NCBI GenBank assembly: GCA_964626635.1
Contig: CAZVFY010000004.1
Coordinates: 530-64,529 of the forward strand
Origin: an uncultured Candidatus Saccharibacteria bacterium
Lineage (GTDB): Bacteria > Patescibacteriota > Minisyncoccia > Phycocordibacterales > UBA918
Direction of reading: 5' to 3'
Length of the DNA: 64,000 nt
Shown here: positions 1 through 64,000 of the stretch, in pieces
Numbering within the stretch: position 1 is the stretch's first letter
Layout: every line of letters starts with the position of its first letter
The notes under the pieces: generated by a model
Seen by the model: only the letters and a program-made list of their open reading frames with translations
Database searches by the model: none
Told to the model about the DNA's origin: nothing
Program-made: the position numbers and the translations under genes

Positions 1-72
1 AAACACGTGTCCTTTCAGGGGAGCCCGAGCCACAATCGTAGAAACGAAAATGGCTCGGGTAGAGGGTGGGAA

Positions 73-348
73 CTATGTGCGTTGATACTGAGGAAGAGTG
101 TAGTCAATTGCCTCGGGGTCTTTCAGTCGACGACCCTGTTCGTCGAACCATCCGTCGGCGACCAAATGTGCAAACTCTTCTGGCGTCACCGCATTCGGCC
201 CAAAACACAAAGTAAGAGCCAAGTAGTTTTTGACTGGGTCACTGGGCTCTCCGGGATTCAAGCGATTACACTCTCGCAATAGCGCCTTGTTTCTTTCTTC
301 TTGCGATGCGTTGGCGGGAAGTCCTAGTTCATCATTGGACACAAACAT
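73..348 (-). CDS. hypothetical small protein (91 aa)
   Basis: ORF with GAGGAG Shine-Dalgarno 6-8 nt upstream of ATG (reverse complement of 349-365); more protein-like composition than overlapping + ORF 7..282. Confidence 0.35.
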   Translation of the reverse strand: MFVSNDELGLPANASQEERNKALLRECNRLNPGEPSDPVKNYLALTLCFGPNAVTPEEFAHLVADGWFDEQGRRLKDPEAIDYTLPQYQRT

Positions 349-370
349 GCATGCTCTCTCCTCAGTTCAA

Positions 371-395
371 GTTTAGTTAGATAGAAAAAGGTGGA
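371..395. repeat. left arm of 22-25 bp inverted repeat (gtttagttagatagaaaaaggtgga)
   Basis: Reverse complement matches 650-674 (tccacctttttctatctaacta...) over 22 consecutive nt; read directly from sequence. Confidence 0.8.
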
Positions 396-427
396 GCGGA
401 GTGTGGCAGCACTCCGCAGGTTACTGG

Positions 428-625
428 TCAGACTGGACGCGGCGAGTGTGGTTCGATCGAGTCCATCATCAGCTCGTTAAGTTCTTCTAGAGGAAGTTCC
501 TCTTCCTCTCTATTTTCAGGCGCTAGATCAAAGTTTGGCAGATTTCCTTCCCCTGCTTCGTATGCTTCGATCATTTGCGCCAATACATGATCCATGAAGT
601 CTCTCCCTGATAGCATGGTGGTCAC
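428..625 (-). CDS. hypothetical acidic small protein (65 aa) enclosed by inverted repeats
   Basis: ORF lies exactly between IR arms 371-395 and 650-674; each arm is followed inward by a short GC hairpin (397-418 gcggagtg..cactccgc; 628-645 cgcgg..ccgcg). Confidence 0.3.
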   Translation of the reverse strand: MTTMLSGRDFMDHVLAQMIEAYEAGEGNLPNFDLAPENREEEELPLEELNELMMDSIEPHSPRPV

Positions 626-649
626 CCGCGGCCTGTCCGCGAGTGTTCA

Positions 650-674
650 TCCACCTTTTTCTATCTAACTACAA
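650..674. repeat. right arm of inverted repeat
   Basis: Reverse complement of 371-392. Confidence 0.8.
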
Positions 675-682
675 ATATTTTT

Positions 683-1129
683 TTATATACCTTTCAACGT
701 TCGATCTATATCGCGTTTGACGGCTCGCTGCTTGAGCGTTTCGCGCTTATCCGCTTTCTTTTTACCACGTGCAAGAGCAACCGACAACTTAATTTTTCCA
801 TTTTTATTATAAAATGAAAGTGGCACTATTGTCAACCTATTAGCGTGTGTCTCACGTTCTAGGGTAGCGATTTCTTTTGCCTTTAGTAATAGTGTGCGGG
901 GGCGTTCTGGTTCATAGTTAGCAGGAGTATTGGCAACCTGGTATGGACTAACGCTTGCACCTAATAATGTGGGCACACTATCGTATATCCGTATGTATGC
1001 ACCCTCGAGCTTGCCTTTGCCGGCACGAATGGATTTGACCTCGCTACCGGACAATACGATGCCTGCTTCGAAGGTGTCGAGAATTTCATAATCAAACCTG
1101 GCTTTTCGATGGCGGATAAAAGTGGTCAT
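683..1129 (-). CDS. smpB: SsrA-binding protein SmpB
   Basis: Translation MTTFIRHRKARFDYEILDTFEAGIVLSGSEVKSIRAGKG... matches the conserved SmpB N-terminus and length (~149 aa). Start trimmed from ORF-track 1228 to internal Met at 1129. Confidence 0.85.
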   Translation of the reverse strand: MTTFIRHRKARFDYEILDTFEAGIVLSGSEVKSIRAGKGKLEGAYIRIYDSVPTLLGASVSPYQVANTPANYEPERPRTLLLKAKEIATLERETHANRLTIVPLSFYNKNGKIKLSVALARGKKKADKRETLKQRAVKRDIDRTLKGI

Positions 1130-1175
1130 GCGTGCGACCCAGCATACCAGACCAGGCTGGTTCGGGGAATAGATT

Positions 1176-3377
1176 TTGGCTAGCGTCAAGACGCTTTTTC
1201 TGTATAATGCGACAATGACAAAATCCAATCACACCCCGTCTACACCTGACCAGTTGAACGAGCAGACAGCTGACCCAGTTGTGAAGAATGAAACGACTGA
1301 GCCGATTCTTGCCACTGATAACAAACCTACCAGCGAAACTGATAATAAAGAAGAACCTAAGGTTGCTCCAAAACCAAAACCCAAAACGCGCATCCCCAAG
1401 CCAGCTGACGGCCTGCGCCGCGTGCGGCAGCAGATGCCGCTAGGGCCGGGCAATTTCTGGAACAATATGCTGTCGCTCGTGCTGCTGCTGGTGTTTGTAA
1501 TGCTGGCATTGTCGTTCTTCAGTGATAGTCAACAGACACCAGAAGAGCTGACCCTCTCGCAAGTGGTCGAACAAATCCAGGCCGGTGAGGTCAGCAACAT
1601 TATTGTGCGCGGCTCAAACCTCGAGGTAAATTACAACGAGGAAGGTCGTAATCCCGGCGAAGCCCGTCGCGAGATCGATGCGTCTGTGACCGAATCGCTC
1701 AGCAATTTGGGTGTGACGCCGGAACAATTAGTGGCAGTGCAGATTGATGTCCAGCGCGAAACTGGTCTCGGGTACTGGCTGGGCGTATTTGCGCCGTTCT
1801 TATTCCCGTTACTATTTTTAGGAATTATCATCTGGTTTTTCCTACGGACGGCCAAGGGGGCGGGCATGCAAGCGCTTAATTTTGGCAACAGCAAAGCGCG
1901 CATGATCGACCCAGAGGACAACAAAAACAAAGTCACCTTTAAGGATGTCGCTGGCGCCAAAGAAGCCAAGCGCGAACTTGAGGAGATCGTTGATTTTCTT
2001 AAGAACCCGAAAAAGTTCCTCGACATCGGCGCCGAGATCCCCAAGGGTGTCATGATGATGGGTTCACCAGGAACCGGTAAGACCTTGCTGGCGCGCGCGG
2101 TGGCGGGTGAAGCGGGCGTGCCGTTTTTCTCGATCAGTGGATCGGAATTCGTCGAGATGTTCGTCGGCGTTGGTGCCTCACGCGTACGAGACCTATTTAA
2201 TATGGCCAAAAAGAGCGCGCCAGCAATCATCTTCATCGACGAGATTGATGCTGTCGGCCGTATGCGTGGTTCAGGTATGGGCGGTGGTAACGATGAGCGC
2301 GAGCAAACGCTCAACCAGATTTTAGTCGAGATGGATGGCTTTGAACCAAATGCTAAAGTCATCGTGATGGCGGCGACGAACCGGCCAGACGTGCTCGACT
2401 CGGCGTTATTGCGACCGGGGCGATTTGACCGCCGGGTCACTATCGACCTACCAGACCGGGGTGACCGCGTCGAGATTCTCAAGGTTCACGCTAAAAAGAA
2501 GCCGTTACAGGACGATGTGAATCTAGAAGTCGTCGCGCAGCGGACGCCGGGTTTCTCGGGTGCGGATCTGTACTCGCTTATGAACGAAGCTGCCATCTTG
2601 GCCGCGCGCGAAAAACGCCAAAAAGTCGGACAGTTCGACATTATTCGCTCGATCGAAAAAGTCATGCTCGGCCCCGAGCGCAAGTCCCACGTACTCAGCA
2701 AGCACGAAAAGTTAGTCACCGCGTACCACGAAGTCGGCCACGCGCTAGTGGCGTCAGTCTTGCCGTACGCCGACCCAGTCCAAAAGATCAGTATCATCAG
2801 TCGTGGCCGTGCAGCTGGCTACACGCTCAAGCTGCCTGATCAAGACCGCCGCATGCACACCAAAAAAGAGTTCATGGATGATATCGCCATGACGCTCGGG
2901 GGGTACGTAACCGAAAAGCTTGTGTTCGGCGATCTCTCGACTGGACCGAGTAACGATTTGCAGGTCGTTGCAAACCTCGCCCGTGACATGGTCACAAAAT
3001 ACGGTATGAGCGACTCGCTCGGGCCGATCGCCCTCGAGGGTACAGGCGGCCGGATGCTCGGTGGCGGTGAAAGTGTTGATCGGGGCTACAGTCCGCAGGT
3101 GGCCAAGGCGATTGATGACGAAGTGACTGCCATCATCGAGTTAGGTAAGCAAGAAGCGTCAGCCGTACTGACTAAATACCGCGTTGCTCTCGACAAGATC
3201 TCTGAACGATTGGTCGAAGTTGAGACCATGGAGCGGGAGGAGTACGAAGGCCTGCTCAAGCAACACGGCGTGCCGATCAACGATGCCTTTGAGGCCATCT
3301 ACGGTGAACCACGAACTAGCGAAGACCCGACTCGTGGCCTCGAAGTCCGCCCTGGCGAAGGCGCGAGCGCCAAGTAG
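1176..3377 (+). CDS. ftsH: ATP-dependent zinc metalloprotease FtsH
   Basis: Two TM segments, AAA+ Walker A GSPGTGKT, second region of homology, HEVGHA zinc motif. N-terminal Pro/Lys-rich low-complexity extension. Alternative start at 1215 is preceded by TATAAT at 1203-1208. Confidence 0.9.
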
Positions 3378-3414
3378 TGGCATTGCTATTACAGCAAACG
3401 ACAAAATAGCGCAG

Positions 3415-4104
3415 TTACTGCGCTGTTTTGATATCCGTAATTACCCCGTCAGACATCTCGATGATGCGGTCACACCCCCGAGCGTATTCGGCTTCGTGGG
3501 TGACCATCACGACGGTTTGGCCTTGGTCGTGCAAATCTTTGAGAAGACTCACAACCTGAGTTCCGGATACCGAGTCCAGGTTTGCGGTTGGCTCGTCAGC
3601 AAACAGGATGCTCGGCGTCCCCGCAATGGCACGCGCGATCGATACGCGCTGCTGTTGACCGCCGGACAACTCGGCCGGAAGGTTGCGGTATCGGTCAGAC
3701 AGGTCGACACCATTGAGGGCAGTTCGGGCCAGGTCACGCGCCTCTCCTCGTGTGTGGCCACGCATCAGGAGGGGGAGCATGACGTTCTCTTCGGCTGACA
3801 GGTCTGGCACAAGCGCATAATTTTGGAACACGTACCCCAGTGTCTTGAGACGAAAGGATGTTTGCTCCGACTCGCTCAGTTCGAGGACATTGGTGCCTTG
3901 TACCGTCAAAGTGCCAGTATTGGGTGTATCCAGGAGTGAGACTTGGTACATCAAAGTAGACTTACCCGCGCCGGACTTACCCATAATCGCGACGAATTCG
4001 CCTTGCTTGATGGTGATATCGATGCCCTTGAGGACCTCGGTCACAACGGGGCCATCGTAGAACGTGCGCGTGATATTGTGTGCTTCAATTACGTTCATAG
4101 ACAA
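3415..4104 (-). CDS. ABC transporter ATP-binding protein (MacB/LolD/FtsE-like)
   Basis: Walker A GKSGAGKST, ABC signature LSGGQQQRVSIARA, Walker B ILFADEPT. Confidence 0.85.
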   Translation of the reverse strand: MSMNVIEAHNITRTFYDGPVVTEVLKGIDITIKQGEFVAIMGKSGAGKSTLMYQVSLLDTPNTGTLTVQGTNVLELSESEQTSFRLKTLGYVFQNYALVPDLSAEENVMLPLLMRGHTRGEARDLARTALNGVDLSDRYRNLPAELSGGQQQRVSIARAIAGTPSILFADEPTANLDSVSGTQVVSLLKDLHDQGQTVVMVTHEAEYARGCDRIIEMSDGVITDIKTAQ

Positions 4105-4107
4105 ATG

Positions 4108-5355
4108 TTATTTACGGCCAAGAATGGCGTCAAGGGTATTTTGGCGCACGATAATCCATGCCGGCAAGAAGCCAGCCGCCAGCGTAATCACAAACAGAGC
4201 TATGAACCGATACAGTGTGCCAATCGGTTCGGCCACGAGGATGCCGTCACTAAAGGGGAAGTCAATTGGGTTAAGATCAAAATATCCGACCAGAAAACCG
4301 TACGTGATTAACACACCCAGCGCCGATCCGGCCAATGCATAGAACGCCGCTTGGATCACGTAGGCAATCTGGATGGCTTGTTGTTTGATGCCGATGCCTT
4401 TGAGGATCCCGATCTGCTGGCGGCGCGAGATTGCGTTGATAAAAATAATAATAAAGATCGTGATTGATGCCACTACCAGTCCGATCGAGCCGATCAGAGT
4501 CCCGAGGACATTAAAGGTATTGCGCAAGTCTTGGATGAACTTTGGCTTGGCTTCGTCGTAGGTTTGGATTTTAGCTTGCTCGTCTAACGCAAGCGCAACC
4601 AGCTCGGCTTTGACCTCGTCCGCACTGAATGCAGGGTCAACGCGCATGACAATCTCGTCAGCATCAACCGTAGTCCGACCAAATAGTCGCCTAAATTCTC
4701 GTTCGGGGAGGTAGGTGTTCAGCGATACTTCGTCGACCTTGGATTGGATAATGCCTTTGACAATTAGCTCTTTGGATATGTCACCCGCGGTCAGGCGCAC
4801 GGTGTCGCCCGGACCCACGCCCGAAAGGGAATCGAACACATCACCAAACTGTTCGGCGTACTCTTCGATGTAGTACGATCCGACTAAAATATATCCAGAT
4901 TCTTGATCATCTAGATAGTCACCGTCAAGCAATTTTTCTGATAAGCCCGTCATCGCCTCTTCGTCGGTGGGATTGATGCCAGTCACTCTGACGTTCGCGA
5001 TATCGCGTTCACCGGTCAGGTCGCGACGGGATTTATAGTTCGCTTCAAGTGTGCCGGCCGCTTCGTAGCGGACCGACTGCGCGGTTATTTCTGGAAATTG
5101 TTCAAGGTTATTGACAATGGTGGCGGTATCCAAAATTCGAGTTTCTCCGTCCAGTGGCGTAATAATTAGGTCTCCAATCGATTCGGCCCGTACTGCATTT
5201 TCTGCACCCGCGATCAAACCGACCAGAATACCCGAGACAGCGATCAAATTAAGGAACGTCAACGTCATCACGAACACGATTAAGGTAGTCGTCCAAATAC
5301 TCGCACGTTGAATCTGTCGAAAGCCCAGCAAAAAACCAATGCGGAGAGAACGCAT
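4108..5355 (-). CDS. ABC transporter permease (FtsX/MacB-type)
   Basis: N-terminal TM, large periplasmic domain, C-terminal 3 TM; 4-nt spacing to ATPase gene. Confidence 0.75.
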   Translation of the reverse strand: MRSLRIGFLLGFRQIQRASIWTTTLIVFVMTLTFLNLIAVSGILVGLIAGAENAVRAESIGDLIITPLDGETRILDTATIVNNLEQFPEITAQSVRYEAAGTLEANYKSRRDLTGERDIANVRVTGINPTDEEAMTGLSEKLLDGDYLDDQESGYILVGSYYIEEYAEQFGDVFDSLSGVGPGDTVRLTAGDISKELIVKGIIQSKVDEVSLNTYLPEREFRRLFGRTTVDADEIVMRVDPAFSADEVKAELVALALDEQAKIQTYDEAKPKFIQDLRNTFNVLGTLIGSIGLVVASITIFIIIFINAISRRQQIGILKGIGIKQQAIQIAYVIQAAFYALAGSALGVLITYGFLVGYFDLNPIDFPFSDGILVAEPIGTLYRFIALFVITLAAGFLPAWIIVRQNTLDAILGRK

Positions 5356-5358
5356 ACA

Positions 5359-6852
5359 CTATGGTGCTACCACCGACGTACGTACCGGGATTCCCGTAAT
5401 GGCGGTGTACCCGTCGGTACCACGGAGGATAGTAGTAACGCTAGTCGAACCAAGGGTGTTATCGGGCAGAACGGTAATAACGGTATCGTCAATCACAAAC
5501 CGGCTTGGCAGTCGCAGGGCATCTTGCACTTCCTTAATAATTAATTCTACGTCAGCGTTCAGACCACTGCGTAGCCAGTCAGGTCGCTCATTCATCGTAA
5601 TCGTTGCTTCATAATAGGCGACCCCATCGATCACCGTGGGTGAGAGAGAAATAAAGTCCACCCGGCCCAGCAGCACTTCCTCGTCATTGGTATCAAACAC
5701 CATGCGGGCTTGCTGCCCAGTGCGGATGCGACTCACGTCTAATTCTGGGACCCGAATGGACATGGTAAAAGTGCCGGTGCCGACCAAGGTTAGGATAGGC
5801 GCCGTGGTGACAGCCTCGCCCACACTGGTGTTTATATCACTGATCGTGCCAGCAAAGGGAGCAAATAACTGACGATCTATATTGAGGGCGTCAGTCCGCG
5901 CTACTCGCGCGCGAGCACTGGCAACATCAGCGTTGGCGCGTGCGATCGTTTCGGGCCGGGCGGTGATAGTTTCTGCCGTGGCCTGGCTGTTGGCAAGTGC
6001 CAAGGCCTGCTCGGCATTGCTGACGGCAGTGTCAGCGGCAGTGATCGCAATTTCAAGCGCGTTACGGTTTTGGATATAGCGTGCACCTTCTTGGTTTGGC
6101 ACGGCGATCAACCAGTCAGAGTTGCCGTACCTCCCGCCGGCAGTAAACTGTGCGCGCAAGCCACACGACCCAAATGACACCGGCTGCGTGAACGACACCA
6201 CGAATGTACCCGACTCTAATCCACTGTACCGCACAGAGTAACCAGTGTCTGAACCAGATCGATAGACTTCTAGATTATACGATCCCTCGGCCTGGCAGCG
6301 ATAGGTGCCGGTGATCATTGGGGCAGGGACGGTTTCTTCTGGGTCGACGGTCACCGCGACCAAATCCGTCGATAATAATGTCCGCCGCGCTGCTGCGATC
6401 GCTTCGGCTTGGGTGCGTCTGGTGTTCGTGAGGTTCAGTTCGCTTTGCGCGACTGTGTCAGTAATGGACTGGCGGGTGCTGTCGGTGGGTCCGGCCAGTA
6501 GCTCGTCACGTGCGGCCTCGGCCCGTGCGAGGCCGGCGACCGCTTCGGCCCGGTCGGCGGCGTAACTATTATTGGTAAGACTCGCGAGTAGCTGCCCCTC
6601 GGCGACCTCGTCACCAGCTTGTACCGCCACTTGGGCAATAATACCGGGGTTATTAAATCCTAACAGTACTTCGTTCTGCGCCTCTAACACACCCGACACC
6701 AAAATACTGTCACGCACTGTCCCGGTATCGACGGTGGCTATAATTCGTTCTTCTGGAGTATTCCGAGCCAGCAATACGTTTAGCGCCACCACTGTCACAA
6801 TAATCCCGCCCGCTAGGGCAATATATGTGCGAGGCGAAGTGAGTAATTTCAT
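5359..6852 (-). CDS. HlyD-family periplasmic adaptor (membrane fusion protein)
   Basis: N-terminal TM then long Ala/Glu-rich coiled-coil and beta-barrel-like C-terminal region; operon with ABC permease/ATPase. ORF-track start (6996) overlaps a tRNA; trimmed to Met at 6852. Confidence 0.7.
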   Translation of the reverse strand: MKLLTSPRTYIALAGGIIVTVVALNVLLARNTPEERIIATVDTGTVRDSILVSGVLEAQNEVLLGFNNPGIIAQVAVQAGDEVAEGQLLASLTNNSYAADRAEAVAGLARAEAARDELLAGPTDSTRQSITDTVAQSELNLTNTRRTQAEAIAAARRTLLSTDLVAVTVDPEETVPAPMITGTYRCQAEGSYNLEVYRSGSDTGYSVRYSGLESGTFVVSFTQPVSFGSCGLRAQFTAGGRYGNSDWLIAVPNQEGARYIQNRNALEIAITAADTAVSNAEQALALANSQATAETITARPETIARANADVASARARVARTDALNIDRQLFAPFAGTISDINTSVGEAVTTAPILTLVGTGTFTMSIRVPELDVSRIRTGQQARMVFDTNDEEVLLGRVDFISLSPTVIDGVAYYEATITMNERPDWLRSGLNADVELIIKEVQDALRLPSRFVIDDTVITVLPDNTLGSTSVTTILRGTDGYTAITGIPVRTSVVAP

Positions 6853-6934
6853 ACTAGAATTATACCGCCCGCGAGGAATCAAAATAGAACTTATCAGCGT
6901 TATAGAACGTGACAGTTTCAAACTGCTGGTTGTG

Positions 6935-7011
6935 TGGTCCGCCAGCCAGGATTCGAACCTGGGACCACGGAGGTATAAGCTCCGCGCTCTAACCAACTGA
7001 GCTACTGGCGG
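6935..7011 (-). tRNA. tRNA with anticodon UAU (predicted tRNA-Ile reading AUA), CCA encoded
   Basis: Reverse complement CCGCCAG-TA-GCTC-AGTTGGTTA-GAGC-G-CGGAG-CTTATAC-CTCCG-TGGTC-CCAGG-TTCGAAT-CCTGG-CTGGCGG-A-CCA folds as a canonical cloverleaf with 7-bp acceptor, TAT anticodon and A37. Confidence 0.7.
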
Positions 7012-7131
7012 ATACGAACATAAAGCACAACGTTCATTTTATTCTGCTACGTTATGCGCAATCAAAGAATTTATTTTCTCAGATAGGTTCGCGAAACACT
7101 ATACCGTAATTTGTACTGTTTTGCTTGCTCG

Positions 7132-7431
7132 CTAGTTTTTTTGCTCATTTTCATCTAAATCGAGCGCTGCATCAGTCGCTCGACTAGTACGCAACAGAAC
7201 GAATATCAATACGATCACTAGCACGGTAATCGCGCTCGACACGATCAGTTCTGACCAAATATCATTCGCCTCGTCGGGCAACACTTCTTTCATCAAACTG
7301 ACTAGTGTGTCACGCCAGGTCAGCGCAGCCGCAAAGGTAAACGCGCTGATCAATGCTTCGAACATCCGATCTTTTATTTCTTTTGTAATAACCATGTACA
7401 GATAGTAACATTTGTACATCATTGCATGCAA
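7132..7431 (-). CDS. hypothetical small membrane protein
   Basis: ORF with one C-terminal hydrophobic helix; start uncertain. Confidence 0.3.
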   Translation of the reverse strand: MHAMMYKCYYLYMVITKEIKDRMFEALISAFTFAAALTWRDTLVSLMKEVLPDEANDIWSELIVSSAITVLVIVLIFVLLRTSRATDAALDLDENEQKN

Positions 7432-7437
7432 CCGGAG

Positions 7438-9618
7438 TTATTCCATGTGCAGTGCTTCGCCAATGTTGGCGACTCGTTCAACGATGAACGGAAATTGTTT
7501 CTGTAAGTCTGGATGGGTTCGCACCAGATGCTGCGCCTCATTGCGTGCGGCTTCGACCAGACGTAAATTGCGGATGGCTTCCATGCCTAGGTCAGACAGG
7601 CCCGACTGCTTGCCGCCGTACAACTCACCCGAGCCACGGAACTCGAGGTCGTGCTCGGCCAGCTCGAAACCGTTGGCGGCAGTCGCTAGTGCCTTGAGGC
7701 GGTCGCTGGTTTTCTCGGACTTGCTCTCGGTAACGGCAAAACAATACGGCTGGTGCGTCCCGCGGATGACACGCCCGCGCAGTTGGTGTAACTGTGACAG
7801 TCCAAAACGTTCGGCACCCTCGATGATGATGTTGGTGGCATTAGGTACGTTGACGCCGACCTCGACCACGCTAGTGGCGACCAGCACGTCGATCTGGTGG
7901 TCATTAAATGCTTGCATGACAGCGTCTTTTTCGGCTGGTGTCATGCGGCCGTGGAGGACACCGATACGGTACTCGCTGAACTCGGACTCACCAAGGCGTT
8001 TGGCTTCGGCGGTCACTGATTTCATATTCAGGGCGGTAAGTTTGTCAGGGTCAGGTTCGTCAATGCGCGGACAAATGATATACGCCTGGCGACCCGCGGC
8101 TAGTTCGCTGCGGACGTGTGCGTACATGTCGGCCTGCTGCCCGGGGCCGATGACTTTGGTAATAACGGGCTTGCGCCCGGCGGGCATTTCGTCGAGCAGG
8201 GTAATGTCGAGGTCACCATAGATAGTGAGTGCGAGGGTGCGGGGAATTGGTGTCGCGGTCATGCTGAGGAGGTGCGGTATGCGGGCGTCTTTTTTTGCCA
8301 ACTGTTTGCGTTGATTGGTGCCGAACCGGTGTTGCTCGTCAATGATGACATAGGCAAGGTGCTTAAATTCAACTGATTTATAAATAAGCGCGTGCGTACC
8401 GATCAGGATCGGCACCTCACCATTTTTGACCCATTTCAGTAACTGCGCGCGCGAGATCTTGGTCGGTTTAGTTGGGTCGGTTTTGCTCGGGAACTTGTAA
8501 CAGCCGCTACCAGTGATCAGGCCGAGCTGGATCGGGAGGTGGTGAAAGTATTCGATGAATGATTCGAAGTGCTGCTTGGCGAGGATTTCGGTTGGGGCCA
8601 TGTAGGCGACTTGGAGGTTGCCATATTCAATTTTCTTGCCCGTTCCTTCTGGCGGCCGCGATGTTGCGACGGCGTAGGCGGTGGTCGCTGCAACGGCCGT
8701 TTTACCCGAGCCTACGTCACCTTCAAGTAGGCGGGACATGGCGTGGTTACCCCCAAAATCATCCAAGATCGCCTTGATAGATTTCTGCTGACTACCGGTT
8801 AGCGAGAAGGGGAAGCGGTCAGTGAACGCCGCCAAGTGATCATCGTCAGTCTGAAACGAGTACGTAGTCGCTGCGTTGGCGGCAGCGCGGTTCTGGGCGT
8901 TTTGGATTTGAATATAAAATACTTCCTCAAACGCGAATCGCTTGCGAGCGACCTCGGCGTCTTTGGCTTTTTTTGGGGCGTGGATCATCGGGAAGGCGCG
9001 ATCGAGCGTCGGCAGGTGGTACTTATCGAGGATCGCGGCCGGTATCGGGTCGACCAGAGTGGTGTGCACGTTTTTTTCAAAACACTTTAGGATGGTGTGA
9101 TAAATCCACTTGCTCGTGATGCCTTTGGTTTCGCGATAGACGGGATAGAACGTGTCGTCCATTTGTTCTGATCCAGCAAATATGTTGTCGTGACGGTCGA
9201 TTGGCAAGCTGTCGAGTTTTTCAACCTCGGGGTTCGATAGGTACAGCTTGCCGTCGCTGCCAGCGACTTTCCCGGCCAGTTTGACGTACATGCCGTCGAC
9301 ATACATTTTGGCCATGTACGGCTGGTTGAACCACATGATCTTAATTTTGGCCGAGCCGTCCTCGACATAGCCTTCGGCGATGGGGCGCTTACTTTTCCAC
9401 GCTTTGCGAGTCTTGAGGCCAGATAGCTGCCCGTACACCACGGCCTGTTGGTCTTTGACTAGTCCGTCGACTGACTGGATATCGGCAATGTTTTCGTAGC
9501 GGGCGGGCAGGTGATACAAGAGATCCGCGACGGTCACGATCCGCAATCGCTTTAGCGCTTTTTGGTGGGCTGCGCCTACACGGACGTGGGAGGCGAGGGG
9601 GTCGGAGAGTTGCATCAC
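7438..9618 (-). CDS. recG: ATP-dependent DNA helicase RecG
   Basis: N-terminal wedge domain, helicase motif I GDVGSGKT, motif II DEQHRFG, C-terminal helicase motifs; ~726 aa. Confidence 0.9.
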   Translation of the reverse strand: MMQLSDPLASHVRVGAAHQKALKRLRIVTVADLLYHLPARYENIADIQSVDGLVKDQQAVVYGQLSGLKTRKAWKSKRPIAEGYVEDGSAKIKIMWFNQPYMAKMYVDGMYVKLAGKVAGSDGKLYLSNPEVEKLDSLPIDRHDNIFAGSEQMDDTFYPVYRETKGITSKWIYHTILKCFEKNVHTTLVDPIPAAILDKYHLPTLDRAFPMIHAPKKAKDAEVARKRFAFEEVFYIQIQNAQNRAAANAATTYSFQTDDDHLAAFTDRFPFSLTGSQQKSIKAILDDFGGNHAMSRLLEGDVGSGKTAVAATTAYAVATSRPPEGTGKKIEYGNLQVAYMAPTEILAKQHFESFIEYFHHLPIQLGLITGSGCYKFPSKTDPTKPTKISRAQLLKWVKNGEVPILIGTHALIYKSVEFKHLAYVIIDEQHRFGTNQRKQLAKKDARIPHLLSMTATPIPRTLALTIYGDLDITLLDEMPAGRKPVITKVIGPGQQADMYAHVRSELAAGRQAYIICPRIDEPDPDKLTALNMKSVTAEAKRLGESEFSEYRIGVLHGRMTPAEKDAVMQAFNDHQIDVLVATSVVEVGVNVPNATNIIIEGAERFGLSQLHQLRGRVIRGTHQPYCFAVTESKSEKTSDRLKALATAANGFELAEHDLEFRGSGELYGGKQSGLSDLGMEAIRNLRLVEAARNEAQHLVRTHPDLQKQFPFIVERVANIGEALHME

Positions 9619-9685
9619 TCTTGATCATACCGCAAACACGGCTAGTTGCGACGTGCTTCATTTCTATAGTTGTCCCCGCCAGCGC

Positions 9686-9714
9686 TTGCATCTCTACAAA
9701 TGTTCGGGTATAAA
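9686..9714 (+). promoter_or_regulatory. near-consensus sigma70-like promoter (TTGCAT-N17-TATAAA)
   Basis: Read directly: -35 at 9686-9691, -10 at 9709-9714. Confidence 0.4.
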
Positions 9715-9761
9715 GAAAGGACCGGAGGCAATCACGCCAATGGACAACCAAGGAGTTCGCT

Positions 9762-9941
9762 ATGCGACATCCCAGCACCTTCACATCGTCCGGGTCGACC
9801 TTTTCGCACGCCGCCGTGACCCACGCGCCCGCCGACTCGCATCGCGGCAGCCCCGGCCACAGCGCGACGCACCTGCGCGGCGTCAAGACGGCCAAGATCG
9901 ACGGCGCCGACGCGACCAGCCTGCAGGACATGACCTGCTGA
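9762..9941 (+). CDS. small His-rich ORF (59 aa) with strong SD
   Basis: AAGGAG 7 nt upstream of ATG; GC-rich; followed by GC hairpin (10007-10030) and rho-independent terminator (10071-10094). Below the ORF-track length cutoff. Confidence 0.3.
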   Translation: MRHPSTFTSSGSTFSHAAVTHAPADSHRGSPGHSATHLRGVKTAKIDGADATSLQDMTC

Positions 9942-10070
9942 ACGGTGACCGCCGGCGGGCTGGACATCCCGCCAATTACCGCGACGAGGAGTCGCACTTG
10001 TCCTGAGGGGAGTCGCTTCGGCGACTCCCCAACACACCACCGCTCACCCGAGCAACAGTACATCCGATTT

Positions 10071-10094
10071 CCAGCGAACGCTGGTTTTTTATTT
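10071..10094 (+). terminator. rho-independent terminator (CCAGCG-aa-CGCTGG + T-run)
   Basis: Perfect 6-bp stem followed by TTTTTTATTT. Confidence 0.5.
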
Positions 10095-10361
10095 ATACGA
10101 AAAATTGCCAGTTGTTTCCACGTAACGATGGGGAGGTGGTACGAGGTTTTGCAGACAACCGTGTGAGGCGCTTTTTTATCACTGTGTTTACAACATACGT
10201 ACAGTTTGATACATTGTCCCTTTCATCGAATGGATGGCGTACATTTTGGAGGAATACATGCCGTTGGATACCCCGCCCGCATGGTGGCAAGAAGCCTATG
10301 GTTCGCGTCGACCGCCGCGCGGATCGAGTCAATCGCCGTTCACGGCATAAGCTGCTTGAGC

Positions 10362-10400
10362 GGCCCGGCGCGCATCAAATGATGTGCGCCGGCCTTTTCA
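10362..10400 (+). terminator. rho-independent terminator (GC-rich ~12-bp stem + TTTTCATT)
   Basis: ccggcgcgcatc / gatgtgcgccgg stem with one G:U, then T-run; immediately follows a 30-codon ORF (10258-10350) that has a GGAGG SD. Confidence 0.5.
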
Positions 10401-10422
10401 TTAGAGCTTTGCACCACAGCTA

Positions 10423-10450
10423 TTTACAAATACTAAAATTAATGTATATT
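10423..10450 (+). promoter_or_regulatory. putative promoter (TTTACA-N16-TATATT) for the VPLPA-CTERM gene
   Basis: AT-rich promoter-like hexamers 40-70 nt upstream of the ATG at 10493. Confidence 0.35.
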
Positions 10451-10492
10451 TAGGTGTCGCCAATCCGGCGATATAGCACCAAGGAGGTCTTT

Positions 10493-11209
10493 ATGACCAA
10501 ACTAGCTCTTTTCATTAGCAAGCCGGTTGGCTTGCTGCTGGCAGCGCTTTTGACGCTACCACTGGCCACGCAGGCCGCGACCATCAGCATCACCCCGTTC
10601 GACCCAGGCGCCTACACGGCCGCCGTCCAAGGCGGCGTGGTCGAGGATTTCGAGTCGTCGCCAACCGGCGTCTGGGATCCCAACATTGGGACCAGCGTCG
10701 GCACTTTCTCGCCGGTGGGCGGGGTTGGCACCGGCGCGGTCTGCCGCAAGTAGTCCGGCCGACCATGTACCGATCTCTTCCTCAGCGATACGCTGCGGCG
10801 AGGGCAAGGCAACGTCGTCCCCGACGGCGGCGCCAAGTCGCTATCGTCGAACGATACCCTGGGTATCGTCTGGGACGCCAGTCTGCTGAGCGGACAACGC
10901 TTCCGCGGTGTCGCGGTGGCGCTCAGTGATCCGGCCGATCAGGGTGCGCTCTTCACGGTCGCAACTGGCGGCTCGAGTGCAACGCTCGTGGGTCAGGCCA
11001 GCGGCAACCAGCATTTGGTGCTGGTGGACTTCGGACGACCGACGAGGAGTGCGACGATCATGTTCTCCAACAACGAGGTCAATGATGGCTTCACGCTCGA
11101 TGGTGCGACGCTGGTCGACGTGACGCCAGTGCCATTGCCGGCCAGTGCCGCGCTGCTGCTCGGCGCCATTGCCGGGCTGGGCGTCATGCGGAGCCGGAAG
11201 ACGGCGTAA
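10493..11209 (+). pseudogene. VPLPA-CTERM (PEP-CTERM variant) sorting-domain surface protein interrupted by a single in-frame TAG at 10751-10753
   Basis: AAGGAGG SD; N-terminal signal peptide MTKLALFISKPVGLLLAALLTLPLATQA. ORF-track pieces 10454..10753 and 10916..11209 are in the same frame with no other stop between them. C-terminus VTPVPLPASAALLLGAIAGLGVMRSRKTA is the VPLPA motif + TM + basic tail. Confidence 0.55.
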
Positions 11210-11313
11210 GTACCAATACCTGTGCTCGCCAATATGCGAACACTACCTGCCGGGATCCTTTATTGGCTCCCGGTTTTCTTTTTATAAATTACCAGTACGG
11301 TATACTGGTTCAT

Positions 11314-12510
11314 ATGAAAAAACAGCGAGCTTCAACGGCTAAAAAAACCAATAGTAGTGCCGCCACCAAACATCCAGATTACAACCACCTTGCGCTCGAG
11401 CTGCATCGCAGCTTACGTGGCAAGATTGAGGTCAAAGCTAAAGGTAAGCTAAAAACCAAAACCGACTGGAGCACTATGTACTCGCCAGGGGTCGGCGCAG
11501 TATCAAGGCATCTGGCCGACAAACCAGCCGACGCCGCTCGGTACACCGCACGCGGCAACACAGTCGCGGTCGTGTCCGACGGATCGGCGATTCTCGGCCT
11601 CGGGAATCTGGGGCCCACAGCCGCCTTACCCGTAATGGAGGGAAAGTGCGCGATTTTCAAGGCAATGGCAGACATCGACGCTTGGCCAATCGTGCTGGAT
11701 ACTCAGGAACCTGAAGAGATCATCGCCGCGGTCAAGGCGATCGCACCGAGCTTTGGTGGTATCAACCTAGAGGATATCGCGGCGCCCAAGTGCTTTGAGA
11801 TCGAGGAACGCCTCAAGGCCGAGCTAGGTATCCCGGTCATGCATGACGACCAGCATGGGACGGCGATCGTGGTGCTGGCTGGGCTAATCAATGCCGCCAA
11901 GGTCACCGGGCGTAAGCTCAAGCAAATGAAAGTAGTCATTGTTGGCGCGGGTGCGGCCGGGCGCGCGGTGGCGCTGATTCTTGAGACAGCCGGCTTGACG
12001 CAGGTCGTTGTGGTCGATAGCCAGGGCGCGATCGCTCGTGGGAGAGTGGGTATGAACGCCTACAAGCAACACCTCGCCGAGCACACGAACCCAGACGCCG
12101 TCACTGGCGACCTCGCGAGCGTACTGACCGGGGCCGACGCGGTGATCGGCGTCTCCGGGCCAGGCACCATTACTCCGGCACACGTTGCGTCCATGTGCCC
12201 AGACTCGATCGTCTTTGCTCTCGCCAATCCAGTACCCGAGATTATGCCCGTGGACGCGCAGGCCGCTGGCGCCGCCGTGGTCGGTACTGGCCGCAGTGAC
12301 TTGCCAAACCAGGTCAATAACTCGCTCGCGTTCCCGGGGGTGTTCCGCGGCGCGCTCGATCGCGGAGTAGGTGCAATCACCGATGATATGAAGGTAAAAG
12401 CCGCCAAGAAAATCGCCGCGCTTATTCCGAACCCAACCGCGCGTAACGTGATCCCGAGCAACAATGCGCCGGGCTTGGTCGAGGCAGTTGCGAGCGCGAT
12501 TCGCTTTTAG
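11314..12510 (+). CDS. NAD(P)-dependent malic enzyme (short form)
   Basis: Malic enzyme N-terminal and NAD-binding domains (…VYSPGVGAVS…, VVIVGAGAAGRAVA); start set at MKKQ. Confidence 0.85.
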   Translation: MKKQRASTAKKTNSSAATKHPDYNHLALELHRSLRGKIEVKAKGKLKTKTDWSTMYSPGVGAVSRHLADKPADAARYTARGNTVAVVSDGSAILGLGNLGPTAALPVMEGKCAIFKAMADIDAWPIVLDTQEPEEIIAAVKAIAPSFGGINLEDIAAPKCFEIEERLKAELGIPVMHDDQHGTAIVVLAGLINAAKVTGRKLKQMKVVIVGAGAAGRAVALILETAGLTQVVVVDSQGAIARGRVGMNAYKQHLAEHTNPDAVTGDLASVLTGADAVIGVSGPGTITPAHVASMCPDSIVFALANPVPEIMPVDAQAAGAAVVGTGRSDLPNQVNNSLAFPGVFRGALDRGVGAITDDMKVKAAKKIAALIPNPTARNVIPSNNAPGLVEAVASAIRF

Positions 12511-12539
12511 CTTAGTAAGTAACTTTTACTACAAATTCC

Positions 12540-13118
12540 ATGATCATCATCTACGCCAACTATCACAAAGACGGGCACACTGGCGCGGCACTGGCCGCGA
12601 TCGAGCGCAGTCTGACCGAACGACAGCAGTCTTACGAAGTCTGGGACTTATTTGAGGCGGACTTTGACGTGCGGTACAACCCACATACGACTGACCAAAC
12701 TGATGACACGCATCGCGCCATTGATCCGCAGATCCGCTACTGGCAAGATCGCTTGGCCGAAGAAACTGACATTATCATCATCTACCCGACCTGGTGGATC
12801 AACGTACCGGCGGTTCTGAAGGGTTGGTACGACCGCGTACTGACGGCAAAGTTCGCGTTCCAATATAATTATAAGGGAATCCCCGAAGGACTGCTGACAG
12901 GCAAGCGCGCGTTCGTGGTGTCGACCGGCGGCGCACCGACCTGGTTGCACCGGTTTGGAAAAGGCTTTCGGTCACTGAAAGTCACCACGAGCGACACGCT
13001 TAATTTTTGTGGGATCAAAACCAAGACGTGCTTTATTGGATCGTGTACTCAAATTACCGATGAGAAGCGAAGTGTGATTGATGCGACTGTCAATCACGCA
13101 TTTAGGAAATGGTTGTAG
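12540..13118 (+). CDS. flavodoxin-like NAD(P)H dehydrogenase (quinone) family protein
   Basis: Motifs IIYANYH…, IIIIYPTWWINVPAVLKGWYDRV typical of the Flavodoxin_2/NQO-type family. Confidence 0.7.
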   Translation: MIIIYANYHKDGHTGAALAAIERSLTERQQSYEVWDLFEADFDVRYNPHTTDQTDDTHRAIDPQIRYWQDRLAEETDIIIIYPTWWINVPAVLKGWYDRVLTAKFAFQYNYKGIPEGLLTGKRAFVVSTGGAPTWLHRFGKGFRSLKVTTSDTLNFCGIKTKTCFIGSCTQITDEKRSVIDATVNHAFRKWL

Positions 13119-13625
13119 CGGTTGGCTGTTCTCTTGGTGTACGCCACACTCGCGGGAACAAAATGTAACCCCCACGCATACCGTATGGGTAGGTGTGGGG
13201 GTCGGGCTACGTCGCTGACGTAGTATGCGCGTGATGATCCAGGTTGGCCTGCCATCGTCCGGCCGTGCGCCGGAACCATTCTTGATGCCTCTCATCAGCG
13301 CAGGTATATCCGGTCGCACGTGGTCGATCGCAGCCTGGCTTAACGCAGGCTTCTCGCTGTTGTGGATCATTGCCGTAGTAGCACATTGGCTGACTGCTCC
13401 TCTCACTGTCCGTCACTAGCATAAAACGCTGGCGTAAGTTTTGGCAAGGGGGATACAGTGTGTTACTCTTGCAAGCACAAATTTGCAGGGGCAGAGTCCG
13501 CCCTGTCCTTGTAATTTGGAGAGTTGCTACGCTCAAAAAGCTGCCGCAATGCTCCCAGCGCGGGCTCGGTTTGAGTCTGCAGGATGTTTGGGTATACTGC
13601 GAGCGTTGGAATGATATAGAATATT

Positions 13626-13712
13626 GGAGAGTTGGCTGAGCGGTCGAAAGCGCATCCCTGCTAAGGATGTAGGGGAGCAATCCCCTCGAGGGTTCGAATC
13701 CCTCACTCTCCG
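13626..13712 (+). tRNA. tRNA-Ser (anticodon GCU)
   Basis: Cloverleaf with 7-bp acceptor GGAGAGT/ACTCTCC, anticodon loop CTGCTAA, long variable arm, T-loop TTCGAAT, discriminator G. Confidence 0.85.
13695..13712 (+). repeat. attL-like 18-bp direct repeat (cgaatccctcactctccg) = 3' end of tRNA-Ser
   Basis: Identical 18-mer recurs at 38863-38880. Confidence 0.8.
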
Positions 13713-13772
13713 CACCGAATACTGGTTATCGGCAGACCCGTAGGCTCTTATTTAGAGCCATATAAAATTGCC

Positions 13773-13813
13773 GTTCGAATCCCTTAGAGGTGTCACCTCT
13801 AAGGGATTCGAAC
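13773..13813. repeat. perfect 20-bp-arm palindrome derived from tRNA T-arm (gttcgaatcccttagaggtg|tcacctctaagggattcgaac)
   Basis: Read directly; adjacent to the att region. Confidence 0.75.
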
Positions 13814-13819
13814 TTTTAT

Positions 13820-13852
13820 ACAAAAACAGCTCCTGCAAGGAGCTGTTTTTGT
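13820..13852. terminator. bidirectional terminator hairpin (15-bp perfect stem, A/T runs on both sides)
   Basis: acaaaaacagctcct-gca-aggagctgtttttgt, between tRNA-Ser (+) and convergent oxidase gene (-). Confidence 0.6.
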
Positions 13853-13864
13853 ATTTCTATAATG

Positions 13865-15520
13865 TTACTTCACTTCAAAGTTGAACATCATGCCTGCGTC
13901 TAAATGCTCAGCTATATGACAATGTGCCATCCATGTACCAGGGTTACTCATCTCGATCAAGATGTCGTACGTTGCACCTTCAGGAATCAAGACGGAATCC
14001 TTCCACTGCATGTTCTCATTTAGTTCTCCATCCTTGGCCAAAACAACAAACTTTTGTCCATGGAAATGGATCGGGTGTTGCATAGGGTGCGTTCCTTCAT
14101 CGTCATTGAAGATGCGTACTTTTACCAAGTCTCCTTGATTGAATGACCATCGAATATTTCGATTTCGTTTTTCAGAATCGGTATCCCAAATCTCCCAACG
14201 AATAGTCTCGTCGGTACTCATCCGATTCATCATACCCATATCATCTTCCCACTCAATGCCGTCTTCGCCATGTTCTGCTTCCTCGTCTCCTTCATCAAGA
14301 TACGGTTCACAGCCAGCCATCTCAGGCATCATCTTGCAGTGTTCACGCATCATGTCATCGTCGTTATTTTCTCCCATCATCCCCATGCCTGAACCACCGC
14401 TATTCATGTCATTCATCATTTCACCCATCATGCCCTCCATCTCAATATCCAAACGAAGGTTTTTATCAGGTGCTTTAGCTAGCAGTGTTGCCGCTTGATT
14501 ACGGACGTCAGCGTAATCGGAAGCGTTGCTACGTAAGACCTCAAACTCAACTAGACGATTTGCGTCAGATGGCTCAACGGTCACTGAACCAATCTCCTGG
14601 CCTCGGTGCATGATTGGATACGTGCCTGGTGTATCGTAATACAGTTCGATAACGTATCGCTCTGAAGTACCAATAATTTGATGGTCAATCATTTCTTCTT
14701 TTTCAATCCGTCCTGTATCACCTCCAACTAACTTCATCTGTGCTCCTTCAAACTCTAGTTTGAATGTCCGCGTGCTTGCTACATTCGTGATAAACGTTCG
14801 TGTAATTTCTCCTTGATTAACGGTCAGGTTGTAGTTCTCAGTGTCGTTGATCAGGAGTCGGTCACCAAAGCGTCCCATGAGCGCGTGTGTGACCACCTCA
14901 CGACTGTATTCACCATCTTCGAGGATATCATCGACAATAATATACTCCTCTTGATCTACTTCATTCCAGTAGCCATCTTCGGTAACGATAAAGTTTCCAT
15001 AGAGACCCATATCTTGTTGGTAGTCTTCCCGGACGTGTGGGTGGTACCAGAAGACACCTGTATCAGGGAATTCAAGCTGGTAGCTAAAGGTCTCACCAAC
15101 TTCGACTGCCGGAGTAATCGGTACGGCACCATCCATCTTCCAGTCACCACGCAAGCCGTGAGAATGGAGTGCTGTTTCCATGTCGATGTTGTTAGTAAAG
15201 TTCACCGTTACCTCAGAACCTTTTTCTACCTTAAGAATCGGACCAGGAATCTGACCATTGTATGCCAGTCGCTTCACTGTTCTGTTGCCAACTTCCTGAG
15301 TGACAATAGTCGCTTCCATATCGAATACGTCGCCATCTTTGAGTTCAATAACTTCAGTTGGTTTAACTGACTCCAGTTCGTGCTCTGGAAGCTTTGAAAG
15401 ATCATCCGATCCAAAGTTTGTTAGTGCGTTTTGAAACGCTGGTATTTGGTTGTTACTTTGGAAAAACCAAATACCTCCGATAATGAGCGCTAATGCTCCA
15501 ATTGAAAATATGTATTTCAT
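13865..15520 (-). CDS. multicopper oxidase (CueO/laccase-like) with methionine-rich insert
   Basis: Cupredoxin motifs WYHPH… and C-terminal HCHIAEHLDAGMM; Met-rich segment MEGMMGEMMNDMN…GMGMMGE; N-terminal signal/TM. Confidence 0.85.
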   Translation of the reverse strand: MKYIFSIGALALIIGGIWFFQSNNQIPAFQNALTNFGSDDLSKLPEHELESVKPTEVIELKDGDVFDMEATIVTQEVGNRTVKRLAYNGQIPGPILKVEKGSEVTVNFTNNIDMETALHSHGLRGDWKMDGAVPITPAVEVGETFSYQLEFPDTGVFWYHPHVREDYQQDMGLYGNFIVTEDGYWNEVDQEEYIIVDDILEDGEYSREVVTHALMGRFGDRLLINDTENYNLTVNQGEITRTFITNVASTRTFKLEFEGAQMKLVGGDTGRIEKEEMIDHQIIGTSERYVIELYYDTPGTYPIMHRGQEIGSVTVEPSDANRLVEFEVLRSNASDYADVRNQAATLLAKAPDKNLRLDIEMEGMMGEMMNDMNSGGSGMGMMGENNDDDMMREHCKMMPEMAGCEPYLDEGDEEAEHGEDGIEWEDDMGMMNRMSTDETIRWEIWDTDSEKRNRNIRWSFNQGDLVKVRIFNDDEGTHPMQHPIHFHGQKFVVLAKDGELNENMQWKDSVLIPEGATYDILIEMSNPGTWMAHCHIAEHLDAGMMFNFEVK

Positions 15521-15556
15521 GTGTTTTATAGTTTGCTAGTAATAGGTAAGCGTGAA

Positions 15557-15946
15557 CTAAAATAGTTTGGGATGAAGTATGCCTTTTGAAAACAGTTCTT
15601 GTAGCGGTCTGTAAGAAAAGGTATACGTTCTTTCAGGCGGATAACAATATTGTTTACAAAGAATGCGTTTAGATATACGGAGTACATTGGGAGCAACGGT
15701 CACCGCTGTGGCCAGTAGCCCCGCAGCTGCCAGGAATAAAGTTATCGTTGGTGCCACAGCAAGAAATACTGATTTCCATGCTCCAATATGATCTGCCAAG
15801 TTCATCGGGCAGATGACTTCATCGTGAGACATGAAAGGACAGTCAGTCATGCCCATCGACATATCCATATTTGCTGACATATGGAACAAGCTCACAAACA
15901 TCGTTCCGAGAATAAACAGTAAAATTGTGGCTGACAATATTTTCAT
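15557..15946 (-). CDS. Met/His/Cys-rich small membrane protein, putative copper-handling partner of the oxidase
   Basis: Two TM helices flanking HMSANMDMSMGMTDCPFMSHDEVICPMNLADH; immediately upstream of and co-oriented with the oxidase. Confidence 0.4.
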   Translation of the reverse strand: MKILSATILLFILGTMFVSLFHMSANMDMSMGMTDCPFMSHDEVICPMNLADHIGAWKSVFLAVAPTITLFLAAAGLLATAVTVAPNVLRISKRILCKQYCYPPERTYTFSYRPLQELFSKGILHPKLF

Positions 15947-16011
15947 GTGATGTTGAGTATACCAAAATATCCTTGACCCCTCAGCTCACAGTATCGGGTG
16001 ACCCGGAGCGG

Positions 16012-16085
16012 TGAGAATCCCTTAGCACCCGCAGCGAATATCCGTTATCGGATAGACCCATACACCTTTATTTTAGGCCATATTT
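16012..16085. repeat. degenerate second copy of tRNA-Ser 3' end + downstream flank (tandem att remnant)
   Basis: gagaatccct…gaatatccgttatcggatagacccatacacctttattttaggccatat parallels 13697-13765. Inverted T-arm fragment taagggattcgaac at 16121-16134 mirrors 13800-13813. Confidence 0.6.
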
Positions 16086-16172
16086 TCTCTGTAGCAGTTT
16101 TCGCCTAGTCTGGACCCCAGTAAGGGATTCGAACCGCACACGGCTCAATGTAGCCGTTTGATCAGTTTTGGC

Positions 16173-16649
16173 TTATTTAGCTATAAATTCATTCAGTAGC
16201 TCTAGATACTGAATCTGTGTTTTAGCGGGTATCTTTGGATGTTTAAAAGATCTTATCTCACCCTTGCTCGCAATCACATCTTCCACGGTATCAAAATAGA
16301 AACCTTCTGGTGAAGCAATAAATAAGGCCGCTCGTTTCCATGATTTTTGTATCGCCTTGGCTGCCTGCAGAACACGACTCTTAGTCACTTTGTTCATATA
16401 TTTCACCTCAATTAGATGTACTTCTTTAGACTTGTGATTGATGATAGTAAAGTCTGGTGCTCGCTTAATGATCTCCATCGTTTCAGCTGTAGCAGGACTT
16501 TTTGGGTGCATCTGTGCCAATGATGGCAAGGTCTTCTCGTAGCCAAATTCTAAGATGGTGTACGCATCAGTACTGCGAATCATCTGAGCAAAGATAAGCT
16601 CGGCAATTTTGCCTTTAATCAGTTCGTGGGTGAAGTGGATGTTATTCAT
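16173..16649 (-). CDS. PD-(D/E)XK restriction-endonuclease-like protein
   Basis: Mrr-cat-like N-terminus (GKIAELIFAQMIR…GYE) and PDFTII…EVHLIEVKY (D…E-x-K) motif; motif-level only. Confidence 0.45.
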   Translation of the reverse strand: MNNIHFTHELIKGKIAELIFAQMIRSTDAYTILEFGYEKTLPSLAQMHPKSPATAETMEIIKRAPDFTIINHKSKEVHLIEVKYMNKVTKSRVLQAAKAIQKSWKRAALFIASPEGFYFDTVEDVIASKGEIRSFKHPKIPAKTQIQYLELLNEFIAK

Positions 16650-16722
16650 GGGTTTTATTATAAACCAGTTTGTATAGGCTAAATAAGCAACGTGAGCGTT
16701 TATTTAACTAATTCTATACAAC

Positions 16723-17772
16723 ATGAACGTAACAACACTAATGGTTGGCTATGAACCGTCAGCTTTAGAGACTCTCAAGGGTGCACAACTAACACGGCAT
16801 CAATACTTTCAAGATACCCTCGCTCGATATAATTTTGGCGAGGTTTTGTTTTTGTCTGAAAACGAGAGTAAAGAACAGATTACTTCAATCAACCCACTGC
16901 TCGTATTTGTCACCCATGATACGATCGCTCGGGAACTAAAAGAAATCAAATCTGATTACTTACTCTACGTTATTCCTAACTACAATCAGATCTTTGCTCG
17001 AAAAGCTGAAGTCAAAGAAAAGAAAGAGAAATTGAACAAGATATTCACTGAAGCAGAGGGTGTTATCGCAGAAGTCTTAAGTGGCGAAAAGGAAGATAAA
17101 GACCTGCGTCACTTTGCTTCACTTAGTTACAAAGATATGTACGACATGATTACCAAAGCCTTGATCAGTGATGATGAAGATTTAAAGAAAAATGCTTGGG
17201 ACTTGCTCTGGGATAATAGTCCTAAACACAGTAATCTCATATGGATGCGAGTGCAGATGATGGCTGATTGTTGGCAACACTCTAAAGGAGAATCTTTAGA
17301 GCAACTGATGTTAATGTCCATGGAGTGTCACCTTGAAATGGATCTTGTGAGACAAATGGATGATTTCATTGATGCCGATGGAAATCAGTATCACCAGTAC
17401 ATGTTTCTTGATCCCTATGGTCGTGACGTGAATCACATCAGACGTCTACCCTATGCCCATAAAAACGAAGACAGATATGCCTATGAAGCCAGACTAGAGA
17501 AGAGTGAAATACCCACTAATTTTTTACGGGTACAGTTGGAAGCTAATCAGTATCGACAACAGTGTGACGAATATTTGGAAGCTGAGTGTGAAAAAATTCA
17601 AGTGATACTTGATAGCTACGAAAAGAACCCAAAATCGAGCAAGTCTGAACTTGGCATTACGACACATAATGATGACCAAGATAAAAAGCCTTTAAGTAAA
17701 AAAGAAGTTACAATGTTAAAACAAATGCAAAAAGAGAATAAAAACCTAATGTATAAAAATGAGCACGTTTAG
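16723..17772 (+). CDS. hypothetical protein (349 aa), first gene of + strand island operon
   Basis: Long ORF, AT-rich codon usage consistent with island; no recognisable motif. Confidence 0.5.
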   Translation: MNVTTLMVGYEPSALETLKGAQLTRHQYFQDTLARYNFGEVLFLSENESKEQITSINPLLVFVTHDTIARELKEIKSDYLLYVIPNYNQIFARKAEVKEKKEKLNKIFTEAEGVIAEVLSGEKEDKDLRHFASLSYKDMYDMITKALISDDEDLKKNAWDLLWDNSPKHSNLIWMRVQMMADCWQHSKGESLEQLMLMSMECHLEMDLVRQMDDFIDADGNQYHQYMFLDPYGRDVNHIRRLPYAHKNEDRYAYEARLEKSEIPTNFLRVQLEANQYRQQCDEYLEAECEKIQVILDSYEKNPKSSKSELGITTHNDDQDKKPLSKKEVTMLKQMQKENKNLMYKNEHV

Positions 17773-18301
17773 TATCCCGTTTCCTGAGTATGATATTGCT
17801 GACATACTTCAGAAAAAGTTTCCCAAAAAAGAGAACTTTTCAGTTGCGATACCAATGAGCCGACAACAGAAGTTTTATGACTTGCTGTTGGTTAAAGGTG
17901 AAAATAAACGATCTGTGACAATTCAAGTTAAGAGCTCAAGAACATGGCTGGCAAATGATAAAGATGATTTTCAGTTTGCTTCATGGCTGAATCACTTTGA
18001 TATCAAGAATAACTATAGTGATTTCTATTTCATCTACATGACACATCCAGTGTTTGATGAAAACTTTAAACCGAAGGCAAAGTGGGATCGAAAAATTCTT
18101 GTCTTTAATCAAAAAGAAATGATCAAGATTTTAGACAGTGTAAAAACTAAATCTGGTAAACCGGAAAAGTTTTTCTCTTTTGGGTTTAATGCTGACGGCA
18201 AAATGATTACTGGCGAAAGAGGTTTTTCACACTTACCGAAGAAAAACTTCGCAAAGAACTTATTGGAAAACAAGCTTGATGAAATTCAGAAGAAGTTTTA
18301 A
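17759..18301 (+). CDS. hypothetical protein (180 aa)
   Basis: ORF overlapping upstream gene by 14 nt (translational coupling). Confidence 0.45.
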   Translation: MSTFSIPFPEYDIADILQKKFPKKENFSVAIPMSRQQKFYDLLLVKGENKRSVTIQVKSSRTWLANDKDDFQFASWLNHFDIKNNYSDFYFIYMTHPVFDENFKPKAKWDRKILVFNQKEMIKILDSVKTKSGKPEKFFSFGFNADGKMITGERGFSHLPKKNFAKNLLENKLDEIQKKF

Positions 18302-18328
18302 GTATCAGTAAGTGGTAAAATTTAAGTT

Positions 18329-18730
18329 ATGAAATGGCTAAAAAATAATAGTGTAGAGATTGTACTGTTCCTTGGACTCACACCTTTCCTCATAAATTTT
18401 TTCGGATATCAAGGAGAGGATGAATATGTGATGTCGATCCCAATTCTTGTCCTCGGTCTGATCATGCTTTACAAACGTCATTTTCGTTCGCGTCAAAGAT
18501 ATTCTGACGCCAGCCTCTTTGCTTCAGATTTTGACGATGATGACGACATGTATGAAGATGCAAAGGATGCTGTTATTGAAGCTGGGAAAGCTTCTACGTC
18601 GTTTCTACAACGAAAACTACGCATCGGTTACTCTCGTTCAGCACGTTTGATGGACTTGCTTGAAGAAAATGAAGTGATTGGTCCTGCAAATGGTTCAGAA
18701 CCACGAGAAATACTCCAGAAAGAACATTGA
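18329..18730 (+). CDS. membrane protein with C-terminal FtsK-gamma (winged-helix, KOPS-binding-like) domain
   Basis: Two N-terminal TM helices; C-terminus [56 protein letters not shown] closely matches the FtsK/SpoIIIE gamma domain consensus. Confidence 0.6.
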   Translation: [133 protein letters not shown]

Positions 18731-18797
18731 TCTGCTAGATAAGATTATTACAAAACAGTCACTGATTAATCAGTGACTGTTTTGTATACTAATAGTT

Positions 18798-19109
18798 ATG
18801 AATGATATAAAAACTGCTCGATCTGAGCTCACTAAACTCATCAGTGAACGCTACTCAATTAAAGCGACCATCGACTTGTATCAAGTGGAAAATTTAACCA
18901 AGCGAGAAAAAGAGATTCTTCAATATGGTTTTGAAGAAGGGGCGAAGTGCGAGCTATTAGTGTTACTTTATAGCTTACTTGAAGGAGGAAAAGATGGTAC
19001 AAAGTTTATTGCCGATCGTGTTGTGCACAAAGTTGACGAGCTCAAGGTTTTAATTGAAGACCCAGACTATATTGAATTAGCCGAGTATCTCCGATCACTT
19101 CGTAAATAA
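18798..19109 (+). CDS. hypothetical protein (103 aa)
   Basis: ORF in operon context. Confidence 0.4.
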   Translation: MNDIKTARSELTKLISERYSIKATIDLYQVENLTKREKEILQYGFEEGAKCELLVLLYSLLEGGKDGTKFIADRVVHKVDELKVLIEDPDYIELAEYLRSLRK

Positions 19110-19129
19110 TATTACTCCTAAGAAGTAAT

Positions 19130-19795
19130 TTGAATATTAAGTGTTACTATTTATCAGTAATGTTTAGAAAACAACATAAAGGAGGTCACGTAATAGAATT
19201 TGAGATCTCATTCAACCTAACAGCAATCGGCGACTGGATTAAAGCTGGCGCGAATATCGAACAGCTCGGTCAAAAAGCACCAAATTGGTATCGTTCAGAC
19301 GATGGGGATACTCTGTACCCTGAGCTTAACTCGTATCGTATTGATGTTGTACCTTATGCAGAAGGTTTTGATGCGTACTATCACCGCAGAGCTAATCAGC
19401 TATCTAACAATATCAGTGGAACAGACTATCTCAGAAATGCAGACAATGAAATTGCTAGATATTGTGAACGACACGGTATTAAAAGCTTTCGCTGGGAAAC
19501 TTGGAACCAGTACATCACTGCCACAGTAAACGAAGAGTTTTTTGTGATGATGGTACCGATATACAAGTTTATTGAGTTACAAACCAATGGAAAGCTAAGT
19601 AATGATAGTTTTGTTGGAACTCGCATTGATACTGAGCAAATTAAGGTGGATGTTCCACTTGCACTCAATGATGATGGTACCGCTAAAAAGACCATGCCAG
19701 TCTGGCATGGTACTGCATCACCGAAATCTATCGGATATATGAACGAGCTAGTCTCAATCTCTGGACATACGTTAAATTTTGAGGTTGAGTACTAG
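19130..19795 (+). CDS. hypothetical protein, first gene of 4-gene tightly coupled module (start ambiguous: TTG 19130 or ATG 19160)
   Basis: Stop lies 2 nt before the MotB-like gene start. Confidence 0.45.
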   Translation: MNIKCYYLSVMFRKQHKGGHVIEFEISFNLTAIGDWIKAGANIEQLGQKAPNWYRSDDGDTLYPELNSYRIDVVPYAEGFDAYYHRRANQLSNNISGTDYLRNADNEIARYCERHGIKSFRWETWNQYITATVNEEFFVMMVPIYKFIELQTNGKLSNDSFVGTRIDTEQIKVDVPLALNDDGTAKKTMPVWHGTASPKSIGYMNELVSISGHTLNFEVEY

Positions 19796-19797
19796 TT

Positions 19798-20508
19798 ATG
19801 GCGACGCAACAAACATCAAATTGGATATCTCTCTCAGACATGATGACTGGTCTCATGCTCATCTTTTTGTTGATTGCTGTATTAGTTACCATGCAGATTA
19901 CTCAAGAACAAAAACAAAGACAACAGTCAGTTGCGGAGTACCAAGAAATTAAAGATGATATTTACGCTGATCTAAATGAAGCATTTGCTTCTAAGGAAGA
20001 TGAGTGGGGTATCGCTATTACCCGTGATCTTGTGATCAAGTTTGAGAACCCTGATCTTCTATTTGGAGTTGATGAATCAAACCTTAAAGAAGAATATGAA
20101 GTTATTTTAGATGAATTTGTTCCACTGTATATTGGCATCATAAATAAAGAAGAGTATAAAGATCGAATTAAAGAAGTGCGAATCGAAGGTCATACAGCTG
20201 ACGTGTCGGATGCTCATCCGACATATATGAGCACCATTTCTCTGTCTCAAAATAGATCCAATGCTGTTTTAGAGTATATTCTTGAGAGTAACTTTTTCAA
20301 TTCTTTAGACAACGACCAGCAGAGCAAGCTAAGATTTTGGTTTAGTGCGAATGGTCTAGGTAACGGACGAACTTTAGACGAAAATAGCCAGTTTACATAC
20401 ACAACCAATGCTCCGATCAGTCCAAATTCAAGAAGAGTAGAGTTTAGGATTCTCACAGATAGTGAGAGTTTGATAGACGAAATTTTTAGCCAAGATATTA
20501 ATATATAA
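19798..20508 (+). CDS. MotB/ZorB-like protein (TM plug + OmpA-like peptidoglycan-binding domain)
   Basis: N-terminal LSDMMTGLMLIFLLIAV resembles the MotB plug/TM with a conserved Asp; C-terminal OmpA-like SLSQNRSNAVLEYI…RRVEFRI. Confidence 0.65.
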   Translation: MATQQTSNWISLSDMMTGLMLIFLLIAVLVTMQITQEQKQRQQSVAEYQEIKDDIYADLNEAFASKEDEWGIAITRDLVIKFENPDLLFGVDESNLKEEYEVILDEFVPLYIGIINKEEYKDRIKEVRIEGHTADVSDAHPTYMSTISLSQNRSNAVLEYILESNFFNSLDNDQQSKLRFWFSANGLGNGRTLDENSQFTYTTNAPISPNSRRVEFRILTDSESLIDEIFSQDINI

Positions 20509-20512
20509 ATTT

Positions 20513-21550
20513 ATGAATGAAACAACGTCAATTATTCTCGTAATCTCCGTAGTAGTTTCCATTTGTATATTTGTGAGTCCGTGGTTCTTGCGTTTTTGGA
20601 AAAATTCTTCTGAAATTCAGACCACTGTTACTACCATGGGTATTGTTGGTACTTTCACAGGTATCTTAATTAGTCTTTCAAACTTTGACGTTGCAAATAT
20701 CAGCACCACAATCCCGCAGCTAATTAATGGTTTGCAATTAGCATTCCTCACTTCCATTGCTGGAATCGGAACGTCGTTAATTGTAAATCTATTTCCAAGA
20801 TTTTATTTAATAAAGGTTGGAACAGAAGAAGAGACTTTATCTGATACGGAGTTATTAAGTGCGATGCATGCTGAATTGATAAAGCTTAACAATAATATTT
20901 CTGGAGATAGTGACTCTACTCTTATTACACAAATCCAAAAACTGCGTACCAGTGTCACTGACAAACAAGATGAACTGAAGAAATCATTTGATCAGTTTGC
21001 TGAGGGAATGGTCAACAGCAATATTGATGCGCTTGCAGAAGCAATTGACAAAGTAATGGGTGAATTTAATACCACTGTTAATGAAAAACTTGGAAAAACT
21101 TTTGAGGACTTCAGAGCAGCTGTCGACAATCTTAATCAGTGGCAAGCCGAGTATAAAGGCCAGATTGATTCTCAAACTGAAAACATGAAGTCTGTCCACG
21201 AATCACTAGGTGCGGTGACTGACAGCATGAATGCAGTGGCTGAATCAATGAACGAAATCACTGTTATTAAACAGAAGTTTGATGAGCTGCTAGAACAACT
21301 AAATGCGCAACTCCAGGGCAGTCTTGATTTCTCAACTTCTATGAAAGACCTTTCTTCTGAGTTGGAAGGTTCTGGCAAGATGATTCGAGACGAGCTTAAT
21401 GAAATTACTCGCGGTGCAGCTGATGAAATGGAAAAAGTGATAAACAAAACACTGGCTGACTTTGGTAGCAATCTTGCATCCATTTCAGGTAAATTAGCTG
21501 AAGACTTTGAGCGTGTACAGCAGATGCTAGAAAATTCATCAAACCGTTAG
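20513..21550 (+). CDS. MotA/ExbB/ZorA-like proton-channel protein with long C-terminal coiled-coil
   Basis: TM1 then MGIVGTFTGIL…GLQLAFLTSIAGIGTSLIVNLF (MotA/TolQ/ExbB signature) followed by ~200 aa heptad-rich tail. Confidence 0.55.
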   Translation: MNETTSIILVISVVVSICIFVSPWFLRFWKNSSEIQTTVTTMGIVGTFTGILISLSNFDVANISTTIPQLINGLQLAFLTSIAGIGTSLIVNLFPRFYLIKVGTEEETLSDTELLSAMHAELIKLNNNISGDSDSTLITQIQKLRTSVTDKQDELKKSFDQFAEGMVNSNIDALAEAIDKVMGEFNTTVNEKLGKTFEDFRAAVDNLNQWQAEYKGQIDSQTENMKSVHESLGAVTDSMNAVAESMNEITVIKQKFDELLEQLNAQLQGSLDFSTSMKDLSSELEGSGKMIRDELNEITRGAADEMEKVINKTLADFGSNLASISGKLAEDFERVQQMLENSSNR

Positions 21551-21553
21551 CTT

Positions 21554-22372
21554 ATGGATAAGCGGGAGCTTAATCAGAAACTGGCAGACATCGCAAGCAC
21601 TTTTTCGGTTGCCAAGAGCAAAATAAAAGCTCAGGATGTTGGTTTCAAAATCACACCTCGTGAACTCAAGGATCCAATGGATAAATTCAATGCTGGTAAA
21701 CCAATTACTGGTGTTGAACTGCAAAAGATTTCTGAAAATTGGCAATCAAAAGCTCCACTCGTTGATGAGGATGGTAACGCGTTTGTGCTTTATATTCCTG
21801 ATTGGCAATTCAATTTCAATAGAGGGAGAAATAACCCTGCTGATTTGCATAAATACCATGTTTCATGGTGCGGTGTACTTGAATATATGCAAGGCGCAGG
21901 TCGTTTCAAGCGGTACATCAAGAAAACTAATATTGAATCAAATATCTTTCTAGGTAAGCAAGCTGATGACAGAAACGCAGAAAGTGTCTTATACGCTTGT
22001 AAGACCTGCAGAAAGAAGATGGCGGAAGTGGCAGGTCATAGTCTCTATTTCAACGTTGAAAATATGGACATACTCAAGTTTTTTGCGAAGTACGGCAAAC
22101 AAGATATGCTCGACCCTAAGACTAATCGCTTATATTCTGTGGTCTATCCCAAGCACTGGCAAGAAATTTCTAAAAAATACCGTGAACAAGCTAATTGGAC
22201 TTGTGCAGAGTGTCATAAATCGTTTGAGCATAATCGAGCCATGTTAGATGTTCATCATATTGATGGTGTTAGGAGTAACGTAAAAAATACTAACTTAAGG
22301 GTTTTGTGTAAGGATTGTCATGCAAAACAACCGATGCATGGACATTATAAACAACTTATAAAAAATACTTAA
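21554..22372 (+). CDS. HNH endonuclease (ZorE-like effector candidate)
   Basis: C-terminal CAECHKSF…LDVHHIDG…N…NLRVLCKDCHA HNH motif with two CxxC pairs; 3-nt gap after the MotA-like gene. Confidence 0.65.
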   Translation: MDKRELNQKLADIASTFSVAKSKIKAQDVGFKITPRELKDPMDKFNAGKPITGVELQKISENWQSKAPLVDEDGNAFVLYIPDWQFNFNRGRNNPADLHKYHVSWCGVLEYMQGAGRFKRYIKKTNIESNIFLGKQADDRNAESVLYACKTCRKKMAEVAGHSLYFNVENMDILKFFAKYGKQDMLDPKTNRLYSVVYPKHWQEISKKYREQANWTCAECHKSFEHNRAMLDVHHIDGVRSNVKNTNLRVLCKDCHAKQPMHGHYKQLIKNT

Positions 22373-22384
22373 AATTATCTTGAA

Positions 22385-23737
22385 TTAGGCGCTGTTTAGC
22401 AATTCCACCACTTTATCCTCAACCAGCACCTGACTCTTAAAGCATCCCATCAATTCACGCTTTTCTTCATTCGAGCCTTCTTTGAGCAGATACTTGGTGT
22501 ACGTTTTTAGTTCGACATCTTTGTGTTTCTCCCTATTTCCTGCAACACCCAGTACACCTTTGTGGAATTTATTAAAACGTTTAAGTTCTTCCTCGAATTT
22601 TATTTGCACGCCAGTTCTGTTTAGGTCAATTTTATCCATCAGTTTTATAAGCTGTTCTACCAAGTCTTCCTCTCGTAAATATGGATTTTTGCAGTGTCGA
22701 TCTTTTGATCGACCGCATCCGTAGTATATATACTTGGCAGACGTACCGTCCTTCAGCTGTTTGTATTTCTCTTCCGCAGAAATTCCCGAGCCACACAGTC
22801 CACAGGTCATGAGCTTTGTGAAAGCAAACTCTCTAGATTGACGAACAATATTGTCTCGTTTGAGTTGCTCTTGCACTTTATCAAAAAGCTCTTTGTCGAT
22901 AATTGGTTCATGTTTGCCGTCGTACCAATTACCACTCCCACGGGGGTATTCAAACTTGCCGTAGTAGAAGGTGTTTTGCAGTGTGCGGTATACGTTACTC
23001 AACGCTAATGGCTTGTTGCCTCTAGTATGAAAATTAAGCTCAAAGCGTAGCCAGTGATATATCTTTCGACCAGACCATTTATCATTTCCCATCTTCTCAA
23101 AGATTTGTCGTACTACATGAGCTCTTTCTGTATCAATAATTACCTGACACTTCTTATCAATATGTTTTTGGTTCAGGTATCCAACTGGCGCTACACCCGG
23201 CCACAATCCCATCTCACACCGTGTCCGCAGTCCGCGCTTCACGTTTATGCCTCGGTTATCGTTTTCAAGTTTTGCTTGACTACCAAGAATCATCAAGAGA
23301 AACTTCTCGTTTGGGTTGTTAGTGAATGTTTGGCTAAAGGTACGTATCTCATGCAACTTTCCAGCATCCATAAGGTCGACAATCTTTCCCAAGTCCCCAG
23401 CATTTCGTGAGATTCGATCCGGTGCCCACGTCAGTATGCTATTGTATTTACCATCGTATATCTCACTGACAATTTCATTAAAGACTGGCCTACAACCAGT
23501 CTCCTTGGCTGAGTGACTTTCTCGCTTCATGGAGACTATCTCCAATCCGTCACGTTCGGCTAGCTGAAGCATTTCCTTAATTTGTGAGTCAATTGACATC
23601 ACTTGTCGCTCTTCACTTTCAGTACTTTTTCTTGCGTATAGGCAATACTTCAGTTTTGTTGTTTCTTCCATACAACCACATTGATGACGCAACAGCCTTG
23701 ATGAGTCCAGAGCGTCCTCGCTCCCTATAGTTGACAT
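22385..23737 (-). CDS. large serine recombinase
   Basis: Resolvase catalytic domain (YARKSTE…SIDSQ), recombinase domain, zinc-ribbon (CGLCGS…CGRS…HC) and coiled-coil; likely true start at internal Met near 23671. Confidence 0.85.
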   Translation of the reverse strand: MSTIGSEDALDSSRLLRHQCGCMEETTKLKYCLYARKSTESEERQVMSIDSQIKEMLQLAERDGLEIVSMKRESHSAKETGCRPVFNEIVSEIYDGKYNSILTWAPDRISRNAGDLGKIVDLMDAGKLHEIRTFSQTFTNNPNEKFLLMILGSQAKLENDNRGINVKRGLRTRCEMGLWPGVAPVGYLNQKHIDKKCQVIIDTERAHVVRQIFEKMGNDKWSGRKIYHWLRFELNFHTRGNKPLALSNVYRTLQNTFYYGKFEYPRGSGNWYDGKHEPIIDKELFDKVQEQLKRDNIVRQSREFAFTKLMTCGLCGSGISAEEKYKQLKDGTSAKYIYYGCGRSKDRHCKNPYLREEDLVEQLIKLMDKIDLNRTGVQIKFEEELKRFNKFHKGVLGVAGNREKHKDVELKTYTKYLLKEGSNEEKRELMGCFKSQVLVEDKVVELLNSA

Positions 23738-23756
23738 CTTCTGCTACCATATCTAG

Positions 23757-25226
23757 ATGCATCGCCTGACCAAGACCGATTTCATCCAGTTTCTCAACTG
23801 CCCAAATTCATTGTGGCTCTTGAAAAATAAGCCTGACCTATACAACACGTATAAGGGCGAGTTTTCGCTGTTTCTTGAGAAATTAATTCGTGAAGGATAT
23901 GAAGTGGAAGAATACGTAGCTAGACTATACCCACAAGCAGTTGATTTAGAACACTGCACATCCGAGGAAGTCGTTAATCACCTCAAAATACCTGGCTGGT
24001 ATACCCAAGCCACACTCGCAACTGACAGTGGTCTCTATGCTCGTATGGACATGATTGAAGTGACATCGTCAAATACACTCACTATTTACGAGATCAAGTC
24101 ATCAACGTCAGTCAAAACGGATAAGAAACACAACCACCTGAAAGACATTTGTTTCCAACAATTTGTTGCTGAAGAAAACGGCTACGTAGTGTCGGCCGTA
24201 CAACATGTACATCTAAACAAGGAGTTTGTGAAAGCTGGTGACATTAACCCAGCCGAACTACTGCAAATTGAAGATGTTACTGAAGCAGTTTCTGCCATCT
24301 ATGCTCAAACTAAGGAAGAAATTAAAGCAGCTTTAGAACACATCAACCGCTCTGAAATTAACGAATCATTGTGCACTTGTATTGATACTACACGAGCTAA
24401 CCACTGTGATACTTTTTTATATTTCAACCAGTCGATACCGGAACATCCTATCTATGAACTAAACAATATTCGTGACGCTAAGATTCAGGTGTTACGAGGC
24501 GGAAATGTTGTGAGTATTGGCGAGATTTCAGCTGACTTTAAGCTCTCGCCATATCAGACACTACAAAAGCAATCAGTTGATCGTGGTGCAGCAATTATCG
24601 ATCATCAAGCTATTGCAGAAGCACTCAGTGACCTTGCGTTCCCACTCTATTTCTTCGACTACGAAACTTTACCGTTTGCGGTACCACGAGTCTCTGGGTA
24701 TAAGCCACACCAACACACACCAGTGCAGTACTCGCTCCATATACTTCATGAAGACGATTCGCTTGTGCATCATGAGTATTTAGCAGACAATCTAGAGCCA
24801 CCAGAGAAACTCATCCAGTCCATGCAAGAGCATATCGGTACTACTGGCACACTAGTATCTTGGTATGCCTCATTTGAGAAGACAAGAAATCGTGAAATGG
24901 CTGAACTATATCCAGCATACGAGCCATTTCTAACCAATCTGAACGACCGCACCTACGATCTGATGGACATTTTCAAGAAAGACTACGTAGATGCAAGGTT
25001 TGAAGGTTCTCAGTCAATCAAGAAGGTGCAACCAGTGTTGGTTCCTGATCTGTCATACAAAGCACTAGAAGTACAAAGTGGCACGATGGCAGTCGACGCG
25101 GCCGAGCGACTGTATGAGATGACAGATGAGTCCGAGATTGCAGAGTTACGAGAAGCCATGTTGCAATACTGCAAGTTGGATACTCTGGCAATGGTGAAGA
25201 TTTATCAAAATCTTAGAGACTTGTAG
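23757..25226 (+). CDS. DUF2779 domain protein (Cas4-like PD-(D/E)XK N-terminus + DnaQ-like exonuclease C-terminus)
   Basis: N-terminus LTKTDFIQFLNCPNSLWL and FFDYETLPFAVP…HTPVQYSLH match DUF2779 hallmarks. Confidence 0.6.
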   Translation: MHRLTKTDFIQFLNCPNSLWLLKNKPDLYNTYKGEFSLFLEKLIREGYEVEEYVARLYPQAVDLEHCTSEEVVNHLKIPGWYTQATLATDSGLYARMDMIEVTSSNTLTIYEIKSSTSVKTDKKHNHLKDICFQQFVAEENGYVVSAVQHVHLNKEFVKAGDINPAELLQIEDVTEAVSAIYAQTKEEIKAALEHINRSEINESLCTCIDTTRANHCDTFLYFNQSIPEHPIYELNNIRDAKIQVLRGGNVVSIGEISADFKLSPYQTLQKQSVDRGAAIIDHQAIAEALSDLAFPLYFFDYETLPFAVPRVSGYKPHQHTPVQYSLHILHEDDSLVHHEYLADNLEPPEKLIQSMQEHIGTTGTLVSWYASFEKTRNREMAELYPAYEPFLTNLNDRTYDLMDIFKKDYVDARFEGSQSIKKVQPVLVPDLSYKALEVQSGTMAVDAAERLYEMTDESEIAELREAMLQYCKLDTLAMVKIYQNLRDL

Positions 25227-25440
25227 CCTCCAAACATGAAGCAAGGTGGTCTGGAGTCAAGAACGCAAAAATAATGTTGCGTGCTATAATGCTTTCATCA
25301 CGAGAGTGATTTTGATCTTTTTACAATAGTAAAAGGGCCCAACCGCCGCATATCTTTATGCGATGAGTGGTTCTAAAATCCGACAAAAGTAAAGAGCTCC
25401 TTATGAGTTCACTTTTGTCGGTCCCCAGCAGGAATGTTGG

Positions 25441-27222
25441 GTGGGTTCTTCGGAACCGGCTCGTAGGGAGTTTTTTGCTACCCGAACTGTCCCAACCATC
25501 AATGATGAGTGGATAGAAAAACCGACAAACATGACAAATACAAATACTCAGGATGAACTTCAAGATCGTATTACCGAACTTGAAGCAGAAATTTCAATAT
25601 TAAGACAACAAAAGAAATATGGTCTTGTCTGGGAAGACAAACCTGAAGATGTGGTGATGCAATGTGAGACTCATGTACCAGTTTTGTCAGAGGTCAAGTC
25701 AAAGAAGATATCTGATCAAACAAAGCTTGAAGAGAATATTTTAATTGAAGGTGATAACTACCATGCATTGTCTGTTCTGAATTACACTCATCGTAAGTCA
25801 CTTGATCTTATTTACATAGATCCTCCATATAACACTGGGGCTAGAGACTGGAAATATAATAATGACTACGTTGATAGTGATGATGCATTTCGTCACAGTA
25901 AGTGGCTTTCATTGATGAATCGGAGATTGCTGCTTGCAAGAAACTTGCTGAAAGATAGTGGCTCGCTAATTGTTGCAATTGACGACTATGAGTTAGCTAC
26001 GCTGGGTCTTTTGCTCAAGCAGGTATTACCACACTACGTACAAGACTTAATTATCATTGAACATCACCCACAAGGTGCTGGTTCAAATACTGTTTCGCGT
26101 ACTCACGAATACGCATATTTAATGACCCCACCAGGGCAAGGAATTCCAAATAGACCTCGGCGAGAAGAAAGGCAAATATGGTCACTTCGAAGATCGGGGC
26201 AAGGTGAAAATAACTGGCGAGCATACCGACCTAATCAGTTTTTTGCAATACTTGTAGATGAGAAAACAAGACAAGTCATCGGTGTAGATAAGAAATTATC
26301 TAAGAATGACAAGTACGACCTAGGTGATACGAAAGAGGGTTACAAACGTATCTATCCAATTGATGGGTCAGGCGGTGAGCGTGCGTGGAGATATAGTTTT
26401 GAATCCATGCAACGACTTATTGATCAAGGCAAAGTTGAGTATACCGATCGTGGGGCGCTGGCTGTCGTGAAAGACGTGGTATCAGCAGTGCCAGTATCGA
26501 GTATTTGGACCGGATCAAAATATAACGCCGGATCTCATGGTAGCCAGCTACTGACTAAAATCTTCGGCAAAAGCGCTGCCTTTCCGTATCCAAAGTCTTT
26601 TCATAACACTTATGACTTAGTTGATTTATTTGTTGGTAATAAGCCAAATGCTAAGGTCCTTGACTTCTTTGCTGGCTCAGGCACAACCGGTCACGCTGTT
26701 CTTGAACTCAACAAAGAAGATGGGGGCAATCGGCAGTTTATCCTCTGTACTAATAACGAGAATAAGATCGCCGAAGAAGTCACGTATCCTCGGGTGAAGA
26801 AAGTGATTAAAGGCTATGGCGATGTTGAAGGTCTTGGTGGCTCACTCCGCTACTACAAAACCAAACTAGTCGACGTTGAAAAACTCCAAAAAGTACCTGA
26901 CGAAAAACGGTTGTCGCTCACATATCAAGCTGGTGAGATGATCGCTTTACGTGAGAATACGTTTGAGGAAACTGAGAAGAATGACTGGTGGCAGATTTTC
27001 TCCAGTCAAACTAAAACCGTTGCTATCTACTTCCAAGAAGACAAGCAGAAACTACGTGAGTTAGTAAAGAAACTGAGTACCAAGCAAGAAGTGGTGTTGT
27101 ATGTATTTTCATGGAGCAAGAACGAATACACTAATGAATTTGCCGAGTACGACAACATTCGGGTGGAGGATATTCCTGAGCCAATCATTGAAGTTTACAA
27201 AGAAATTAACCGCCTGAAATAA
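25441..27222 (+). CDS. mod: Type III restriction-modification methyltransferase (Mod)
   Basis: Motif IV DLIYIDPPYNTG precedes motif I DFFAGSGTTGHAV (beta-class permutation); GTG start, alternative ATG at 25531. Confidence 0.8.
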   Translation: MGSSEPARREFFATRTVPTINDEWIEKPTNMTNTNTQDELQDRITELEAEISILRQQKKYGLVWEDKPEDVVMQCETHVPVLSEVKSKKISDQTKLEENILIEGDNYHALSVLNYTHRKSLDLIYIDPPYNTGARDWKYNNDYVDSDDAFRHSKWLSLMNRRLLLARNLLKDSGSLIVAIDDYELATLGLLLKQVLPHYVQDLIIIEHHPQGAGSNTVSRTHEYAYLMTPPGQGIPNRPRREERQIWSLRRSGQGENNWRAYRPNQFFAILVDEKTRQVIGVDKKLSKNDKYDLGDTKEGYKRIYPIDGSGGERAWRYSFESMQRLIDQGKVEYTDRGALAVVKDVVSAVPVSSIWTGSKYNAGSHGSQLLTKIFGKSAAFPYPKSFHNTYDLVDLFVGNKPNAKVLDFFAGSGTTGHAVLELNKEDGGNRQFILCTNNENKIAEEVTYPRVKKVIKGYGDVEGLGGSLRYYKTKLVDVEKLQKVPDEKRLSLTYQAGEMIALRENTFEETEKNDWWQIFSSQTKTVAIYFQEDKQKLRELVKKLSTKQEVVLYVFSWSKNEYTNEFAEYDNIRVEDIPEPIIEVYKEINRLK

Positions 27223-27223
27223 C

Positions 27224-29521
27224 ATGTTTGCCCTCAAACCATTCCAAGAAAAAGCTCTCACTGACCTTCGTTCCGTCTTCCTCAATTTATGGAAGCGCGA
27301 AGAGTCTCAGTTACCGTTGGTATTTCAGTCACCGACTGGTTCAGGGAAGACCATCATGACAGCTCAGTTCCTGAAAGACCTCACCGGCGACCCACAGTTC
27401 CAAGCAGACAAAGCGTTCTTGTGGATTTCATTTAGCCCCGACTCATACCAACAAAGTAAAGATAAACTATATAAATATTATGGTGGTGCAGGCGAACTCA
27501 ACTTGCTCGACATGAACGATCTCTCGCAAGGCAAGTTATATAACAATGACGTCTTTTTTATCAACTGGCAGAAGGTCGTATCAAAAGCCAAAGAGAACCG
27601 TAAGCTTCGTAGTGAGAACGAACAAGGTGTTTGGTTTGATCGATTTATTGAAGCTACTAAGTCAGCTGGTCGTGAGTTAGTGCTATTGGTAGACGAAGCT
27701 CATACGCACTCTAGTACAGCACTAGCACAAGAAATCATCGACCTCATTGACCCACGTATCATCATCAAAATCACTGCCACTCCGCAAGATACTGATGTAG
27801 TGCAAGCCGCTAAACTGGGATCGTATGTACAAGTAGATCGTGAGGCGGTTGTTGAGCAAGGTCTAATTAAAGAAAAACTTATTTTCCAGACCGAAGATGA
27901 GGTGAAGAAGCTTACTTCTAAACACATCTCCAAAGATGAAGTATTGCTCAAGCTGGCTGTACAGAAACGAGCTGAACTTGAAGTGGGTTACCAAGAAGCG
28001 CAAACATCTGTTAAACCACTCGTTCTGATTCAGCTCCCAAACGACTACAAAGAAACTAAAGTAGTTGAAGTAGACTCGAAAGAAGCCTTGGTGCGACAGT
28101 TTCTCTCAGAACAAGGTGTGCTCGATCACCAAATCGCTACCTGGCTATCTGGTCGGCAAGAAAATCTAGATGGTATCGAACGTCACGACTCACCAATTGA
28201 GTATCTCATATTTAAACAAGCAGCCGCGACTGGTTGGGATTGTCCACGAGCTAGTATCTTGGTAATGTTTCGAGAAATTAAAAACCCAACATTTCAGATA
28301 CAAACCATCGGTCGTATTCTGCGTATGCCTGAAGCCAAGCACTACAGTTTGCCACTATTAAACAGCGCCTATATCTACACTGACTACGAGCGAAATACTA
28401 TTATTGATGGTTATGATCGTGACGCTAACGCGAGTTCATTGCCATCGTGGAATCGTATCGAACGAAAGTCAGATATTGAGCCAATAACACTTACGTCTCA
28501 CGACTTATCCCGTACTGACTACAACGACCTTGGCGATAGTTTTCAGCACACTTTTTTGGAACAAGCACACAGTTTCTTTGGTACTACTGATAAAACTAAA
28601 CCAGCAACTGTCTTGAAGCAACTTAAAGAACAAGGTCTAGCGGTCGATGGTGTCCATCAAGATATCATTGTAAACCTTGAAATCGAAGACTATGATAACT
28701 ACCTAGAAAATCTCCAAGCTCATGGAGTGACCGCGTCGACTGAACTAACAGAGACAGATGTTGAGCGTATCTATAATCTTCTGTGCTACGACATCGTTGC
28801 CAAGCAAGACGAAGAAAAAGCTAAGTACGCACCAGCTCGGTCATGGGGCAAGCTCAAAACTGCACTTAATGTGTGGCTTGGAACTGCCACTAAGCTCTCA
28901 CGTTCAGAAATCTACGCTATGGTGGTAAATGATCTCAGTCGTCCAGCTAGCGTACTGCGGCCACTTGTCACGAAATCGTTTATAGCATACCGCCCCGTGC
29001 GTGACGGTGAAGTGATTAAGAAACAAGAACGCCAGCAAACAGTCCGTACGCTTGAACTTCCACCGCAGACACTATTTGTATCAGATGGTATCAAGAAGAA
29101 ATACCAGAAATCCGCCATGGAACCAGTGCTCACACCTGACCATATGCCAGACAATGAGAAGAAATTCATCGACTTTCTCGAAGATCACGCAAAAGTACAG
29201 TGGTGGTACAAAAATGGTGACAAAGGTACGGAACACTTTGCGTTGCCTTACACGCACAATGGCAAACAAAATCTCTTTTACCTTGACTGGATTATCAAAA
29301 CTAAATCATCTCTCTGGATTATCGACACTAAGAGCGGTATGACCGCCAAAGACGCAGAGACAAAAGCGAAAGCTGAGTCACTGCAACAGTGGCTCAAAAC
29401 ACAGACTGGTATTGAAGGCGGTATTGTCCGCCCAGCTGACGGTTGGTTTATCCATCGAGGCAAGAAATATGCCTATGAACTGGAGAATGGCTGGGAGGAC
29501 TTGAACAAAGTGCTGGTTTAG
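27224..29521 (+). CDS. res: Type III restriction enzyme Res subunit (SF2 helicase + C-terminal PD-ExK nuclease)
   Basis: Motif I SPTGSGKT, DEAH, motif VI QTIGRILR; C-terminal YLDWII…LWIIDTKSG nuclease motif; 1-nt gap after mod. Confidence 0.85.
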   Translation: MFALKPFQEKALTDLRSVFLNLWKREESQLPLVFQSPTGSGKTIMTAQFLKDLTGDPQFQADKAFLWISFSPDSYQQSKDKLYKYYGGAGELNLLDMNDLSQGKLYNNDVFFINWQKVVSKAKENRKLRSENEQGVWFDRFIEATKSAGRELVLLVDEAHTHSSTALAQEIIDLIDPRIIIKITATPQDTDVVQAAKLGSYVQVDREAVVEQGLIKEKLIFQTEDEVKKLTSKHISKDEVLLKLAVQKRAELEVGYQEAQTSVKPLVLIQLPNDYKETKVVEVDSKEALVRQFLSEQGVLDHQIATWLSGRQENLDGIERHDSPIEYLIFKQAAATGWDCPRASILVMFREIKNPTFQIQTIGRILRMPEAKHYSLPLLNSAYIYTDYERNTIIDGYDRDANASSLPSWNRIERKSDIEPITLTSHDLSRTDYNDLGDSFQHTFLEQAHSFFGTTDKTKPATVLKQLKEQGLAVDGVHQDIIVNLEIEDYDNYLENLQAHGVTASTELTETDVERIYNLLCYDIVAKQDEEKAKYAPARSWGKLKTALNVWLGTATKLSRSEIYAMVVNDLSRPASVLRPLVTKSFIAYRPVRDGEVIKKQERQQTVRTLELPPQTLFVSDGIKKKYQKSAMEPVLTPDHMPDNEKKFIDFLEDHAKVQWWYKNGDKGTEHFALPYTHNGKQNLFYLDWIIKTKSSLWIIDTKSGMTAKDAETKAKAESLQQWLKTQTGIEGGIVRPADGWFIHRGKKYAYELENGWEDLNKVLV

Positions 29522-30558
29522 TCGGTAGTGACAATCAAGTTTCGTAGTTGTTGTTCAACATCATACGCATCAGCGTGAGACAAGACACCAAGAAATGATT
29601 GCAGTGAAGCATTAAGTTTATCCTCTTCAATCTCACCAGCTTTGTATTCTCGCACTTTTTCAGCAAACTTACGTTGCATCCGTCTTTTAGTTTTAGTCCT
29701 CACCGATCGGTGATGTGGTCGTATGACATAACCAAGAAAATCGATACCTGATTTCAGCGTTCGGATTGATACTTTCTCAGGGTGTAGTTCCAGCTCCAGT
29801 CGCACACGCAAAAATGCTGTGATTGAGGGTAACAGTGATTGTAGATAGTCGTGAGAATCAGAAACTATCACAAAGTCGTCTGTGTACCGAGCATAGTGCT
29901 TCACTTTCAATTCGTGCTTCATGAATTGATCAAACTCGTTCATGTACACATTCGCAAACAGCTGTGACGTCAGGTTACCAATCGGCAGGCCTCGTTGCTC
30001 GAACAATGATTCAGACGTGGAAAAGCTACTCACTATTTCTTGCAGTATCCACTGCACATCTGGGTCAGTAATTTTACGAAACAACAACTCCAACAAAATC
30101 TCATGATCAACACTATCAAAAAACTTCTTAATATCACACTTCAACACAAAACAAGGATGCGTATAGTTTTTGCTCACCTTTCTCGTTATGGTTTCCAGTC
30201 GCTTCATGCCAACATGATTACCTTTACCAATTCGACACGAGAACGAATCGTTAATAAAGGTGGGCTCAAACAATGGGTTCAGGAGCTTAAACAAAGCATG
30301 ATGCACCACCCGATCGCGAACGGTTGCTTTGTGGATGTGTCGCACTTTTGGATCAGAAATGTAGAAACCAAAGTATGGTTGGTGACGGTATGTTTTATCT
30401 CGCAAATCTTCATGCAACGACAACAAGTTTTGCTCCAATCGATACTCAAACAACGCTACGTCTTTCTTCTTGCGTTTACCTTTCTTAAACCGATCCCACG
30501 ACAACAGCAAGTTAGCTGGTGAAATTATTAGTCTGTATAGATTATTAAACGTTTTCAT
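29518..30558 (-). CDS. diversity-generating retroelement reverse transcriptase
   Basis: RT motifs 1-7, including ATVRDRVVHHAL and the DGR-typical GLPIGNLTSQLFANVY; YTDDFVIV (YxDD); strong resemblance to Bordetella phage bRT. Start set at MKTFNN. Confidence 0.9.
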   Translation of the reverse strand: MKTFNNLYRLIISPANLLLSWDRFKKGKRKKKDVALFEYRLEQNLLSLHEDLRDKTYRHQPYFGFYISDPKVRHIHKATVRDRVVHHALFKLLNPLFEPTFINDSFSCRIGKGNHVGMKRLETITRKVSKNYTHPCFVLKCDIKKFFDSVDHEILLELLFRKITDPDVQWILQEIVSSFSTSESLFEQRGLPIGNLTSQLFANVYMNEFDQFMKHELKVKHYARYTDDFVIVSDSHDYLQSLLPSITAFLRVRLELELHPEKVSIRTLKSGIDFLGYVIRPHHRSVRTKTKRRMQRKFAEKVREYKAGEIEEDKLNASLQSFLGVLSHADAYDVEQQLRNLIVTTD

Positions 30559-30906
30559 ATGAATGAATTTGATGTTCCGATTTTTCAAAAGTCATACGAT
30601 TTGTATAAACAAATGCATGAGTATCAAAAACTGATTCCTAAGCACGATAGATACACGGTATATAGTCGCGCCGAAGATTGTTTATTGGCAGTGTTGTCAA
30701 GCTTGTTCAAAGCTAGTGCTGCCAACAAAAGTAACAAACTTATCTTGCTCGAAGAGGCTAGCACCGAACTCAACCTGCTCCGCGTGTTTTTACGACTTCT
30801 CAAAGACATCAAGTCACTCGATAACAACAAATACCTGTCGTTGCAGTCTGAAATAGATGAGATTGGTCGTATGCTGGGTGGCTGGATAAAGTCGGTCAAG
30901 AGATGA
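30559..30906 (+). CDS. avd: DGR accessory variability determinant (Avd, four-helix-bundle protein)
   Basis: …AANKSNKLILLEEASTELNLLRVFLRLL…DEIGRMLGGWIKSVKR aligns with bAvd (…AGKSNQVSKLYAADAGLAMLRFWLRFL…AEVGRILGSWIARVNR); 115 aa. Confidence 0.8.
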   Translation: MNEFDVPIFQKSYDLYKQMHEYQKLIPKHDRYTVYSRAEDCLLAVLSSLFKASAANKSNKLILLEEASTELNLLRVFLRLLKDIKSLDNNKYLSLQSEIDEIGRMLGGWIKSVKR

Positions 30907-30951
30907 CAAAACGCATCCATTATGGATGCGTTTTGTGTCAGCGAGACATTT

Positions 30952-31077
30952 CGGAAGAACACCCGAAGCCGACCCATAGTTGTCGTTGGCATTGTCGGTC
31001 CAGTTCGTGTCGAACTTGACCTTGCCGTCGTTGAACTTGAAGTTCGGGGCGTGGTCAAAGCGATCATCGGCATCCGG
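30952..31077 (-). repeat. DGR template repeat (TR)
   Basis: ~126-bp copy of 31465-31590. Every one of ~20 mismatches sits where this copy has A (minus strand) and the other copy has a different base. Confidence 0.85.
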
Positions 31078-31347
31078 CTACTGTCTGTATCCATCCGTAC
31101 CACCAACAATTGAGTATGATTCTTGTTGGCAACAAGATATGCTCTCGTGTTTGTATTTTATGTGAAAGCAGAGGCTGTAATAACCCCATCTTTACCAGAC
31201 ACAGACAAGCAATGTCTTTGTGACGATAGTGCGCTCACTATATCCATAGACACAGTGATTCTGACTATTTCTTTGTCGAACAAAGAGAGTACGGTGGCAG
31301 AAATCCGTAAACGCCTGCTCAATACGGTAACTCATAGGTAGTATAAC

Positions 31348-31382
31348 AAAAAAGATGCCCCTGACCGTTTCCAGTCAGGGGC
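31348..31382 (-). terminator. rho-independent terminator for DGR target gene (9-bp GC stem + T-run on minus strand)
   Basis: gcccctgac-cgtttcca-gtcaggggc preceded on + strand by AAAAAAG. Confidence 0.5.
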
Positions 31383-31458
31383 AAAATTTGCATCGAGTTG
31401 CTTCGCAACAAGTCAAAAATCAAAGACTCAAAAGGTTCAAGCCTTCAATTTTCAAAGA

Positions 31459-32370
31459 TCACTGCGGAAGAACACCCGAAGCCGACCCATAGCGGTCGTC
31501 GGCATAGTCGGCCCAGAACGCGCCGAACTTGACCCCGCCGTCGTTGAACCCGAAGACCGGGGCGCGGCCAAAGCGACCATCGGCAACCGGATCATCGAAC
31601 TCGTCGCCAGCGCAGTCAATCCAGAGATCGTCATAGCGCTGGAGACGTTCGGGATGGGTGAGCAACATGACACCGACAGCAAACGAACCGAGACCGTACT
31701 GACCCTGGTCGACCATGACCTCGCGAGCACGGCGAACCGAACGACCGCGATGAGTGAGACCGAACTGGGCAGCGATCACGAGGATATCGGGATGACCCTG
31801 TTCCTCGGAAAGCTTCCGCATCGTTGCTTCGGTACGAGCCGATTGGCGGAGATGCTTCGGGCCGAGCTGACCGTCACGGTAGTTGTAGAACGCACCGTCA
31901 CGATCCTGCTTGATCAGGTCGAGGACGCGAACAACATTGTCGTTGTAGGTGCCGGGCACGGGCGAATTGTCCTTCCAGATGTTGGGGATAGCGAACCATC
32001 CTTCGGCACCCTTGGGCAGTTCGCCCGGGTCGGCAACTTCGGCCCCTTCTAGCTGCGGATACAGCTCCTTGAGACGCGTGACCTGATCGGCGAGCTGCTT
32101 GGGCTCGTAGCCCGACAGGTAGCCATAGGTCGATTCGACCTCTTCATCTTTGTATTTGTCGTTGGTCGACAGCTCAGTGAGAGCGAGGACGGTCGCTGCA
32201 TGAATGCGGGCAGAAAAGTCTGCACTGCCTTTCACACGTTCAGCACCTTGCTTGCTGAGATAGTTGGCGTCGGCATAAGCCTTCACCGCCTTCTCGACAG
32301 CATCGGTAGCCATGCGGTTGAGTTGCTTGACTTGACCGTCAGTGGCCAGTTCATGAGTAAGCGTTGTCAT
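31459..32370 (-). CDS. DGR target (variable) protein; VR occupies last ~42 codons
   Basis: C-terminus …DDRYGSASGVLPQ encoded by the VR; the conserved 3' end is shared with the TR. Confidence 0.8.
   Translation of the reverse strand: MTTLTHELATDGQVKQLNRMATDAVEKAVKAYADANYLSKQGAERVKGSADFSARIHAATVLALTELSTNDKYKDEEVESTYGYLSGYEPKQLADQVTRLKELYPQLEGAEVADPGELPKGAEGWFAIPNIWKDNSPVPGTYNDNVVRVLDLIKQDRDGAFYNYRDGQLGPKHLRQSARTEATMRKLSEEQGHPDILVIAAQFGLTHRGRSVRRAREVMVDQGQYGLGSFAVGVMLLTHPERLQRYDDLWIDCAGDEFDDPVADGRFGRAPVFGFNDGGVKFGAFWADYADDRYGSASGVLPQ
31465..31590 (-). repeat. DGR variable repeat (VR)
   Basis: Homologous to TR, with substitutions exclusively at TR adenine positions. Confidence 0.85.
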
Positions 32371-32423
32371 AACGTTAGCTCCAATTGCCAGATTCGCTCT
32401 GGTCGTTGCGGTTTATCTTCCAG

Positions 32424-32480
32424 AAATGAGACAAACACACTATTTCCCAACGAGTGGGAGACAGTGTGTTTGTCTCATTT
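32424..32480. other. perfect 18-bp-stem hairpin with a nested 5-bp hairpin in its loop
   Basis: aaatgagacaaacacact-[atttcccaacgagtgggagac]-agtgtgtttgtctcattt; between the DGR target start and the upstream gene stop. Confidence 0.7.
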
Positions 32481-32537
32481 GTAGTGATTTTTATGTAAAG
32501 AACAAGTGACCTACGATAACACGAATTCAATTAAAAG

Positions 32538-34031
32538 TCAATCTGACGCTGTCGCCTTCCATTCTGTTAGCTTACTGGCTTCTTCTTCAAATCGCTCTAA
32601 ACTTTTAAACTGTTTTGGTTCTAAGTTATGTAGCTCAATACCAGGATCAGGCAGGAATATCTGCAAGGGGTATTTATCCTTGTTGTCATACACCATCTGA
32701 TTTATGTGGTCATCAAGATGACGAAAGCAAAAGTTGAGTAACTCCACCGACTTCGCAATTTCATCTAGCTGAGCGTTGATTTTGTGCGTCACATTAACAC
32801 CAATCATCTCAGACATCCGTTCCGCTACTTCCTTGAAAGCGAGAAGATATTGGTAGTTCTCATAGACATGAGATTGATGAAGTAGGTAGTTAGGGAAAGC
32901 GAATAGTATAAGGTCGTCTACCTGCTTTTCGTATTCAGTCACAAATGCTGACTGTGACTTAGACTTCACCAAGCTTTTACCTGAGATGTATGTTTTGTTA
33001 AGACTCACTTCAAAGAACCGAGTTGGACACTGCTCGATCTCTATCTTTCCGTTCTTGATCAATGTCTTTAGTTTTCGTTCACTTTTATCTTTGGCTTTGA
33101 GCCACAACTGCATCAGTTCGTTATGTGGTAACTTGGTCTCTCCTTCGTAGGTAGTGTGACCAGTGCAGTTACACAGTGGTATGTACTCACTAAAGAATAA
33201 GCCATCACGCACAGTGTCACTTACCACCTGTTCTAGCTTGTATCGGAGATCACTTAGCTGACCGAGCTTGGTGCGCAGTTCGTCCTCGTCTTCATATGCA
33301 ATGTTATGTCTTGATGCCAGTCGTTTGCCGAACTCAAGCATTGAGTAGCCAGCAAAGTGGGTATTAAAGAGCACTTGCTTTATATTGATCTTTTTATCGA
33401 GAAAAGACAGCTCATGTCCCCACGGAATCGTATCGATAATGATTTTGGTTAATGTCTCTACGTCTCCATCATTTAATGACTCTTTGCCGTGTACTATGCG
33501 AGCTAGTTGTTCCTCAGTTAAAAAGTAGCTGTGATTAGTATCTGCAATGGAGTCTAAGAGTAAGATGTCTGACTGAATATCTTTTGGTAATGAGTGTAGT
33601 GTGACGAGGTGTGCCAGTCGGTCGTATTCATACCCAGAGTATTGCAGAAAAAATTGACGCAGCTCTTCTCGTTGATCATCGGGAATAATCCGATCAAGAT
33701 AATATTTCCGTTGTCCTTCATCGTTCTTTTTAATATCAAACAGTGTTGCGGTATGCTCGAGGCGAGATAGTGCCAGCATAGTCGTGAGGTAATTAGTCTG
33801 CATATCAAACTCCAGTCGCCCGAACATATCCCAGAGATTGATGTACTGATTGTATTTTTCGGCTTCACGATAGTCTTGAGGTTTCCAGTTTATGGTCAGT
33901 GCCACCATATCTGCCTCACTAATCAGCTCCTTGCCAGTCTTTTGGAAATGAGCATCATTTCGGATCACTAAAAGTACCCGCTCTTTCGGCGTTAGGTTTC
34001 CTTTGCGTAGCATTTTAGTGATGTCTTTCAT
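32538..34031 (-). CDS. hypothetical protein (497 aa)
   Basis: Long ORF, no recognisable motif. Confidence 0.5.
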   Translation of the reverse strand: MKDITKMLRKGNLTPKERVLLVIRNDAHFQKTGKELISEADMVALTINWKPQDYREAEKYNQYINLWDMFGRLEFDMQTNYLTTMLALSRLEHTATLFDIKKNDEGQRKYYLDRIIPDDQREELRQFFLQYSGYEYDRLAHLVTLHSLPKDIQSDILLLDSIADTNHSYFLTEEQLARIVHGKESLNDGDVETLTKIIIDTIPWGHELSFLDKKINIKQVLFNTHFAGYSMLEFGKRLASRHNIAYEDEDELRTKLGQLSDLRYKLEQVVSDTVRDGLFFSEYIPLCNCTGHTTYEGETKLPHNELMQLWLKAKDKSERKLKTLIKNGKIEIEQCPTRFFEVSLNKTYISGKSLVKSKSQSAFVTEYEKQVDDLILFAFPNYLLHQSHVYENYQYLLAFKEVAERMSEMIGVNVTHKINAQLDEIAKSVELLNFCFRHLDDHINQMVYDNKDKYPLQIFLPDPGIELHNLEPKQFKSLERFEEEASKLTEWKATASD

Positions 34032-34033
34032 AC

Positions 34034-34240
34034 TTACCTTCGTTCACTTAAGAGTTGTTCTAATACATCGATACGTTGTTTGAGTTCAAGGTTAGAGATA
34101 TTCTTCGATAGAGCTAGTGCTAGTCGAGAGATGGTTTGTGCTCGCTTCGGTGAAATTTTGCGAGTAGCGACTTGTAGCAAGGCTTCAGAGAGAATTACGT
34201 TCACTTCTTCTAAGGTGAGTAATTTTTGTGTTTCGTTCAT
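34034..34240 (-). CDS. hypothetical small coiled-coil protein (68 aa)
   Basis: ORF 2 nt downstream of the next gene. Confidence 0.35.
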   Translation of the reverse strand: MNETQKLLTLEEVNVILSEALLQVATRKISPKRAQTISRLALALSKNISNLELKQRIDVLEQLLSERR

Positions 34241-34242
34241 AT

Positions 34243-34635
34243 TTAATAATTTTCGATTAATTCAAACCACGTCTTTACTTCCTTCGACTTACCGTGCTTC
34301 GTGACGTTCTTATACAAAGCCAGCACCACGTTTGGGGTTAGCTTTCGTGCCCACGCACAAGTGTGTTCGACCAACCCTTCTTCTTCGATAATCTTGTTCC
34401 AGTCAGTGAGCGTACCAAGGTCTTTGATATCGTATTCCGCTGCAAAATCTTTTTGAGTTTTGATACGAAGCAAATCAATCACTACTTCGTCCTCAATACC
34501 CATCTTGCGTATCACCGCTTCTGGCTGACCACGAAGAAACGTTGGTAGTGACTTCCATGTTACGTAGGTGGTAAAATCTTGTTTGCGGTACACACCATCA
34601 CTTTTCTTTGGTTGTTCATTGTGGGGTGTGTTCAT
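34243..34635 (-). CDS. hypothetical protein (130 aa)
   Basis: ORF overlapping the methyltransferase gene by 20 nt. Confidence 0.4.
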   Translation of the reverse strand: MNTPHNEQPKKSDGVYRKQDFTTYVTWKSLPTFLRGQPEAVIRKMGIEDEVVIDLLRIKTQKDFAAEYDIKDLGTLTDWNKIIEEEGLVEHTCAWARKLTPNVVLALYKNVTKHGKSKEVKTWFELIENY

Positions 34636-35392
34636 AATTCCTTACCAATTTTCGTTTCTGACCCGTTAGTTTCTCCAGTCGCTTAAGTGCAATCTCCACA
34701 TACTCGGCATCTTGCTCAATCCCAACGCACTGCCGACCCAACTGTTCGCAAGCGAGTGCTGTACTGCCACTTCCTAAGAAGCCATCAAATACCACGTCCT
34801 CAATCTTGGTGACATTACGAATCAGTTTACGAAGTAGCCCAATCGGCTTTTGGGTTGGGTGGAGTTTCGATTTCTGTGGTCGTGGATGATAGATCGCACT
34901 CCGCATTTGTGACGCTAGCTTCTTATGCTTACCAAACCAGCCATAAGCGATAAGTTCTTGTTGGGGCAAGTAGTCCATCCGACCCATGACAGGTTGATTC
35001 TTTAGCCACACTAACATCTGGCTGAAATGAAATTCAGCTGTGTATACGCCGGTGCGTAGTGCCAAGAACATCGTGTCACAGTTAAAGATATGAAAGGTGT
35101 TGTATGTATCGAGGTGTGGTTTGATGGAATCAAGCCACGACTCGGTAAAGCGAGCGTATTCGTACTCACTCTGGAGATGATCACCCTTGATAGCTTTGGC
35201 GTTAGACACACCGAGCTCAGCCACTCCTTCTTTATTTTGAACGTACGCCACTCCATACGGTGGATCGGTCACAATCGCTCGTACTTTCTGACCCTGCAAT
35301 ACTTCAGACACAAACGAAGCGTTGCAGCTATCACCACAACCAATGAGATGTGTACCTACTAGGTAGATGTCTCCGTGTCGTATCTTTTTCAT
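34616..35392 (-). CDS. DNA methyltransferase (beta-class N6A/N4C, pfam01555-like)
   Basis: IVTDPPYGVAY (motif IV) then HPTQKP and VVFDGFLGSGSTALAC (motif I). Confidence 0.8.
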   Translation of the reverse strand: MKKIRHGDIYLVGTHLIGCGDSCNASFVSEVLQGQKVRAIVTDPPYGVAYVQNKEGVAELGVSNAKAIKGDHLQSEYEYARFTESWLDSIKPHLDTYNTFHIFNCDTMFLALRTGVYTAEFHFSQMLVWLKNQPVMGRMDYLPQQELIAYGWFGKHKKLASQMRSAIYHPRPQKSKLHPTQKPIGLLRKLIRNVTKIEDVVFDGFLGSGSTALACEQLGRQCVGIEQDAEYVEIALKRLEKLTGQKRKLVRNYEHTPQ

Positions 35393-36672
35393 ACGCGCTT
35401 AGCAGTTTGCTTTGTAAACTTCTCGAAGCGGTCAATGATGACACTCGCAAATACAGGATCAAGCTCGACTCCATACCACTTACGATGCAATTGTTCGCAG
35501 GCAATTAGGTCACTGCCACTGCCTCCAAAGCCAGAAAACACAACGTGACCGGGAGCAGTACAACGCTTCAGGGGTTTTTCACTCAAACCAACAGGCTTCT
35601 GTGTCGGGTGCAAATAATCTTGGGTGTTGTCTCGCTTCACAATCCACAAATCGATCATGTCTAGCAATTCTTCATGGAGCTGATTACCACTTGATACTTC
35701 TTGGTTCAATATCTCGTGAGCGTTCTTGAGATTCTGATTCAGATGTGGTTTGCCAGTAGTACCGTAAATACAGGGCTCATGGACTCGATTGAAAGCCGTC
35801 TGCGGGGTCGGGTTCATGTTGTTTTTTGCCCACAAACAGAGTCGCTTGAAGTGTATCTTTTGCTCTGCAAATATTGTCTGAAGTGCACCGATGTACTTGG
35901 AATCATTCCAGACAAAGTAGTGTGCATTTGGTAGTGCAATTGTTCGGGCAGTTGCAAGACTCTGGGCTAGAAACTCTATATATGCTTTGTCAGTTTTTGA
36001 ATCATCTTTAGATGAATAACCGCCTCCATATTTTTTGCCGTTTCCAATACCTTTGTCATATGAAAGCCCAATATTATAAGGCGGATCAAAATAAATTAGA
36101 TGCGCTTTAGTGTCACCCATGAATTTAGATACCAGCTTTTGGTCAGTTGAATCGCCCACGAGCAGGAAATGTTCACCTAATTGCCACACTTCACCAGTCT
36201 TGGCTCTTGGCTTATCCATTTCTTCAATCGCTTTCTCAACATCATAGTCGTCCTCAGCCAATTCAACGTCATCAAAAAAGTCTTGCAGTTCTTCGTCCGC
36301 AAACCCAACGTCAAGCAGGACATCGAGGTCAAATGCCTTCAGAAGCTCTTCATCCCAAGACCCGGTGTTGTGATTTAAGCGAAGATTCAGCTCACGTTCT
36401 TCTTCGAGTGTGAGTTCCCGAGAGGGAATCATACACTCGACTTCTTTGTATCCAAGGTCAGCGTATATCTTTACTCGTTGCTCACCCCCGATCAGAACAT
36501 CAGCTCGTGAGCCGATGTTTAGCACTACTGGTACCACCGCACCAAATTCCTCGATTGATTTTTGAAGATTGTGCCGTTCTTCTCCCTCCATCTTGCGTGG
36601 GTTATACCCATTGGGTGTGAGGTCTTTCACCTTACGCTTCGTGGATGACCACGTTATCTTTTTCGATTTCAT
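35389..36672 (-). CDS. ParB-like nuclease domain / DNA methyltransferase fusion
   Basis: N-terminal ParB/Srx fold (…NPRKMEGEERHNLQKSIEEFG…); LIYFDPPYNIG; HPTQKP; VVFSGFGGSGSDLIACEQL. Confidence 0.8.
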   Translation of the reverse strand: MKSKKITWSSTKRKVKDLTPNGYNPRKMEGEERHNLQKSIEEFGAVVPVVLNIGSRADVLIGGEQRVKIYADLGYKEVECMIPSRELTLEEERELNLRLNHNTGSWDEELLKAFDLDVLLDVGFADEELQDFFDDVELAEDDYDVEKAIEEMDKPRAKTGEVWQLGEHFLLVGDSTDQKLVSKFMGDTKAHLIYFDPPYNIGLSYDKGIGNGKKYGGGYSSKDDSKTDKAYIEFLAQSLATARTIALPNAHYFVWNDSKYIGALQTIFAEQKIHFKRLCLWAKNNMNPTPQTAFNRVHEPCIYGTTGKPHLNQNLKNAHEILNQEVSSGNQLHEELLDMIDLWIVKRDNTQDYLHPTQKPVGLSEKPLKRCTAPGHVVFSGFGGSGSDLIACEQLHRKWYGVELDPVFASVIIDRFEKFTKQTAKRV

Positions 36673-36825
36673 AATACTGTTTTCTTAGGCACGCTATGTG
36701 CGTGTTAGTATCAGCATCACATTTTTAAAGCCTCTTGAATAAGGTGAGCAAATTAGAGTAAATCAAAAATAAGCCTTGTAAAATACAAGACTTTTATAAC
36801 TATCCCCAGGCAAGTTTACTCCTTC

Positions 36826-37932
36826 TTACTCTTTCGAGACTAAATTATTAAATCTAATAGTTGTGTTTGTTACCTTGATGATGGGCTCACCATCTTCAGG
36901 ATGAACATTTTTGATATTTTGCTTGTGTAGCAGATTCATGAAAGAGCCGTTACTTTTCATTAGCTGTGTGCGGTACGTTTCACCGCTATTTGTTTCTTTA
37001 GGCCCTAATTTTTTATTAAACTCATCCACTCGAATTTCAATTTGTTCCTTGGGCATGTATTCCAGTATGGTCTTAAACAGCGTGATGAACCTTGGATCTT
37101 TGCCATTAGTACGTTTAGAATATTTAAGTTTTCCAGCGCGGTAGTGATATATGTCATCACCTTGTATAGAAAATATCTGTTTTTTCTGATGCTGTTGTTC
37201 TTGGTTATGTATAACAACAGAAGTGTGAATACGCTCTAGATCTGGCTTATATAACTCAACCGAAATAGGATCGGCTTTTTTATGTTTGAGTTTGCCATAT
37301 GTACGTACGAGCCGATCAAAGGCACCAGCTAAAGTCATACGATCTGCTTTTTGAAACTCAGCCGTTACTTCTTTGCAAGCTTTCAGAGCTTGGTGCAATT
37401 TTATGTCAAAAAAGCTGAATTCTTTTTTAGTATGTGATGGTTCTGCAATGAACTGACGGATCTCCTCGTCGTGTCCTAACTGTTCTAACTTGCGTAACAC
37501 GTCGCTGTATTCAGAGATGATTGAGTCATATCGATTACCGCCAGAGAGTTGAGTGTAGTCGAGGAGGGAGTGATAATCACTCATACGGTCTTTGATTGTA
37601 TGATCCTCTTGGAGCTTGAGTCTGCTTACAAGTTTATCGAGTTTTTTGTATGTTTGGTAAAAATCTTTATCAAGCTCAGTCCATTGATGTTCCAGCTCTT
37701 CCTCTTGTTTAGTACGCTCTGACACATCTTTATTCAAGTGGGTCAGGAGTGAGATTCCTTCCTCAGATATAAAGTTAAAATAGTCTACGAGTGCAGCGCT
37801 GAAATCCCAATCGGTAGTCTGATTTGAGGCTGTTTCAAATAGGAGAGCTTCTTTTTGGAGTAGTGTTTGCATAGTATTATCATTATAGTACTGATTTACC
37901 TGCATTACACTAAAATTGGCATTGTTTGGCAT
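36826..37932 (-). CDS. hypothetical protein (368 aa)
   Basis: Long ORF; no motif recognised. Confidence 0.45.
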   Translation of the reverse strand: MPNNANFSVMQVNQYYNDNTMQTLLQKEALLFETASNQTTDWDFSAALVDYFNFISEEGISLLTHLNKDVSERTKQEEELEHQWTELDKDFYQTYKKLDKLVSRLKLQEDHTIKDRMSDYHSLLDYTQLSGGNRYDSIISEYSDVLRKLEQLGHDEEIRQFIAEPSHTKKEFSFFDIKLHQALKACKEVTAEFQKADRMTLAGAFDRLVRTYGKLKHKKADPISVELYKPDLERIHTSVVIHNQEQQHQKKQIFSIQGDDIYHYRAGKLKYSKRTNGKDPRFITLFKTILEYMPKEQIEIRVDEFNKKLGPKETNSGETYRTQLMKSNGSFMNLLHKQNIKNVHPEDGEPIIKVTNTTIRFNNLVSKE

Positions 37933-37972
37933 TTAGAGACCCCCGACCCGGACACATCAGAAAATCGACGGA

Positions 37973-38272
37973 TTGATCATCAATATACCCTTGTGGTGTC
38001 TACAGCGTGGGGTACTTAACCCGAGTGGCCCGCATCCTCGAGCTAGCTCGAGACAACATATGACGTTAGAAAATGTAGCAGACATAGCTTCAATCTTCAG
38101 TGCAGTATTTGCCTTAATAGGCTTGTTTGGTTTGGGAGCGATAGTCTATAAGTTCGTCTTTAAGCAAAAGAACGACACAGTTTTTAATGTGCATGGTGAT
38201 ATCAATGGTGATGTCGTTACTGGGGGTATAGCTGGAAAAAATAAGTCTGATATTCCAAAACAGTATGAATAA
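37973..38272 (+). CDS. hypothetical small membrane protein
   Basis: One TM helix (IASIFSAVFALIGLFGLGAIVY). Confidence 0.3.
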   Translation: MIINIPLWCLQRGVLNPSGPHPRASSRQHMTLENVADIASIFSAVFALIGLFGLGAIVYKFVFKQKNDTVFNVHGDINGDVVTGGIAGKNKSDIPKQYE

Positions 38273-38591
38273 TAATCAACTTAAAATTGAACAAGGTACG
38301 ATTAGCTTTTGGATTAAAGAAAACGCTATAGATTTTGACGATGGGAAAGTTACGCGTATTTTCCAGTTAGATCCTGATGGGGGTAGTATTCTTTGTGTTA
38401 AAGATGACGACAATATGTTGAAGTTACTGTTTGTTGTTTTAGGAAAAGGGAGAGTTGATATAGAGCACGATGTTTCTGTATTAGAAAAGGACAAAAGACA
38501 CATGATAGCTTTTACCTGGAGTTTAGAAAATAAAGAAATTGTATTATTTTTAGATGGAAAAAAAGTAGCGACAAAAGAAATTACTTTTTAG
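38265..38591 (+). CDS. hypothetical protein (108 aa)
   Basis: ORF overlapping the previous gene by 8 nt. Confidence 0.3.
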   Translation: MNNNQLKIEQGTISFWIKENAIDFDDGKVTRIFQLDPDGGSILCVKDDDNMLKLLFVVLGKGRVDIEHDVSVLEKDKRHMIAFTWSLENKEIVLFLDGKKVATKEITF

Positions 38592-38730
38592 AGCCCGAGA
38601 CACTATCAAATCAAAATCTAAAAATAACTAAATCCGTCAAGCCTGCCTTGACTGTCCACGGTTCTAACTCGAGGAAGCCCGCGAGCACCGAAATAAGTCC
38701 GTTAGGACTTATTTCGTTTTGTGCGAGCGC

Positions 38731-38746
38731 GAGAGTGAGGGATTCG
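38731..38746. repeat. inverted copy of tRNA-Ser 3' end (gagagtgagggattcg)
   Basis: Reverse complement of cgaatccctcactctc; ~115 bp left of the direct copy. Confidence 0.7.
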
Positions 38747-38862
38747 AAAGACGCAGACTCATGTGAATTTTGTAGCGAAGCGGAGGAAGAGAGAGTCGAG
38801 TCAGGGTCGTGAGCAACATATTTTCCATGACCGGAGGGAATAAGAAAATAGTTGACTCCTGA

Positions 38863-38880
38863 CCGAATCCCTCACTCTCC
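38863..38880 (+). repeat. attR-like 18-bp direct repeat (cgaatccctcactctccg)
   Basis: Identical to tRNA-Ser 3' end 13695-13712. Confidence 0.8.
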
Positions 38881-38944
38881 GTATCCTCAAGCTAGCCCGA
38901 CCGCCTCTAGTTCATAGAGCAGCCGAGACACGTTCGAACTTAAC

Positions 38945-38973
38945 AAAAGCACCCATGTAGCATGGGTGCTTTT
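38945..38973. terminator. bidirectional terminator hairpin (13-bp stem, flanking A/T runs)
   Basis: aaaagcacccatg-tag-catgggtgctttt. Confidence 0.5.
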
Positions 38974-38991
38974 GTTTCAGGTAACGATTCT

Positions 38992-39426
38992 TTACGTAAC
39001 TGGCAACTCACCCTCACCACCAAACCGCGTGGTCAGATAGCCGATCAGTCCACCAAGGAAAATTCCGTCCAAAATTGCCCAGTATGGTGACGTCAGGCCA
39101 GTCCAAGCAATAATATCGAGCGACATGAACGGTTGCAATTGGTCGCCCGCAAGCAACACCAGCAGCAGCATGTACGACGCACCAACCAGCGGCCCGCGCA
39201 CCCACCACGCCAAGCGCCATGACGCAAATAATGGGTGCGTAGTAAACACCCCAAACAGCCCGATCGTCACGCCCATGAGAATCATCAATAAGAGGAAGCC
39301 GAGCTTAAACTCAAGCGTTGTTGCGACTTGCACAAACGGCAAGATCAGAATGGTTACCAGTCCGATCAAGAAGCTAATGGTTTTGCTAATAACTAATCTG
39401 CCAGCAATAGAATGTGTATTGAACAT
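38992..39426 (-). CDS. hypothetical integral membrane protein (144 aa)
   Basis: 4 predicted TM helices. Confidence 0.4.
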   Translation of the reverse strand: MFNTHSIAGRLVISKTISFLIGLVTILILPFVQVATTLEFKLGFLLLMILMGVTIGLFGVFTTHPLFASWRLAWWVRGPLVGASYMLLLVLLAGDQLQPFMSLDIIAWTGLTSPYWAILDGIFLGGLIGYLTTRFGGEGELPVT

Positions 39427-39476
39427 ACGTATGCAAGGTACATTAATTTTAACGATTTACACAACTCTACCACGAG

Positions 39477-40664
39477 GTGTCTGCTACACTACCTCTAATG
39501 GAAGCCTTCTATCCTTTCTTCTTGATCGTCTTTTCGGGAGTGTTCTTTTCGATGTTGTCGATCCGGACGCACATCCCGTGGGCGGTGATGTTGATCATCG
39601 GCGGGATCGTGTTCGGGCCGAGTGCCTTTGATCTAATTGAGGTAAACGAAACAATCGATTTTTTAGGGCAGATTGGTTTGATCTTCCTCATGTTCATGGC
39701 CGGACTCGAGACCAAACTGACCCAATTCAAAGAATTTCAAGGCAGTTTGTTTGTGCTGGCGCTCATCAATGGCTTGGTGCCATTCTTGGCTGGGTTTGGC
39801 CTGGTGTGGCTCTTGGGGTACGAGCTGATCACAGCGCTAATTGTAGGAATTATCTTTGTGTCGTCGTCGGTGGCGGTGGTGATCCCGTCGCTCGGTGTAT
39901 CTGGCTTGTTGCACACCAAACTTGGGCAGTCCGTGATCATTACGACCGTGCTGCAGGATATATCTAGCCTCGTCTTGTTGTCGCTGCTACTGCAGTCCGT
40001 CAGTCCAGTGACCGAGGTACCGCTGTATGTGTTTTACCCCGTGTTGTTGGGGGTGCTGGTGGCGCTGCGATTGTTTATCCCTAAATTACGCGCCTGGCTC
40101 ACCAGTGTCGCGAGTGACGCACCAGGGCTATTTCAACTGGAGTTCCGTACGACCTTTCTACTGCTGATCGGGACGGTGATCGCGTTTGAATTACTCGGCC
40201 TACACCCGATTGTGGCTGGGTTCTTCTCCGGTCTGGTGCTGGCCGATTCAATCAAAAGCAAAGTCCTCAAAGAAAAGATCCAAACCATCAGCTATGGCGT
40301 GTTTATCCCGACATTCTTTGTGGTGGTTGGGTTGCAGACTGACCTCAGCGGATTGGCGGGGGATATTAGCTCGCTGTTACTCGTACTGCTCGCCGTGGTA
40401 GGTACATTGGTGGTATCTAAGTTCGCGAGCGGATTTATCGCAGCTCGGCTCGTTGGGTTTGACACGCTACAGTCCAAGTTCTTTGCCGCAACGTCACTAC
40501 CGCAGCTATCGACAACGCTCGCGACCGCGTTCGTCGCGTTTAGCCTAGGGCTGCTCGACCAAGTACTACTGACTTCGCTGGTGCTGCTCAGTATTGTGAC
40601 GGTGCTGCTGAGTCCGCTGTTGATCAGCCGCTACGCCAAGCAAATCAGCGCGGAGAAGGGGTAG
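39477..40664 (+). CDS. cation:proton antiporter (CPA family Na+/H+ exchanger)
   Basis: ~11-12 TM helices; Na_H_exchanger-like motifs (…FLMFMAGLE…). Confidence 0.75.
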   Translation: MSATLPLMEAFYPFFLIVFSGVFFSMLSIRTHIPWAVMLIIGGIVFGPSAFDLIEVNETIDFLGQIGLIFLMFMAGLETKLTQFKEFQGSLFVLALINGLVPFLAGFGLVWLLGYELITALIVGIIFVSSSVAVVIPSLGVSGLLHTKLGQSVIITTVLQDISSLVLLSLLLQSVSPVTEVPLYVFYPVLLGVLVALRLFIPKLRAWLTSVASDAPGLFQLEFRTTFLLLIGTVIAFELLGLHPIVAGFFSGLVLADSIKSKVLKEKIQTISYGVFIPTFFVVVGLQTDLSGLAGDISSLLLVLLAVVGTLVVSKFASGFIAARLVGFDTLQSKFFAATSLPQLSTTLATAFVAFSLGLLDQVLLTSLVLLSIVTVLLSPLLISRYAKQISAEKG

Positions 40665-41280
40665 GAGCAGTGAGAATGTGCACATAATAATCCCACAACA
40701 ACCGCGCGGCCGCCCCACGGTGCGGCGACCATCGTTCCGAAAATGCGCGCAGTTCGCGTTCACTGGGGCGAGTGGAGAGACCATAAATTTCTTGCGTGGC
40801 GATCTGTAATGCCAGATCACCAGGCGCAAAGGCATCTGCATGCCCGAGCGAGAATAAGCAATAAATCTCGGCAGTCCATGGGCCGATACCGGTGACCTGG
40901 GTCAGAGTAGTGACCACCTCGTCGGTTGACTGGCGGCCAAGTGCGCGCCAGGGAACATAAGCCTCGGCGAGCGCGTAGGCGTATCGAGCCTTTTGCTGAC
41001 TGAGGCCGGCGGCGCGTAACTCGGCCGGTGAGGCGGCGAGGATGCGTTTGGGCGTTGTCAGTCCCGCCTTCCGCATTTTATTCATACTAGCAGTGGCTGC
41101 TGCAGTGCTGACTTGCTGGGATACGATGGCGGTCAGCACCGCACCAAACCCAGTTGGTCGCTTGCGCAAACTAGGTACGCCGATCGCGTTGTACACTGTG
41201 CGTAATGTAGGATCGAGCGCCAGGAGGGCGGCTACTTCGCGCGCGAGCTGTGCTTTGGAGGTAATACGAGGTGGGTTCAT
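40645..41280 (-). CDS. HhH-GPD DNA glycosylase (AlkA/3-methyladenine glycosylase II-like)
   Basis: Helix-hairpin-helix IPGIGPWTAEIY followed by catalytic Asp region LGHADAFAPGDLAL. Confidence 0.7.
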   Translation of the reverse strand: MNPPRITSKAQLAREVAALLALDPTLRTVYNAIGVPSLRKRPTGFGAVLTAIVSQQVSTAAATASMNKMRKAGLTTPKRILAASPAELRAAGLSQQKARYAYALAEAYVPWRALGRQSTDEVVTTLTQVTGIGPWTAEIYCLFSLGHADAFAPGDLALQIATQEIYGLSTRPSERELRAFSERWSPHRGAAARLLWDYYVHILTAPTPSPR

Positions 41281-41368
41281 GTGTTGCAGTATGCAACCTG
41301 CGACAAATTGTGTACACCAGCTGCCATCGCTACAGGTATACTAGAAGAACGTTTAACACGAAAATAGT

Positions 41369-42703
41369 ATGACCACGGAGCAATTCATCGCACCATTCAA
41401 TGCCCAATTCAGCTGGCAGACCCAGTATCTGGCGACAGTCGCAGAAATTGCGCATGACGTGGTGCCGTACCTGCGCAGCATCAACGCTAGTGAGGCTGAC
41501 TATCGACTGGTTGAGCGTATGTTTCATCCCGAGCGGACCATTTCGTTCCGCGTTGATTGGCAAGACGACGCCGGGCAGATCCAGACCAACACTGGCTACC
41601 GTGTCCAGATGAACTCTGCCCGCGGACCGTATAAGGGCGGGTTGCGGTTTGATGCGACGGTGAACCTCGACGTCCTCAAATTCCTCGCGCTCGAACAAGC
41701 CTTCAAAAACGCGCTGACCGGCTTGCCGCTTGGCGCCAGCAAGGGTGGTGCAAATTTCGATCCACGCGGTAAGTCGCCAGGCGAGATCAAGCGGTTTTGC
41801 CAAGCCTTCATTACTGAACTGTACCGACACATCGGGGCGCAGACTGATGTGCCCGCCGGTGACATCGGGGTGGGTGCAGCCGAGATCGGCTGGATGTACG
41901 GCCAGTATAAACGCATCGCCAACGAACACACCGGCATCCTGACCGGCAAAGGCACCGAGTTCGGCGGCTCGCTCGGTCGGACCGAGGCGACTGGCTACGG
42001 CGTGGTGTATTTGTTGCGGCACGTTCTAGGCAGTATTGATGCACAGGTAGAGGGGAAGCGCATCGCCGTCTCTGGCTCTGGTAACGTAGCGCTGCACGCG
42101 GCTGAAAAGCTGCTGCACGAAGGAGCAGTCGTCCTGACGCTGTCCGAGCGGGGCGGATATTTGTATGCGGCAGATGGCTTTACCCAAGAAGCGCTGGCAT
42201 TAATCAAAAATACGAAGGCTCGTAAACAGTCTCTTCGCGCAATCGCTGCTGAGGTTAAGGCTGAGTACGTCACTAACGGTAGTCTGTGGGCAGCGGTGCC
42301 GGCTGATGTGTACTTGCCAGCAGCAACCCAAAACGAAATTGACGTGGCGGACGCGCGAGCGATCATTGCGCACAATCCACTGGTTGTGATCGAAGGTGCC
42401 AACATGCCAGTGGCGCGGGAGGCGGTCGAATTAGTACAAAGTACCGATATATTGTTTGTACCAGGCAAGGCCGCCAACGCCGGCGGCGTGGCGGTGTCCG
42501 GTCTCGAGATGTCGCAAAACGCCGGGCACCAAACGTGGACCACTGCCAAGGTTGACCAGTACCTCGAGTTAATCATGAAAGATATTTTCCATACCATGCA
42601 GCACCACGGCACACAGCCAGACGGACGGATAGACTACCTGCGTGGCGCGAACATTGGTGGATTTATTAAATTATTTGCAGCCATGAAAGGGTTGGGGTGG
42701 TAG
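41369..42703 (+). CDS. gdhA: NADP-specific glutamate dehydrogenase
   Basis: GDH signature …KGGLRF…GLPLGASKGGANFDPRGKS…; NAD(P)-binding GSGNVA. Confidence 0.9.
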   Translation: MTTEQFIAPFNAQFSWQTQYLATVAEIAHDVVPYLRSINASEADYRLVERMFHPERTISFRVDWQDDAGQIQTNTGYRVQMNSARGPYKGGLRFDATVNLDVLKFLALEQAFKNALTGLPLGASKGGANFDPRGKSPGEIKRFCQAFITELYRHIGAQTDVPAGDIGVGAAEIGWMYGQYKRIANEHTGILTGKGTEFGGSLGRTEATGYGVVYLLRHVLGSIDAQVEGKRIAVSGSGNVALHAAEKLLHEGAVVLTLSERGGYLYAADGFTQEALALIKNTKARKQSLRAIAAEVKAEYVTNGSLWAAVPADVYLPAATQNEIDVADARAIIAHNPLVVIEGANMPVAREAVELVQSTDILFVPGKAANAGGVAVSGLEMSQNAGHQTWTTAKVDQYLELIMKDIFHTMQHHGTQPDGRIDYLRGANIGGFIKLFAAMKGLGW

Positions 42704-42727
42704 TGTGCTAGCATCGAGTATTGGCGT

Positions 42728-43039
42728 ATGGAATTATTTGGACAACCTCTCTGGCTGCTGCTCATCGGGTTACTTATCACACTTAATGTCGTAGCGTGCA
42801 TTGTCATGGGTCGCGATAAACGCCGCGCTATTCATGGTCGGAATGCCGAACGAGCGGCTGAAGGCTTTTTATTTTTCTTGGCGGCAATGGGTGGTGCGAT
42901 TGGTATTTATTTGGGTATGTTACTGTTCCGGCACAAAACGCGCCGCTGGTACTTTCAGATCGGGATCCCGGTGCTAATTACGCAACAGATAGTGTTGGCG
43001 TATGGCGCGCTCATCTGGGCAGGAATTGGTTTATTATAG
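42728..43039 (+). CDS. DUF1294 family membrane protein
   Basis: Two TM helices around GRDKRRAIHG…R; typical DUF1294 architecture. Confidence 0.6.
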   Translation: MELFGQPLWLLLIGLLITLNVVACIVMGRDKRRAIHGRNAERAAEGFLFFLAAMGGAIGIYLGMLLFRHKTRRWYFQIGIPVLITQQIVLAYGALIWAGIGLL

Positions 43040-43094
43040 CGCAGTAAAGCATGAAGACTTTGTACAAATAGTATTATTTGTTACAATTAGAAAC

Positions 43095-43826
43095 ATGCAG
43101 TTATTATTCGCCGTAGGCATACTTGTATTGGTACTATGCCTGCTTCTAATCACCACTCCAATGCTTACCTACCTCAAAACTGGCTACCTCATTGCCACGG
43201 TCACTCCTTACGAACAGCCTGGCACCACACCACCGGCTGGTAATATCAAGATCATTGGTGACAGTACTGGCTACGGCACTGGCGCAGGCAACGCAATGGA
43301 ATCGGTAGCGGGACGGATCGGCGCGGCGTACCCGTGCTACCGCATCACCAATGACAGCGTGAACGGCCGTACGATTACTGATCTACTGCAAGCTGACAGC
43401 AGCGCAGACCAGTCGTACGATCTTATCTTGCTACAAATCGGCGCGAATGATTTGCTGCAGCACCGCAGCGTCGACGAGGTGTTGAACGATATGAATACAC
43501 TGATCGAGCGCCTACAGCCGCAGGCTGCGCACCTGGCCATCCTGACCTCGGGTAATATTGGCGGGACAGAGCGACTGGCTGAGGGTGAGCGCCAGGCTCT
43601 CACCGACGCTTCGCGTGAGTACGACAGGCGGATGCAGGATTTTGCCGCTAAACAACCGAACGTGCAGTTTGTCTCGTTGTTTTCAGAACTGGACGACGAT
43701 CCGTTCGTGCAGGACCCAGATCGCTACCAATCTTGGGACGGATTGCATCCCTCAAGTGAAGGCTATCGACTATGGTTCGAGGCGGCCGAGGAACAGGTGC
43801 TAACGAGTGTCCTGGCACCATGTTAA
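43095..43826 (+). CDS. SGNH/GDSL hydrolase
   Basis: Block I IIGDSTGYG, block V DGLHPS; N-terminal TM/signal. Confidence 0.65.
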   Translation: MQLLFAVGILVLVLCLLLITTPMLTYLKTGYLIATVTPYEQPGTTPPAGNIKIIGDSTGYGTGAGNAMESVAGRIGAAYPCYRITNDSVNGRTITDLLQADSSADQSYDLILLQIGANDLLQHRSVDEVLNDMNTLIERLQPQAAHLAILTSGNIGGTERLAEGERQALTDASREYDRRMQDFAAKQPNVQFVSLFSELDDDPFVQDPDRYQSWDGLHPSSEGYRLWFEAAEEQVLTSVLAPC

Positions 43827-44465
43827 TTGACTCATACACAATGCTCTATGCGTAAAGTAATGTATGCCGTACTGGTTGCAATTGCGCTCGTCGTATTATG
43901 GCAATTTTTACCTTCAGACCCTGTGACAGTGACACCCCCTGAAAACGCCCGCGCCAGCGGACCGATTGTGGCAGTGGGAGAGAGTCTGGCTGCCGGAGTG
44001 GGTGCGCCCGAGGGACAGGGATTCGTGGCAATTCTTAGTCGCGTAATCGATGAAGAGATCATCAATCTCGGGGTCAGTGGCCAGACTACCGCCGAAGCTC
44101 GAGCGGTGCTCGGTGACGTGCTGGCGTTAGAGCCTCGGTTGGTGTTGCTGCAGCTCGGTGGTAATGATGCCATCCAGGACGTACCGAGCGCCGAGACGTT
44201 CGCTAATTTACGATACATGATAGACACGTTGCAGGCCGATGGCGCCCAAGTCATCTTGCTCGGTGTGCGGGGTGGTATATTTCGTGACACCGCGCGCAAC
44301 CAGTTTGATCAGCTAGCGGCTGATACGAACGTCGCATACGTACCCGACATCCTGGACGGGCTGTTTGGCAATGATGATCTGATGAGTGACCCAATTCATC
44401 CTAATGCCGCTGGGTACCAACAGATTGCGGATCGCGTATTGCCAGTATTAGAGCGCGCCCAGTAG
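43827..44465 (+). CDS. SGNH/GDSL hydrolase (second paralogue)
   Basis: VAVGESLAAG (GxSL), LGGND, DPIHPN. Confidence 0.65.
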   Translation: MTHTQCSMRKVMYAVLVAIALVVLWQFLPSDPVTVTPPENARASGPIVAVGESLAAGVGAPEGQGFVAILSRVIDEEIINLGVSGQTTAEARAVLGDVLALEPRLVLLQLGGNDAIQDVPSAETFANLRYMIDTLQADGAQVILLGVRGGIFRDTARNQFDQLAADTNVAYVPDILDGLFGNDDLMSDPIHPNAAGYQQIADRVLPVLERAQ

Positions 44466-44522
44466 TGCCCCAGATGCTGTATACTGCATACGAGTATTGG
44501 AACAATAACGACATCATATATT

Positions 44523-44849
44523 ATGGCAACTAAAGAAGAAATGATAGGCACGTACCTTAGCCAATTGACCAACCTTAATGAAGAGGTAGACATGAACCTC
44601 CTTGATTGGGCGGTGGATCGGGTCGGTCCGGCCAATTACAATGCTGATGGGCAGCTCGTCGCCATGTCTGACGAGACTGAGGTCAAAACCGTCTACAACA
44701 ACTTTGTAGCTGACGAGCTAGCTGAGACTGACGAAGAAAAGGGTATGCAAGCGATTCAGGCAGTTGGTGATCAGATGAAAGGCGAGTCGCGAAAGTACCG
44801 GGCAGTGGTGTACTATATGCTCGCTAAGCACTATGGTAAGTCAGTGTAA
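44523..44849 (+). CDS. hypothetical acidic protein (108 aa)
   Basis: ORF with upstream AT-rich region. Confidence 0.4.
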   Translation: MATKEEMIGTYLSQLTNLNEEVDMNLLDWAVDRVGPANYNADGQLVAMSDETEVKTVYNNFVADELAETDEEKGMQAIQAVGDQMKGESRKYRAVVYYMLAKHYGKSV

Positions 44850-44891
44850 GCCAGCAGCATTGCAGGCGAGGCGCTGACCTCGCCACGAACA

Positions 44892-45491
44892 TTAATGTGC
44901 CAGCGCAACACAATGCACACGCATATCTGCCGGTAGCGCACGCTTAAGGGCGCTTTCTGCTGCCCGCATCGTGGCGCCAGTAGTCAACACATCATCTAGT
45001 AAGACTACGGTATTGGGTAGAGCAGCGACTCGATTGCTACGCACTCCGAACGTACCCTGCTGCTGCTCGATACGCGTAGCGCGCGGCACTTGAGCTTGGC
45101 GCGCGGTGTGCGTGCGTTTATAAAGCAGATCGGAAGCGTACTGCTGATGGTAGGCGCTCTGCCGCATCACATGGGCCAGGTGATCGTACCCGCGCTCGCG
45201 CCAACGGCGATATGACTGCGGTACCGTGATCACCGTAAAGGCAACAGATCCGAATTTCGCTGTTAAAAATTGATCGAGCACCGTTGCGAGTGCAAGTGCC
45301 GCTGGGCGTTGATAGTGATATTTGTTCGCTTTGATGCACGTACTTACTGGTAATTCTTGATACGGTAAGAGACAAGCGACGTGATCAACGTATGTGACTG
45401 AATAATGAGGGTCGAGCGATACCACTGATTCAGTGTCAGGGAACAACACCGACTGTAGCTTCCCAACAACTCTGCGTATTTGATGCAACAT
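44892..45491 (-). CDS. comF: ComF family protein (phosphoribosyltransferase-like competence protein)
   Basis: PRTase motif VVLLDDVLTTGATM. Confidence 0.65.
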   Translation of the reverse strand: MLHQIRRVVGKLQSVLFPDTESVVSLDPHYSVTYVDHVACLLPYQELPVSTCIKANKYHYQRPAALALATVLDQFLTAKFGSVAFTVITVPQSYRRWRERGYDHLAHVMRQSAYHQQYASDLLYKRTHTARQAQVPRATRIEQQQGTFGVRSNRVAALPNTVVLLDDVLTTGATMRAAESALKRALPADMRVHCVALAH

Positions 45492-45534
45492 AACGTGATA
45501 TTATTTACAACAGTATCATCGCACGCGTCAAGCC

Positions 45535-46590
45535 ATGGGATTCCTAAGTAATTTATTTTCTAGCAATACACTCTCACGCTCTAATAGCGCCATTGGCGTA
45601 GACATCGGCAGCTCTTCGCTCAAGGTGGTCGAGTTAGAAGAGCGCAGCGGCGTGTTGACGCTCGTCACATACGGTGAAGTGCAGCTAGGCCCTTACGCGG
45701 GCAAGCCAATTGGTGGCGTTGTGCAACTGACCGCCAAGCAGGAGCAAGAAGCGTTAGTTGATGCCATCCGCGAATCAGCAGTCAAAGCTAATGACGCGGT
45801 ATTTGCGATGCCGCTCTCAGCAAGTTTTATTAGTACCGCAACGCTGGGGTCTAGTGGTGGCGCCGATATTGGCGCGATGGTGCGGGTCGAGGCGCGTAAA
45901 TTGATCCCGGCTTCATTGAACGAGGTTACTTTAGACTGGGCAGAGCTATCACAAACAGACACACACCAGCGCGTACTATTGGCGGCTATTCAAAACTCGG
46001 CAATTGATCGGTTTAATATTTTAGAGCAATTTGCTGGCTTTGCTGATGCTCAAACAGAAATCGAGTGTTTTAGTACCAACCGTGCTGTCAGTACAACAGA
46101 AAATTGCGCGGTCTTTGATTTTGGTGCTCAAACCACCAAGATGTATCTGTTATCTGGCGGTATTCTGAACCGTATGCATCGCGTTAATGTCGGCGGGGAA
46201 GCTGTTACAAAGGCGCTAATGAAAAAGCTGAACCTCACTTTTGAAGAAGCAGAAATGCACAAGCAACAGCCTGATTCTGAAGGTAAATATTACACCGCAG
46301 TACACGATACATACCAGCAAGTGTACGGGCGCGCCATGCGAGAGTTCTCCCAAGTAATTCAGCGCCATACGAGTGAGACCGACGAAGCGTTCCAGGCGGC
46401 AGAAATTTGTGGGGGTGCCAGTCGATTCGCTGCAGCGCCTGGCTTAGTCAAGGAACTGTTCTCAGCAAATGTAGAATATATTCGTCCTTTCCGGCACGTG
46501 GCCTATCCAACTTTTATGGGTGATGTAATAGAAGAAATTGGACCATATTTTACTGCTAGTCTAGGAGCAGCGTTACGACCGTTTGAATAA
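45535..46590 (+). CDS. pilM: type IV pilus assembly protein PilM (actin-like ATPase)
   Basis: IGVDIGSSSLKVVEL… ASKHA fold motifs. Confidence 0.75.
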   Translation: MGFLSNLFSSNTLSRSNSAIGVDIGSSSLKVVELEERSGVLTLVTYGEVQLGPYAGKPIGGVVQLTAKQEQEALVDAIRESAVKANDAVFAMPLSASFISTATLGSSGGADIGAMVRVEARKLIPASLNEVTLDWAELSQTDTHQRVLLAAIQNSAIDRFNILEQFAGFADAQTEIECFSTNRAVSTTENCAVFDFGAQTTKMYLLSGGILNRMHRVNVGGEAVTKALMKKLNLTFEEAEMHKQQPDSEGKYYTAVHDTYQQVYGRAMREFSQVIQRHTSETDEAFQAAEICGGASRFAAAPGLVKELFSANVEYIRPFRHVAYPTFMGDVIEEIGPYFTASLGAALRPFE

Positions 46591-46653
46591 CATACATCCT
46601 GTCCACAGTGGCCAGGCAATCCTGAGTACAGATCACAGTATACTTACATCAAC

Positions 46654-47391
46654 ATGGCAAGCAGTTCTTCACACATGGGCCCATCGCTTATCCCAAAACG
46701 GGACAAAAAGCGTCGCCCCAGGTCAAACCGACAAAAACAGTTTTATTTGTTATCACTTGTTGCGTACTCCTGTTTGTTTGGTTCTTTGGCCATTGCTATT
46801 GGAGTCTACGGTTATAATCAGTATCTGACCAACCAGCTAGCTGATAAAACAGCAACGCTCAACCAGTCGAGGGAAAATTTCGACGTCGATACCTTACTGC
46901 AAGTGTACGAACTTGATCAAGCATTAAAATTGACTGAAGGGCGTCTGCGATCAAACGTAGCTTTGGTGCGCATGTTTGATGAGTTAGATCGTGTCACCAC
47001 TGAACCAGTGCAGATCACTTCATTATCATTGGACCGAGATAGTGGCGGTGCTTATACGATGAGCGGCACCATAATCACCAGCTCTTTTGACGCCGCCATT
47101 CAACAACGCGATGTTTACGCACTTCCCGATAACGCCTTTCAAGACACCGGTATCAGCGAAGTCACACTGAATCCATCGGCGCAAGAGTCGGAAAACGCTA
47201 GTACCGTCGAGTTAGCATTTACAATCACGACTCCAATTGAAGATATACGCTATCAGGCCGATGCGCCGTTGCCTGATAGCTTGTCTGGCAACGCTGATCT
47301 TTCAATACTGAACAGTAATGATACAAGGTTCAATGAAGAGTTCGGTGAAGAAGATGATATTTCCACTAGCCTTAATAATCCTGACATATGA
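46654..47391 (+). CDS. PilN-like type IV pilus assembly protein
   Basis: Basic N-terminus, single TM, periplasmic coiled-coil; position after pilM. Confidence 0.55.
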   Translation: MASSSSHMGPSLIPKRDKKRRPRSNRQKQFYLLSLVAYSCLFGSLAIAIGVYGYNQYLTNQLADKTATLNQSRENFDVDTLLQVYELDQALKLTEGRLRSNVALVRMFDELDRVTTEPVQITSLSLDRDSGGAYTMSGTIITSSFDAAIQQRDVYALPDNAFQDTGISEVTLNPSAQESENASTVELAFTITTPIEDIRYQADAPLPDSLSGNADLSILNSNDTRFNEEFGEEDDISTSLNNPDI

Positions 47392-47981
47392 AATCGCTTG
47401 GCCTAGTAGCACAAATCTGTATGGTTGTAATCGCAGTTTTGATTGCGTTTATGTACGTTGAACCAACCTTTGGCGAAATAGTTGCTACTCAGCAACAGAT
47501 TGATGATTATGATAAACGCATTGTCCAAGTTGAGGGCGTCAACACTACGTTGAGCTCATTGCAAAGACGACAAAGCAGTATCGCTAGCGAGGATATTATT
47601 AAACTCCAAACCTATCTGCCGTACGATCGCCCCCGTGATACCGTCTCGGTGTTGCGTGACATCCAGCTGATCGCTGAGCTGGCCGGTTTCCAGACGGGAG
47701 GACTCAGTTACACACCCGCTGACAACGCTACAGACAGCGAAGAATCAACAGCTGAGCACCTAGTGCGGCACACTTTCACCGGTGAGTTCACTGGTACGTA
47801 TAGTCATCTTAAAGAATTGCTGAGACTCCTACCGATAAACGAGTACCCTCTCGAGGTTCGTACCTTAGAGGTCCAACCGCTCGACGGCGGATTTCTGAAT
47901 GTCAGCATAGTGCTCGATACGTTTGCGGCTGATATCAACCCGCAATCAATTGGCATTTCATTACCAGCTGAGGATCAATAG
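47388..47981 (+). CDS. PilO-like type IV pilus assembly protein
   Basis: Single N-terminal TM + coiled coil; 4-nt overlap with previous gene. Confidence 0.5.
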   Translation: MKSLGLVAQICMVVIAVLIAFMYVEPTFGEIVATQQQIDDYDKRIVQVEGVNTTLSSLQRRQSSIASEDIIKLQTYLPYDRPRDTVSVLRDIQLIAELAGFQTGGLSYTPADNATDSEESTAEHLVRHTFTGEFTGTYSHLKELLRLLPINEYPLEVRTLEVQPLDGGFLNVSIVLDTFAADINPQSIGISLPAEDQ

Positions 47982-47984
47982 TGT

Positions 47985-48320
47985 ATGAGCAAAACCTTCA
48001 AAAATCTATTAATAATACTTAGCATCCTGACCGTTGCAGCTGGAGCCTACTACCTTTTCTCTAGTGGGTCAGCACTAACCGCATCAGTTACGCAAAGCCC
48101 CGCGAATCTCAATGCTCAACTGCTATTGGCAGAAGAATTTGTCAACTGGCAACGGGTGTTGGAGCAAATCGATATCGATAGCACGGTCTTGACCGGTGAT
48201 GAATTCCGCAGCTTGCAGGCACTAGTGTCAGATCCAGAACTATTTTCTGTCGGTCGGCCCGATCCCTTTCTGCCGACTGAGTTTGAGCAGGCCAATCCTG
48301 TAACACAGAACGAGCGGTAG
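47985..48320 (+). CDS. small membrane protein (PilP-like position)
   Basis: Single TM, synteny only. Confidence 0.35.
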   Translation: MSKTFKNLLIILSILTVAAGAYYLFSSGSALTASVTQSPANLNAQLLLAEEFVNWQRVLEQIDIDSTVLTGDEFRSLQALVSDPELFSVGRPDPFLPTEFEQANPVTQNER

Positions 48321-48323
48321 TGT

Positions 48324-50156
48324 ATGGATGTATTTAGTGCCCTGAGGGAGGCAAATCTAGTGTCTGCCGATCAGCTGACTGAACTTGAACGTGAGCACGC
48401 TGAAACTGGTAGCAGTCTTGAGTCCCTTTTATCTAGCCGCTCAATTGATGCTGCTACCCTCAGAACCTTTTTTGCCACTTACTATGAGGTCGAATCATAT
48501 GTCCCCGAGTCTGGTATGCGCGTCCCACAAACGTTGTTAGACCTCGTGCCCGAAGAATCAGCCAGACATTACCTCATTGCGCCGATCCGGATGGAGCACG
48601 ATGTACTCATTGTTGGGGTAAATAATCCAGACGATTTACGTATGCGCGAGGCTTTGAATTTTATCAGTTCAAAGCACAACATGCCGTACCACATGGTGTT
48701 TATGCTAGCAGAGGATATTGCCACCCTACATAAACAGTACGAAAACCTTGAAGGTGACGTTGGGGACGCACTACAAACACTAGAAACTGAATTAGATGCC
48801 GAAATTGCTGCCAGCATTGAGGGCGTACCACAGGACGAACGCGATGAAGTGGATCATATTGAAGAGGATGCGCCGGTCACAAAAATTGTGGCAACTATCT
48901 TACGATATGCGGTTGATGGTACTGCGTCTGATATACATATCGAACCAACTGAAAAAAAAATTGGCGTCAGGTTTCGGGTCGACGGCACCCTCGCTACTAG
49001 TTTAGAGCTCCCTAAGAACGTGCACCTAGCAGTAGTGGCACGTGTTAAAATTCTTTCCTCTATGCGCCTTGATGAGCGACGCAAGCCTCAGGACGGTCGG
49101 TTCTCGGCCAAGTTTGATGGTCGGCGAATCGATTTTCGTGTATCTATGTTACCAACGAATCACGGTGAAAAGGTGGTAATGCGTATTTTGGATACCGGTA
49201 AGGGAATCTTGACTCTGGCAGAAAGTGGTATTTCGCCACACAATCTTGATGCCATCAAACGGGTGGTACGAGAACCCTTCGGCATTATTTTGATATCTGG
49301 TCCGACTGGTTCAGGTAAATCAACCACGCTACGGGGAATGGTTGGTGAGGTTGATACGCTCAAAGATAACGTCATGTCGCTTGAAGATCCAATCGAATAC
49401 AATCTTGATGGAGTGAGTCAATCCCAGGTCCGGCCTGAAATTGGCTATACGTTTGCGACTGGATTGCGCGCTGCCTTACGGCAAGACCCAGACATTATCA
49501 TGGTGGGAGAGATTCGTGATAAAGAAACCGCTCAGTTGGCAATCCAAGCAGCGCTCACCGGTCACTTGGTTCTCTCAACCATTCACACCAATAACGCGAT
49601 TGGGGTCATTCCGCGATTAATTGATATGGGGATTGACCCGTATCTTATTGCTCCAACCTTGAAAATGGCAATTGCGCAAAGGCTTTCGCGTACACTGTGT
49701 GCAGATACGGGTCGCGAGGAACCACTTAATGGGTCTACTATAAAAATGTTAGCGAACGTACGGGAAACGCTGCCGGAACAGTACCACCACCGCATTCCCT
49801 CAGGTGATACCATGTTGCATCCAGATCCGACGCCAACCTGTGCCACTGGGTATCGAGGCCGAACCGCTGTAACTGAGGTGTTGGAAATTACAGATGAGAT
49901 CCAGGATCTGATCCTCAAGAATGCGTCAGAAGACAAAATCTACGCTGCCGCACGCAAGAACGGCTTTATCACAGTTCATGAAGACGCGTTAATAAAAGGT
50001 TTGCAACACACTATCCCGTACGAGGAAGTGATGAGCTTTAGTTCACAAATTGGGATTGATGAAGCACCGCCCGAGACAACCGAGAATGTCGATAACCAAA
50101 TCGAGCCTGGTCTGGAGCAGGCTATAATAGAAACTAATGAAAGTTCTATTAGTTGA
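48324..50156 (+). CDS. pilB: type IV pilus assembly ATPase PilB (GspE family)
   Basis: T2SSE N-domain, Walker A GPTGSGKSTT, Asp/His boxes, tetracysteine-like motif region. Confidence 0.85.
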   Translation: MDVFSALREANLVSADQLTELEREHAETGSSLESLLSSRSIDAATLRTFFATYYEVESYVPESGMRVPQTLLDLVPEESARHYLIAPIRMEHDVLIVGVNNPDDLRMREALNFISSKHNMPYHMVFMLAEDIATLHKQYENLEGDVGDALQTLETELDAEIAASIEGVPQDERDEVDHIEEDAPVTKIVATILRYAVDGTASDIHIEPTEKKIGVRFRVDGTLATSLELPKNVHLAVVARVKILSSMRLDERRKPQDGRFSAKFDGRRIDFRVSMLPTNHGEKVVMRILDTGKGILTLAESGISPHNLDAIKRVVREPFGIILISGPTGSGKSTTLRGMVGEVDTLKDNVMSLEDPIEYNLDGVSQSQVRPEIGYTFATGLRAALRQDPDIIMVGEIRDKETAQLAIQAALTGHLVLSTIHTNNAIGVIPRLIDMGIDPYLIAPTLKMAIAQRLSRTLCADTGREEPLNGSTIKMLANVRETLPEQYHHRIPSGDTMLHPDPTPTCATGYRGRTAVTEVLEITDEIQDLILKNASEDKIYAAARKNGFITVHEDALIKGLQHTIPYEEVMSFSSQIGIDEAPPETTENVDNQIEPGLEQAIIETNESSIS

Positions 50157-50511
50157 TGATGACGCGTTACTAAGCGATATGTACGCTACTAAATTGGGTG
50201 CGTCTGGTCACGAGGTGACCGTTGCTCTGACCGCAGAGCAGGCTGTGCAACAGCTACAGCAATCGGGCTCGGATTTTGCTGTTGCGCTACTTGATATGGT
50301 TATGCCTGGTACTAGTGGCGTAGCATTAATCGAATTGATTACGGCTCTGCCCGACCCACCAGCAGTTGTGATTCTTACTAATCAATCTGAATCAAACGAG
50401 AAAACTGCCGCGCTCTCGGCTGGAGCAGTCGACTATATTATTAAAGCCGAGACTACGCCTGCCGAAGTTGTCTCGGCGGTCGAGGCGGTGGTAAACACAC
50501 CAGCTAGTTAA
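50137..50511 (+). CDS. single-domain response regulator (CheY/PilH-like receiver)
   Basis: MKVLLVDDD…LLDMVMPGTSG…; receiver Asp pocket; no output domain; overlaps pilB by 20 nt. Confidence 0.7.
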   Translation: MKVLLVDDDALLSDMYATKLGASGHEVTVALTAEQAVQQLQQSGSDFAVALLDMVMPGTSGVALIELITALPDPPAVVILTNQSESNEKTAALSAGAVDYIIKAETTPAEVVSAVEAVVNTPAS

Positions 50512-50520
50512 CTTTTTATT

Positions 50521-51591
50521 ATGGCCACCGCAAACTACCAAAAAGAACTTGACCTCATTATTGACCAAATTATTGCTGAGAAAGCGTCTGATCTGCACCT
50601 ATCAATTGGGGTACATCCGTTAATTCGCATGTCCGGCAGTTTGATTCCATTATTAAAAAAACCAGTGCTGAACGCCACAGACCTTAATGCGTTTGTGCGT
50701 ATTCTCTTACGACCCGATCAATTAGAGCGCTATCTACAATTTGAGGAGGTAGACTTTTCATACCAAACTGTTGAAGGCGTACGCTTTCGAGGCAATGCCT
50801 TCCATCAGCGTGGCAGCATGGGGGTAGTGTTGCGAATAATTCCCAACGAGATTCCCGTTCTTAGTTCCTTGCGCTTACCACCAATTCTTGAGACTTTTGC
50901 TGATCGAAACCAAGGTTTCTTTTTATGTGTGGGGCCGGTAGGTCAAGGGAAGTCAACTACGCTGGCATCCATGATCAGTCACATCAACCGAACTCGACCA
51001 AACCACATTGTTACAATTGAAGATCCGATAGAATACGTGTACGACGACGAGCGATCTTTGATTGATCAAAGAGAGGTGGGGATAGACACCAAGGACTTTC
51101 ACACGGCTCTGAATGCAGCCTTCCGGCAGGATGTTGATGTCATTCTAGTCGGTGAGATGCGTAACCGTGAGACGATCGAGGCGGCGGTGACCGCCGCCGA
51201 AACTGGTCACCTCGTGTTCTCGACGCTCCATACCAACACCGCCGCGCAGACCATCAGTCGTATCGTAGACTCGTTCCCAGGCAATCAGCAAGATCAGATT
51301 CGAGTGCAGCTCGCAGGATCACTAATCGGTATATTCTCTCAACGCTTAGTGCCTAGCATTGATGGAGGGCTCGTACCGGCGTACGAGCTCTTGGTCAACA
51401 ATACTGCCGTCAGCAACCTCATTCGCGAGAACCGCATTCACGAGATTCCTTCAGTGATCGAGACTGGCCTCGAACAGGGTATGATTGACATGAATCGATC
51501 CTTGGCGCGACTCGTGCAAGAGGGGGTGATTACGGTTGAAAGTGCCTTTACTTATTCACAAAATCCTAAGGGCTTAGAGCGCCTGATGTAG
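50521..51591 (+). CDS. pilT: twitching motility ATPase PilT
   Basis: Walker A GPVGQGKSTT, Walker B, His box; ~356 aa. Confidence 0.85.
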   Translation: MATANYQKELDLIIDQIIAEKASDLHLSIGVHPLIRMSGSLIPLLKKPVLNATDLNAFVRILLRPDQLERYLQFEEVDFSYQTVEGVRFRGNAFHQRGSMGVVLRIIPNEIPVLSSLRLPPILETFADRNQGFFLCVGPVGQGKSTTLASMISHINRTRPNHIVTIEDPIEYVYDDERSLIDQREVGIDTKDFHTALNAAFRQDVDVILVGEMRNRETIEAAVTAAETGHLVFSTLHTNTAAQTISRIVDSFPGNQQDQIRVQLAGSLIGIFSQRLVPSIDGGLVPAYELLVNNTAVSNLIRENRIHEIPSVIETGLEQGMIDMNRSLARLVQEGVITVESAFTYSQNPKGLERLM

Positions 51592-51594
51592 CTT

Positions 51595-52803
51595 ATGTTA
51601 TTTGAATACAAAGCAATTGATCAAGCTAATGTGCAGCGCGAAGGCACCGTTGAGGCGGCGTCCGTTGACGCAGCTATCTCTGCCGTCCAAAAGCGCGGCT
51701 ATACGTTGTTATCAATTGACGAAGTTATTGCAGGCCAAAACCTCTTGAACATAGAGATTGGGTTTCTTAACCGGGTGTCCTACAAGGATGTTGTGATTCT
51801 GTCCCGCCAGATTTCTACTTTGTTCCAGGCCCAGGTGTCGCCGTTGCGAATTTTTAGGCTGCTGTCAGCTGAGATTGAGAACACAAAACTCAAGCTCACC
51901 ATGAACGAAATTGTTGAAGACCTCCAGGGCGGTAGCCCAATCTCGCGCGCGCTCGCCAACCACCCTAGTATCTTTTCATCATTTTATGTGAACCTCGTAC
52001 GTGCTGGTGAGGAATCTGGCTCGCTCGATAAATCATTTGATTACCTGGCGGACTATCTCGACCGCCAGTACGAAATCCAATCAAAGGCACGTAGCGCGCT
52101 GATTTATCCAGCGTTCGTGATCTTTATTTTTGTGGTGGTGATGGTATTGATGATGACGACCGTCATCCCTAATATTGCCGCTATCCTGACAGACTCAGGT
52201 CAAGAACTACCAATCTACACCAAGGTCGTCATCGGCATTTCTGATTTCCTGGTGGCGTATCTGTGGCTGATCATCATTGCGCTCGCGGGGGCAACAATCG
52301 GTGTATGGAAATTTTCACAAACAGCAGCTGGTAAACACTTCCTCGATGAGTTGTGGCTGTCGACACCAGTCCTCGGCAATTTGATCAGCAAAATCATGCT
52401 GACGCGTATTTGTGACAACCTCTCGACCATGCTCAGCAGCGGGATCACCATCGTGCAAGCCCTAGAAGTAACCGCTGACGTGGTCGACAACGCCGTGTTC
52501 CGCGACATCCTCGAGACATCGCTGGTCGAGGTTAAGGGCGGGCGATCGTTTGCTGACGCTTTGTCAGTGCATCCAGAGATCCCCGGCGTATTGGCGCAGA
52601 TGGTCAAGGTCGGGGAAGAAACGGGTAGCATGTCCAATATTCTGGAAACCCTGTCGCATTTCTATCGTCGCGAGGTCAACAATGCGGTCGATACGATGAT
52701 CGGGCTGATCGAGCCGGCTATGATCGTGATGCTCGGCCTCGGCGTCGGGGTACTCCTCGCGTCGGTGCTGATGCCAATCTACAATTTGACGTCTGGGTTC
52801 TAA
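51595..52803 (+). CDS. pilC: type IV pilus platform protein PilC (GspF family)
   Basis: Duplicated T2SSF domains with 3 TM helices. Confidence 0.85.
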   Translation: MLFEYKAIDQANVQREGTVEAASVDAAISAVQKRGYTLLSIDEVIAGQNLLNIEIGFLNRVSYKDVVILSRQISTLFQAQVSPLRIFRLLSAEIENTKLKLTMNEIVEDLQGGSPISRALANHPSIFSSFYVNLVRAGEESGSLDKSFDYLADYLDRQYEIQSKARSALIYPAFVIFIFVVVMVLMMTTVIPNIAAILTDSGQELPIYTKVVIGISDFLVAYLWLIIIALAGATIGVWKFSQTAAGKHFLDELWLSTPVLGNLISKIMLTRICDNLSTMLSSGITIVQALEVTADVVDNAVFRDILETSLVEVKGGRSFADALSVHPEIPGVLAQMVKVGEETGSMSNILETLSHFYRREVNNAVDTMIGLIEPAMIVMLGLGVGVLLASVLMPIYNLTSGF

Positions 52804-52977
52804 ACGATCTTGTCCACACACCCTCACCCAAATCACAATTGCGCTCCCTCAGCGTTTTATAATGAAAGCACGTTCCTTTAGTAGTAGCTCGATACGGTAC
52901 AACGTAGCGCGACACTCCGGAACCGTTTGCGGTGTGCAGCTGACACCGGAAGCTAATTACACACATAATAATTTATT

Positions 52978-53457
52978 ATGAAAAAACTTATGACACGAGG
53001 TTTTACGCTCATCGAGCTCCTCGTTGTAATCGCGATTATTGGTATCCTCGCAGCCGTTGTCCTTGGGTCACTCAGTGACGCCCGTCAAGGTGGGCAAGAT
53101 GCCTCAATTAAGCAGACTATGGCTAGTCTACGGTCACAAGCTGAAATATTCTACAATGGTACAGGTGGATTTAGTTACTCTGGTGTATGTGCAGATGCAG
53201 ACATTGCATCTTCAATCACTGGTGCTCTCAATGTCGTTAATGGCGACCCTTATGTTGCGGCTAATGACACTAACACTTTGGCAACAAATAGCGCAACGAC
53301 TGACACTGATAAAAAGGCAATGTGTAACGCTAACTCAACCGCGTACCAAATTACTGTGCCGCTTGCAGATGGTTCAGCATTTTGGTGTGTAGACTCAAAT
53401 GGTCGAGCGCTTGAGGTTGCGACCTCACCAGCAGTCGGCGATGTCGCGTGTAGTTAA
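52978..53457 (+). CDS. pilA: type IV major pilin
   Basis: Prepilin leader MKKLMTRG|FTLIELLVVIAIIGILAA; C-terminal Cys pair. Confidence 0.8.
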   Translation: MKKLMTRGFTLIELLVVIAIIGILAAVVLGSLSDARQGGQDASIKQTMASLRSQAEIFYNGTGGFSYSGVCADADIASSITGALNVVNGDPYVAANDTNTLATNSATTDTDKKAMCNANSTAYQITVPLADGSAFWCVDSNGRALEVATSPAVGDVACS

Positions 53458-53499
53458 AATTAACAACGCTATAGAAAAACCGCCTCGGCGGTTTTTTGT

Positions 53500-54438
53500 T
53501 TGTTATACTTTCTGTACTGCATGCCGGACTCTTTCCTCGCCATCCTTACTGCCACCACGCTCATCTCGGGCTGGGTGTGGATCATTGTACTGGCAATTTT
53601 TGGGGCGATTATTGGCAGTTTCCTTAATGTGGTCATCTACCGCTTTCATACCGGACGGTCATTGTCCGGCCGGTCGCACTGTATGTCGTGCGGACGGGGG
53701 CTGGTGTGGTACGAGCTATTTCCAGTCGCGTCATACGTAGTGCTGCGTGGGCGCTGTCGGACGTGTTCGTCGTACGTACCTAGTCGCTACGCGCTGGTCG
53801 AGGGACTGACAGCGGGGCTGTTTGTGCTGGCGGGGCTGACGGCTGACAGTGCTGTCGAGCTGCTGTGGCTGGTCGCGCTACTATCAGTACTGGTAGTGCT
53901 ATCGGTGTACGACTACTACCACTTGATCATTCCAGATAGATTGACGGTCTATGTGTCGGTGCTGATCGGCGGCTGGTGGGTGTACCTGGTGTATGTGGGC
54001 GAGCGGACGGCAGTTGATGCACTCACGGCGCTTGCGCTCGCGTTTGCGGCAGCCATTTTCTTTTTCTTATTGTGGCTCGGGACGCGCGGGCGAGCGCTCG
54101 GGTTCGGGGATGTCAAATTAGCTCTACCGCTAGGGTTGTTGGCGACGGCTGGCACCGCCTCTGTCGCCGGTGCGACTAGTGCAGGCGTGGGCGCAGGCAG
54201 CATGGCGGCCGCGGCGTTTTCGTTCGTCGCGTTATCGTTCTGGGTGGGGGCGATCATCAGTCTGTCATATCTGGCGATCAGCGCGCTCAGGGCGCATAAA
54301 CGGGGACAACCTCACCTGCCTGGGCAGCCACGGCTTACAATGAAAAGTGCCGTACCCTTTGGGCCATTTATGGTGATCGGGGCGCTTCTGGTGTATGTCT
54401 TTCATGTTAATGTGTTACAGCTATTTAGTTTTATGTAA
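53500..54438 (+). CDS. pilD: prepilin peptidase PilD (A24 family)
   Basis: Zinc-binding CMSC…CRTC pair, multiple TM helices, GDVKL. Confidence 0.8.
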   Translation: MLYFLYCMPDSFLAILTATTLISGWVWIIVLAIFGAIIGSFLNVVIYRFHTGRSLSGRSHCMSCGRGLVWYELFPVASYVVLRGRCRTCSSYVPSRYALVEGLTAGLFVLAGLTADSAVELLWLVALLSVLVVLSVYDYYHLIIPDRLTVYVSVLIGGWWVYLVYVGERTAVDALTALALAFAAAIFFFLLWLGTRGRALGFGDVKLALPLGLLATAGTASVAGATSAGVGAGSMAAAAFSFVALSFWVGAIISLSYLAISALRAHKRGQPHLPGQPRLTMKSAVPFGPFMVIGALLVYVFHVNVLQLFSFM

Positions 54439-55099
54439 TCGTACAAACGAGGCGCATGATGGCGTGGAGCGTCGGTCCGGCTGGTCTCGAGTCTCAAGTC
54501 AACGTGGGTTTTCGTTGGTTGAATTGATTGTTAGCATTGGAATCGTAGTGTTAGTCCTGTCGATTGTGGTGGTGCAGCAGCAGTCGTTTAATAGCGCCGT
54601 GATTCTGCGTAGCCAAGCCTACGAAATCGCCCTCGATATTAGGCAGACCCAATTAGCAGCAATTAGTGCGCTCAATACTGATACCGGCGGCACGGCGTCA
54701 TTCCGGACTAATCTCGGCATTGAATTCAGTGATATTGCAGGTGGGAATGCGAATCAGCAGTACACTATTTTTGTGGATGAGAATGACGACGGGATGCGTA
54801 GCTTGGCTGATACTATCCTCACGCGTGGACTGATTGATACACGCTTCGCAGTGCTTAATTTTGTTCAGTCCGACGGTACTGCCGTGTCTGGCTCTCCAAA
54901 TAATAACCTGGCAATTTCATTTGAACGACCCAATTATGATGCAATTTTCACCCTTGACGGCACGACCCTTACGCCAAGTTCCGGGGGGGTCAAAATCAGG
55001 GTTGGTCCCATCGGAGCCGCTGCTAGCGATCCTTGTCCCACCGTACGCGAAATAGAAATTACCACCACTGGCCAGATTGGGGTGGTAGAATGTCCTTAG
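54395..55099 (+). CDS. minor pilin / pseudopilin (true start probably internal GTG ~54465)
   Basis: …QRG|FSLVELIVSIGIVVLVL prepilin N-terminus. Confidence 0.6.
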   Translation: MSFMLMCYSYLVLCNRTNEAHDGVERRSGWSRVSSQRGFSLVELIVSIGIVVLVLSIVVVQQQSFNSAVILRSQAYEIALDIRQTQLAAISALNTDTGGTASFRTNLGIEFSDIAGGNANQQYTIFVDENDDGMRSLADTILTRGLIDTRFAVLNFVQSDGTAVSGSPNNNLAISFERPNYDAIFTLDGTTLTPSSGGVKIRVGPIGAAASDPCPTVREIEITTTGQIGVVECP

Positions 55100-55100
55100 T

Positions 55101-55811
55101 ATGCAGCAATTTCAACACAAATCGTCAGTTACAGACCAGCCCAATGAACCGGGTGGGTTCACGTTGATCGAGATCATTGTGTCATTGACACTGTTTACTG
55201 TAGTAATCACTATTTCAGTTGGATCACTCCTCATGCTCATTAGTGCCAATAAACAAATCCAAGGTGAACAAGTAATTCTCGATAATATTGCTTTTGCGAT
55301 GGACACAATGACACGCGAGATCAGAACGGGAACAAACTACTACTGCGCGAAAGATCAAAATAGTATTGCAGAAACTTCATTGCCAGACAGAATGTTTGAT
55401 GGAGCAGGCAACGATGATCATGAATCTATTGGTATGAACACTGAAGATTGTGAGGCTGGTCGTAACGGATTTAATTACACCGGTATAAGTTTTATTGAAG
55501 GTGGAAATAGTATTACCGGTACCGCCAGTAACCGTATTGCATACTATTTTAAAATTGACAGCTTAAATCCTGAGAACCAAACTATTTATCGTAGAGTCGG
55601 CAATGGTCCAGAACAAAAGTTAATCTCGACGAGCGACGTATTAGTGCAAAGCGCTTCTTTCTTTGTAACGGGGACAGACACAGTTGCGAGCGCGAACGAA
55701 ACCACTCAGCCAACTGTTACAATTCAAATTGAGGCCGTAGACGCCAATGCGGTCAATCCTAAAACTCACTTTCTCTCTACTACTGTCACCCAGCGCACTC
55801 TCGATATATGA
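55101..55811 (+). CDS. minor pilin
   Basis: …GG|FTLIEIIVSLTLFTVVITI. Confidence 0.65.
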   Translation: MQQFQHKSSVTDQPNEPGGFTLIEIIVSLTLFTVVITISVGSLLMLISANKQIQGEQVILDNIAFAMDTMTREIRTGTNYYCAKDQNSIAETSLPDRMFDGAGNDDHESIGMNTEDCEAGRNGFNYTGISFIEGGNSITGTASNRIAYYFKIDSLNPENQTIYRRVGNGPEQKLISTSDVLVQSASFFVTGTDTVASANETTQPTVTIQIEAVDANAVNPKTHFLSTTVTQRTLDI

Positions 55812-56407
55812 TTCATTACAAACAACTATTTGGTTTTAGTTTGGTCGAGACGCTGGTGGCAATTTCGCTCTTGTTGATCGTGATTACAGGACCCCTATCA
55901 ATCGCGTCGCAATCTGCACAAAGTACCAATTATGCTAATGAAGAGATTGTGGCGTACTTTCTTGCTCAGGAGGGGGCCGAACTGGCACAAAAGGCGCGAG
56001 ATGATTTATTGTTGCCGTATTTTACCGGGTCGTCGGTTGGGACTGAGTGGACGCAATTCCTGGACGGTGGTACATATGATATTTGCTATAATTCTGCTGG
56101 CTGTGGCTTAGAAATTGAACCAAGTGTTGCTGGCAACGCCGAATTAGTTATTACCGACTGCAGTGTAACAGGCGCTTGCCGACTGTATATTAATGCCACT
56201 GCCGAAGATCGAGCTCGCTATACGCACACCACTGGCTCGTCTACACCCTATACCCGCACTATTACGCTTGCTGGTCAGGATGAGGATGGTGATGGTGATG
56301 ATGACTCGGTTCGAGTCCAGTCGTCCGTTACGTGGCGCACCGGCGAACAGATCCGTGAGCAGTCGACTACTGTTACTACCTATTTATTCAATACTTATGT
56401 TCGCTAA
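55808..56407 (+). CDS. minor pilin
   Basis: …FG|FSLVETLVAISLLLIVITG. Confidence 0.6.
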   Translation: MIHYKQLFGFSLVETLVAISLLLIVITGPLSIASQSAQSTNYANEEIVAYFLAQEGAELAQKARDDLLLPYFTGSSVGTEWTQFLDGGTYDICYNSAGCGLEIEPSVAGNAELVITDCSVTGACRLYINATAEDRARYTHTTGSSTPYTRTITLAGQDEDGDGDDDSVRVQSSVTWRTGEQIREQSTTVTTYLFNTYVR

Positions 56408-56984
56408 GTACGCACCACAATCTGGTTTTGCATTGCTCGTGTCTTTAGTAGTTGTGGGGGTGGTGTTGTCGGTCGGTATGGTATTGCTCGACCTCACTAT
56501 CAAACAAGTCGAGCTAGCAACCACTACTCGTAACTCTGAAATCGCTTTTCATGCAGCGAACGCTGGGATGGAATGCGCGCAGTATGTACGCCGCGCAAAC
56601 CCAACATTAAATTCGACAATACCCGGTTCAATCACACCAGAATGTTTCGGTGCATCAGCCCTCGCAAACACCCGAACAGAGAATGCGGCGCTTGATATCT
56701 ACGAGTACGATTACCAGTTTACGTGGGGTTCATCTGGTAGCGAACGTTGCTCTTTGATACGAATGGTGGTAGCGAATCCTGAGGTTTCTGATATTGATGT
56801 GAATGACATCTTGATTAGCAACGCATCATTTCAAACTGTGATCCCTGGGTATCCTGACGGGCAAGCGTTTGAATGTAGTGAAGGTTCACAGTGCACCACT
56901 ATTTCAGTTAAGGGGTACAATCGACCGTGCCCCCAAATAAATAATTTTGGTGTCGTAGAACGAGAGGTTCTGCTAGAATTCTAG
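56397..56984 (+). CDS. pilin-like protein
   Basis: …SG|FALLVSLVVVGVVLSV; start trimmed from ORF-track 56193 to Met at 56397. Confidence 0.5.
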   Translation: MFAKYAPQSGFALLVSLVVVGVVLSVGMVLLDLTIKQVELATTTRNSEIAFHAANAGMECAQYVRRANPTLNSTIPGSITPECFGASALANTRTENAALDIYEYDYQFTWGSSGSERCSLIRMVVANPEVSDIDVNDILISNASFQTVIPGYPDGQAFECSEGSQCTTISVKGYNRPCPQINNFGVVEREVLLEF

Positions 56985-59024
<2,040 letters not shown>

Positions 59025-59088
59025 GGCACCATCTGTAATATTGTGTGGGTAATGGTGAGCTAACTAAAATCGTGCTACGCTAGACGGC

Positions 59089-59400
59089 ATGAATAAAGAA
59101 GAGTTAGTACACCTCGGCGAACTAGCGCGCATCCGCCTAGACGACCGTGAACTAAGCGCCCTTGAACAAGAACTGTCCGCCATTGTAGATTATGTGGGCC
59201 AAGTGAACGCAGTGGTGAGCACCGCCGACACGACTGCGCCAAGCGAACCAACTGTCGGTGCGCTATACAACGTACTTCGCCCCGACGTTGTCACCAACGA
59301 ACCAGGTGAATACACTGAGACGTTATTGCGGGAAATGCCGCGGACTGATGGCCAGTTTATGAAAGTTCCCAAAATTATTGATACCAATAAAGACAGTTAA
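59089..59400 (+). CDS. gatC: Asp/Glu-tRNA amidotransferase subunit C
   Basis: MNKEELVHLGELARIRLDDRELSALEQELSAIVDYV… typical GatC. Confidence 0.8.
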   Translation: MNKEELVHLGELARIRLDDRELSALEQELSAIVDYVGQVNAVVSTADTTAPSEPTVGALYNVLRPDVVTNEPGEYTETLLREMPRTDGQFMKVPKIIDTNKDS

Positions 59401-59409
59401 CGTACCCGT

Positions 59410-60831
59410 ATGCGAACTATCACTGACATCCAAGCTGAATACACTACCGGTACCAAACCAATAGACGTTATGACGCAGTACCTCGACGTCATTAAAGACA
59501 AGAATGATGACATCAACGCGCTGCTTGATGTCTATCAAAACGAGGCTATGGCGGCCGCTGCAAACGCAAGCGGGCAACTCGCCGCTGAGCAGCCCGTCCC
59601 GCTGGCAGGCGTACCGATCGTAATCAAGAACAACATCATGTACGCCGACCATCGTGTCACCGCGGCATCGAAAATGCTCGAGCATTACACCGCGACCTAC
59701 AGCGCCACGATCGTCGATCGATTAAAAGCCGCTGGAGCGATCATCATCGGCGCAGCGAACCTCGATGAGTTTGCGATGGGTAGTTCGACTGAGAACTCAG
59801 CCTTTGGCGTCACCAAAAATCCGCATGATACTACCCGTGTCCCAGGTGGTACTTCCGGTGGGTCTGCCGCGGCGGTCGCAGCAGGAATGGTGCCAGCCGC
59901 TATTGGTACTGATACGGGCGGGTCGGTGCGGCAGCCCGCTAGTTACTGTGGCCTCGTCGGGTACAAGCCGACGTATGGCGCAGTGTCACGATACGGCTTA
60001 CTGGCCATGGGGTCGAGTCTCGATCAGGCTGGTCCACTGACACACACGGTTGCTGACGCCGAGTTATTACACAACATCATGAGCGGGCATGATCCACTCG
60101 ACGGCACCACCATCCAGCTTGACACGTATCCCGAGGTCTCTGCCAAAGACTCCTACACCATCGGTGTACCTCGCTCATTCCTGACCAACGGGGTCGATCC
60201 AGATGTGCTGACCGCGTTTGAGGCGCAGCTGGAGTCGCTACGCTCGGCGGGGCACAGCGTCGTCGACATCGACTTGCCGCTCTTTGAGAACGGACTAGCG
60301 GCGTACTACATTGTCATGCCGGCCGAGGTGTCGTCGAACTTAGCTCGATATGACGGTATGCGCTACGGCCTATCGGTTGATTCAGACGTCATTGCTGATA
60401 TCTATAAAGACACCCGGGCCGCCGGCTTTGGGGCTGAGGTCAAGCGGCGGATCTTGCTCGGGACATACGTCTTGTCATCTGGTTACTATGACGCTTACTA
60501 CACCAAAGCCGAACAATTACGGACGCTCATGCGACAAGAATTAGACCGGACCTTCCAATCGGTTGATATCATCGCGACGCCAACCGCGCCGACACCAGCC
60601 TTTCGGATCGGCGAACAGTCTGACCCACTCTCAATGTACCGCCAAGACATCTTTACTGTACCGGTCAACCTGACGGGTGTGCCAGCGCTCTCGGTGCCAA
60701 TGGGAACCGTTGACAGGTCCGGTGTCTCGCTGCCAGTTGGCGTACAATATATAGGACCGCACGCCGGTGACGCGCGTTTGTTTGCGTTCGGCAAGGCAAC
60801 CTATGATTCTCAAATTCATCCAGGACAATAA
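59410..60831 (+). CDS. gatA: Asp/Glu-tRNA amidotransferase subunit A
   Basis: Amidase signature GGSSGGSAAAVAAG; Ser-cisSer-Lys triad context. Confidence 0.9.
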   Translation: MRTITDIQAEYTTGTKPIDVMTQYLDVIKDKNDDINALLDVYQNEAMAAAANASGQLAAEQPVPLAGVPIVIKNNIMYADHRVTAASKMLEHYTATYSATIVDRLKAAGAIIIGAANLDEFAMGSSTENSAFGVTKNPHDTTRVPGGTSGGSAAAVAAGMVPAAIGTDTGGSVRQPASYCGLVGYKPTYGAVSRYGLLAMGSSLDQAGPLTHTVADAELLHNIMSGHDPLDGTTIQLDTYPEVSAKDSYTIGVPRSFLTNGVDPDVLTAFEAQLESLRSAGHSVVDIDLPLFENGLAAYYIVMPAEVSSNLARYDGMRYGLSVDSDVIADIYKDTRAAGFGAEVKRRILLGTYVLSSGYYDAYYTKAEQLRTLMRQELDRTFQSVDIIATPTAPTPAFRIGEQSDPLSMYRQDIFTVPVNLTGVPALSVPMGTVDRSGVSLPVGVQYIGPHAGDARLFAFGKATYDSQIHPGQ

Positions 60832-61471
60832 TCCCGTCGACCCGCGTCAACGATTTATTCCGAACGCAGAGATCGACGTCGATACCAACGCGCCCAGCAC
60901 TCCCGAACCGTTTTTAAATGATGCCAACTGGTTTTCTTGGCTCGATGGGGGGGCATTGTGGGGATTCTTGGGAACACTCGGCGCGATCATTAGTTTCTTG
61001 TGGTCAATCTATGCGTTCCTCGCGTATCTACTGTGCATCATATTCATCGTGCTCTACATTTATGCGACTATCCGCAAGCAAGAGTACGACGCTCTTACGG
61101 CCGAGGTAATTCGTAACGAAGAAAAGCGCTGGGACGAACTGTACGGTGCCCGTGGGCAAACAAGTGTGTTAGGCGACGTCAATGCCTACGTCAGTTCAGA
61201 GAATCCCAACGATTGGAAACTGGCGATTATTGAGGCTGACATACTGTTGGCCGACTCGCTACGCGACCGGGGGTACGTCGGCGATACGCTCGGCGAGCGC
61301 TTGCGCCACATCACTCCCAACCAGCTCAGTAGCATTGACGACGCCTGGGAAGCGCACAAGGTTCGCAACAAAATTGCTCATGAAGGCGCAGACTTTGTCC
61401 TCACCAAACGCATTGCCGAGGAAACTATCAATCGCTATCGTCGCGTCCTAAACGAACTCGGAGTACAATAG
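60803..61471 (+). CDS. hypothetical membrane protein
   Basis: Two TM helices then soluble domain; overlaps gatA 3' end. Confidence 0.4.
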   Translation: MILKFIQDNNPVDPRQRFIPNAEIDVDTNAPSTPEPFLNDANWFSWLDGGALWGFLGTLGAIISFLWSIYAFLAYLLCIIFIVLYIYATIRKQEYDALTAEVIRNEEKRWDELYGARGQTSVLGDVNAYVSSENPNDWKLAIIEADILLADSLRDRGYVGDTLGERLRHITPNQLSSIDDAWEAHKVRNKIAHEGADFVLTKRIAEETINRYRRVLNELGVQ

Positions 61472-61503
61472 TTAGCTGGGTAAAAATAGAGTGCAGGATG
61501 TCT

Positions 61504-61531
61504 TGCGTCTACTCAAATTTCTGTTATACTA
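61504..61531 (+). promoter_or_regulatory. putative promoter of tRNA-Met (TTGCGT-N16-TATACT)
   Basis: -10 ends 9 nt before tRNA 5' end. Confidence 0.4.
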
Positions 61532-61540
61532 CTAACTCAT

Positions 61541-61612
61541 CGCGGGATGGAGGAGGGGTTACCTCGGGAGGCTCATAACCTCCAGGGTCGGGTTCGAGTC
61601 CCGATCCCGCAA
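61541..61612 (+). tRNA. tRNA-Met (anticodon CAU), initiator-like (C1:A72 mismatch)
   Basis: CGCGGGA-TG-GAGG-AGGGGTTA-CCTC-G-GGAGG-CTCATAA-CCTCC-AGGG-TCGGG-TTCGAGT-CCCGA-TCCCGCA-A; the 29:41 pair is A:U rather than G:C. Confidence 0.75.
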
Positions 61613-61735
61613 CAATAAAACTAACACTGGGCTCGCTATGTGAGACCGGTGTTAGTTTTTGGCAAAAGTTGGCGTGTCAAACTACATGATCAAAAAGTGG
61701 GTCGCGCAAGATAGCGCGACCCACAGGGTCAGGGT

Positions 61736-62506
61736 CTAGAAAGGTATGTCATCGACGCGTGGTATGGGTCGAGGCGGAAACGCGATCGGTGGCGGCAGTT
61801 CGGCGCCGCCTACACCCCGACAGGCAGCGGGATGTATTGTGCGGTGCATCCTCTCGTACCACCGCCCCGTCCGCTCGGCACAAGTGAACCGGGTGCGCGA
61901 GCGGATCTCCTTTCCATTGCCGGCACGAATACGACCCCGAAAGGTAACCGCTTTACCGTTACGTCGATGGGTTACTTGTACGCCGGTAGGCAAATCGGCG
62001 TTGGTTGCTCTTACCCTACGGGCAATGTTACCCATATTACTCGTTTGCGTTGTTGTCCTGAGGTTACAATCTCGGTTGTCGAGCGTGTGTCCGTTTTGGT
62101 GGTCAACAACTGTACGCTTGCCTGACCGTATGACGCCGCATACGTAGCGGTGCAACAAGATCTGTGACGGCGCGCCATGGCCTCTCTCGCGGTTCGTGGC
62201 GCGCCGTTTGGCGTATACGCTGATGATTGCTCCTGTTCTGGTGTCGTGACTGACGGATGCACACCAGTTAAATTTACATAAAATGGAGTAATCTGCAGGC
62301 GAGACAATTGTGAAGAAGCCTTTGGTCAGTGGGATGATACCGTACTTTTGATAGTAGTCGACCGGTAGTCCGTATGTTTCAAAACAAAACGCCTCATACT
62401 CTGGCTCTAGGTTGAGTGGCGTAATATCATCAGCCGCCCGTTCTGGATCTGGTAGTCTGGCGGCTGCCTCAAAGGCAGCCGTTTCGTCAAATGGGTCATA
62501 CGTCAT
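61736..62506 (-). CDS. HNH endonuclease domain protein
   Basis: LHRYVCG…VVDHQNGHTLDNRDCNLR motif. Confidence 0.55.
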   Translation of the reverse strand: MTYDPFDETAAFEAAARLPDPERAADDITPLNLEPEYEAFCFETYGLPVDYYQKYGIIPLTKGFFTIVSPADYSILCKFNWCASVSHDTRTGAIISVYAKRRATNRERGHGAPSQILLHRYVCGVIRSGKRTVVDHQNGHTLDNRDCNLRTTTQTSNMGNIARRVRATNADLPTGVQVTHRRNGKAVTFRGRIRAGNGKEIRSRTRFTCAERTGRWYERMHRTIHPAACRGVGGAELPPPIAFPPRPIPRVDDIPF

Positions 62507-62647
62507 CGCACCACCTCTCTAGGTTTGAATTGTGAAGGAACTGATCGTCATTATTGCATACCCTTCGCGCTCACTCACTTTACTTTTCACAATACCTTGG
62601 TCCAGATACAAAAACCGGGGGCAGCGACGCTGCCCCCGGCGAGGATC

Positions 62648-63820
62648 CTATAACAGAATCACTTGTTCGGGTGATTTGGATTTTGTGACTGACACGGGCG
62701 GTCTGTCCAACACCACTTGAGGGACGTGCTCCTCAAACCTAAATCGCGGATTCAGGTACAAGTGGCCGCCGTACGCTTCAGGCCGTTCACCTCTGCGCTG
62801 ATAGTACGGACCGGCTGGTATGGCCAGTTCGCAGGTAGCGCGGATCGGACACTGCCCACAGGTATTGAGGATGCGCATAAGGTGTCGTCGCTGCAACAGT
62901 CTCGTGTGCGGGTCACGGAGGCCGCCATCCAAATCAAGTCCGCCAGCACTTGCCGCCGTATGGTCGGGTGACCGGCGGGTCGTGATGGGTGAATTGCCAC
63001 ACGCTTCGAGCGAAAACAACCAGATCGCGTCAGCCAACGCAACCGGGTCTGCCTCACGACCCTCTAGATATTTCATCGTGAGATCGCGCCATGGAGCTGA
63101 AATCAGCTCATGGTTTCTGAGACTGATCGGCTCTGGTACTAGTCGCAGCACCCGCTGTCCGAGTCCGATTCGAAAGTTGTGAAAGTCTGCTGGAGTCGGA
63201 TACACGAAGCGCGTTTCCAGTAACCCTTCCCAGTCGAGGAAGTACACCAACATCGCGACCATCTTGGGGCGAAATCCGACGAAGCCCTGGTGTTTGCCTC
63301 TGGTAGAAGCTTTCCCAAACACGTTGCGTTTAGGCCAATGGTCTCCATTCCAGATTCGCCGTTGCGCCTCATCCCAGCTGGTAAGGTCTTTACATATGTT
63401 TGAAACCTTACCATCCCAGTTCCGCACCAGACGCTTTGAATTCAAGATCCAAAACTTCGCTACGTTGGCCGCATCCCAGCCGATGTATTCTTTCAGTATT
63501 GGTCTGAGTTCTGCGACGGTTAGCTGCTGGGCGTGGTGTGGGTCAAACAGGTCCTGATGGTCTGTGTAAAGATTGATGAGTGCCCGGAACGCTTGTGCGC
63601 TTTCGATTCCTCCGCGCATGTACAAACACGCGTAGAAGTAAAAGCAATAAATTGTTTCCGGATTCTCGTGGTGACGAATACTATCTGGGATCAGCGTCTG
63701 TGGAATGAGGGCGCCGGGTCGGTTGTATGGGAATGATTTGGCTGCCCATAACGAGAGTAGCTGGTCGAACAACGCAAAGCCGCGCTGCTCATCAACGATG
63801 ACGCGAGGCGAGTTGCTCAT
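62648..63820 (-). CDS. hypothetical protein with C-terminal CxxC…C motif (390 aa)
   Basis: Long ORF; CGQCPIRATCE near C-terminus. Confidence 0.45.
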   Translation of the reverse strand: MSNSPRVIVDEQRGFALFDQLLSLWAAKSFPYNRPGALIPQTLIPDSIRHHENPETIYCFYFYACLYMRGGIESAQAFRALINLYTDHQDLFDPHHAQQLTVAELRPILKEYIGWDAANVAKFWILNSKRLVRNWDGKVSNICKDLTSWDEAQRRIWNGDHWPKRNVFGKASTRGKHQGFVGFRPKMVAMLVYFLDWEGLLETRFVYPTPADFHNFRIGLGQRVLRLVPEPISLRNHELISAPWRDLTMKYLEGREADPVALADAIWLFSLEACGNSPITTRRSPDHTAASAGGLDLDGGLRDPHTRLLQRRHLMRILNTCGQCPIRATCELAIPAGPYYQRRGERPEAYGGHLYLNPRFRFEEHVPQVVLDRPPVSVTKSKSPEQVILL

Positions 63821-63933
63821 GAGTCGCTCCTATGGTGTTGCGAGACGTCCTTTGTAAAAGAACTTTGTGATCAGGTATAGCATTTTGGGAAAAGTTTGTA
63901 TATGGTTTGCGAAACGATATATAGTGATGGGAT

Positions 63934-64000
63934 ATGCAAGCCATCATCCTCGCGGCGGGTAAGGGCACTCGCCTGCGCCCACTCACAGAAAATACTCCCA
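63934..64000 (+). CDS. sugar-phosphate nucleotidyltransferase (5' fragment, runs off window)
   Basis: MQAIILAAGKGTRLRPLTE… G-x-G-T-R-L NTP-transferase motif. Confidence 0.5.
   Translation, partial: MQAIILAAGKGTRLRPLTENTP

Follow-up and report, generated by a model that had tools for sequence, protein, structure and literature searches.

A recently interrupted VPLPA-CTERM gene, probably acquired horizontally, in a Patescibacteria genome

Here we describe a gene for a secreted protein with a VPLPA-CTERM sorting tail that lies in the genome of a Patescibacterium, within the 64-kb stretch of DNA that was analysed (hereafter the window), and that is interrupted by a single in-frame amber codon. 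We consider it likely that the gene was acquired horizontally and was then inactivated recently by a nonsense mutation (CAG to TAG), leaving a young pseudogene. The original prediction had offered three explanations for the stop codon (a recent pseudogene, a sequencing error or programmed readthrough), and the first is favoured here: the stop is real, the sequence downstream of it is undecayed, and the closest relatives encode glutamine at its position.

Results

One reading frame interrupted by one amber codon

Positions 10493–11209 of the forward strand form one frame of 238 codons, which translates into 86 amino acids, TAG, a further 151 amino acids and TAA (Table 1). The TAG at 10751–10753 is the sole internal stop of this frame. 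A first-round word-indexed search recovered 13 full-length homologues (234–291 aa, 35–47% identity), all 13 of which aligned by tblastn as a single HSP covering 10571–11206, across the TAG (best E = 7e-54), well beyond a chance match; therefore, no frameshift separates the two parts. Translation and tblastn both agree with the earlier description of a single TAG in 717 nt with both halves in the same frame. For annotation, the ORF fragments at this locus (86 aa; 97 or 49 aa) should be read as a single gene.

Table 1. Features of the insertion and of the interrupted gene
Feature	Position	Strand	Basis or comment
Lineage-specific insertion of ~1.7 kb	9616–11313	.	between recG (7438–9615, −) and the malic-enzyme gene (11314–12510, +), which are divergent
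orf59	9762–9941	+	59 codons, GC 0.70, GC3 0.90; ACCAAGGAG ribosome-binding site like that of the VPLPA gene
Promoter-like site TTTACA-16-TATATT (AT-rich VPLPA-gene leader)	10423–10450	+	consensus scan, 10/12 matches; putative, pattern only
Shine-Dalgarno sequence AAGGAGG	10481–10487	+	5 nt 5' of the ATG; read off the sequence
Predicted signal peptide, aa 1–28, cleavage after TQA	10493–10576	+	features and homologue alignment
N-terminal part of the beta-sandwich domain, aa 29–86	10577–10750	+	EDFE, VGxF and GGxGxG motifs and Cys84; alignments and structure model
Premature amber TAG, codon 87	10751–10753	+	most likely from CAG (Gln); three closest relatives have Gln
Rest of the beta-sandwich domain, aa 88–212	10754–11128	+	frame intact, family-invariant residues all kept
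VPLPA-CTERM sorting domain (VPLPA, hydrophobic helix, basic RSRK)	11129–11200	+	TIGR03370; model helix
TAA, normal stop of the ancestral full-length gene	11207–11209	+	translation

The strong Shine-Dalgarno sequence that had been claimed for the gene was confirmed, and the same arrangement (ACCAAGGAG-N6-ATG) recurs at 9747–9764 ahead of a second small ORF, orf59 (repeat D2). Together with the AT-rich leader and the promoter-like site, the ribosome-binding site suggests that the gene was expressed in this host. The N-terminus (MTKLALFISKPVGLLLAALLTLPLATQA/ATIS) combines a basic n-region with a hydrophobic core and an AxA-like site, and in alignments it lines up with the homologues at their AQA/ATIS junction. 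These features and the alignment both accord with the signal peptide proposed originally, and the product is predicted to carry an N-terminal signal peptide of typical form.

The protein belongs to a VPLPA-CTERM family

VPLPA-CTERM (TIGR03370) is a variant form of a sorting system, PEP-CTERM/exosortase (EpsH), that was described by Haft et al. 2006 (PMC1569441). The tail of the protein (VPLPASAALLLGAIAGLGVMRSRKTA, the last 26 residues) is tripartite, consisting of VPLPA, then SAALLLGAIAGLGV, then MRSRK, which ends two residues short of the stop. A search with the NCBIfam model TIGR03370 bore out the VPLPA-CTERM assignment: the whole protein scored 33.1 bits against a cut-off of 25.35, the tail alone scored 37.9, and the match spans aa 213–236 of 238. 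The Pfam PEP-CTERM model PF07589 gave 14.6–19.6 bits, under its threshold of 20.7, as expected because VPLPA is a variant motif. As in VPLPA-CTERM proteins generally, the C-terminal 24 residues pass the model and the motif, helix and basic cluster lie at the extreme C-terminus. Unlike in PEP-CTERM systems, the host belongs to the Patescibacteria, there is one copy with zero exosortase genes in 64 kb, and the gene is interrupted by a stop.

Searched exhaustively with phmmer, 1.84 billion cluster representatives gave 251 clusters at E <= 1e-3, mostly of ~235–260 aa, and the best full-length match was 51% identical. The TIGR03370 tail is present in all 23 of the family members that were aligned. 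A metagenome scan for relatives gave at most 43% identity, and a plasmid collection yielded a single weak match (34.8% identity), located on a plasmid from Rhodobacteraceae. A phage vector was also sought, and zero family members were found in the viral contigs of IMG/VR. Two of the first-round homologues are named, as VPLPA-CTERM proteins, one from Roseicyclus sp. and the other from a Pseudomonadota MAG, which, with the Rhodobacteraceae plasmid, matches the earlier remark that the motif family is mostly proteobacterial.

Two described PEP-CTERM families resemble the protein weakly. Similarity to NF038129 links window aa 146–236 with model positions 113–194 at 15.8 bits, far under the cut-off of 65 bits, and 15 of 23 relatives match this model at E <= 1e-3; given these scores, the protein belongs to a related but distinct, unnamed family of ~250 clusters. 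The flocculation-associated PepA of Zoogloea (NF033554) is a small secreted PEP-CTERM-anchored protein tied to exopolysaccharide matrices. Its match to the window protein is weak and centred on the tail (E = 0.0023, 17.8 bits against a cut-off of 80), with the likeness confined essentially to the sorting tail.

The predicted fold is a generic beta-sandwich

A structure model built from the alignment (pLDDT 80, pTM 0.74) has a beta-sandwich of 11 strands at residues 30–208 and a helix at 217–237. The best PDB matches found with Foldseek were CBM-type jelly rolls (E 5e-4 to 1e-2, TM 0.3–0.4, 9–18% identity), including CBM4, CBM22, CBM35 and CBM61 and the accessory domain of the GH87 glucanase 7c7d. 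The model thus resembles a lectin/CBM-like sandwich only generically, without pointing to a specific CBM family or ligand. In the model and the alignment, codon 87 falls in a low-confidence loop between the near-invariant Cys84 and Cys92. Termination there removes eight of the 11 modelled strands together with the membrane anchor, and the ordinary termination product would be 86 aa long, or ~58 aa once the predicted signal peptide is cleaved.

The amber codon is genuine

The exact 86-aa product is recorded in NCBI, JGI and Logan data, and the TAG is present in every contig that was found, from IMG 3300040788, 3300040798 and 3300040799 and from Logan run SRR7428122. The three IMG datasets were assembled separately (PMC8605020). 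The DNA of these contigs is 100% identical to the window, with the exception of the contig from IMG 3300040798 (L006), which is 99.84% identical. Over the 2494 bp compared, L006 differs from the window at four positions, all within 11108–11134, which change T206A, L207P and D209N plus one synonymous site in a variable linker 5' of the VPLPA motif. L006 keeps the TAG, and the stop is therefore common to two haplotypes. The clustering of its four differences within 27 bp resembles a short tract of recombination or of multi-nucleotide change, or else relaxed constraint in a pseudogene. A single study supplied the JGI samples, and together with the Logan run all of this evidence may reflect one population. 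Metatranscriptomes exist for the same mat samples (PMC8605020).

An intact allele was looked for by two routes, an exact look-up of revertant proteins and the exhaustive phmmer search, and its absence rests on these rather than on the first homology search. The seven proteins that a single-base reversion would produce (Q, K, E, S, L, W or Y at position 87) were all absent from ~15 billion sequences, and the only phmmer hits above 52% identity were fragments of the locus itself. Sequencing error, one of the explanations named originally, was rejected on the presence of the TAG in several independent assemblies and two haplotypes; the TAG at 10751–10753 is genuine.

The stop is young and most likely derives from a glutamine codon

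Homologous clusters carry sense codons where the window has the stop, and the residue aligned with codon 87 differs between family members (N, L, S, T, Q). Gln occupies this position in all three of the closest relatives, encoded by CAG in P0029 and by CAA both in P0043 and in the second of two paralogues on contig L104, and these relatives share the C-x-x-Q-S-G...C...LF(L/I) signature of the window. P0029, which is 51% identical, reads GTC TGT AAT GCG CAG TCC GGT where the window reads GTC TGC CGC AAG TAG TCC GGC; the second L104 paralogue is likewise 51% identical to the window protein. With Gln in the three closest relatives, a CAG to TAG transition is the most parsimonious change, and we regard this direction of mutation, deduced from the comparison with relatives, as most likely.

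With a leave-one-out family HMM, the part of the protein after the TAG reaches 1.085 bits per residue, within the range of intact members (0.80–1.48), and its per-residue score divided by that of the N-terminal part (2.02) likewise falls within theirs (1.51–2.52). Family-invariant residues are retained on both sides of the stop. The post-TAG half is thus without decay and the inactivation is therefore young; judged by this conservation, the nonsense event is recent.

The window carries no recoding signal

The window has 66 stop-to-stop ORFs of at least 150 codons, of which TAG terminates 26, TAA 25 and TGA 15, and both of the genes next downstream end in TAG. Genome-wide reassignment of TAG was rejected, since all three stops are used in the window and TAG is the commonest. 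The window encodes Ile-TAT, Ser-GCT and Met-CAT as its only tRNAs, and none with a CUA anticodon was found. We also considered an RNA element in the GC-rich region 9500–11400 and rejected it, as Rfam matches there were sub-threshold only, with E close to 1. Folding of the 120 nt from the TAG onwards was not superior to that of shuffled sequence (z = +0.40). Within the window, to which these tests apply, there is no recoding signal. The programmed readthrough suggested originally thus finds no support in the window, where TAG is a normal stop and neither a suppressor tRNA nor structured RNA was seen.

A lineage-specific insertion at a variable site of the host chromosome

The best matches of the flanking RecG are in Patescibacteria MAGs (labelled Paceibacteria, Kaiserbacteria and Saccharibacteria) at up to 81% identity. 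The window also holds a type IV pilus operon, LigA, GatA and DUF5654, a content consistent with placement in the Patescibacteria. recG and the malic-enzyme gene are divergent neighbours in 34 Patescibacteria relatives, separated by gaps of 11–5257 bp. In seven of the 34 the gap is only 11–111 bp (among them L065, 11; L028, 13; L063, 20; L033, 32; L021, 79; L008, 111 bp), and these include L008 and L065, two of the closest relatives. The loci of 76 relatives contained zero VPLPA homologues, and none of them matched the window at 9600–11300. Relatives that share the recG/malic-enzyme pair do not carry the gene, and the ~1.7 kb is therefore a lineage-specific insertion at a variable site. The horizontal acquisition originally proposed is strengthened by this comparison, which places the gene in a Patescibacterium and finds it missing from 34 relatives that share the arrangement.

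Over the 34 Patescibacteria genomes (among loci L007–L082) the recG/malic-enzyme gap is a hotspot of lineage-specific content. Gaps of more than ~300 bp mostly hold unrelated small genes, and in 24 of 27 their GC content is a few points over the locus mean. Around the insertion itself, a search for target-site duplications and terminal inverted repeats found only short repeats of chance size.

The gap has a GC content of 58.8%, against a window mean of 48.5%. The VPLPA gene, at 64.9% GC and a GC3 of 0.774, is at the top of 24 reference genes in the window, where core genes have 50–60% GC and a GC3 of 0.56–0.68. The earlier description of a GC-rich locus therefore holds for the gene and requires amendment for the locus: 9620–11230 is not uniformly rich but a mosaic, in which GC-rich patches (9800–10060, 10250–10400 and the VPLPA gene) alternate with AT-rich spacers (10070–10250 at 41–44% and 10430–10519 at 38%).

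The remainder of the insertion holds little that can be named. The sole homologue of orf59 among 5.8 billion proteins is itself, and it has no Pfam hit; 3' of it are a perfect 10-bp hairpin with a TTCG loop (10007–10030) and a terminator-like site (10071–10090). A GC-rich 30-codon ORF at 10258–10350 has GGAGG upstream (10248–10252) and a terminator with a 12-bp stem downstream (10365–10392). These two ORFs could be co-transferred orphans or decayed remnants. Remnants of donor genes 5' of the VPLPA gene were sought by comparing 9620–10492 with 20 homologue-bearing loci by tblastx, and the matches were dismissed as compositional noise.

The homologue-bearing loci have 55–72% GC, lie on contigs of up to 4.2 Mb and present ordinary large-genome contexts. 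One contig, L104 (65–76% GC), carries two paralogues and was recovered in a co-assembly, IMG 3300040801, of the same mats. Since the L104 paralogue is only 51% identical, that organism is not the direct donor, and the best identity of any homologue, 51%, is too low to point to a donor. The two L104 paralogues lie at 574–1350 and 2359–3108, ~1 kb apart and directly 3' of the gene for ribosomal protein L23 (11–295). L2 normally follows L23; the context of L104 is thus unusual, or the contig is rearranged or misassembled.

Sorting machinery and cell envelope

The 64-kb window contains no exosortase gene. The only ORFs in it with at least four predicted transmembrane segments are a Na+/H+ exchanger, a prepilin peptidase and FtsX, a result that upholds the earlier statement that no exosortase is visible, and the remaining large ORFs of the window have other assignments. 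A regular-expression scan of six-frame translations found no second PEP-CTERM-like tail in the window, nor was there a second copy of the VPLPA family. Such tails numbered zero in 1.22 Mb of relatives' DNA versus 28 in 0.15 Mb of homologue-bearing loci. A cognate exosortase is probably absent from the remaining genome as well.

PEP-CTERM is described as restricted to bacteria that have an outer membrane as well as genes for exopolysaccharide (EPS) and co-occurs with EpsH (PMC1569441), and its copies per genome are usually many, with a median of eight (PMC1569441). Patescibacteria have been proposed to be without an outer membrane (PMC12102498), and in the literature searched no link between exosortase or PEP-CTERM and Patescibacteria was found. 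The type IV pilus cluster at 45535–54438 encodes PilM, PilB-like and PilT-like ATPases, PilC and a prepilin peptidase, and no secretin gene was found among its scanned ORFs, which is consistent with a cell lacking an outer membrane.

Other features of the window

A low-GC island (35–45%, against 50–60% in the core) extends over 13626–39000, beginning beside tRNA-Ser(GCT) at 13626–13713, and has the appearance of a defence island that has integrated into a Patescibacteria genome. It includes a Zorya type II set in the order ZorB (19798–20508), ZorA (20513–21550) and ZorE (21554–22372), in which ZorA has only 345 aa and the PADLOC ZorA2 profiles have 420–590 positions. The island also encodes a serine recombinase (22385–23737, −), a type III restriction enzyme (27224–29521) with a methylase (25441–27222), a defence-type reverse transcriptase (29518–30588, −) and two further N6/N4 methylases (34616–36672, −). 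A match to the Rfam LOOT RNA at 25336–25457 (+; 55 bits, gathering threshold 46.4) lies within the island directly 5' of the methylase ORF 25441–27222, with a slight overlap. Elsewhere, a tRNA-Ile(TAT) was found at 6935–7011 (−). The TAT anticodon is uncommon in bacterial tRNA-Ile, AUA being mostly read by a lysidine-modified CAT tRNA.

Discussion

The reading that we prefer begins with a family of ~240-aa secreted, CBM-like beta-sandwich proteins with a VPLPA-CTERM anchor, carried by GC-rich Pseudomonadota including those of Rhodobacterales type. A gene of this family would have inserted at the variable recG/malic-enzyme site of a Patescibacteria (CPR) bacterium living in brackish microbial mats, where it would have kept or gained expression signals that work in a Patescibacteria host. 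Its product would have been dispensable in a cell with no visible sorting machinery, and a single C>T change at 10751 would then have converted Gln87 (CAG) to the amber TAG. The 86-aa product is without eight of the 11 modelled strands and the anchor, and the gene is therefore classed as a pseudogene; the function of the VPLPA gene was probably lost with them.

Other explanations have to be weighed against this one. That the TAG is a sequencing or assembly error in a truly intact gene has almost no probability left: one base separates TAG from a sense codon and the comparison was made at the level of assemblies, yet three separately assembled IMG samples and an independent Logan assembly share the 86-aa product and identical DNA, the second haplotype has the TAG, and zero revertant proteins are on record. 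It is just as hard to credit that the GC-rich patch is a contaminating or chimeric piece from outside the Patescibacteria genome. Its composition is unlike that of its flanks, and the mats are also home to a high-GC organism that carries related genes; however, the 1.7 kb is flanked on both sides by syntenic CPR genes, four assemblies from at least two assemblers show identical junctions, relatives are known to vary at the recG/malic-enzyme gap, and the nearest homologue from the same community is only 51% identical, hence the patch does not come from that organism. A functional role for the 86-aa product itself, as a ~58-aa secreted peptide in a cell where an anchor would be useless for want of an outer membrane, is slightly less far-fetched and still very improbable. 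The predicted signal peptide, ribosome-binding site and promoter-like site are intact, and the allele appears fixed in the sampled population. Against this, residues 29–86 comprise three of the 11 modelled strands and probably could not fold alone; no family of short homologues was found, the short entries being fragments of this locus only; and the downstream region, which would be free to decay, is undecayed, pointing to a recent event.

Readthrough deserves somewhat more weight, although it too is improbable. In that case the gene would be functional through leaky or programmed reading of UAG by a near-cognate tRNA such as tRNA-Gln, yielding some full-length anchored protein. The 151 downstream codons are undecayed with the family-invariant residues kept, and the ancestral residue would be glutamine, which is among those inserted at leaky UAG codons. 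However, TAG terminates more of the long ORFs in the window than any other stop (26/66), the window is without a suppressor tRNA and the RNA downstream of the stop is unstructured (z = +0.40), no member of the 251 clusters is known to need readthrough, with sense codons at the position there, and an intact downstream frame is also how a young pseudogene looks. We do not set its probability to zero because selection under readthrough would equally preserve the downstream codons. Less improbable again, though still doubtful, is a long service of the gene in the Patescibacterium as a tail-anchored, lectin-like surface protein or adhesin that preceded a very recent amber loss or a leaky switch. 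This is considered because the protein is distant from every known homologue and its family residues are perfectly conserved. If it were true, the protein could have served in attachment, for instance to a polysaccharide-coated proteobacterial host in the mat; a PEP-CTERM-type substrate would work without an outer membrane, either free of exosortase or with an undescribed CPR exosortase; and a leaky amber switch would restore Gln by near-cognate decoding.

In summary, a horizontally acquired and recently inactivated gene accounts best for these observations, although a long functional residence in the CPR lineage may have preceded the mutation. As a young pseudogene the locus is biologically ordinary, and its sole mildly notable aspect is the presence of an exosortase-type substrate in a CPR bacterium. 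An exosortase or further VPLPA proteins elsewhere in the MAG would raise its interest, because PEP-CTERM is undescribed in Patescibacteria in the literature searched. On the reading preferred here, the locus would provide a clean and dated case of gene flow from a GC-rich, Pseudomonadota-type source into an ultrasmall Patescibacteria genome, followed by inactivation. A sorting substrate would have entered, with no machinery in view, a host in which the target compartment is believed to be missing, and would have been lost by the simplest of mutations, and the recG/malic-enzyme gap marks a variable insertion site in the host clade.

Follow-up and report, generated by a model that had tools for sequence, protein, structure and literature searches.

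The window, a 64,000-nucleotide stretch of DNA from an uncultured Candidatus Saccharibacteria bacterium, contains a tRNA-Ser(GCU) gene (GCT in DNA letters) at positions 13626-13713 of the forward strand (ARAGORN; Rfam tRNA, 60 bits). A first-pass annotation had described the DNA that follows as an AT-rich island, and calculation of the composition showed that it is indeed not uniform: the GC content is 0.42 between 13720 and 38692 and about 0.54 outside (0.543 in the left flank, 0.535 in the right). The 18-mer CGAATCCCTCACTCTCCG from the tRNA end occurs exactly (18 of 18 nt) at 13695-13712 and again at 38864-38881, one base to the right of the position first given for that copy (38863-38880), and was matched in 0 of 100 shuffles. 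A third, inverted copy of the tRNA end is found at 38729-38748, 117 bp to the left of the right-hand copy, and more tRNA-3'-like fragments lie inside the island at 13773-13813 and 16010-16134. The tDNA on the left of the island and the displaced direct tDNA fragment on its right give the arrangement sought in an Islander-type test. The 25-kb AT-rich block is a horizontally acquired, foreign island in a small CPR/Patescibacteria genome. The surrounding locus is shared with Ca. Nomurabacteria CP060229: the order tRNA-Ile(TAT), malic enzyme, tRNA-Ser(GCT) is the same, the two malic enzymes are 71% identical, and the 5' half of the window's tRNA-Ser(GCU) is common to the malic-enzyme-adjacent tRNA-Ser(GCU) of CP060229, in which a broken large serine recombinase (LSR) gene directly follows the tRNA. 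A search for an uninterrupted tRNA-Ser site from the same population found none.

The gene content originally described for the island (an LSR, a Type III restriction-modification system, a DUF2779 protein, a DGR, two methyltransferases and a MotAB-HNH module) was recovered by Pfam and PADLOC, and its composite nature was borne out. The island comprises four units: E1 (2.3 kb), E2 (22 kb) and two short remnants, E3 and E4. The proposed B arm of the attachment site is the 3' half of the tRNA itself, from the T-loop GGTTCGAATCC to ...CTCTCCG (within 13626-13713, forward strand). It is followed by J0 (13713-13816, forward strand), a conserved post-tRNA stretch that we term modA and read as the right half (P') of a putative attL. 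J0 consists of CA, 13 nt, ATCGGCAGACCC (13728-13739) and a perfect 20+20 palindrome, GTTCGAATCCCTTAGAGGTG, identified by repeat analysis at 13773-13813; modA is homologous to an IMG/VR relative at two places. The E1 cargo, bounded by J0 and J1, lies on the reverse strand at 13865-15946 and comprises a multicopper oxidase (13865-15520; Pfam) and a 129-aa ORF (15557-15946). Because it has no recombinase, E1 is a non-autonomous unit or a remnant. J1 (16010-16134, forward strand), located by blastn and pattern search, is an internal junction of P with P': GGTGAGAATCCCTTAGCACCCGCA, which mimics the 3' half of the tRNA, precedes GCGAATATCCGTT and ATCGGATAGACCC (16047-16059), and a second copy of modA comes next, with an extra copy of the motif nearby at 15993-16004.

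E2, the main LSR element, extends over 22 kb from 16.04 to 38.03 kb. Its first segment (16173-19795, both strands) is variable cargo of six small ORFs, one of which (18329-18730) encodes an FtsK-gamma-domain protein; the other five received no family assignment from Pfam, PADLOC or PHROGs. The MotAB-HNH module is a Zorya type II system on the forward strand (19798-22372), in which ZorB (MotB/OmpA-like, 19798-20508), ZorA (MotA-like, 20513-21550) and the HNH protein ZorE (21554-22372) occur together in the order B-A-E (PADLOC E-values of 3.5e-68 for ZorB2, 1e-55 for ZorA2 and 6e-47 for ZorE2). Beyond the LSR gene, the DUF2779 gene (23757-25226, forward strand; Pfam, with weak Cas4-like matches in PADLOC) corresponds precisely to an indel of gene size against the IMG/VR relative, the blastn gap running from 23718 to 25234 of the window. 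A LOOT RNA motif (25336-25457, forward strand; Rfam) is followed by the Mod (25441-27222) and Res (27224-29521) genes of the Type III restriction-modification system (forward strand; Pfam), whose products are 56-93% identical to those of loci L089 and L168. The DGR (29518-32370; Pfam) comprises an RT (29518-30588, reverse), bAvd (30559-30906, forward) and a target gene (31459-32370, reverse); repeat analysis placed TR at 30947-31077 and VR at 31460-31590, and all 21 of their 21 differences fall at TR adenines, so that the RT, the Avd and the TR/VR pair expected of a DGR are all present.

The remainder of E2 is the conserved backbone of the element family, on the reverse strand (32538-37932; Pfam) encoding a 497-aa ORF, a 130-aa ORF, an N6/N4 methyltransferase, a ParB-methyltransferase and a 368-aa ORF; Pfam detected two N6_N4 methyltransferases in the island. 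This backbone is collinear with L089, L090, L113 and L168/L169, and in relatives the cargo slots are occupied by a Type I restriction-modification system with Shedu, a RelA/SpoT-like gene or a ThsB-like TIR gene. The backbone gave no PHROG match, and no capsid, portal, terminase or tail gene was found when ten ORFs, including the eight lacking a Pfam family, were compared with PHROGs; the only matches among these ten were the LSR (integrase) and one family of unknown function. The island ORFs outside this set have non-phage Pfam assignments.

E2 ends at J2 (38009-38034, forward strand), where GGGGTACTTAACCCGAGTGGCCCGCA, again a mimic of the tRNA 3' half, forms the distal end (P arm). Elements in L090, L104, L108, L145, L146 and the IMG/VR relative terminate in this sequence as well, and homology between the window and that relative stops exactly at J2. 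Between J2 and J3 lies E3 (38035-38659, forward strand) with a 108-aa LamG-like ORF (38265-38591; Pfam). J3 (38660-38692, forward strand), the outermost LSR-type junction, contains a second P-arm-like sequence, GGTTCTAACTCGAGGAAGCCCGC, followed by GAG and the 7-mer CACCGAA, which recurs after the tRNA at 13713-13719. The small module E4 (38689-38881, forward strand) consists of a terminator hairpin (38689-38716) and of the inverted tRNA 3' end and the direct copy, with the 117-bp spacer between these two. A terminator and an inverted tRNA-end fragment likewise stand behind the P arm of L090 and L146, as at J3. In the IMG/VR relative and, in tandem, in L092, the E4 architecture immediately follows tRNA-Ser genes that have no island. 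The right-hand repeat of the first-pass annotation belongs to this module, in which the tRNA end is present in both inverted and direct orientation.

The proposed integrase of E2 is an LSR of 450 aa (22385-23737, reverse strand), convergent with the tRNA. Pfam identified a resolvase domain (PF00239, 3.4e-19, residues 33-177), a Recombinase domain (PF07508, 1.6e-15) and a zinc ribbon (Zn_ribbon_recom, PF13408, 1.6e-08), and the protein, with these three domains and a YARKST active-site motif, is intact. Its nearest solved structure is SPbeta SprA/YokA (1e-13, aligned over residues 34-378), and among the PHROGs it matches integrase best (1.7e-62). A secondary match there, to DNA invertase, and one locus (L089) with an LSR and no nearby tRNA-Ser, could be taken to mean that the protein is an invertase, resolvase or regulator hitch-hiking in defence islands that gather at tRNA-Ser for other reasons, but the full LSR architecture with its recombinase and zinc-ribbon domains, the top integrase match and the conserved motifs that co-occur with the LSR at both element ends, oriented relative to it, make this the most improbable of the readings considered.

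We compared the window with 83 related loci (80 metagenomic and 3 from a viral collection) bearing LSR homologues of 65-95% identity. In approximately 30 of the 83 a tRNA-Ser gene with a GCT, TGA, GGA, CGA or ACT anticodon lies downstream of the LSR and convergent with it, at distances of about 120 bp to 9 kb. A strict junction pattern was present in 42 loci, always downstream and convergent and never otherwise, against a control of 7 context-free matches in 1.28 Mb. Altogether, a convergent tRNA-Ser or an att-type junction follows the LSR in about half of the 83 loci and in nearly all of those with enough sequence, and the opposite orientation was encountered in none of the 83. L089, the closest homologue with long flanks, has neither tRNA-Ser nor motif within 10 kb downstream. 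L146 is a complete 5.7-kb element bounded by the motif end and the distal P arm, with the LSR as its sole recognisable recombinase. The IMG/VR contig, a close relative, has the homologue of the element at this malic-enzyme/tRNA-Ser site, where a further LSR element stands in tandem with it; the contig lacks the DUF2779, 368-aa ORF, Zorya and oxidase genes.

In 29 distinct junctions the motif ATCGG-N-AGACCC keeps a constant 35-nt register relative to the T-loop, and a conserved distal arm, GGTACTTAACCCGAGTGGCCCGC, occurs in 7 loci, including the window at 38011. The same P' (GCAAATATCCGTT ATCGGATGACCCATACACC) stands behind three different left arms in L092, L094 and J1 of the window, and the J1 P' family also occurs with other left arms in L092, L094 and L103. 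L094 and L165 have one left arm in common but differ in P', and so do L096, L098 and L103. Where junctions share one arm only, the sequences switch directly after ...CCGC, which places the crossover just 3' of the tRNA rather than in the T-loop and brackets it without pinning the exact dinucleotide. It follows that the 18-bp repeat from T-loop to tRNA end is not the footprint left by the crossover of the LSR element. A crossover inside the tRNA with an element-supplied 3' end was considered for these junctions and rejected, as the 3' part of the tRNA travels with the target side. In textbook LSR sites, inverted half-sites flank a 2-bp crossover and the outer motif lies nearer the centre in attB than in attP. 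Here the P and P' arms show only weak dyad symmetry, and at the array P-P' junctions the mimic stands in the same register as the real T-loop, with no outward shift.

These observations suggest the following model. The LSR would pair the attP of a proposed circular element with an attB at the tRNA-Ser gene. The P arm of attP would mimic the tRNA 3' half (a T-arm-like hairpin, then ..CCCGCA), and its P' arm would consist of some 12-13 nt followed by ATCGG-N-AGACCC; in attB, any tRNA-Ser gene would provide the left arm with its own T-loop and the 3' strand of its acceptor. In window coordinates, the attP would correspond to about 38009-38034 joined to 16034-16060, or to 38660-38685 joined to 13713-13740. 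The strands would presumably be exchanged at the discriminator or the encoded CCA, within a few nucleotides past ...CCGC, which would leave the tRNA intact, with no need for rebuilding. The same site may then have accumulated additional elements, or units that, like E1 with its multicopper oxidase, have no recombinase. To our knowledge canonical LSRs do not recombine attP with attL or attR, and array formation accordingly needs an extra assumption. E2 would be the LSR-integrated element, combining a conserved methyltransferase backbone with swappable anti-phage cargo (Zorya II, Type III restriction-modification, DGR, DUF2779), and would move between cells. Judged from sequence, it is likely that the island is a tandem array of integrative elements directly 3' of tRNA-Ser(GCU), from 13.7 to 38.9 kb, and that the LSR it carries inserted E2 there.

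The model leaves unaccounted for the perfect 17-18-nt repeats of four loci (the window, L146, tRNA#1 of the IMG/VR relative and L092), which run from T-loop to discriminator and in each case agree with the tRNA at that locus, a sequence that varies from host to host. Such repeats are a classical signature of tDNA islands (PMC4383910), and they would be explained if the island, or its oldest layer, had been exchanged inside the T-loop by this LSR or another integrase, so that the element supplied a new tRNA 3' end, the original was displaced to 38864-38881 and the 18-bp repeat is a true att duplication. We regard this as unlikely: the LSR junctions break after CCGC, in the IMG/VR relative and L092 only about 140 bp, and no island, separate the tRNA from the repeat with its inverted partner, and the conserved ends of the elements lie 172 bp inside the repeat in the window and about 60 bp inside it in L146.

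Still less probable is the interpretation originally offered, in which the island was the work of a tyrosine integrase that has since been lost, with the LSR as part of a separate element nested mid-island. tDNA repeats are usually the footprints of tyrosine integrases (PMC4383910), which speaks for such an origin, as does the position of the LSR gene: 8.7 kb separate it from the tRNA and 15 kb from the right repeat, and its neighbours are 12 and 19 bp away. As first reported, no tyrosine integrase is present: Pfam gave 0 tyrosine recombinase matches at E<=0.01 among island ORFs of at least 99 aa, and still none when four unknown ORFs were rescanned at E<=1. In the ORF table, as we read it, non-coding gaps reach at most about 550 bp, and the longest one is occupied by the DGR template repeat; with no gap large enough, a tyrosine-integrase pseudogene has no room. 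Convergence with tRNA-Ser is systematic among the LSR homologues, at distances that can be as short as about 120 bp, the repeat modules also occur at island-free tRNA-Ser genes, the LSR gene is collinear with backbone genes in four relatives, and it is not itself flanked by att-like sites. A horizontally acquired, composite island at tRNA-Ser is what stands of that interpretation; the lost tyrosine integrase and the nested LSR do not.

Returning to the LSR-built array, we lean, by a narrow balance, towards a broader generalization: that a widespread CPR/Patescibacteria clade of LSRs is specialised for tRNA-Ser of any anticodon, using the T-arm and acceptor end as one attB arm and an attP with a mimic of the tRNA 3' half, and that it is the main vehicle moving and stacking anti-phage systems (Zorya, restriction-modification, Shedu, TIR, DGR) in these tiny genomes. 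If true, this would be a serine-family mode of tRNA-gene targeting that leaves the tRNA uncut; a 2014 database paper described serine recombinases of the large type as not known to target tRNA genes.

Several known systems resemble the island in part. Islander-type tyrosine-integrase islands (PMC4383910) share with it tandem accretion, AT-rich cargo and the pairing of a tRNA gene on one side with a direct copy of that gene's 3' end on the opposite side. The island differs in that it has no tyrosine integrase, that the exchange probably falls after the tRNA instead of inside it, and that the repeat exists without an island too. Prochlorococcus tycheposons (bioRxiv 10.1101/2020.12.28.424599) are likewise tRNA-linked cargo elements that accumulate in tandem in a streamlined genome. 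Nearly all, as far as the text of that preprint indicates, have tyrosine recombinases that cluster by target tRNA; an LSR is reported there for 27 of 937 tycheposons and cryptic elements, and the LSR-bearing ones are not presented in that text as tRNA-specific. Compared with tycheposons as described there, the window island differs in cargo and hosts. With the serine integrases of temperate phages (SPbeta SprA, A118/LI Int, phiC31, Bxb1) it shares the Resolvase, Recombinase and zinc-ribbon domains and putative short attachment sites, but no phage structural genes were detected in the island and the LSR has low identity to solved members (E 1e-13). The phage-encoded large serine integrases that we know of target protein-coding genes or intergenic sites.

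The staphylococcal cassettes, including SCCmec, are inserted by the large serine recombinases CcrAB or CcrC at the 3' end of rlmH/orfX without inactivating the gene, and their sites hold tandem composite islands with variable cargo, including cassettes that have no recombinase. The island differs from them in that its target is a tRNA gene rather than a protein gene, its host a CPR bacterium, its putative attP endowed with a mimic of the target 3' half, and its recombinase encoded by a single gene. As in SCCmec, a probable LSR-type insertion at the 3' end of a conserved housekeeping gene, which is not inactivated, is combined with tandem stacking and variable cargo, and E1 corresponds to the recombinase-less unit.

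The large serine recombinase (LSR) of the island, a 450-aa protein encoded at 22385-23737 on the reverse strand, belongs by its domain content to the large serine recombinase family and is the proposed integrase of the element that carries it. A metagenome scan recovered LSR homologues at 80 loci (65-92% identity), and a viral collection added 3 further loci with up to 95% identity. In about 30 of these 83 loci, the LSR is followed downstream by an ARAGORN-predicted tRNA-Ser gene on the opposite strand, as in the window, at distances of about 120 bp to 9 kb and with the anticodons GCT, TGA, GGA, CGA and ACT. The 3' ends of these tRNAs are followed by a conserved motif, ...CCGC(C)A, 12-13 nt, and then ATCGG-N-AGACCC(GAGTGCC). 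The strict junction pattern is present in 42 of the 83 loci; it always lies downstream of the LSR, in convergent orientation, and never elsewhere. Most of the remaining loci either lack downstream sequence or carry variant motifs. The T-loop GTTCGAATC lies 35 nt from ATCGG in a single register at 29 distinct junctions, whether or not CCA is encoded. The exception is the closest long relative, L089, which breaks the tRNA-Ser rule. This recurrent association argues against the suggestion of the first-pass annotation that the LSR is a stranger nested within the island.

Other features of these tRNA-Ser loci were recorded. In Ca. Parcubacteria BP_640 (L027, 12240-12360), tRNA-Ser(GCT) is followed by a motif TATTTAGTATCGAAGGACCCC resembling P', the proposed attP arm just after the tRNA, and no LSR homologue was found within the 8.8 kb of sequence downstream; the site could be a remnant, or the cargo slot could be longer than 8.8 kb. 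The anticodon ACT is unusual for tRNA-Ser in bacteria. ARAGORN predicts such genes in L092 (10195-10282), L096 (14962-15049), L168 (15983-16070) and L056 (1-88), as well as in L126, L127, L154 and L159; they differ in sequence and often adjoin tRNA-Ser(GCT) and LSR elements, and that of the IMG/VR relative, L168, has a 5' half in common with the tRNA-Ser(GCU) of the window.

In the window, tRNA-Ser(GCU) occupies 13626-13713 (ARAGORN and Rfam), and the island beside it can be divided into units E1-E4 and junctions J0-J3, an array that would have formed in tandem at the tRNA-Ser site. At J0, the tRNA is followed by P' (13713-13739) and a post-tRNA module ending in a palindrome; 13773-13813 is a perfect 20+20 palindrome of the tRNA-3'-like sequence GTTCGAATCCCTTAGAGGTG. 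E1 extends to about 16.03 kb and encodes a multicopper oxidase and a 129-aa ORF without a recombinase. At J1 (16010-16059), the distal attP arm, P, is joined to P', within a degenerate second copy of the tRNA end plus downstream sequence (16010-16134). E2, the LSR element (16.04-38.03 kb), comprises in order six small ORFs, a Zorya II system, the LSR, a DUF2779 gene, a LOOT RNA match, Type III Mod and Res, a diversity-generating retroelement (DGR), and a backbone consisting of ORFs of 497 and 130 aa, two methyltransferases and a 368-aa ORF. It ends in a conserved P arm at J2 (38009-38034), beyond which lies E3, a remnant of 0.6 kb that contains a LamG-like ORF. At J3 (38660-38692) there is another sequence resembling the P arm, and CACCGAA, the 7-mer found directly after the tRNA, comes next. 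E4 consists of a terminator hairpin, an inverted tRNA-3'-like copy (38729-38748), a 117-bp spacer and a direct copy of the tRNA end. The palindrome of GTTCGAATCCCTTAGAGGTG, the degenerate copy at J1 and the inverted copy in E4 had been overlooked in the first-pass annotation.

The island was correctly described as AT-rich: GC is 0.36-0.46 between 14 and 39 kb versus about 0.54-0.58 in the flanks, and averages 0.42 over 13720-38692 (left flank 0.543, right flank 0.535). Lower-GC stretches (0.44-0.49) also occur outside the island at 46000-51000 and 55000-57000 and may be other acquired segments.

The distal end of the element is defined by the P arm GGTACTTAACCCGAGTGGCCCGC(A), found in seven loci (window copy at 38011), where the LSR lies between it and the tRNA. 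It is a hairpin-plus-tail resembling a tRNA 3' half and is preceded by AATACCCTTA. In L146, a 5.7-kb element is complete between its tRNA-side and P-arm ends, and the LSR is its sole recognisable recombinase. Comparison of junctions sharing one arm bears on the point of exchange. The right arm GCAAATATCCGTT ATCGGATGACCCATACACC is joined to three left arms, namely the end of a real tRNA(ACU) in L092, another tRNA-like end in L094 and, in the window, the mimic at 16010-16033; conversely, one left arm is joined to different right arms in L094 and L165, and likewise in L096, L098 and L103. In every shared-arm comparison the switch falls directly after CCGC, so the T-stem and acceptor sequence goes with the target side, which speaks against crossover within the T-loop in these elements. 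Our initial model, a crossover at CG or AA of the T-loop, was abandoned after this comparison. These alignments place the putative exchange at or just after the discriminator, with the tRNA left intact, and the earlier reading of the tRNA-3'-end duplication as an integration footprint is thereby disfavoured for the LSR elements. The dyad symmetry expected at serine-integrase sites is weak here, and the array junctions show no attP/attB register shift. A 4-nt outward shift of the P arm holds at J3 of the window alone and fails at other junctions, and was not relied on. A direct repeat of the relative's own tRNA end upstream of the LSR, sought within 10-kb flanks in each relative, was found in L146 only, because elements longer than 15 kb do not fit within such flanks. 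When both flanking genes were looked up by exact protein match, every contig retrieved either bore the island or was broken at the hairpins; neither an empty site nor an excised circle was recovered.

What, then, is the 18-bp repeat? An exact copy of the 18-mer CGAATCCCTCACTCTCCG stands at 13695-13712, and no match arose in 100 shuffles; its right copy, likewise exact and real as claimed, lies at 38864-38881, one base to the right of its first placement. The tRNA end, its inverted copy and its direct copy form a triplet that is also present in relatives: directly after the first tRNA of the IMG/VR relative (a repeat of 17 nt whose copies are separated by about 140 bp, with no island), after tRNA-Ser(GCU) of L092 (a tandemly repeated unit of about 150 nt), and beyond the P arm in L090 and L146. 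Since the triplet occurs without an island, the repeat can exist without a 25-kb insert, and in both the window and L146 its place is beyond the last of the conserved element ends. Both copies, inverted and direct, agree in each host with the tRNA sequence of that host. The repeat could be a local duplication kept uniform by gene conversion, a miniature element with a perfect-mimic P arm, or a relic of an older T-loop integration. The tRNA-Ser loci of L092 (reverse complement, 1640-1800) and L008 (12380-12440) also contain 5' tRNA fragments, inverted 5' acceptor-strand copies and what is left of a tRNA end from another host, which suggests repeated rearrangement at the tRNA-Ser site across genomes.

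The gene list first drawn up for the island proved correct, and its MotAB-HNH module is a Zorya type II system (19798-22372, gene order ZorB-ZorA-ZorE) with a short ZorA of 345 aa against profile lengths of 420-590. The absence of a tyrosine integrase was likewise borne out: no island ORF matches a tyrosine recombinase, and by our own reading of the ORF table the coding density leaves no room for a pseudogene of one. The 368-aa ORF by the right end was considered as a diverged integrase and dropped, as both Pfam and PHROG support are absent, and a prophage reading of the island was dropped because structural genes are absent. The DGR is canonical, with 21 of 21 TR-to-VR differences at TR adenines; its bAvd gene is on the opposite strand to the RT, TR, VR and target gene, its start overlapping the RT start (29518-30906 for RT and bAvd), an arrangement also found in L168, L119 and L122. 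The LOOT RNA is a full-length Rfam match at 25336-25457 on the forward strand (55 bits versus a gathering score of 46.4, E 5e-8), directly upstream of the Type III mod gene and overlapping its start; blastn shows conservation of this region (25234-25955) in the IMG/VR relative. Compared with that relative, the window has the DUF2779 gene as a clean insertion of gene size (23718-25234), placed between the start of the LSR and the LOOT/mod region, and the product of this gene has weak Cas4/Cas1-like PADLOC matches. Between an FtsK-gamma gene and the next ORF lies a perfect 19+19 palindrome, TACAAAACAGTCACTGATT/AATCAGTGACTGTTTTGTA (18749-18786), with weak sub-threshold Rfam psRNA14 matches on both strands.

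The IMG/VR contig UViG_3300000970_000154 (28 kb) encodes a malic enzyme 76% identical to that of the window, then two tRNA-Ser genes and a homologous element that is 82-85% identical in nucleotide sequence across the LSR, R-M, DGR and backbone. Its tRNA-to-LSR cargo differs from that of the window, it has neither DUF2779 nor the 368-aa ORF, and it stops with the same P arm; a second LSR element starts there. The backbone is collinear in L089, L090 and L113 too, and the cargo slots of relatives hold Type I R-M with Shedu, RelA/SpoT-like and ParB-like genes, a third LSR and a ThsB-like TIR gene. The third LSR (L168, 14467-15822, forward strand; 451 aa, Resolvase plus Recombinase) is strongly diverged and lies about 160 nt from tRNA-Ser(ACT), within the region treated as a cargo slot; the L168 array may have one more layer. 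The elements constitute a family of defence islands that are borne by LSRs and whose cargo is exchangeable.

The malic enzyme encoded in the flank shares 71% identity with its counterpart in Candidatus Nomurabacteria HK-STAS-PATE-25 (0.99-Mb genome), which has the order tRNA-Ile(TAT), malic enzyme, tRNA-Ser(GCT) in common with the window and a frameshifted LSR gene directly after tRNA-Ser; the host is thus a Patescibacteria/CPR bacterium. The 25-kb island would be about 2.5% of a genome of that size. A tRNA-Ile with anticodon TAT is uncommon in bacteria; that of the window (6935-7011, reverse strand) is conserved in position in related CPR genomes (L008, 3432-3505; L157, 726-800).

To our knowledge, the genomes of CPR bacteria measure about 1 Mb, and no conjugation systems are known from these bacteria. 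If the proposed model is true, it would show a route by which they swap defence systems, and a clade of serine integrases that is specific for tRNA-Ser and whose attP mimics the target would broaden the picture of tRNA islands. Island finders demanding a tyrosine integrase would overlook islands of this kind. Serine integrases do not need host factors, and such a universal, conserved target could, on the same premise, offer an integration tool for otherwise intractable bacteria. Our literature search, which did not extend to later large surveys, returned neither a report of LSRs targeting tRNA-Ser nor a counter-example. In textbooks, site-specific islands at tRNA genes are the work of tyrosine integrases, and the unusual feature here is the target class, a tRNA gene. 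The nearest known analogue, in functional terms, is SCCmec: its LSR targets the 3' end of a housekeeping gene, which stays undisrupted, and tandem composite islands likewise form there, some of whose units are without a recombinase.

Follow-up and report, generated by a model that had tools for sequence, protein, structure and literature searches.

A probable type II Zorya system with the gene order zorB-zorA-zorE on a mobile defense island

In a stretch of DNA of 64,000 nucleotides (the window), positions 19798–22372 very likely encode a complete and apparently intact anti-phage system of Zorya type II, arranged as a three-gene operon (zorB-zorA-zorE), whose mechanism we assign by homology. 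The three proteins belong to the ZorB, ZorA, and ZorE families, their key residues are conserved, the genes form an operon, and the gene order is specific to a clade. As judged from sequence comparisons, a position of zorB before zorA is common to a clade of compact type II systems (the named ones are from the tiny, uncultured Patescibacteria/CPR), and there is no sign that it reflects a different mechanism. The initial annotation of this DNA had proposed an undescribed variant. That was overstated: this system departs from canonical type II only in which of two adjacent genes comes first, and its relatives in the clade share this. Since the three zor genes are those of the known type II and the fourth gene of the proposed module is an unrelated neighbor, we view this as a known and unremarkable system from a lineage that has been little studied.

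ORF calling recovered four + strand ORFs at the coordinates that were originally given, and the genes are indeed only 2–4 nt apart (the intergenic gaps are 2, 4, and 3 nt). A consensus scan found no terminator-like site on the + strand between any of the four genes. zorB, zorA, and zorE are adjacent in one transcription unit (same strand, gaps of 4 and 3 nt), and the zor genes are spaced equally tightly in 10 related loci.

ZorB (19798–20508, + strand; 236 amino acids) is MotB-like, as in type II Zorya: its N-terminal transmembrane (TM) helix contains the conserved Ser13-Asp14, and its C-terminal part is an OmpA-like domain for peptidoglycan binding. The only TM-like segment is at residues 8–38. 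Both of the features that were noticed initially hold up: the aspartate-containing motif, LSDMMTGLMLIF, is at residues 12–23, and the match to Pfam's OmpA (33.8 bits) is above the gathering score (27.2). PADLOC's ZorB2 (PDLC00641) matches over the full length of the protein (E = 3.5e-68). NCBIfam's ZorB2 matches with E = 4.1e-31, which is under its equivalog cut-off, while NCBIfam's MotB, MotS, and MotD reach only 9e-5 to 8e-4. The best match among PDB sequences is 8vvi_A (E = 1.8e-35), and D14 pairs with D21, whose role in the ZorB of Sulfuricurvum kujiense is described in PMC11890865. W9, S13-D14, EGHT, LSQxR, and SRRVEF are kept across 15 loci.

ZorA (20513–21550, + strand; 345 amino acids) was described initially as a MotA/ExbB-like protein with three TM helices and a long tail, and this proved accurate. 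The match to Pfam's MotA_ExbB (26.8 bits) exceeds the gathering score (22.9), and the MotA/ExbB channel motif (GxLGTFxGI...PxLLxGLxxAFxTSxxG) is conserved. The hydrophobic N-terminal segments correspond to three TM helices (at about residues 6–28, 38–58, and 73–95), and the C-terminal part is a helical cytoplasmic tail of ~240 amino acids with no prolines. ZorA is similar to PADLOC's ZorA2 (PDLC00637; E = 1e-55, with residues 9–307 aligning to positions 17–315 of 420) and to NCBIfam's ZorA2 (E = 2.8e-32). Its best match among PDB sequences is 8vvi_F (378 amino acids; E = 1.1e-23), with residues 38–338 aligned to 36–366. The short length of ZorA had been considered an anomaly, but it is normal for type II: ZorA from S. 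kujiense has 378 amino acids, with the tail at 100–378 (PMC11890865), and across the clade with the B-A-E order, ZorA has 301–398 amino acids.

ZorE (21554–22372, + strand; 272 amino acids) combines DUF8245 at the N-terminus with an HNH nuclease and its Cys-rich zinc motif at the C-terminus, so the annotation as an HNH endonuclease stands. This is the domain architecture of the type II effector (DUF8245+HNHc; PMC13192584), and the homologs of the protein bear PF26739 (DUF8245). Although the C-terminal HNH motif scores slightly under Pfam's cut-off (19.2 vs. 21.4 bits), the ZorE profiles match strongly, with E = 6e-47 for PADLOC's ZorE2 (PDLC00642) and E = 3.1e-36 for NCBIfam's ZorE. C217, C220, V233-H234-H235, N247, C252, H256, and H262 are conserved, and the HNH/Cys residues are invariant or nearly so. 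A search of ZorE against the PDB sequences gave no match.

The combination of a stator pair with an HNH protein had been read as the logic of type II Zorya, and the profiles agree, with ZorB2, ZorA2, and ZorE scoring far above Mot, Exb, or Tol. Within NCBIfam, these three are the best matches, and the Mot and Exb profiles are at least 20 orders of magnitude weaker. The HMM search for Mot and Zor families that the initial annotation had called for gave significant matches for both 19798–20508 and 20513–21550. In the PDB, both ZorA and ZorB match best to the type II ZorA5B2 complex, 8VVI, whose chains align with them nearly end to end. The scores are below the strict NCBIfam equivalog cut-offs (109 vs. 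400, 112 vs. 700, and 125 vs. 600 bits), which means that this clade has diverged from the reference systems. S13-D14 of ZorB, the channel motif of ZorA, the OmpA-like motifs, and the HNH/Cys residues of ZorE are kept in 14–15 loci that include both gene orders.

Instead of the canonical order zorA-zorB-zorE, the window has zorB-zorA-zorE. The reversal that was reported initially is real, and it is common to 11 distinct loci with the order B-A-E or A-E (the window, L027, L007, L010, L012, L013, L014, L015, L016, L023, and L024). Seven more distant loci have the order A-B-E or B-E (L004, L005, L006, L017, L018, L025, and L026), and neighbor-joining trees of ZorB, ZorA, and ZorE each split the B-A-E group from the A-B-E group. 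Within the B-A-E clade, the loci with a taxonomic name come from Candidatus Paceibacterota and Candidatus Kaiserbacteria. No housekeeping genes were found in common between the window and the named loci, and the window's own probable placement in CPR is drawn from its nearest named homologs. Two of its loci, L023 and L024, have zorB-zorA-zorE alone, amid housekeeping or unrelated genes, which illustrates the minimal system. Scans of genome, metagenome, and viral collections with the ZorE alignment yielded just 3, 5, and 5 loci, so the sample is small (18 distinct loci) and there may be exceptions to the link between gene order and clade. L019–L022 proved to be unrelated HNH proteins. The canonical order describes the founding examples of type II Zorya, and we know of no requirement for it in the rules of PADLOC or DefenseFinder.

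The zor genes are part of the cargo of a low-GC island of ~25 kb that is integrated at a tRNA-Ser gene. Besides Zorya, the island contains a large serine recombinase, a DUF2779 gene, a Type III restriction-modification system (MTase_III, E = 7.7e-75; REase_III, E = 2.9e-19), and a diversity-generating retroelement (DGR) with a reverse transcriptase and a 131-nt TR/VR pair, in which all of the differences within the repeat are at adenines of the TR. The proposed setting, a defense island beside Type III restriction-modification and a DGR, was therefore correct. A further by-product is a family of tRNA-Ser/serine-recombinase islands that shuffle defense cassettes. We considered whether the 497-aa and 130-aa ORFs of the window might correspond to the terminase-like genes of L007 and L003, and did not adopt this: they show no similarity at E = 1e-5 and have no match in Pfam or PHROGs.

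The gene upstream of zorB (19160–19795, + strand) encodes a soluble protein of an orphan family. It had been reported as an unknown protein of 221 amino acids, which is the mechanical ORF (19130–19795) from a TTG codon. The ORF itself stands, but the start does not: because an in-frame ATG at 19160 and the MF(K/R)KQ that follows it are also found in the homologs from L001–L003, the real start is most likely at this ATG, which gives 211 amino acids. The predicted structure of the protein, from a 41-sequence alignment that was built by profile search, has a pLDDT of 93; this supersedes a run with the 221-aa protein and a 6-sequence alignment, which was unusable (pLDDT of 36.6). This orphan family has a confidently predicted fold that was unmatched. 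As a possible conserved upstream partner of the 211-aa gene, a zinc-ribbon/TM protein is common to L002 and L003 only; the 103-aa gene of the window is unrelated to it.

Could the stator genes be a housekeeping energizer of the MotAB, ExbBD, or TolQR type that lies by chance beside an unrelated HNH homing endonuclease? The Pfam matches are generic (OmpA and MotA_ExbB, with weak matches to MotB_plug and ExbD), and so are the source annotations of the zor genes ("OmpA-like", "methyl-accepting chemotaxis protein", or "hypothetical"). However, the Zor-specific profiles outscore Mot and Exb by many orders of magnitude, and the HNH protein, which has the DUF8245 region specific to ZorE, keeps its synteny with the stator pair in each of the 18 distinct loci. 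Also, the mobile island that holds the zor genes is low in GC and contains restriction-modification genes, and no flagellar, TonB, or Pal partners were found in the annotated part of the island (16–37 kb). A flagellar MotAB would have a Mot family as its best match, a four-TM MotA, and a flagellar context, and we see none of these. This evidence contradicts a housekeeping role, which we consider almost certainly wrong. A four-gene variant of Zorya, in which the 211-aa protein would be a co-transcribed accessory, sensor, or regulatory component, is very improbable as well. In its favor, the 211-aa gene is on the same strand as zorB and 2 nt away, the consensus scan shows no terminator-like site in this gap on the + strand, and the family is real and conserved, with a confident predicted fold. 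But homologs with 53–84% identity are found in three loci that lack ZorA, ZorB, and ZorE (L001, L002, and L028; in L003, the sequence ends right after the homolog), and the gene is absent from all ten of the other B-A-E loci. Furthermore, in the closest syntenic relative (L027, with 79–87% DNA identity to the window), the homology ends at 18710 and returns only at 19799, at the start of zorB, with a different 2.8-kb set of genes in between. This comparative context largely refutes the four-gene reading. By this comparison, the 211-aa protein is not a Zorya component and its gene is a swappable cassette, a separate cargo of the same mobile island, which given the 2-nt gap is probably co-transcribed with zorB here.

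The DUF2779 gene (23757–25226, + strand) encodes a Cas4-like PD-(D/E)XK domain fused to a DEDD 3'-5' exonuclease (PMC3985635, PMC13621843). By analogy with published work in which ZorE cooperates with Druantia III and RecBCD, this protein might be the fourth component of a zorBAE + DUF2779 system and process DNA that ZorE has nicked. We think this is unlikely, although the association is suggestive: DUF2779 directly follows zorE, mostly with gaps of 2–8 nt, in each locus of the serine-recombinase-element subclade whose sequence extends far enough (L007–L009 and L010–L015), and it abuts zorE in 6/6 distinct element-borne loci. In the window and in L027, DUF2779 is the next + strand gene past zorE, with the recombinase gene alone between them. 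And ZorE does act on DNA states that are made by other DNA-processing systems (PMC13192584). However, the B-A-E loci L023 and L024 lack DUF2779, as do the A-B-E loci, and L002 has a DUF2779 without Zorya, which is nested within the Zorya-linked DUF2779 group (70% identity to those of L010 and L012). The DUF2779 proteins of the window and L027 are only 41–46% identical to the others, while ZorE is 58–83% identical, so DUF2779 and zorE do not co-evolve. Given this and the B-A-E systems that are free of DUF2779, we rejected it as an obligate fourth component. It is similarly doubtful that the B-A-E clade is a functionally distinct compact subtype of Zorya II that is adapted to Patescibacteria. 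In such a subtype, ZorE from the mobile-element subclade would work with the adjacent DUF2779 Cas4-like/DEDD exonuclease, which would provide DNA intermediates, as RecBCD and Druantia III do for ZorE in E. coli, or else use them up. Patescibacteria have ultrasmall cells with no outer membrane, and they often have no RecBCD.

Returning to the three-gene system, type II Zorya has a ZorA5B2 complex, requires the tail and peptidoglycan binding, and has a nickase, ZorE, that ZorAB recruits (PMC11890865; PMC13192584). In other type II systems, defense was shown to depend on ion flow, peptidoglycan binding, the ZorA tail, and the nuclease activity of ZorE (PMC11890865). We take the stoichiometry, the trigger, the nickase activity, and the defense phenotype from these characterized systems. 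Similarly to 8VVI, we propose that ZorA and ZorB form a 5:2 ion-driven motor in the cytoplasmic membrane, with the OmpA-like domain of ZorB anchoring it to peptidoglycan and with Asp14 of the TM helix as the ion acceptor. Phage infection would perturb the envelope and switch on ion flow, and the signal would travel down the bundled helical tail of ZorA (~240 amino acids here). ZorE would then be recruited, and this HNH nickase would damage DNA and halt the spread of the phage at the population level.

The window reveals no new mechanism; its novelty would have been the four-gene architecture, which is unsupported. What it adds is that type II Zorya, in a compact and consistently gene-swapped form, reaches loci that, where named, are from Patescibacteria/CPR. 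The clade is overlooked in public annotations, given the generic labels at source and the scores under the NCBIfam equivalog cut-offs. This should be useful for censuses of defense systems in CPR genomes and for widening the ZorA, ZorB, and ZorE profiles. With ZorA of 301–398 amino acids, these are also small natural systems for structural and mechanistic studies of how the length of the tail and the recruitment of ZorE scale.

Compared to Zorya type II (ZorAB from S. kujiense, PDB 8VVI, or type II from E. coli), the window has the same three protein families in one tight operon. ZorA is likewise small and has a long helical tail after its three TM helices; ZorB likewise has the conserved TM aspartate and an OmpA-like peptidoglycan-binding domain; and ZorE likewise has DUF8245 plus HNH. 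The differences are the order (zorB-zorA-zorE, not zorA-zorB-zorE), the identity to A-B-E type II systems (only about 26–36%), a ZorA that is slightly shorter than that of S. kujiense (345 vs. 378 amino acids), and the lineage, which appears to be Patescibacteria/CPR instead of the Proteobacteria of the type II systems studied so far. With Zorya type I (ZorABCD) and type III (ZorABFG), the system would by homology share the 5:2 motor core of ZorAB and the ZorA tail, and the PADLOC profiles of these types give weaker matches (E = 3.6e-13 for ZorA1, E = 1.5e-51 for ZorB1, and 1e-5 to 1e-8 for ZorA3 and ZorB3). Unlike those types, it is without ZorC, ZorD, ZorF, or ZorG and its effector is ZorE; and ZorA is without the N-terminal elaboration of type I, as it begins at about position 135 of the ZorA1 profiles. 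MotAB, ExbBD, and TolQR are 5:2 ion-driven motors of the same superfamily, with a conserved aspartate in the TM helix of the B subunit, but no flagellar, TonB, or Tol partners lie in the annotated part of the island, and the Mot profiles match at only 1e-3 to 1e-5. ZorB shares the OmpA-like peptidoglycan anchor with MotB, while ZorA differs from the flagellar stator in having three TM helices instead of four and in the addition of a long coiled tail.

The window carries four open reading frames on the forward strand, separated by 2, 4, and 3 nucleotides: an upstream gene (19130-19795; 221 amino acids from a TTG start), zorB (19798-20508; 236 amino acids), zorA (20513-21550; 345 amino acids), and zorE (21554-22372; 272 amino acids). 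On this strand, a consensus scan revealed nothing resembling a terminator between the four frames. The GC content of the region is 0.36-0.45, versus about 0.55 in the flanking DNA. The initial annotation described these genes at exactly these positions, and its observations hold. Its interpretation holds in part: the module is a Zorya type II system with zorB before zorA, but the ideas that ZorA is unusually short, that the upstream gene is a component, and that the system is an undescribed variant do not stand.

In PADLOC, the product of zorB matches ZorB2 over its full length (E = 3.5e-68), ZorA matches ZorA2 (E = 1e-55; residues 9-307 align to 17-315 of the model's 420), and ZorE matches ZorE2 (E = 6e-47). 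The top matches in NCBIfam were ZorB2 (4e-31), ZorA2 (3e-32), and ZorE (3e-36), all with scores under the strict equivalog cut-offs; the NCBIfam models for MotB, MotS, and MotD reached about 1e-4 at best. In Pfam, OmpA and MotA_ExbB exceeded their gathering scores and HNH fell slightly under. When we searched the PDB, the top matches of ZorA and ZorB were two chains of 8VVI, the type II ZorA5B2 complex of Sulfuricurvum kujiense, with near end-to-end alignments (E = 1.1e-23 and 1.8e-35). The profiles and the structure agree on a stator pair with an HNH effector: this is type II Zorya. (In public collections, proteins identical to the window's, encoded on a contig of about 65 kb, are labelled "OmpA-like", "methyl-accepting chemotaxis protein", or "hypothetical".)

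Asp14 of ZorB aligns to Asp21 of 8VVI, which is critical in S. kujiense ZorB (PMC11890865). We also aligned proteins from 14-15 loci, including both of the gene orders that we found (zorB-zorA-zorE, or B-A-E, as in the window, and zorA-zorB-zorE, or A-B-E). Across both groups, ZorB retains W9, S13-D14, EGHT, LSQxR, and SRRVEF; ZorA retains GxLGTFxGI...PxLLxGLxxAFxTSxxG; and ZorE retains CxxC...VHH...N...C..H...H. ZorA has three hydrophobic segments at its N-terminus, followed by a 240-residue tail without a single proline. Given the conserved residues, the profile and structure matches, and the topology of ZorA, zorBAE looks like an intact system.

To examine the gene order, we used 18 distinct type II loci. 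The order is B-A-E (or A-E if the contig is cut) in the window, L027 (its closest syntenic relative), L007 (the same as L008 and L009), L010 (the same as L011), L012-L016, L023, and L024. The A-B-E order (or B-E) characterizes two Clostridium loci (L004 and L005), one from Romboutsia (L006), L017, L018 (IMG/VR), L025 (a Bacteroidetes MAG), and L026 (an Alphaproteobacteria MAG). In midpoint-rooted neighbor-joining trees of ZorB, ZorA, and ZorE, the B-A-E loci each time form one clade, apart from A-B-E. Named members of this clade are from Candidatus Paceibacterota (L010 and the proteins P0021 and P0075) and Candidatus Kaiserbacteria (L023). In L023 and L024, the three genes stand alone, flanked by ribosomal-protein genes and grpE-dnaK or by other genes without relation to them, so the minimal unit of the clade is zorB-zorA-zorE. 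Apart from one paper that mentions both "Patescibacteria" and "Zorya", the papers searched gave no link between Zorya and the Candidate Phyla Radiation.

The upstream gene most likely begins at an in-frame ATG (19160), because L001-L003 share this codon and the MF(K/R)KQ that comes next in their DNA. The product would be a soluble protein of 211 amino acids. Its family is rare, with five clusters among 5.8e9 proteins; a profile search found 47 representatives among 1.84e9 proteins, nearly all of about 200 amino acids. In Pfam, PADLOC, NCBIfam, and PHROGs, no member had a match above a curated threshold. Three lines of evidence separate this gene from Zorya. No ZorA, ZorB, or ZorE is encoded near its homologues: in L001 the neighbors are small genes of unknown function; in L002 and L028 the homologue adjoins an HTH_17 gene, followed by genes for a 1585-residue helicase, WYL, DUF2779, Mrr, and HEPN proteins; and in L003 the contig stops directly after it. 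The gene is absent from all other B-A-E loci. And L027 aligns to the window (79-87% DNA identity) over 16015-18710 and again from 19799, at the start codon of zorB, to 25955; in place of 18711-19798, which holds a 103-residue gene and the 211-residue gene, it has other genes, spanning 2.8 kb (MauE-like, DUF305, DUF4309-like, and a 121-residue protein). Judging from these neighborhoods, the upstream gene is a swappable cassette, unrelated to Zorya and next to zorB by chance. A few genes 5' of zorB, a small membrane protein (18329-18730, +) has FtsK-gamma, a DNA-binding winged helix, as its sole domain (Pfam E = 7.8e-27), as also in L027 (3306-3716) and the distant B-A-E locus L024 (2457-2828). 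A perfect, terminator-looking 36-nt palindrome follows at about 18750-18785.

We also considered that DUF2779, a predicted fusion of a Cas4-like PD-(D/E)XK nuclease and a DEDD 3'-5' exonuclease (PMC3985635, PMC13621843), might be an obligate partner of zorBAE. In L007-L015, a subclade on serine-recombinase elements, a 490-residue DUF2779 gene directly follows zorE. In the window (23757-25226, +; 489 amino acids, with a weak Cas4 match) and in L027, it is the next forward-strand gene, with only a large serine recombinase gene on the opposite strand in between (in the window, 22385-23737, 12 nt from the zorE stop codon and 19 nt from the DUF2779 start codon). However, L023, L024, and every A-B-E locus lack DUF2779, and L002 has it without Zorya, in a copy that falls inside the Zorya-linked group (70% identical to those of L010 and L012). 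Also, DUF2779 of the window and L027 is just 41-46% identical to other copies, versus 58-83% for their ZorE. These patterns make an obligate partnership unlikely. Every related serine-recombinase element has DUF2779, whether or not it also carries Zorya. The window's recombinase shares 68-92% identity with its counterparts in L003, L010, L011, and L027.

The module lies in a low-GC island of about 25 kb, whose limits are set by an att-like 18-nt direct repeat: the 3' end of a tRNA-Ser(GCT) gene (13626-13713), CGAATCCCTCACTCTCCG, recurs at 38864-38881. Further inverted T-loop-like fragments lie at about 16121-16135 and 38730-38748. The absence from this place in L027 of 13764-16014 (a multicopper oxidase and a 129-residue gene) suggests tandem or nested insertions. 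The defense-island setting noted initially is confirmed by a Type III mod/res pair and a bona fide diversity-generating retroelement (29518-32370, -). The latter has a reverse transcriptase (29518-30588, -), a template repeat (30947-31077), and a variable repeat (31460-31590) at the 3' end of a 303-residue target gene (31459-32370, -). The 131-nt repeats are 84% identical and all differences inside them are at template adenines. Two DNA methyltransferase genes (34616-36672, -; ParB-N fused to N6_N4_Mtase, and N6_N4_Mtase alone) recur in L003, L007, L012, and L013 at 39-51% identity, adjoining the cargo region. They seem to form a backbone module of the element family. In L010-L012, the recombinase, mod-res, zorBAE, and DUF2779 cassettes come in a different order, which indicates cassette shuffling within this family. 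A match to the Rfam LOOT RNA (RF03000; 25336-25457, +; 55 bits versus a gathering score of 46.4) lies between DUF2779 and the Type III methyltransferase gene, overlapping the latter's mechanical GTG start (25441). Outside the island is a tRNA-Ile with anticodon TAT (UAU; 6935-7011, -). This tRNA is uncommon in bacteria, where AUA is usually decoded by a lysidine-modified CAU tRNA.

For the window's system, the analysis shows membership of the type II family, conserved residues, and an operon structure; how it might act we infer by homology to published work (PMC11890865, PMC13192584). ZorA5B2 would assemble in the membrane, with ZorB anchored to peptidoglycan. Perturbation of the envelope by a phage would open ion flow past Asp14, and the bundle of ZorA tails would pass the signal on. 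ZorE, a putative HNH nickase, would then be recruited and damage DNA, giving population-level immunity.

Compared to known Zorya systems, the placement of zorB before zorA is real, but on the evidence of the three trees it characterizes a lineage, and the system is canonical in other respects. Nor is ZorA unusual. The type II complex is "substantially" smaller than that of type I, and each type has components of conserved size; S. kujiense ZorA has 378 amino acids, with the tail at 100-378 (PMC11890865). Homologues that are at least 37% identical to the window's ZorA have 301-398 amino acids, so its 345 are normal for type II.

Follow-up and report, generated by a model that had tools for sequence, protein, structure and literature searches.

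In the Bordetella phage BPP-1, the diversity-generating retroelement (DGR) runs mtd-VR, avd, TR, Sp and brt, and the 140-nt Sp, with its priming adenosine, lies downstream of TR. In retrons, the msr-msd transcript has a structured RNA ahead of the template (5'), pairing joins the template flanks, and the nucleotide that primes through its 2'-OH is placed in this arrangement. DGRs account for ~80% of CPR reverse transcriptases (RTs) (PMC8632793), and 90% of a CPR set have the B3 layout, namely TR-(avd)-RT with a reverse-strand avd (Wu et al. 2018, PMC5758913). DGR clade 2 has been described as cell-encoded and restricted to CPR/Patescibacteria (Roux et al. 2021, PMC8144416).

Here we analysed a 64,000-nucleotide stretch of DNA (the window) that carries a cassette of this kind. 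With a probability of roughly 0.9, we read it as a complete, apparently intact DGR of the CPR/Patescibacteria lineage, laid out as target-VR followed by TR-(avd)-RT (Table 1). The B3 layout is present, and the locus resembles CPR-lineage DGRs (B3/clade 2) in gene order, inverted avd, CPR host, Pfam-less target and C-terminal VR; the cassette itself showed no difference from them. It also shares several features with BPP-1, namely a full-length RT match, an Avd homologue, adenine-only substitutions at codon positions 1 and 2, a C-terminal VR of (here predicted) CLec type and an invariant 3' IMH-like segment. In both, a stem-loop follows TR directly, and the two may be equivalent, judging by position alone.

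Table 1. Features of the DGR locus (window coordinates).
Feature	Position	Strand	Details
RT (DGR type)	29518-30558	-	346 aa; ATG at 30558; Pfam RVT_1 2e-26; PHROG 1423 1e-121
avd	30559-30906	+	115 aa; Pfam bAvd PF22296 8.4e-20; NCBIfam NF033474; PHROG 3206 'Avd protein of DGR'
Hairpin 3' of TR	30906-30936	-	touches avd stop codon; A-tract 5', T-tract 3'
Conserved tail 3' of TR	30937-30951	-	consensus AAGTCTCTCC; window sequence AAATGTCTCGCTGAC; alignments A2, A4
TR	30947-31077	-	adenine-variable tract 30980-31073; invariant IMH*-like 3' part 30952-30979
Structured non-coding leader	31078-31336	-	~255 nt folded; adjoins TR 5' end directly; RNAalifold on alignment A3
Leader helices P1-P4	P1 31333/31285, P2 31327/31293, P3 31318/31297, P4 31267/31227	-	alignment A3
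Leader helices P5-P8	P5 31258/31235, P6 31208-31197/31092-31081, P7 31193/31165, P8 31151/31105	-	alignment A3
Extended -10-like box	31340-31348	-	TG-n-TATACT; consensus TTTTTGnTATAnT; ~7 nt before helix P1
Intrinsic terminator of target gene	31356-31383	-	12-bp stem, then T-run
NTTGA array	31413-31456	-	six motifs spaced 7-9 nt; directly 3' of VR and stop codon
Target gene	31459-32370	-	303 aa; N-terminal helical domain, then predicted C-type-lectin-like domain ending in VR
VR	31460-31590	-	variable tract 31493-31586; IMH-like invariant part 31465-31492

TR and VR differ only at TR adenines

An earlier note on this DNA had described two ~126-bp repeats with about 20 mismatches, all at minus-strand adenines of the copy at 30952, and a conserved IMH-like 3' end. 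Realignment bore out each of these points. In an ungapped alignment, TR and VR differ at 21 of 131 nt, and all 21 mismatches fall on the 33 adenines of the TR copy. Of these, 19 lie inside the 126-nt core (30952-31077 / 31465-31590), which contains no non-adenine difference. The remaining two (TR 30951 and 30949) belong to an AAG (versus CAG) difference that is fixed across all related loci; from this pattern, they are better read as marking the IMH/IMH* boundary than as mutagenesis. The shared 3' segment comprises 28 identical nt (31465-31492 = 30952-30979), consistent with a role as IMH. Beyond it, VR continues with CAGTGA and the NTTGA array, and TR continues with AAATGTCTC and the hairpin. 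Further VR-like copies were not found in the window.

An ordinary duplication with a chance adenine bias would account for the existence of the repeat and nothing further, and we rejected it as having next to no likelihood. The hypergeometric probability of 21 out of 21 mismatches on 33 adenines is 3.4e-16. Moreover, every one of the 29 adenines in the variable tract is at codon position 1 or 2 (with six AAC/AAT codons), a DGR RT and Avd are encoded next to the repeats, and the same adenine pattern appears in ~40 independent loci. These are CPR genome loci with the same cassette, and as cassette and adenine bias are common to them, the element belongs to an already known kind. In related loci with the TR-(avd)-RT order, mismatches are likewise only or almost only at A (18/18 in L005, 24/24 in L022 and 24/24 in L056).

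The locus encodes a DGR-type RT and an inverted avd

The RT carries the motif GLPIGNLTSQLFANVY (29944-29991, residues 190-205), which contains the DGR signature [LIV]GxxxSQ rather than the group II/retron motif, and a catalytic YTDD at 29875-29886. Its top PDB match was bRT (8ub7_A), with an end-to-end alignment at E 5e-44, whereas group II intron RTs reached 8e-23 and a retron RT 2.7e-4. The RT and bRT have an identical PIGxLTSQLFANVY core, and both have YxDD. RTs beside target homologues in CPR MAG loci of the same layout are 50-64% identical to it. By similarity searches, rather than phylogeny, the RT is of DGR type, in agreement with the DGR-clade motif pointed out in the earlier note.

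Judged by profile scores, Avd is bona fide, reaching 88.3 bits with the NCBI curated model NF033474 (cut-off 80) in addition to its bAvd match. Whereas the identity assigned in the earlier note thus holds, the orientation had been overlooked: avd is on the plus strand, opposite RT, TR and target. Its ATG abuts that of the RT (CATATG), so the two genes stand head to head with an intergenic gap of 0, an arrangement that recurs in ~45 related loci.

The variable protein has a predicted C-type-lectin-like C terminus

VR encodes the final 43 aa of the target, matching the last ~42 aa to which the variable residues had previously been assigned, and this C terminus is hypervariable across the target family. 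There are 21 variable codons, which allow ~4e17 possible peptides. The N-terminal domain is a three-helix domain. Structure prediction, proposed earlier as a way to look for a C-type-lectin or Ig-like VR scaffold, yielded a model in which the C-terminal half is predicted to adopt a C-type-lectin-like fold displaying VR.

Family searches with the target gave no match in Pfam (including FGE-sulfatase and DUF1566), NCBIfam or PHROG; a profile search against PDB sequences returned nothing relevant, and BFVD structures gave no match at E<=0.001. Nor does the target match Mtd-type families at the sequence level. From the CLec-fold variable proteins of solved structure (Treponema TvpA 2y3c, Mtd, Thermus TaqVP and archaeal AvpA) and from FGE/SUMF-type domains it differs in its three-helix N-terminal domain and in the absence of a secretion signal, and its fold comes from a predicted model only. 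The protein has no signal peptide, transmembrane segment or lipoprotein/secretion signal.

The DGR sits in a defence island of a CPR chromosome

The DGR is located in a ~25-kb mobile tRNA-Ser island that also holds Zorya II and a type III R-M system, in line with the defence island of the earlier note, and two DNA methyltransferases flank the target as well. Housekeeping genes lie on either side, and the RecG encoded in the flank shares 80-82% identity with proteins of Ca. Nomurabacteria. On the basis of these neighbours, the host is a Nomurabacteria-like CPR bacterium, and the DGR is cell-encoded in its chromosome.

This setting bears on the possibility of a phage or prophage DGR that switches tropism as in BPP-1, with the target as a receptor-binding protein. 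Searches of Pfam, PHROGs and NCBIfam revealed no capsid, portal, terminase, tail or lysis genes in the island, and the target lacks a PHROG family or BFVD match, as noted above. Relatives are encoded on only three viral contigs, compared with 200 confirmed loci in genomes, almost all on Patescibacteria (CPR) MAG contigs, and the CPR DGR clade has been described as cell-encoded (PMC8144416). We therefore regard a phage origin as improbable.

The same neighbourhood raises the idea that the target works in the cytoplasm as a hypervariable sensor, an innate-immunity-like receptor that belongs functionally to the defence island, rather than as an adhesin. DGRs have been suggested to act in immunity (PMC10053308), the target shows no signal peptide or transmembrane segment, and it is flanked by the type III R-M system, the two methyltransferases and Zorya II. 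In addition, several CPR MAGs (L030, L036, L042, L044 and L064) share synteny over the block ParB-MTase/MTase/p130/p68/p497/target/TR/(avd)/RT/(Res)/(Mod). However, neither an effector nor an NTPase domain is recognisable in the target, and most DGR loci of its family are without R-M and methyltransferase neighbours, universal co-occurrence being limited to RT and avd. Co-location may merely reflect shared carriage on a mobile island, and we consider the sensor function doubtful.

A conserved folded RNA precedes TR

Directly upstream of TR, and on the same strand, lies a leader whose fold is shared by 36 loci (alignment A3). RNAalifold placed 52 pairs, 39 of which show compensatory changes. 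The leader was 96.9% paired compared with 40-53% when slid, and its covariation was 0.636 versus 0.31 (shuffles, 0/500); the single-sequence z-score was -2.35. Many conserved G-U pairs are compatible with the TR strand only. A leader profile (nhmmer) found one copy per locus, exclusively where a TR/DGR is present, and the leader accompanies TR even where the cassette is inverted with respect to the target, as in nine loci of A3. For the leader/TR region, Rfam gave no match at E<=10.

The -10-like box ahead of the leader is conserved (A3 columns 1-13), including in inverted-cassette loci. From this position and conservation, we infer that it is the promoter of a leader-TR RNA; a scan for consensus promoters missed the box owing to its lack of a -35. 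At the other end, the hairpin 3' of TR has 12 pairs, 11 of them with compensatory changes (alignment A2, 32 loci), and was 91% paired compared with 36-54% when slid (shuffles, 0/500). It is probably a bidirectional terminator and/or an Avd-binding stem-loop, the latter having been proposed for many DGRs (bioRxiv 10.1101/2023.10.23.563531).

Between TR and the hairpin, tail positions 30944-30950 are complementary to leader positions 31211-31217. This pairing was 83% paired, with 6 compensatory pairs compared with 1.8 in shuffles (0/500), values that come from few variable columns and 13 compensatory cells. The leader strand 31217-31197 thus has complements on both sides of TR, in the tail immediately 3' and in the 12 nt immediately 5': helix P6 abuts the TR 5' end, and the leader-tail pairing abuts the TR 3' end. 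By position, these pairings may correspond to the duplex that joins the TR flanks in BPP-1-type DGR RNA.

Conservation of this RNA also speaks to whether the DGR is silent or fossil, that is, whether TR/VR differences stem from past activity and the target is no longer diversified. VR is the same at all adenine positions in assemblies of samples 3300040787, 3300040788, 3300040798 and 3300040799, and the sole polymorphism seen in VR, a synonymous G/T at 31486, is at a non-adenine site; yet consensus assemblies hide minority variants. Cell-encoded DGRs are reportedly less active, as Roux et al. are cited in PMC8632793. By contrast, all three ORFs (RT, Avd and target) are intact, with the catalytic YTDD present, and the leader RNA structure is under purifying and compensatory selection family-wide. 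Long inactivity would also be expected to add some non-adenine differences to the 126-nt core. A fossil state is therefore unlikely in our view, and we retain the reading of an apparently intact DGR.

A phased motif array follows VR

The NTTGA array found after VR is absent after TR. Related loci keep it as CTTGA repeats with a ~10-nt phase, and YTTG density was 5.6 per 75 nt in DGR loci compared with 3.7 in loci without a nearby DGR (p=1e-4). This distribution makes the array a candidate target-site recognition element. The hairpin at the position of the target terminator is also conserved in related loci.

Discussion

Several features set this locus apart from BPP-1. The avd gene is read from the opposite strand, the variable protein is no tail fibre, and the element resides in a CPR bacterium and not in a phage. 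VR is followed by a phased NTTGA array instead of a GC-rich IMH and cruciform, and the TR RNA is apparently transcribed from a promoter of its own and ended by its own terminator. In place of an Sp downstream of TR, a structured RNA of ~255 nt lies upstream of it. A 140-nt Sp would not fit downstream of TR, because the avd stop lies only ~40 nt away and the conserved tail plus a single hairpin fill that distance. These features suggest that the priming domain is upstream of TR, as opposed to downstream in the Bordetella phage.

In the mechanism we propose, a dedicated RNA would be transcribed from the extended -10 box at ~31340-31348 and would comprise the leader, TR, the short tail and the hairpin, which would end it just before the convergent avd. 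RT and Avd would bind this RNA and copy TR to cDNA, misincorporating opposite adenines, and the leader strand 31217-31197 would probably fix where the cDNA starts and stops. The cDNA would then replace VR, with the invariant 3' segment 31465-31492 as a guide and the NTTGA array past the stop codon perhaps as another. Such replacement would recode the 21 variable codons, giving ~4e17 variants of the ligand-binding face.

By analogy, the layout resembles retron msr-msd in having a structured RNA 5' of the template and paired template flanks. We draw it as an analogy and not as membership: the RT is DGR-type, Avd is present and the template has a protein-coding VR as its homologue. For this CPR DGR lineage we tentatively suggest a rearranged, retron-like DGR RNA, a possibility we take seriously with the odds somewhat against it. 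Here, the 5' leader would serve as protein-binding/priming domain, its strand 31217-31197 would clamp the TR ends, the RNA would form its own transcription unit with a bidirectional terminator shared with avd, and the NTTGA array would mark the recipient site.

In the literature, of which the CPR-DGR part was covered incompletely, we found neither the leader with its pairing on both sides of TR nor the NTTGA array described, so these features may already be known. The element itself is ordinary, and the new details are the large conserved folded leader, its apparent pairing beside TR, the covarying hairpin after TR and the NTTGA array. If the proposed arrangement is true, the leader would represent an undescribed class of structured RNA without an Rfam family, and DGR cis-priming would have been solved in a second way.

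Template and variable repeats differ only at adenines

A repeat search of the 28.5–33.5 kb interval returned a single long direct repeat of 131 nt, with copies 84% identical; one copy, the variable repeat (VR), forms the 3′ end of the ORF encoding the 303-amino-acid target protein. On the minus strand, the template repeat (TR) and the VR differ at 21 positions, and 21 out of 21 fall on an adenine of the TR, a pattern expected by chance with a probability of 3.4 × 10−16 given 33 A per 131 nt. These adenines are replaced in the VR by G (14), T (5) or C (2). Two of the mismatches, at TR 30951 and 30949, are part of a difference (AAG in TR, CAG in VR) that is constant in essentially every related locus, with proteins that all end in PQ; we therefore read them as the boundary between IMH and IMH*, the invariant 3′ segments of VR and TR, which leaves 19 true A-to-N changes. 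These make up the 126-nt core for which the earlier note had reported divergence at TR adenines alone, and on pairwise realignment every mismatch indeed stays at a TR adenine, with no non-adenine difference in the core. In the variable tract, each of the 29 adenines occupies codon position 1 or 2 of the target reading frame, and the 21 variable codons give access to approximately 4 × 10^17 peptides. A blastn search with the TR found no second VR, VR-like copy or remote target in the window.

Reverse transcriptase and Avd are encoded head to head

The reverse transcriptase (RT) finds its best match among PDB sequences, by far, in the Bordetella phage enzyme bRT (8ub7_A; E = 5 × 10−44, residues 4–332 versus 5–313), ahead of RTs from group II introns (8 × 10−23) and a retron (2.7 × 10−4); by similarity it is of the diversity-generating retroelement (DGR) type. 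Its core reads GLPIGNLTSQLFANVY, compared with GIPIGSLTSQLFANVY in bRT, and its catalytic box is ARYTDDF. None of the curated NCBIfam cut-offs for group II, retron or Drt families was reached, and a search of a phage DNA collection yielded a single 53-nt RT match and nothing further.

The identity of Avd likewise holds (88.3 bits against an NCBIfam cut-off of 80), although the close resemblance to phage bAvd that had been proposed does not, as direct similarity is weak (E = 6 × 10−4). The avd gene also lies on the plus strand, opposite RT, a detail missed in the earlier note; JGI gene calls for the same contig concur. The two ATG codons stand back to back as CATATG (30556–30561) with zero intergenic bases, as they do in about 45 related loci; the promoter and ribosome-binding site of each gene would have to sit within the other. 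Both the original observation and its interpretation as a DGR were right, with the exceptions of avd strand and of the degree of likeness to bAvd.

Features of the window, with strand and supporting matches
Feature	Position	Strand	Evidence or remark
tRNA-Ile, anticodon TAT	6935–7011	−	
tRNA-Ser(GCT) 3′ end	13693–13711		CGAATCCCTCACTCTCCG
ZorB	19798–20508	+	ZorB2, 3.5 × 10−68
ZorA	20513–21550	+	ZorA2, 1 × 10−55
ZorE	21554–22372	+	ZorE2, 6 × 10−47
Large serine recombinase	22385–23737	−	PHROG, NCBIfam
DUF2779/Cas4-like protein	23757–25226		
LOOT RNA	25336–25457	+	Rfam RF03000, 55 bits (gathering score 46.4)
Type III R-M system	25441–29521		Pfam
RT	29518–30558	−	Pfam RVT_1; PHROG 1423, 1 × 10−121
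avd	30559–30906	+	Pfam bAvd, 8.4 × 10−20; NCBIfam ‘DGR protein Avd’
Hairpin	30906–30936		Perfect; ends at avd stop codon
Tail after TR, paired segment	30950–30944	−	AATGTCT
TR	30947–31077	−	
Leader of TR RNA	31078–31336	−	About 255 nt
Clamp strand of leader	31217–31197	−	Consensus GGAGATACTGCTTGCTTTTGTCT
Clamp strand, 5′ half	31217–31211	−	AGACATT
Helix P6	31208–31197 with 31092–31081	−	12 nt
Promoter-like box	31340–31348		TTTTTGnTATAnT
NTTGA array	31456–31413	−	Six motifs, 7–9 nt spacing
VR	31460–31590	−	3′ end of target gene
Target gene	31459–32370	−	303 aa
Inverted repeat, 26 nt	32424–32480		92% complementary, 5-nt loop
ParB-methyltransferase, methyltransferase, p130, p68, p497	32538–36672	−	Two DNA methyltransferases, three unknown genes
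tRNA-Ser(GCT) 3′ end, inverted copy	38731–38746		16 nt
tRNA-Ser(GCT) 3′ end, direct repeat	38864–38882		18 nt

The cassette belongs to a CPR lineage of DGRs

Scanning genomes with the alignment of the target gave 200 confirmed loci, 80 of which were kept. Almost all of these are on contigs of Patescibacteria metagenome-assembled genomes (MAGs), and 2.9 million viral contigs contributed only 3 loci. RT and avd occur within 5 kb in about 45 loci, always head to head, with a TR of about 131 nt on the RT strand just past the avd stop codon; the target gene may face either way relative to this TR/avd/RT core. TR/VR mismatches again fall only or almost only on TR adenines (for example, 18/18, 24/24, 24/24, 21/21 and 20/20). 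Two further loci (L032 and L033) have a leader and a TR with adenine-biased mismatches, without RT or avd inside the locus; in another (L070), avd and RT directly follow the target, without leader or TR.

[quoted passage not shown] Given its B3 layout and these descriptions, the cassette is a typical member of a well-described CPR lineage and in itself unexceptional.

Synteny extends beyond the cassette. The block ParB-methyltransferase, methyltransferase, p130, p68, p497, target, TR, avd, RT, Res and Mod recurs in several CPR MAGs at 50–63% identity (L030, L036, L042, L044 and L064), and the family-less p497 shares at least 90% identity with protein USN88391.1 of a complete Ca. Nomurabacteria genome. 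A serine recombinase lies near the cassette in 10 loci. Across the related loci, no gene besides RT and avd co-occurs universally with the cassette; two apparent co-occurring ‘families’, of 17 and 9 loci, turned out to be spurious ORFs that overlap the target gene.

A conserved structured leader adjoins the 5′ end of the TR

Upstream of the TR lies a leader conserved across 36 aligned loci. Nine of them carry the cassette in inverted orientation to the target, which assigns the leader to the TR and not to the 3′ untranslated region of the target. RNAalifold predicted a fold of 52 pairs from the 36 loci, 39 of them with compensatory changes; 96.9% of the leader cells are paired versus 40–53% when the partner strand is slid, covariation is 0.636 versus 0.31, and 0 of 500 shuffles did as well. 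The leader RNA is thus strongly supported by covariation. Its frequent G–U pairs are compatible with the minus (TR) strand only, the window sequence by itself folds with z = −2.35, and the promoter-like box stands about 7 nt ahead of helix P1. An nhmmer profile of the leader matched 53 of 87 sources, exactly once in each and only alongside a TR or DGR. A search of Rfam 15 with 30850–31480 (E ≤ 10) gave no match except chance miRNA-like ones on the hairpins; the only DGR RNA motif that we found in the literature is RT-10, which lies between TR and RT in BPP-1.

Directly after the TR comes a hairpin with an A-tract before it and a T-tract after it. Across 32 loci, 12 pairs are kept, 11 with compensatory changes, and 91% of the cells are paired versus 36–54% with a slid partner (0 of 500 shuffles as good). 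The probable role of this hairpin is that of a bidirectional terminator separating the TR RNA from the convergent avd. For 207 of 278 DGRs, CPR ones among them, Handa et al. predict an Avd-binding stem-loop just downstream of the TR (bioRxiv 10.1101/2023.10.23.563531), and the hairpin may also be this element.

One leader strand could clamp both ends of the TR

The most conserved leader segment, the clamp strand, has pairing partners on both sides of the TR. Its 3′ half forms helix P6, which ends 3 nt before the TR and shows compensatory changes in 9 of 12 pairs. The conserved tail after the TR is complementary to the 5′ half of the strand; across loci this second pairing is 83% complete and shows modest covariation, with 6 compensatory pairs versus 1.8 in shuffles (0 of 500 as good), on just 13 informative cells. 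The TR would then be a loop held at both ends by a single leader strand, an arrangement that suggests control over both the start and the stop of cDNA synthesis.

In BPP-1, the TR 3′ end pairs with the downstream spacer to place the priming adenosine, and synthesis is stopped by a duplex of TR-flanking sequences. Judged from their position, the leader elements could play the same priming and stop roles, with the difference that the primer side lies downstream of the TR in BPP-1, whereas here it would come from upstream. By this analogy, we tentatively propose that priming in this lineage takes place on the 5′ side of the template.

A recipient-site candidate and signs of activity

An array of NTTGA motifs directly follows the VR stop codon. 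Related loci keep it behind their target genes in the form of CTTGA repeats phased at about 10 nt, and YTTG occurs 5.6 times per 75 nt after targets with an adjacent DGR versus 3.7 after those without (p = 1 × 10−4). The array is absent after the TR. It is a candidate recipient-site signal, but is also present after some targets without a nearby DGR.

With all parts intact and the 126-nt core free of non-adenine differences, the DGR is likely to be currently active. On the other hand, contigs from four samples (JGI 3300040787, 3300040788, 3300040798 and 3300040799) have an identical VR at all adenine sites. Within the VR, only position 31486 is polymorphic (G/T, synonymous); it lies in the invariant part and is also the only difference between locus L001 and the window over 7.4 kb. 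A second, co-occurring haplotype in one sample (L088) has 11 differences in its first ~70 nt (window ~31453–31384), downstream of the target stop codon and not adenine-specific, and has no differences across the DGR cassette, beginning with the terminator. Near the VR, contig breaks (L002, L003, L087 and L088) were considered as a sign of VR heterogeneity; they are explained by the 31486 polymorphism, beside which L087 starts, and by the second haplotype. A metagenome contig scan with fixed flanks and N{90,98} gave 0 matches, as the strain is absent from that collection; the pattern does match the window.

The target protein represents a large family

The target has more than 2,262 homologues and no family match in Pfam, PHROG, NCBIfam or PADLOC. 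An alignment of 40 homologues is well conserved to about residue 260, beyond which invariant scaffold positions (F267, A270, P271, F273, G278, V280, F282, G295, S296, S298, P302 and Q303) alternate with fully variable ones. A BFVD fold search returned nothing at E ≤ 0.001, and a PDB sequence-profile search with the target family gave one chance match only. The 26-nt inverted repeat lies between p497 and the target start codon.

The DGR sits in a tRNA-Ser island with defence genes

The window is chromosomal, with genes for FtsH, RecG, malic enzyme, glutamate dehydrogenase and PilM. RecG shares 80–82% identity with proteins that bear the name Ca. Nomurabacteria or Pacebacteria, which identifies the host as a CPR bacterium; a CPR-type island in a non-CPR host, an idea raised by the flank GC of 0.55, was rejected on the same likeness to Nomurabacteria. 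The uncommon bacterial anticodon TAT is found in the tRNA-Ile.

GC falls from about 0.55 to 0.37–0.47 across ~14–39 kb, and repeats of the tRNA-Ser(GCT) 3′ end around this stretch indicate an integrated island of about 25.2 kb bearing the DGR. The island holds a multicopper oxidase, a type II Zorya system, the recombinase and the Cas4-like gene, with the DGR between the type III R-M system and the block of two DNA methyltransferases and three unknown genes. We found no phage structural genes in it. With Zorya II, type III R-M and two DNA methyltransferases present, ‘defence island’ is a fair label for the setting. The LOOT RNA either overlaps the start annotated for the type III methyltransferase gene or lies directly upstream of it.

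Significance

Thousands of DGRs are already known, and this one is a further example with a layout standard for CPR. It places the cassette in a tRNA-Ser island alongside defence genes, links a very large Pfam-less protein family (more than 2,200 members) to diversification by DGRs, displayed on a predicted lectin fold, and reveals conserved RNA and DNA elements with strong covariation around TR and VR. Added interest comes from the leader RNA and, tentatively, from priming on the 5′ side, neither of which was in the earlier note. To our knowledge, the mechanism by which DGRs reverse-transcribe is understood solely from work on a single phage, in which the priming domain is downstream of the template. 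If true, a lineage with an upstream priming domain would put to the test which mechanistic features are essential, and would offer a compact alternative scaffold for engineering DGR-based mutagenesis.
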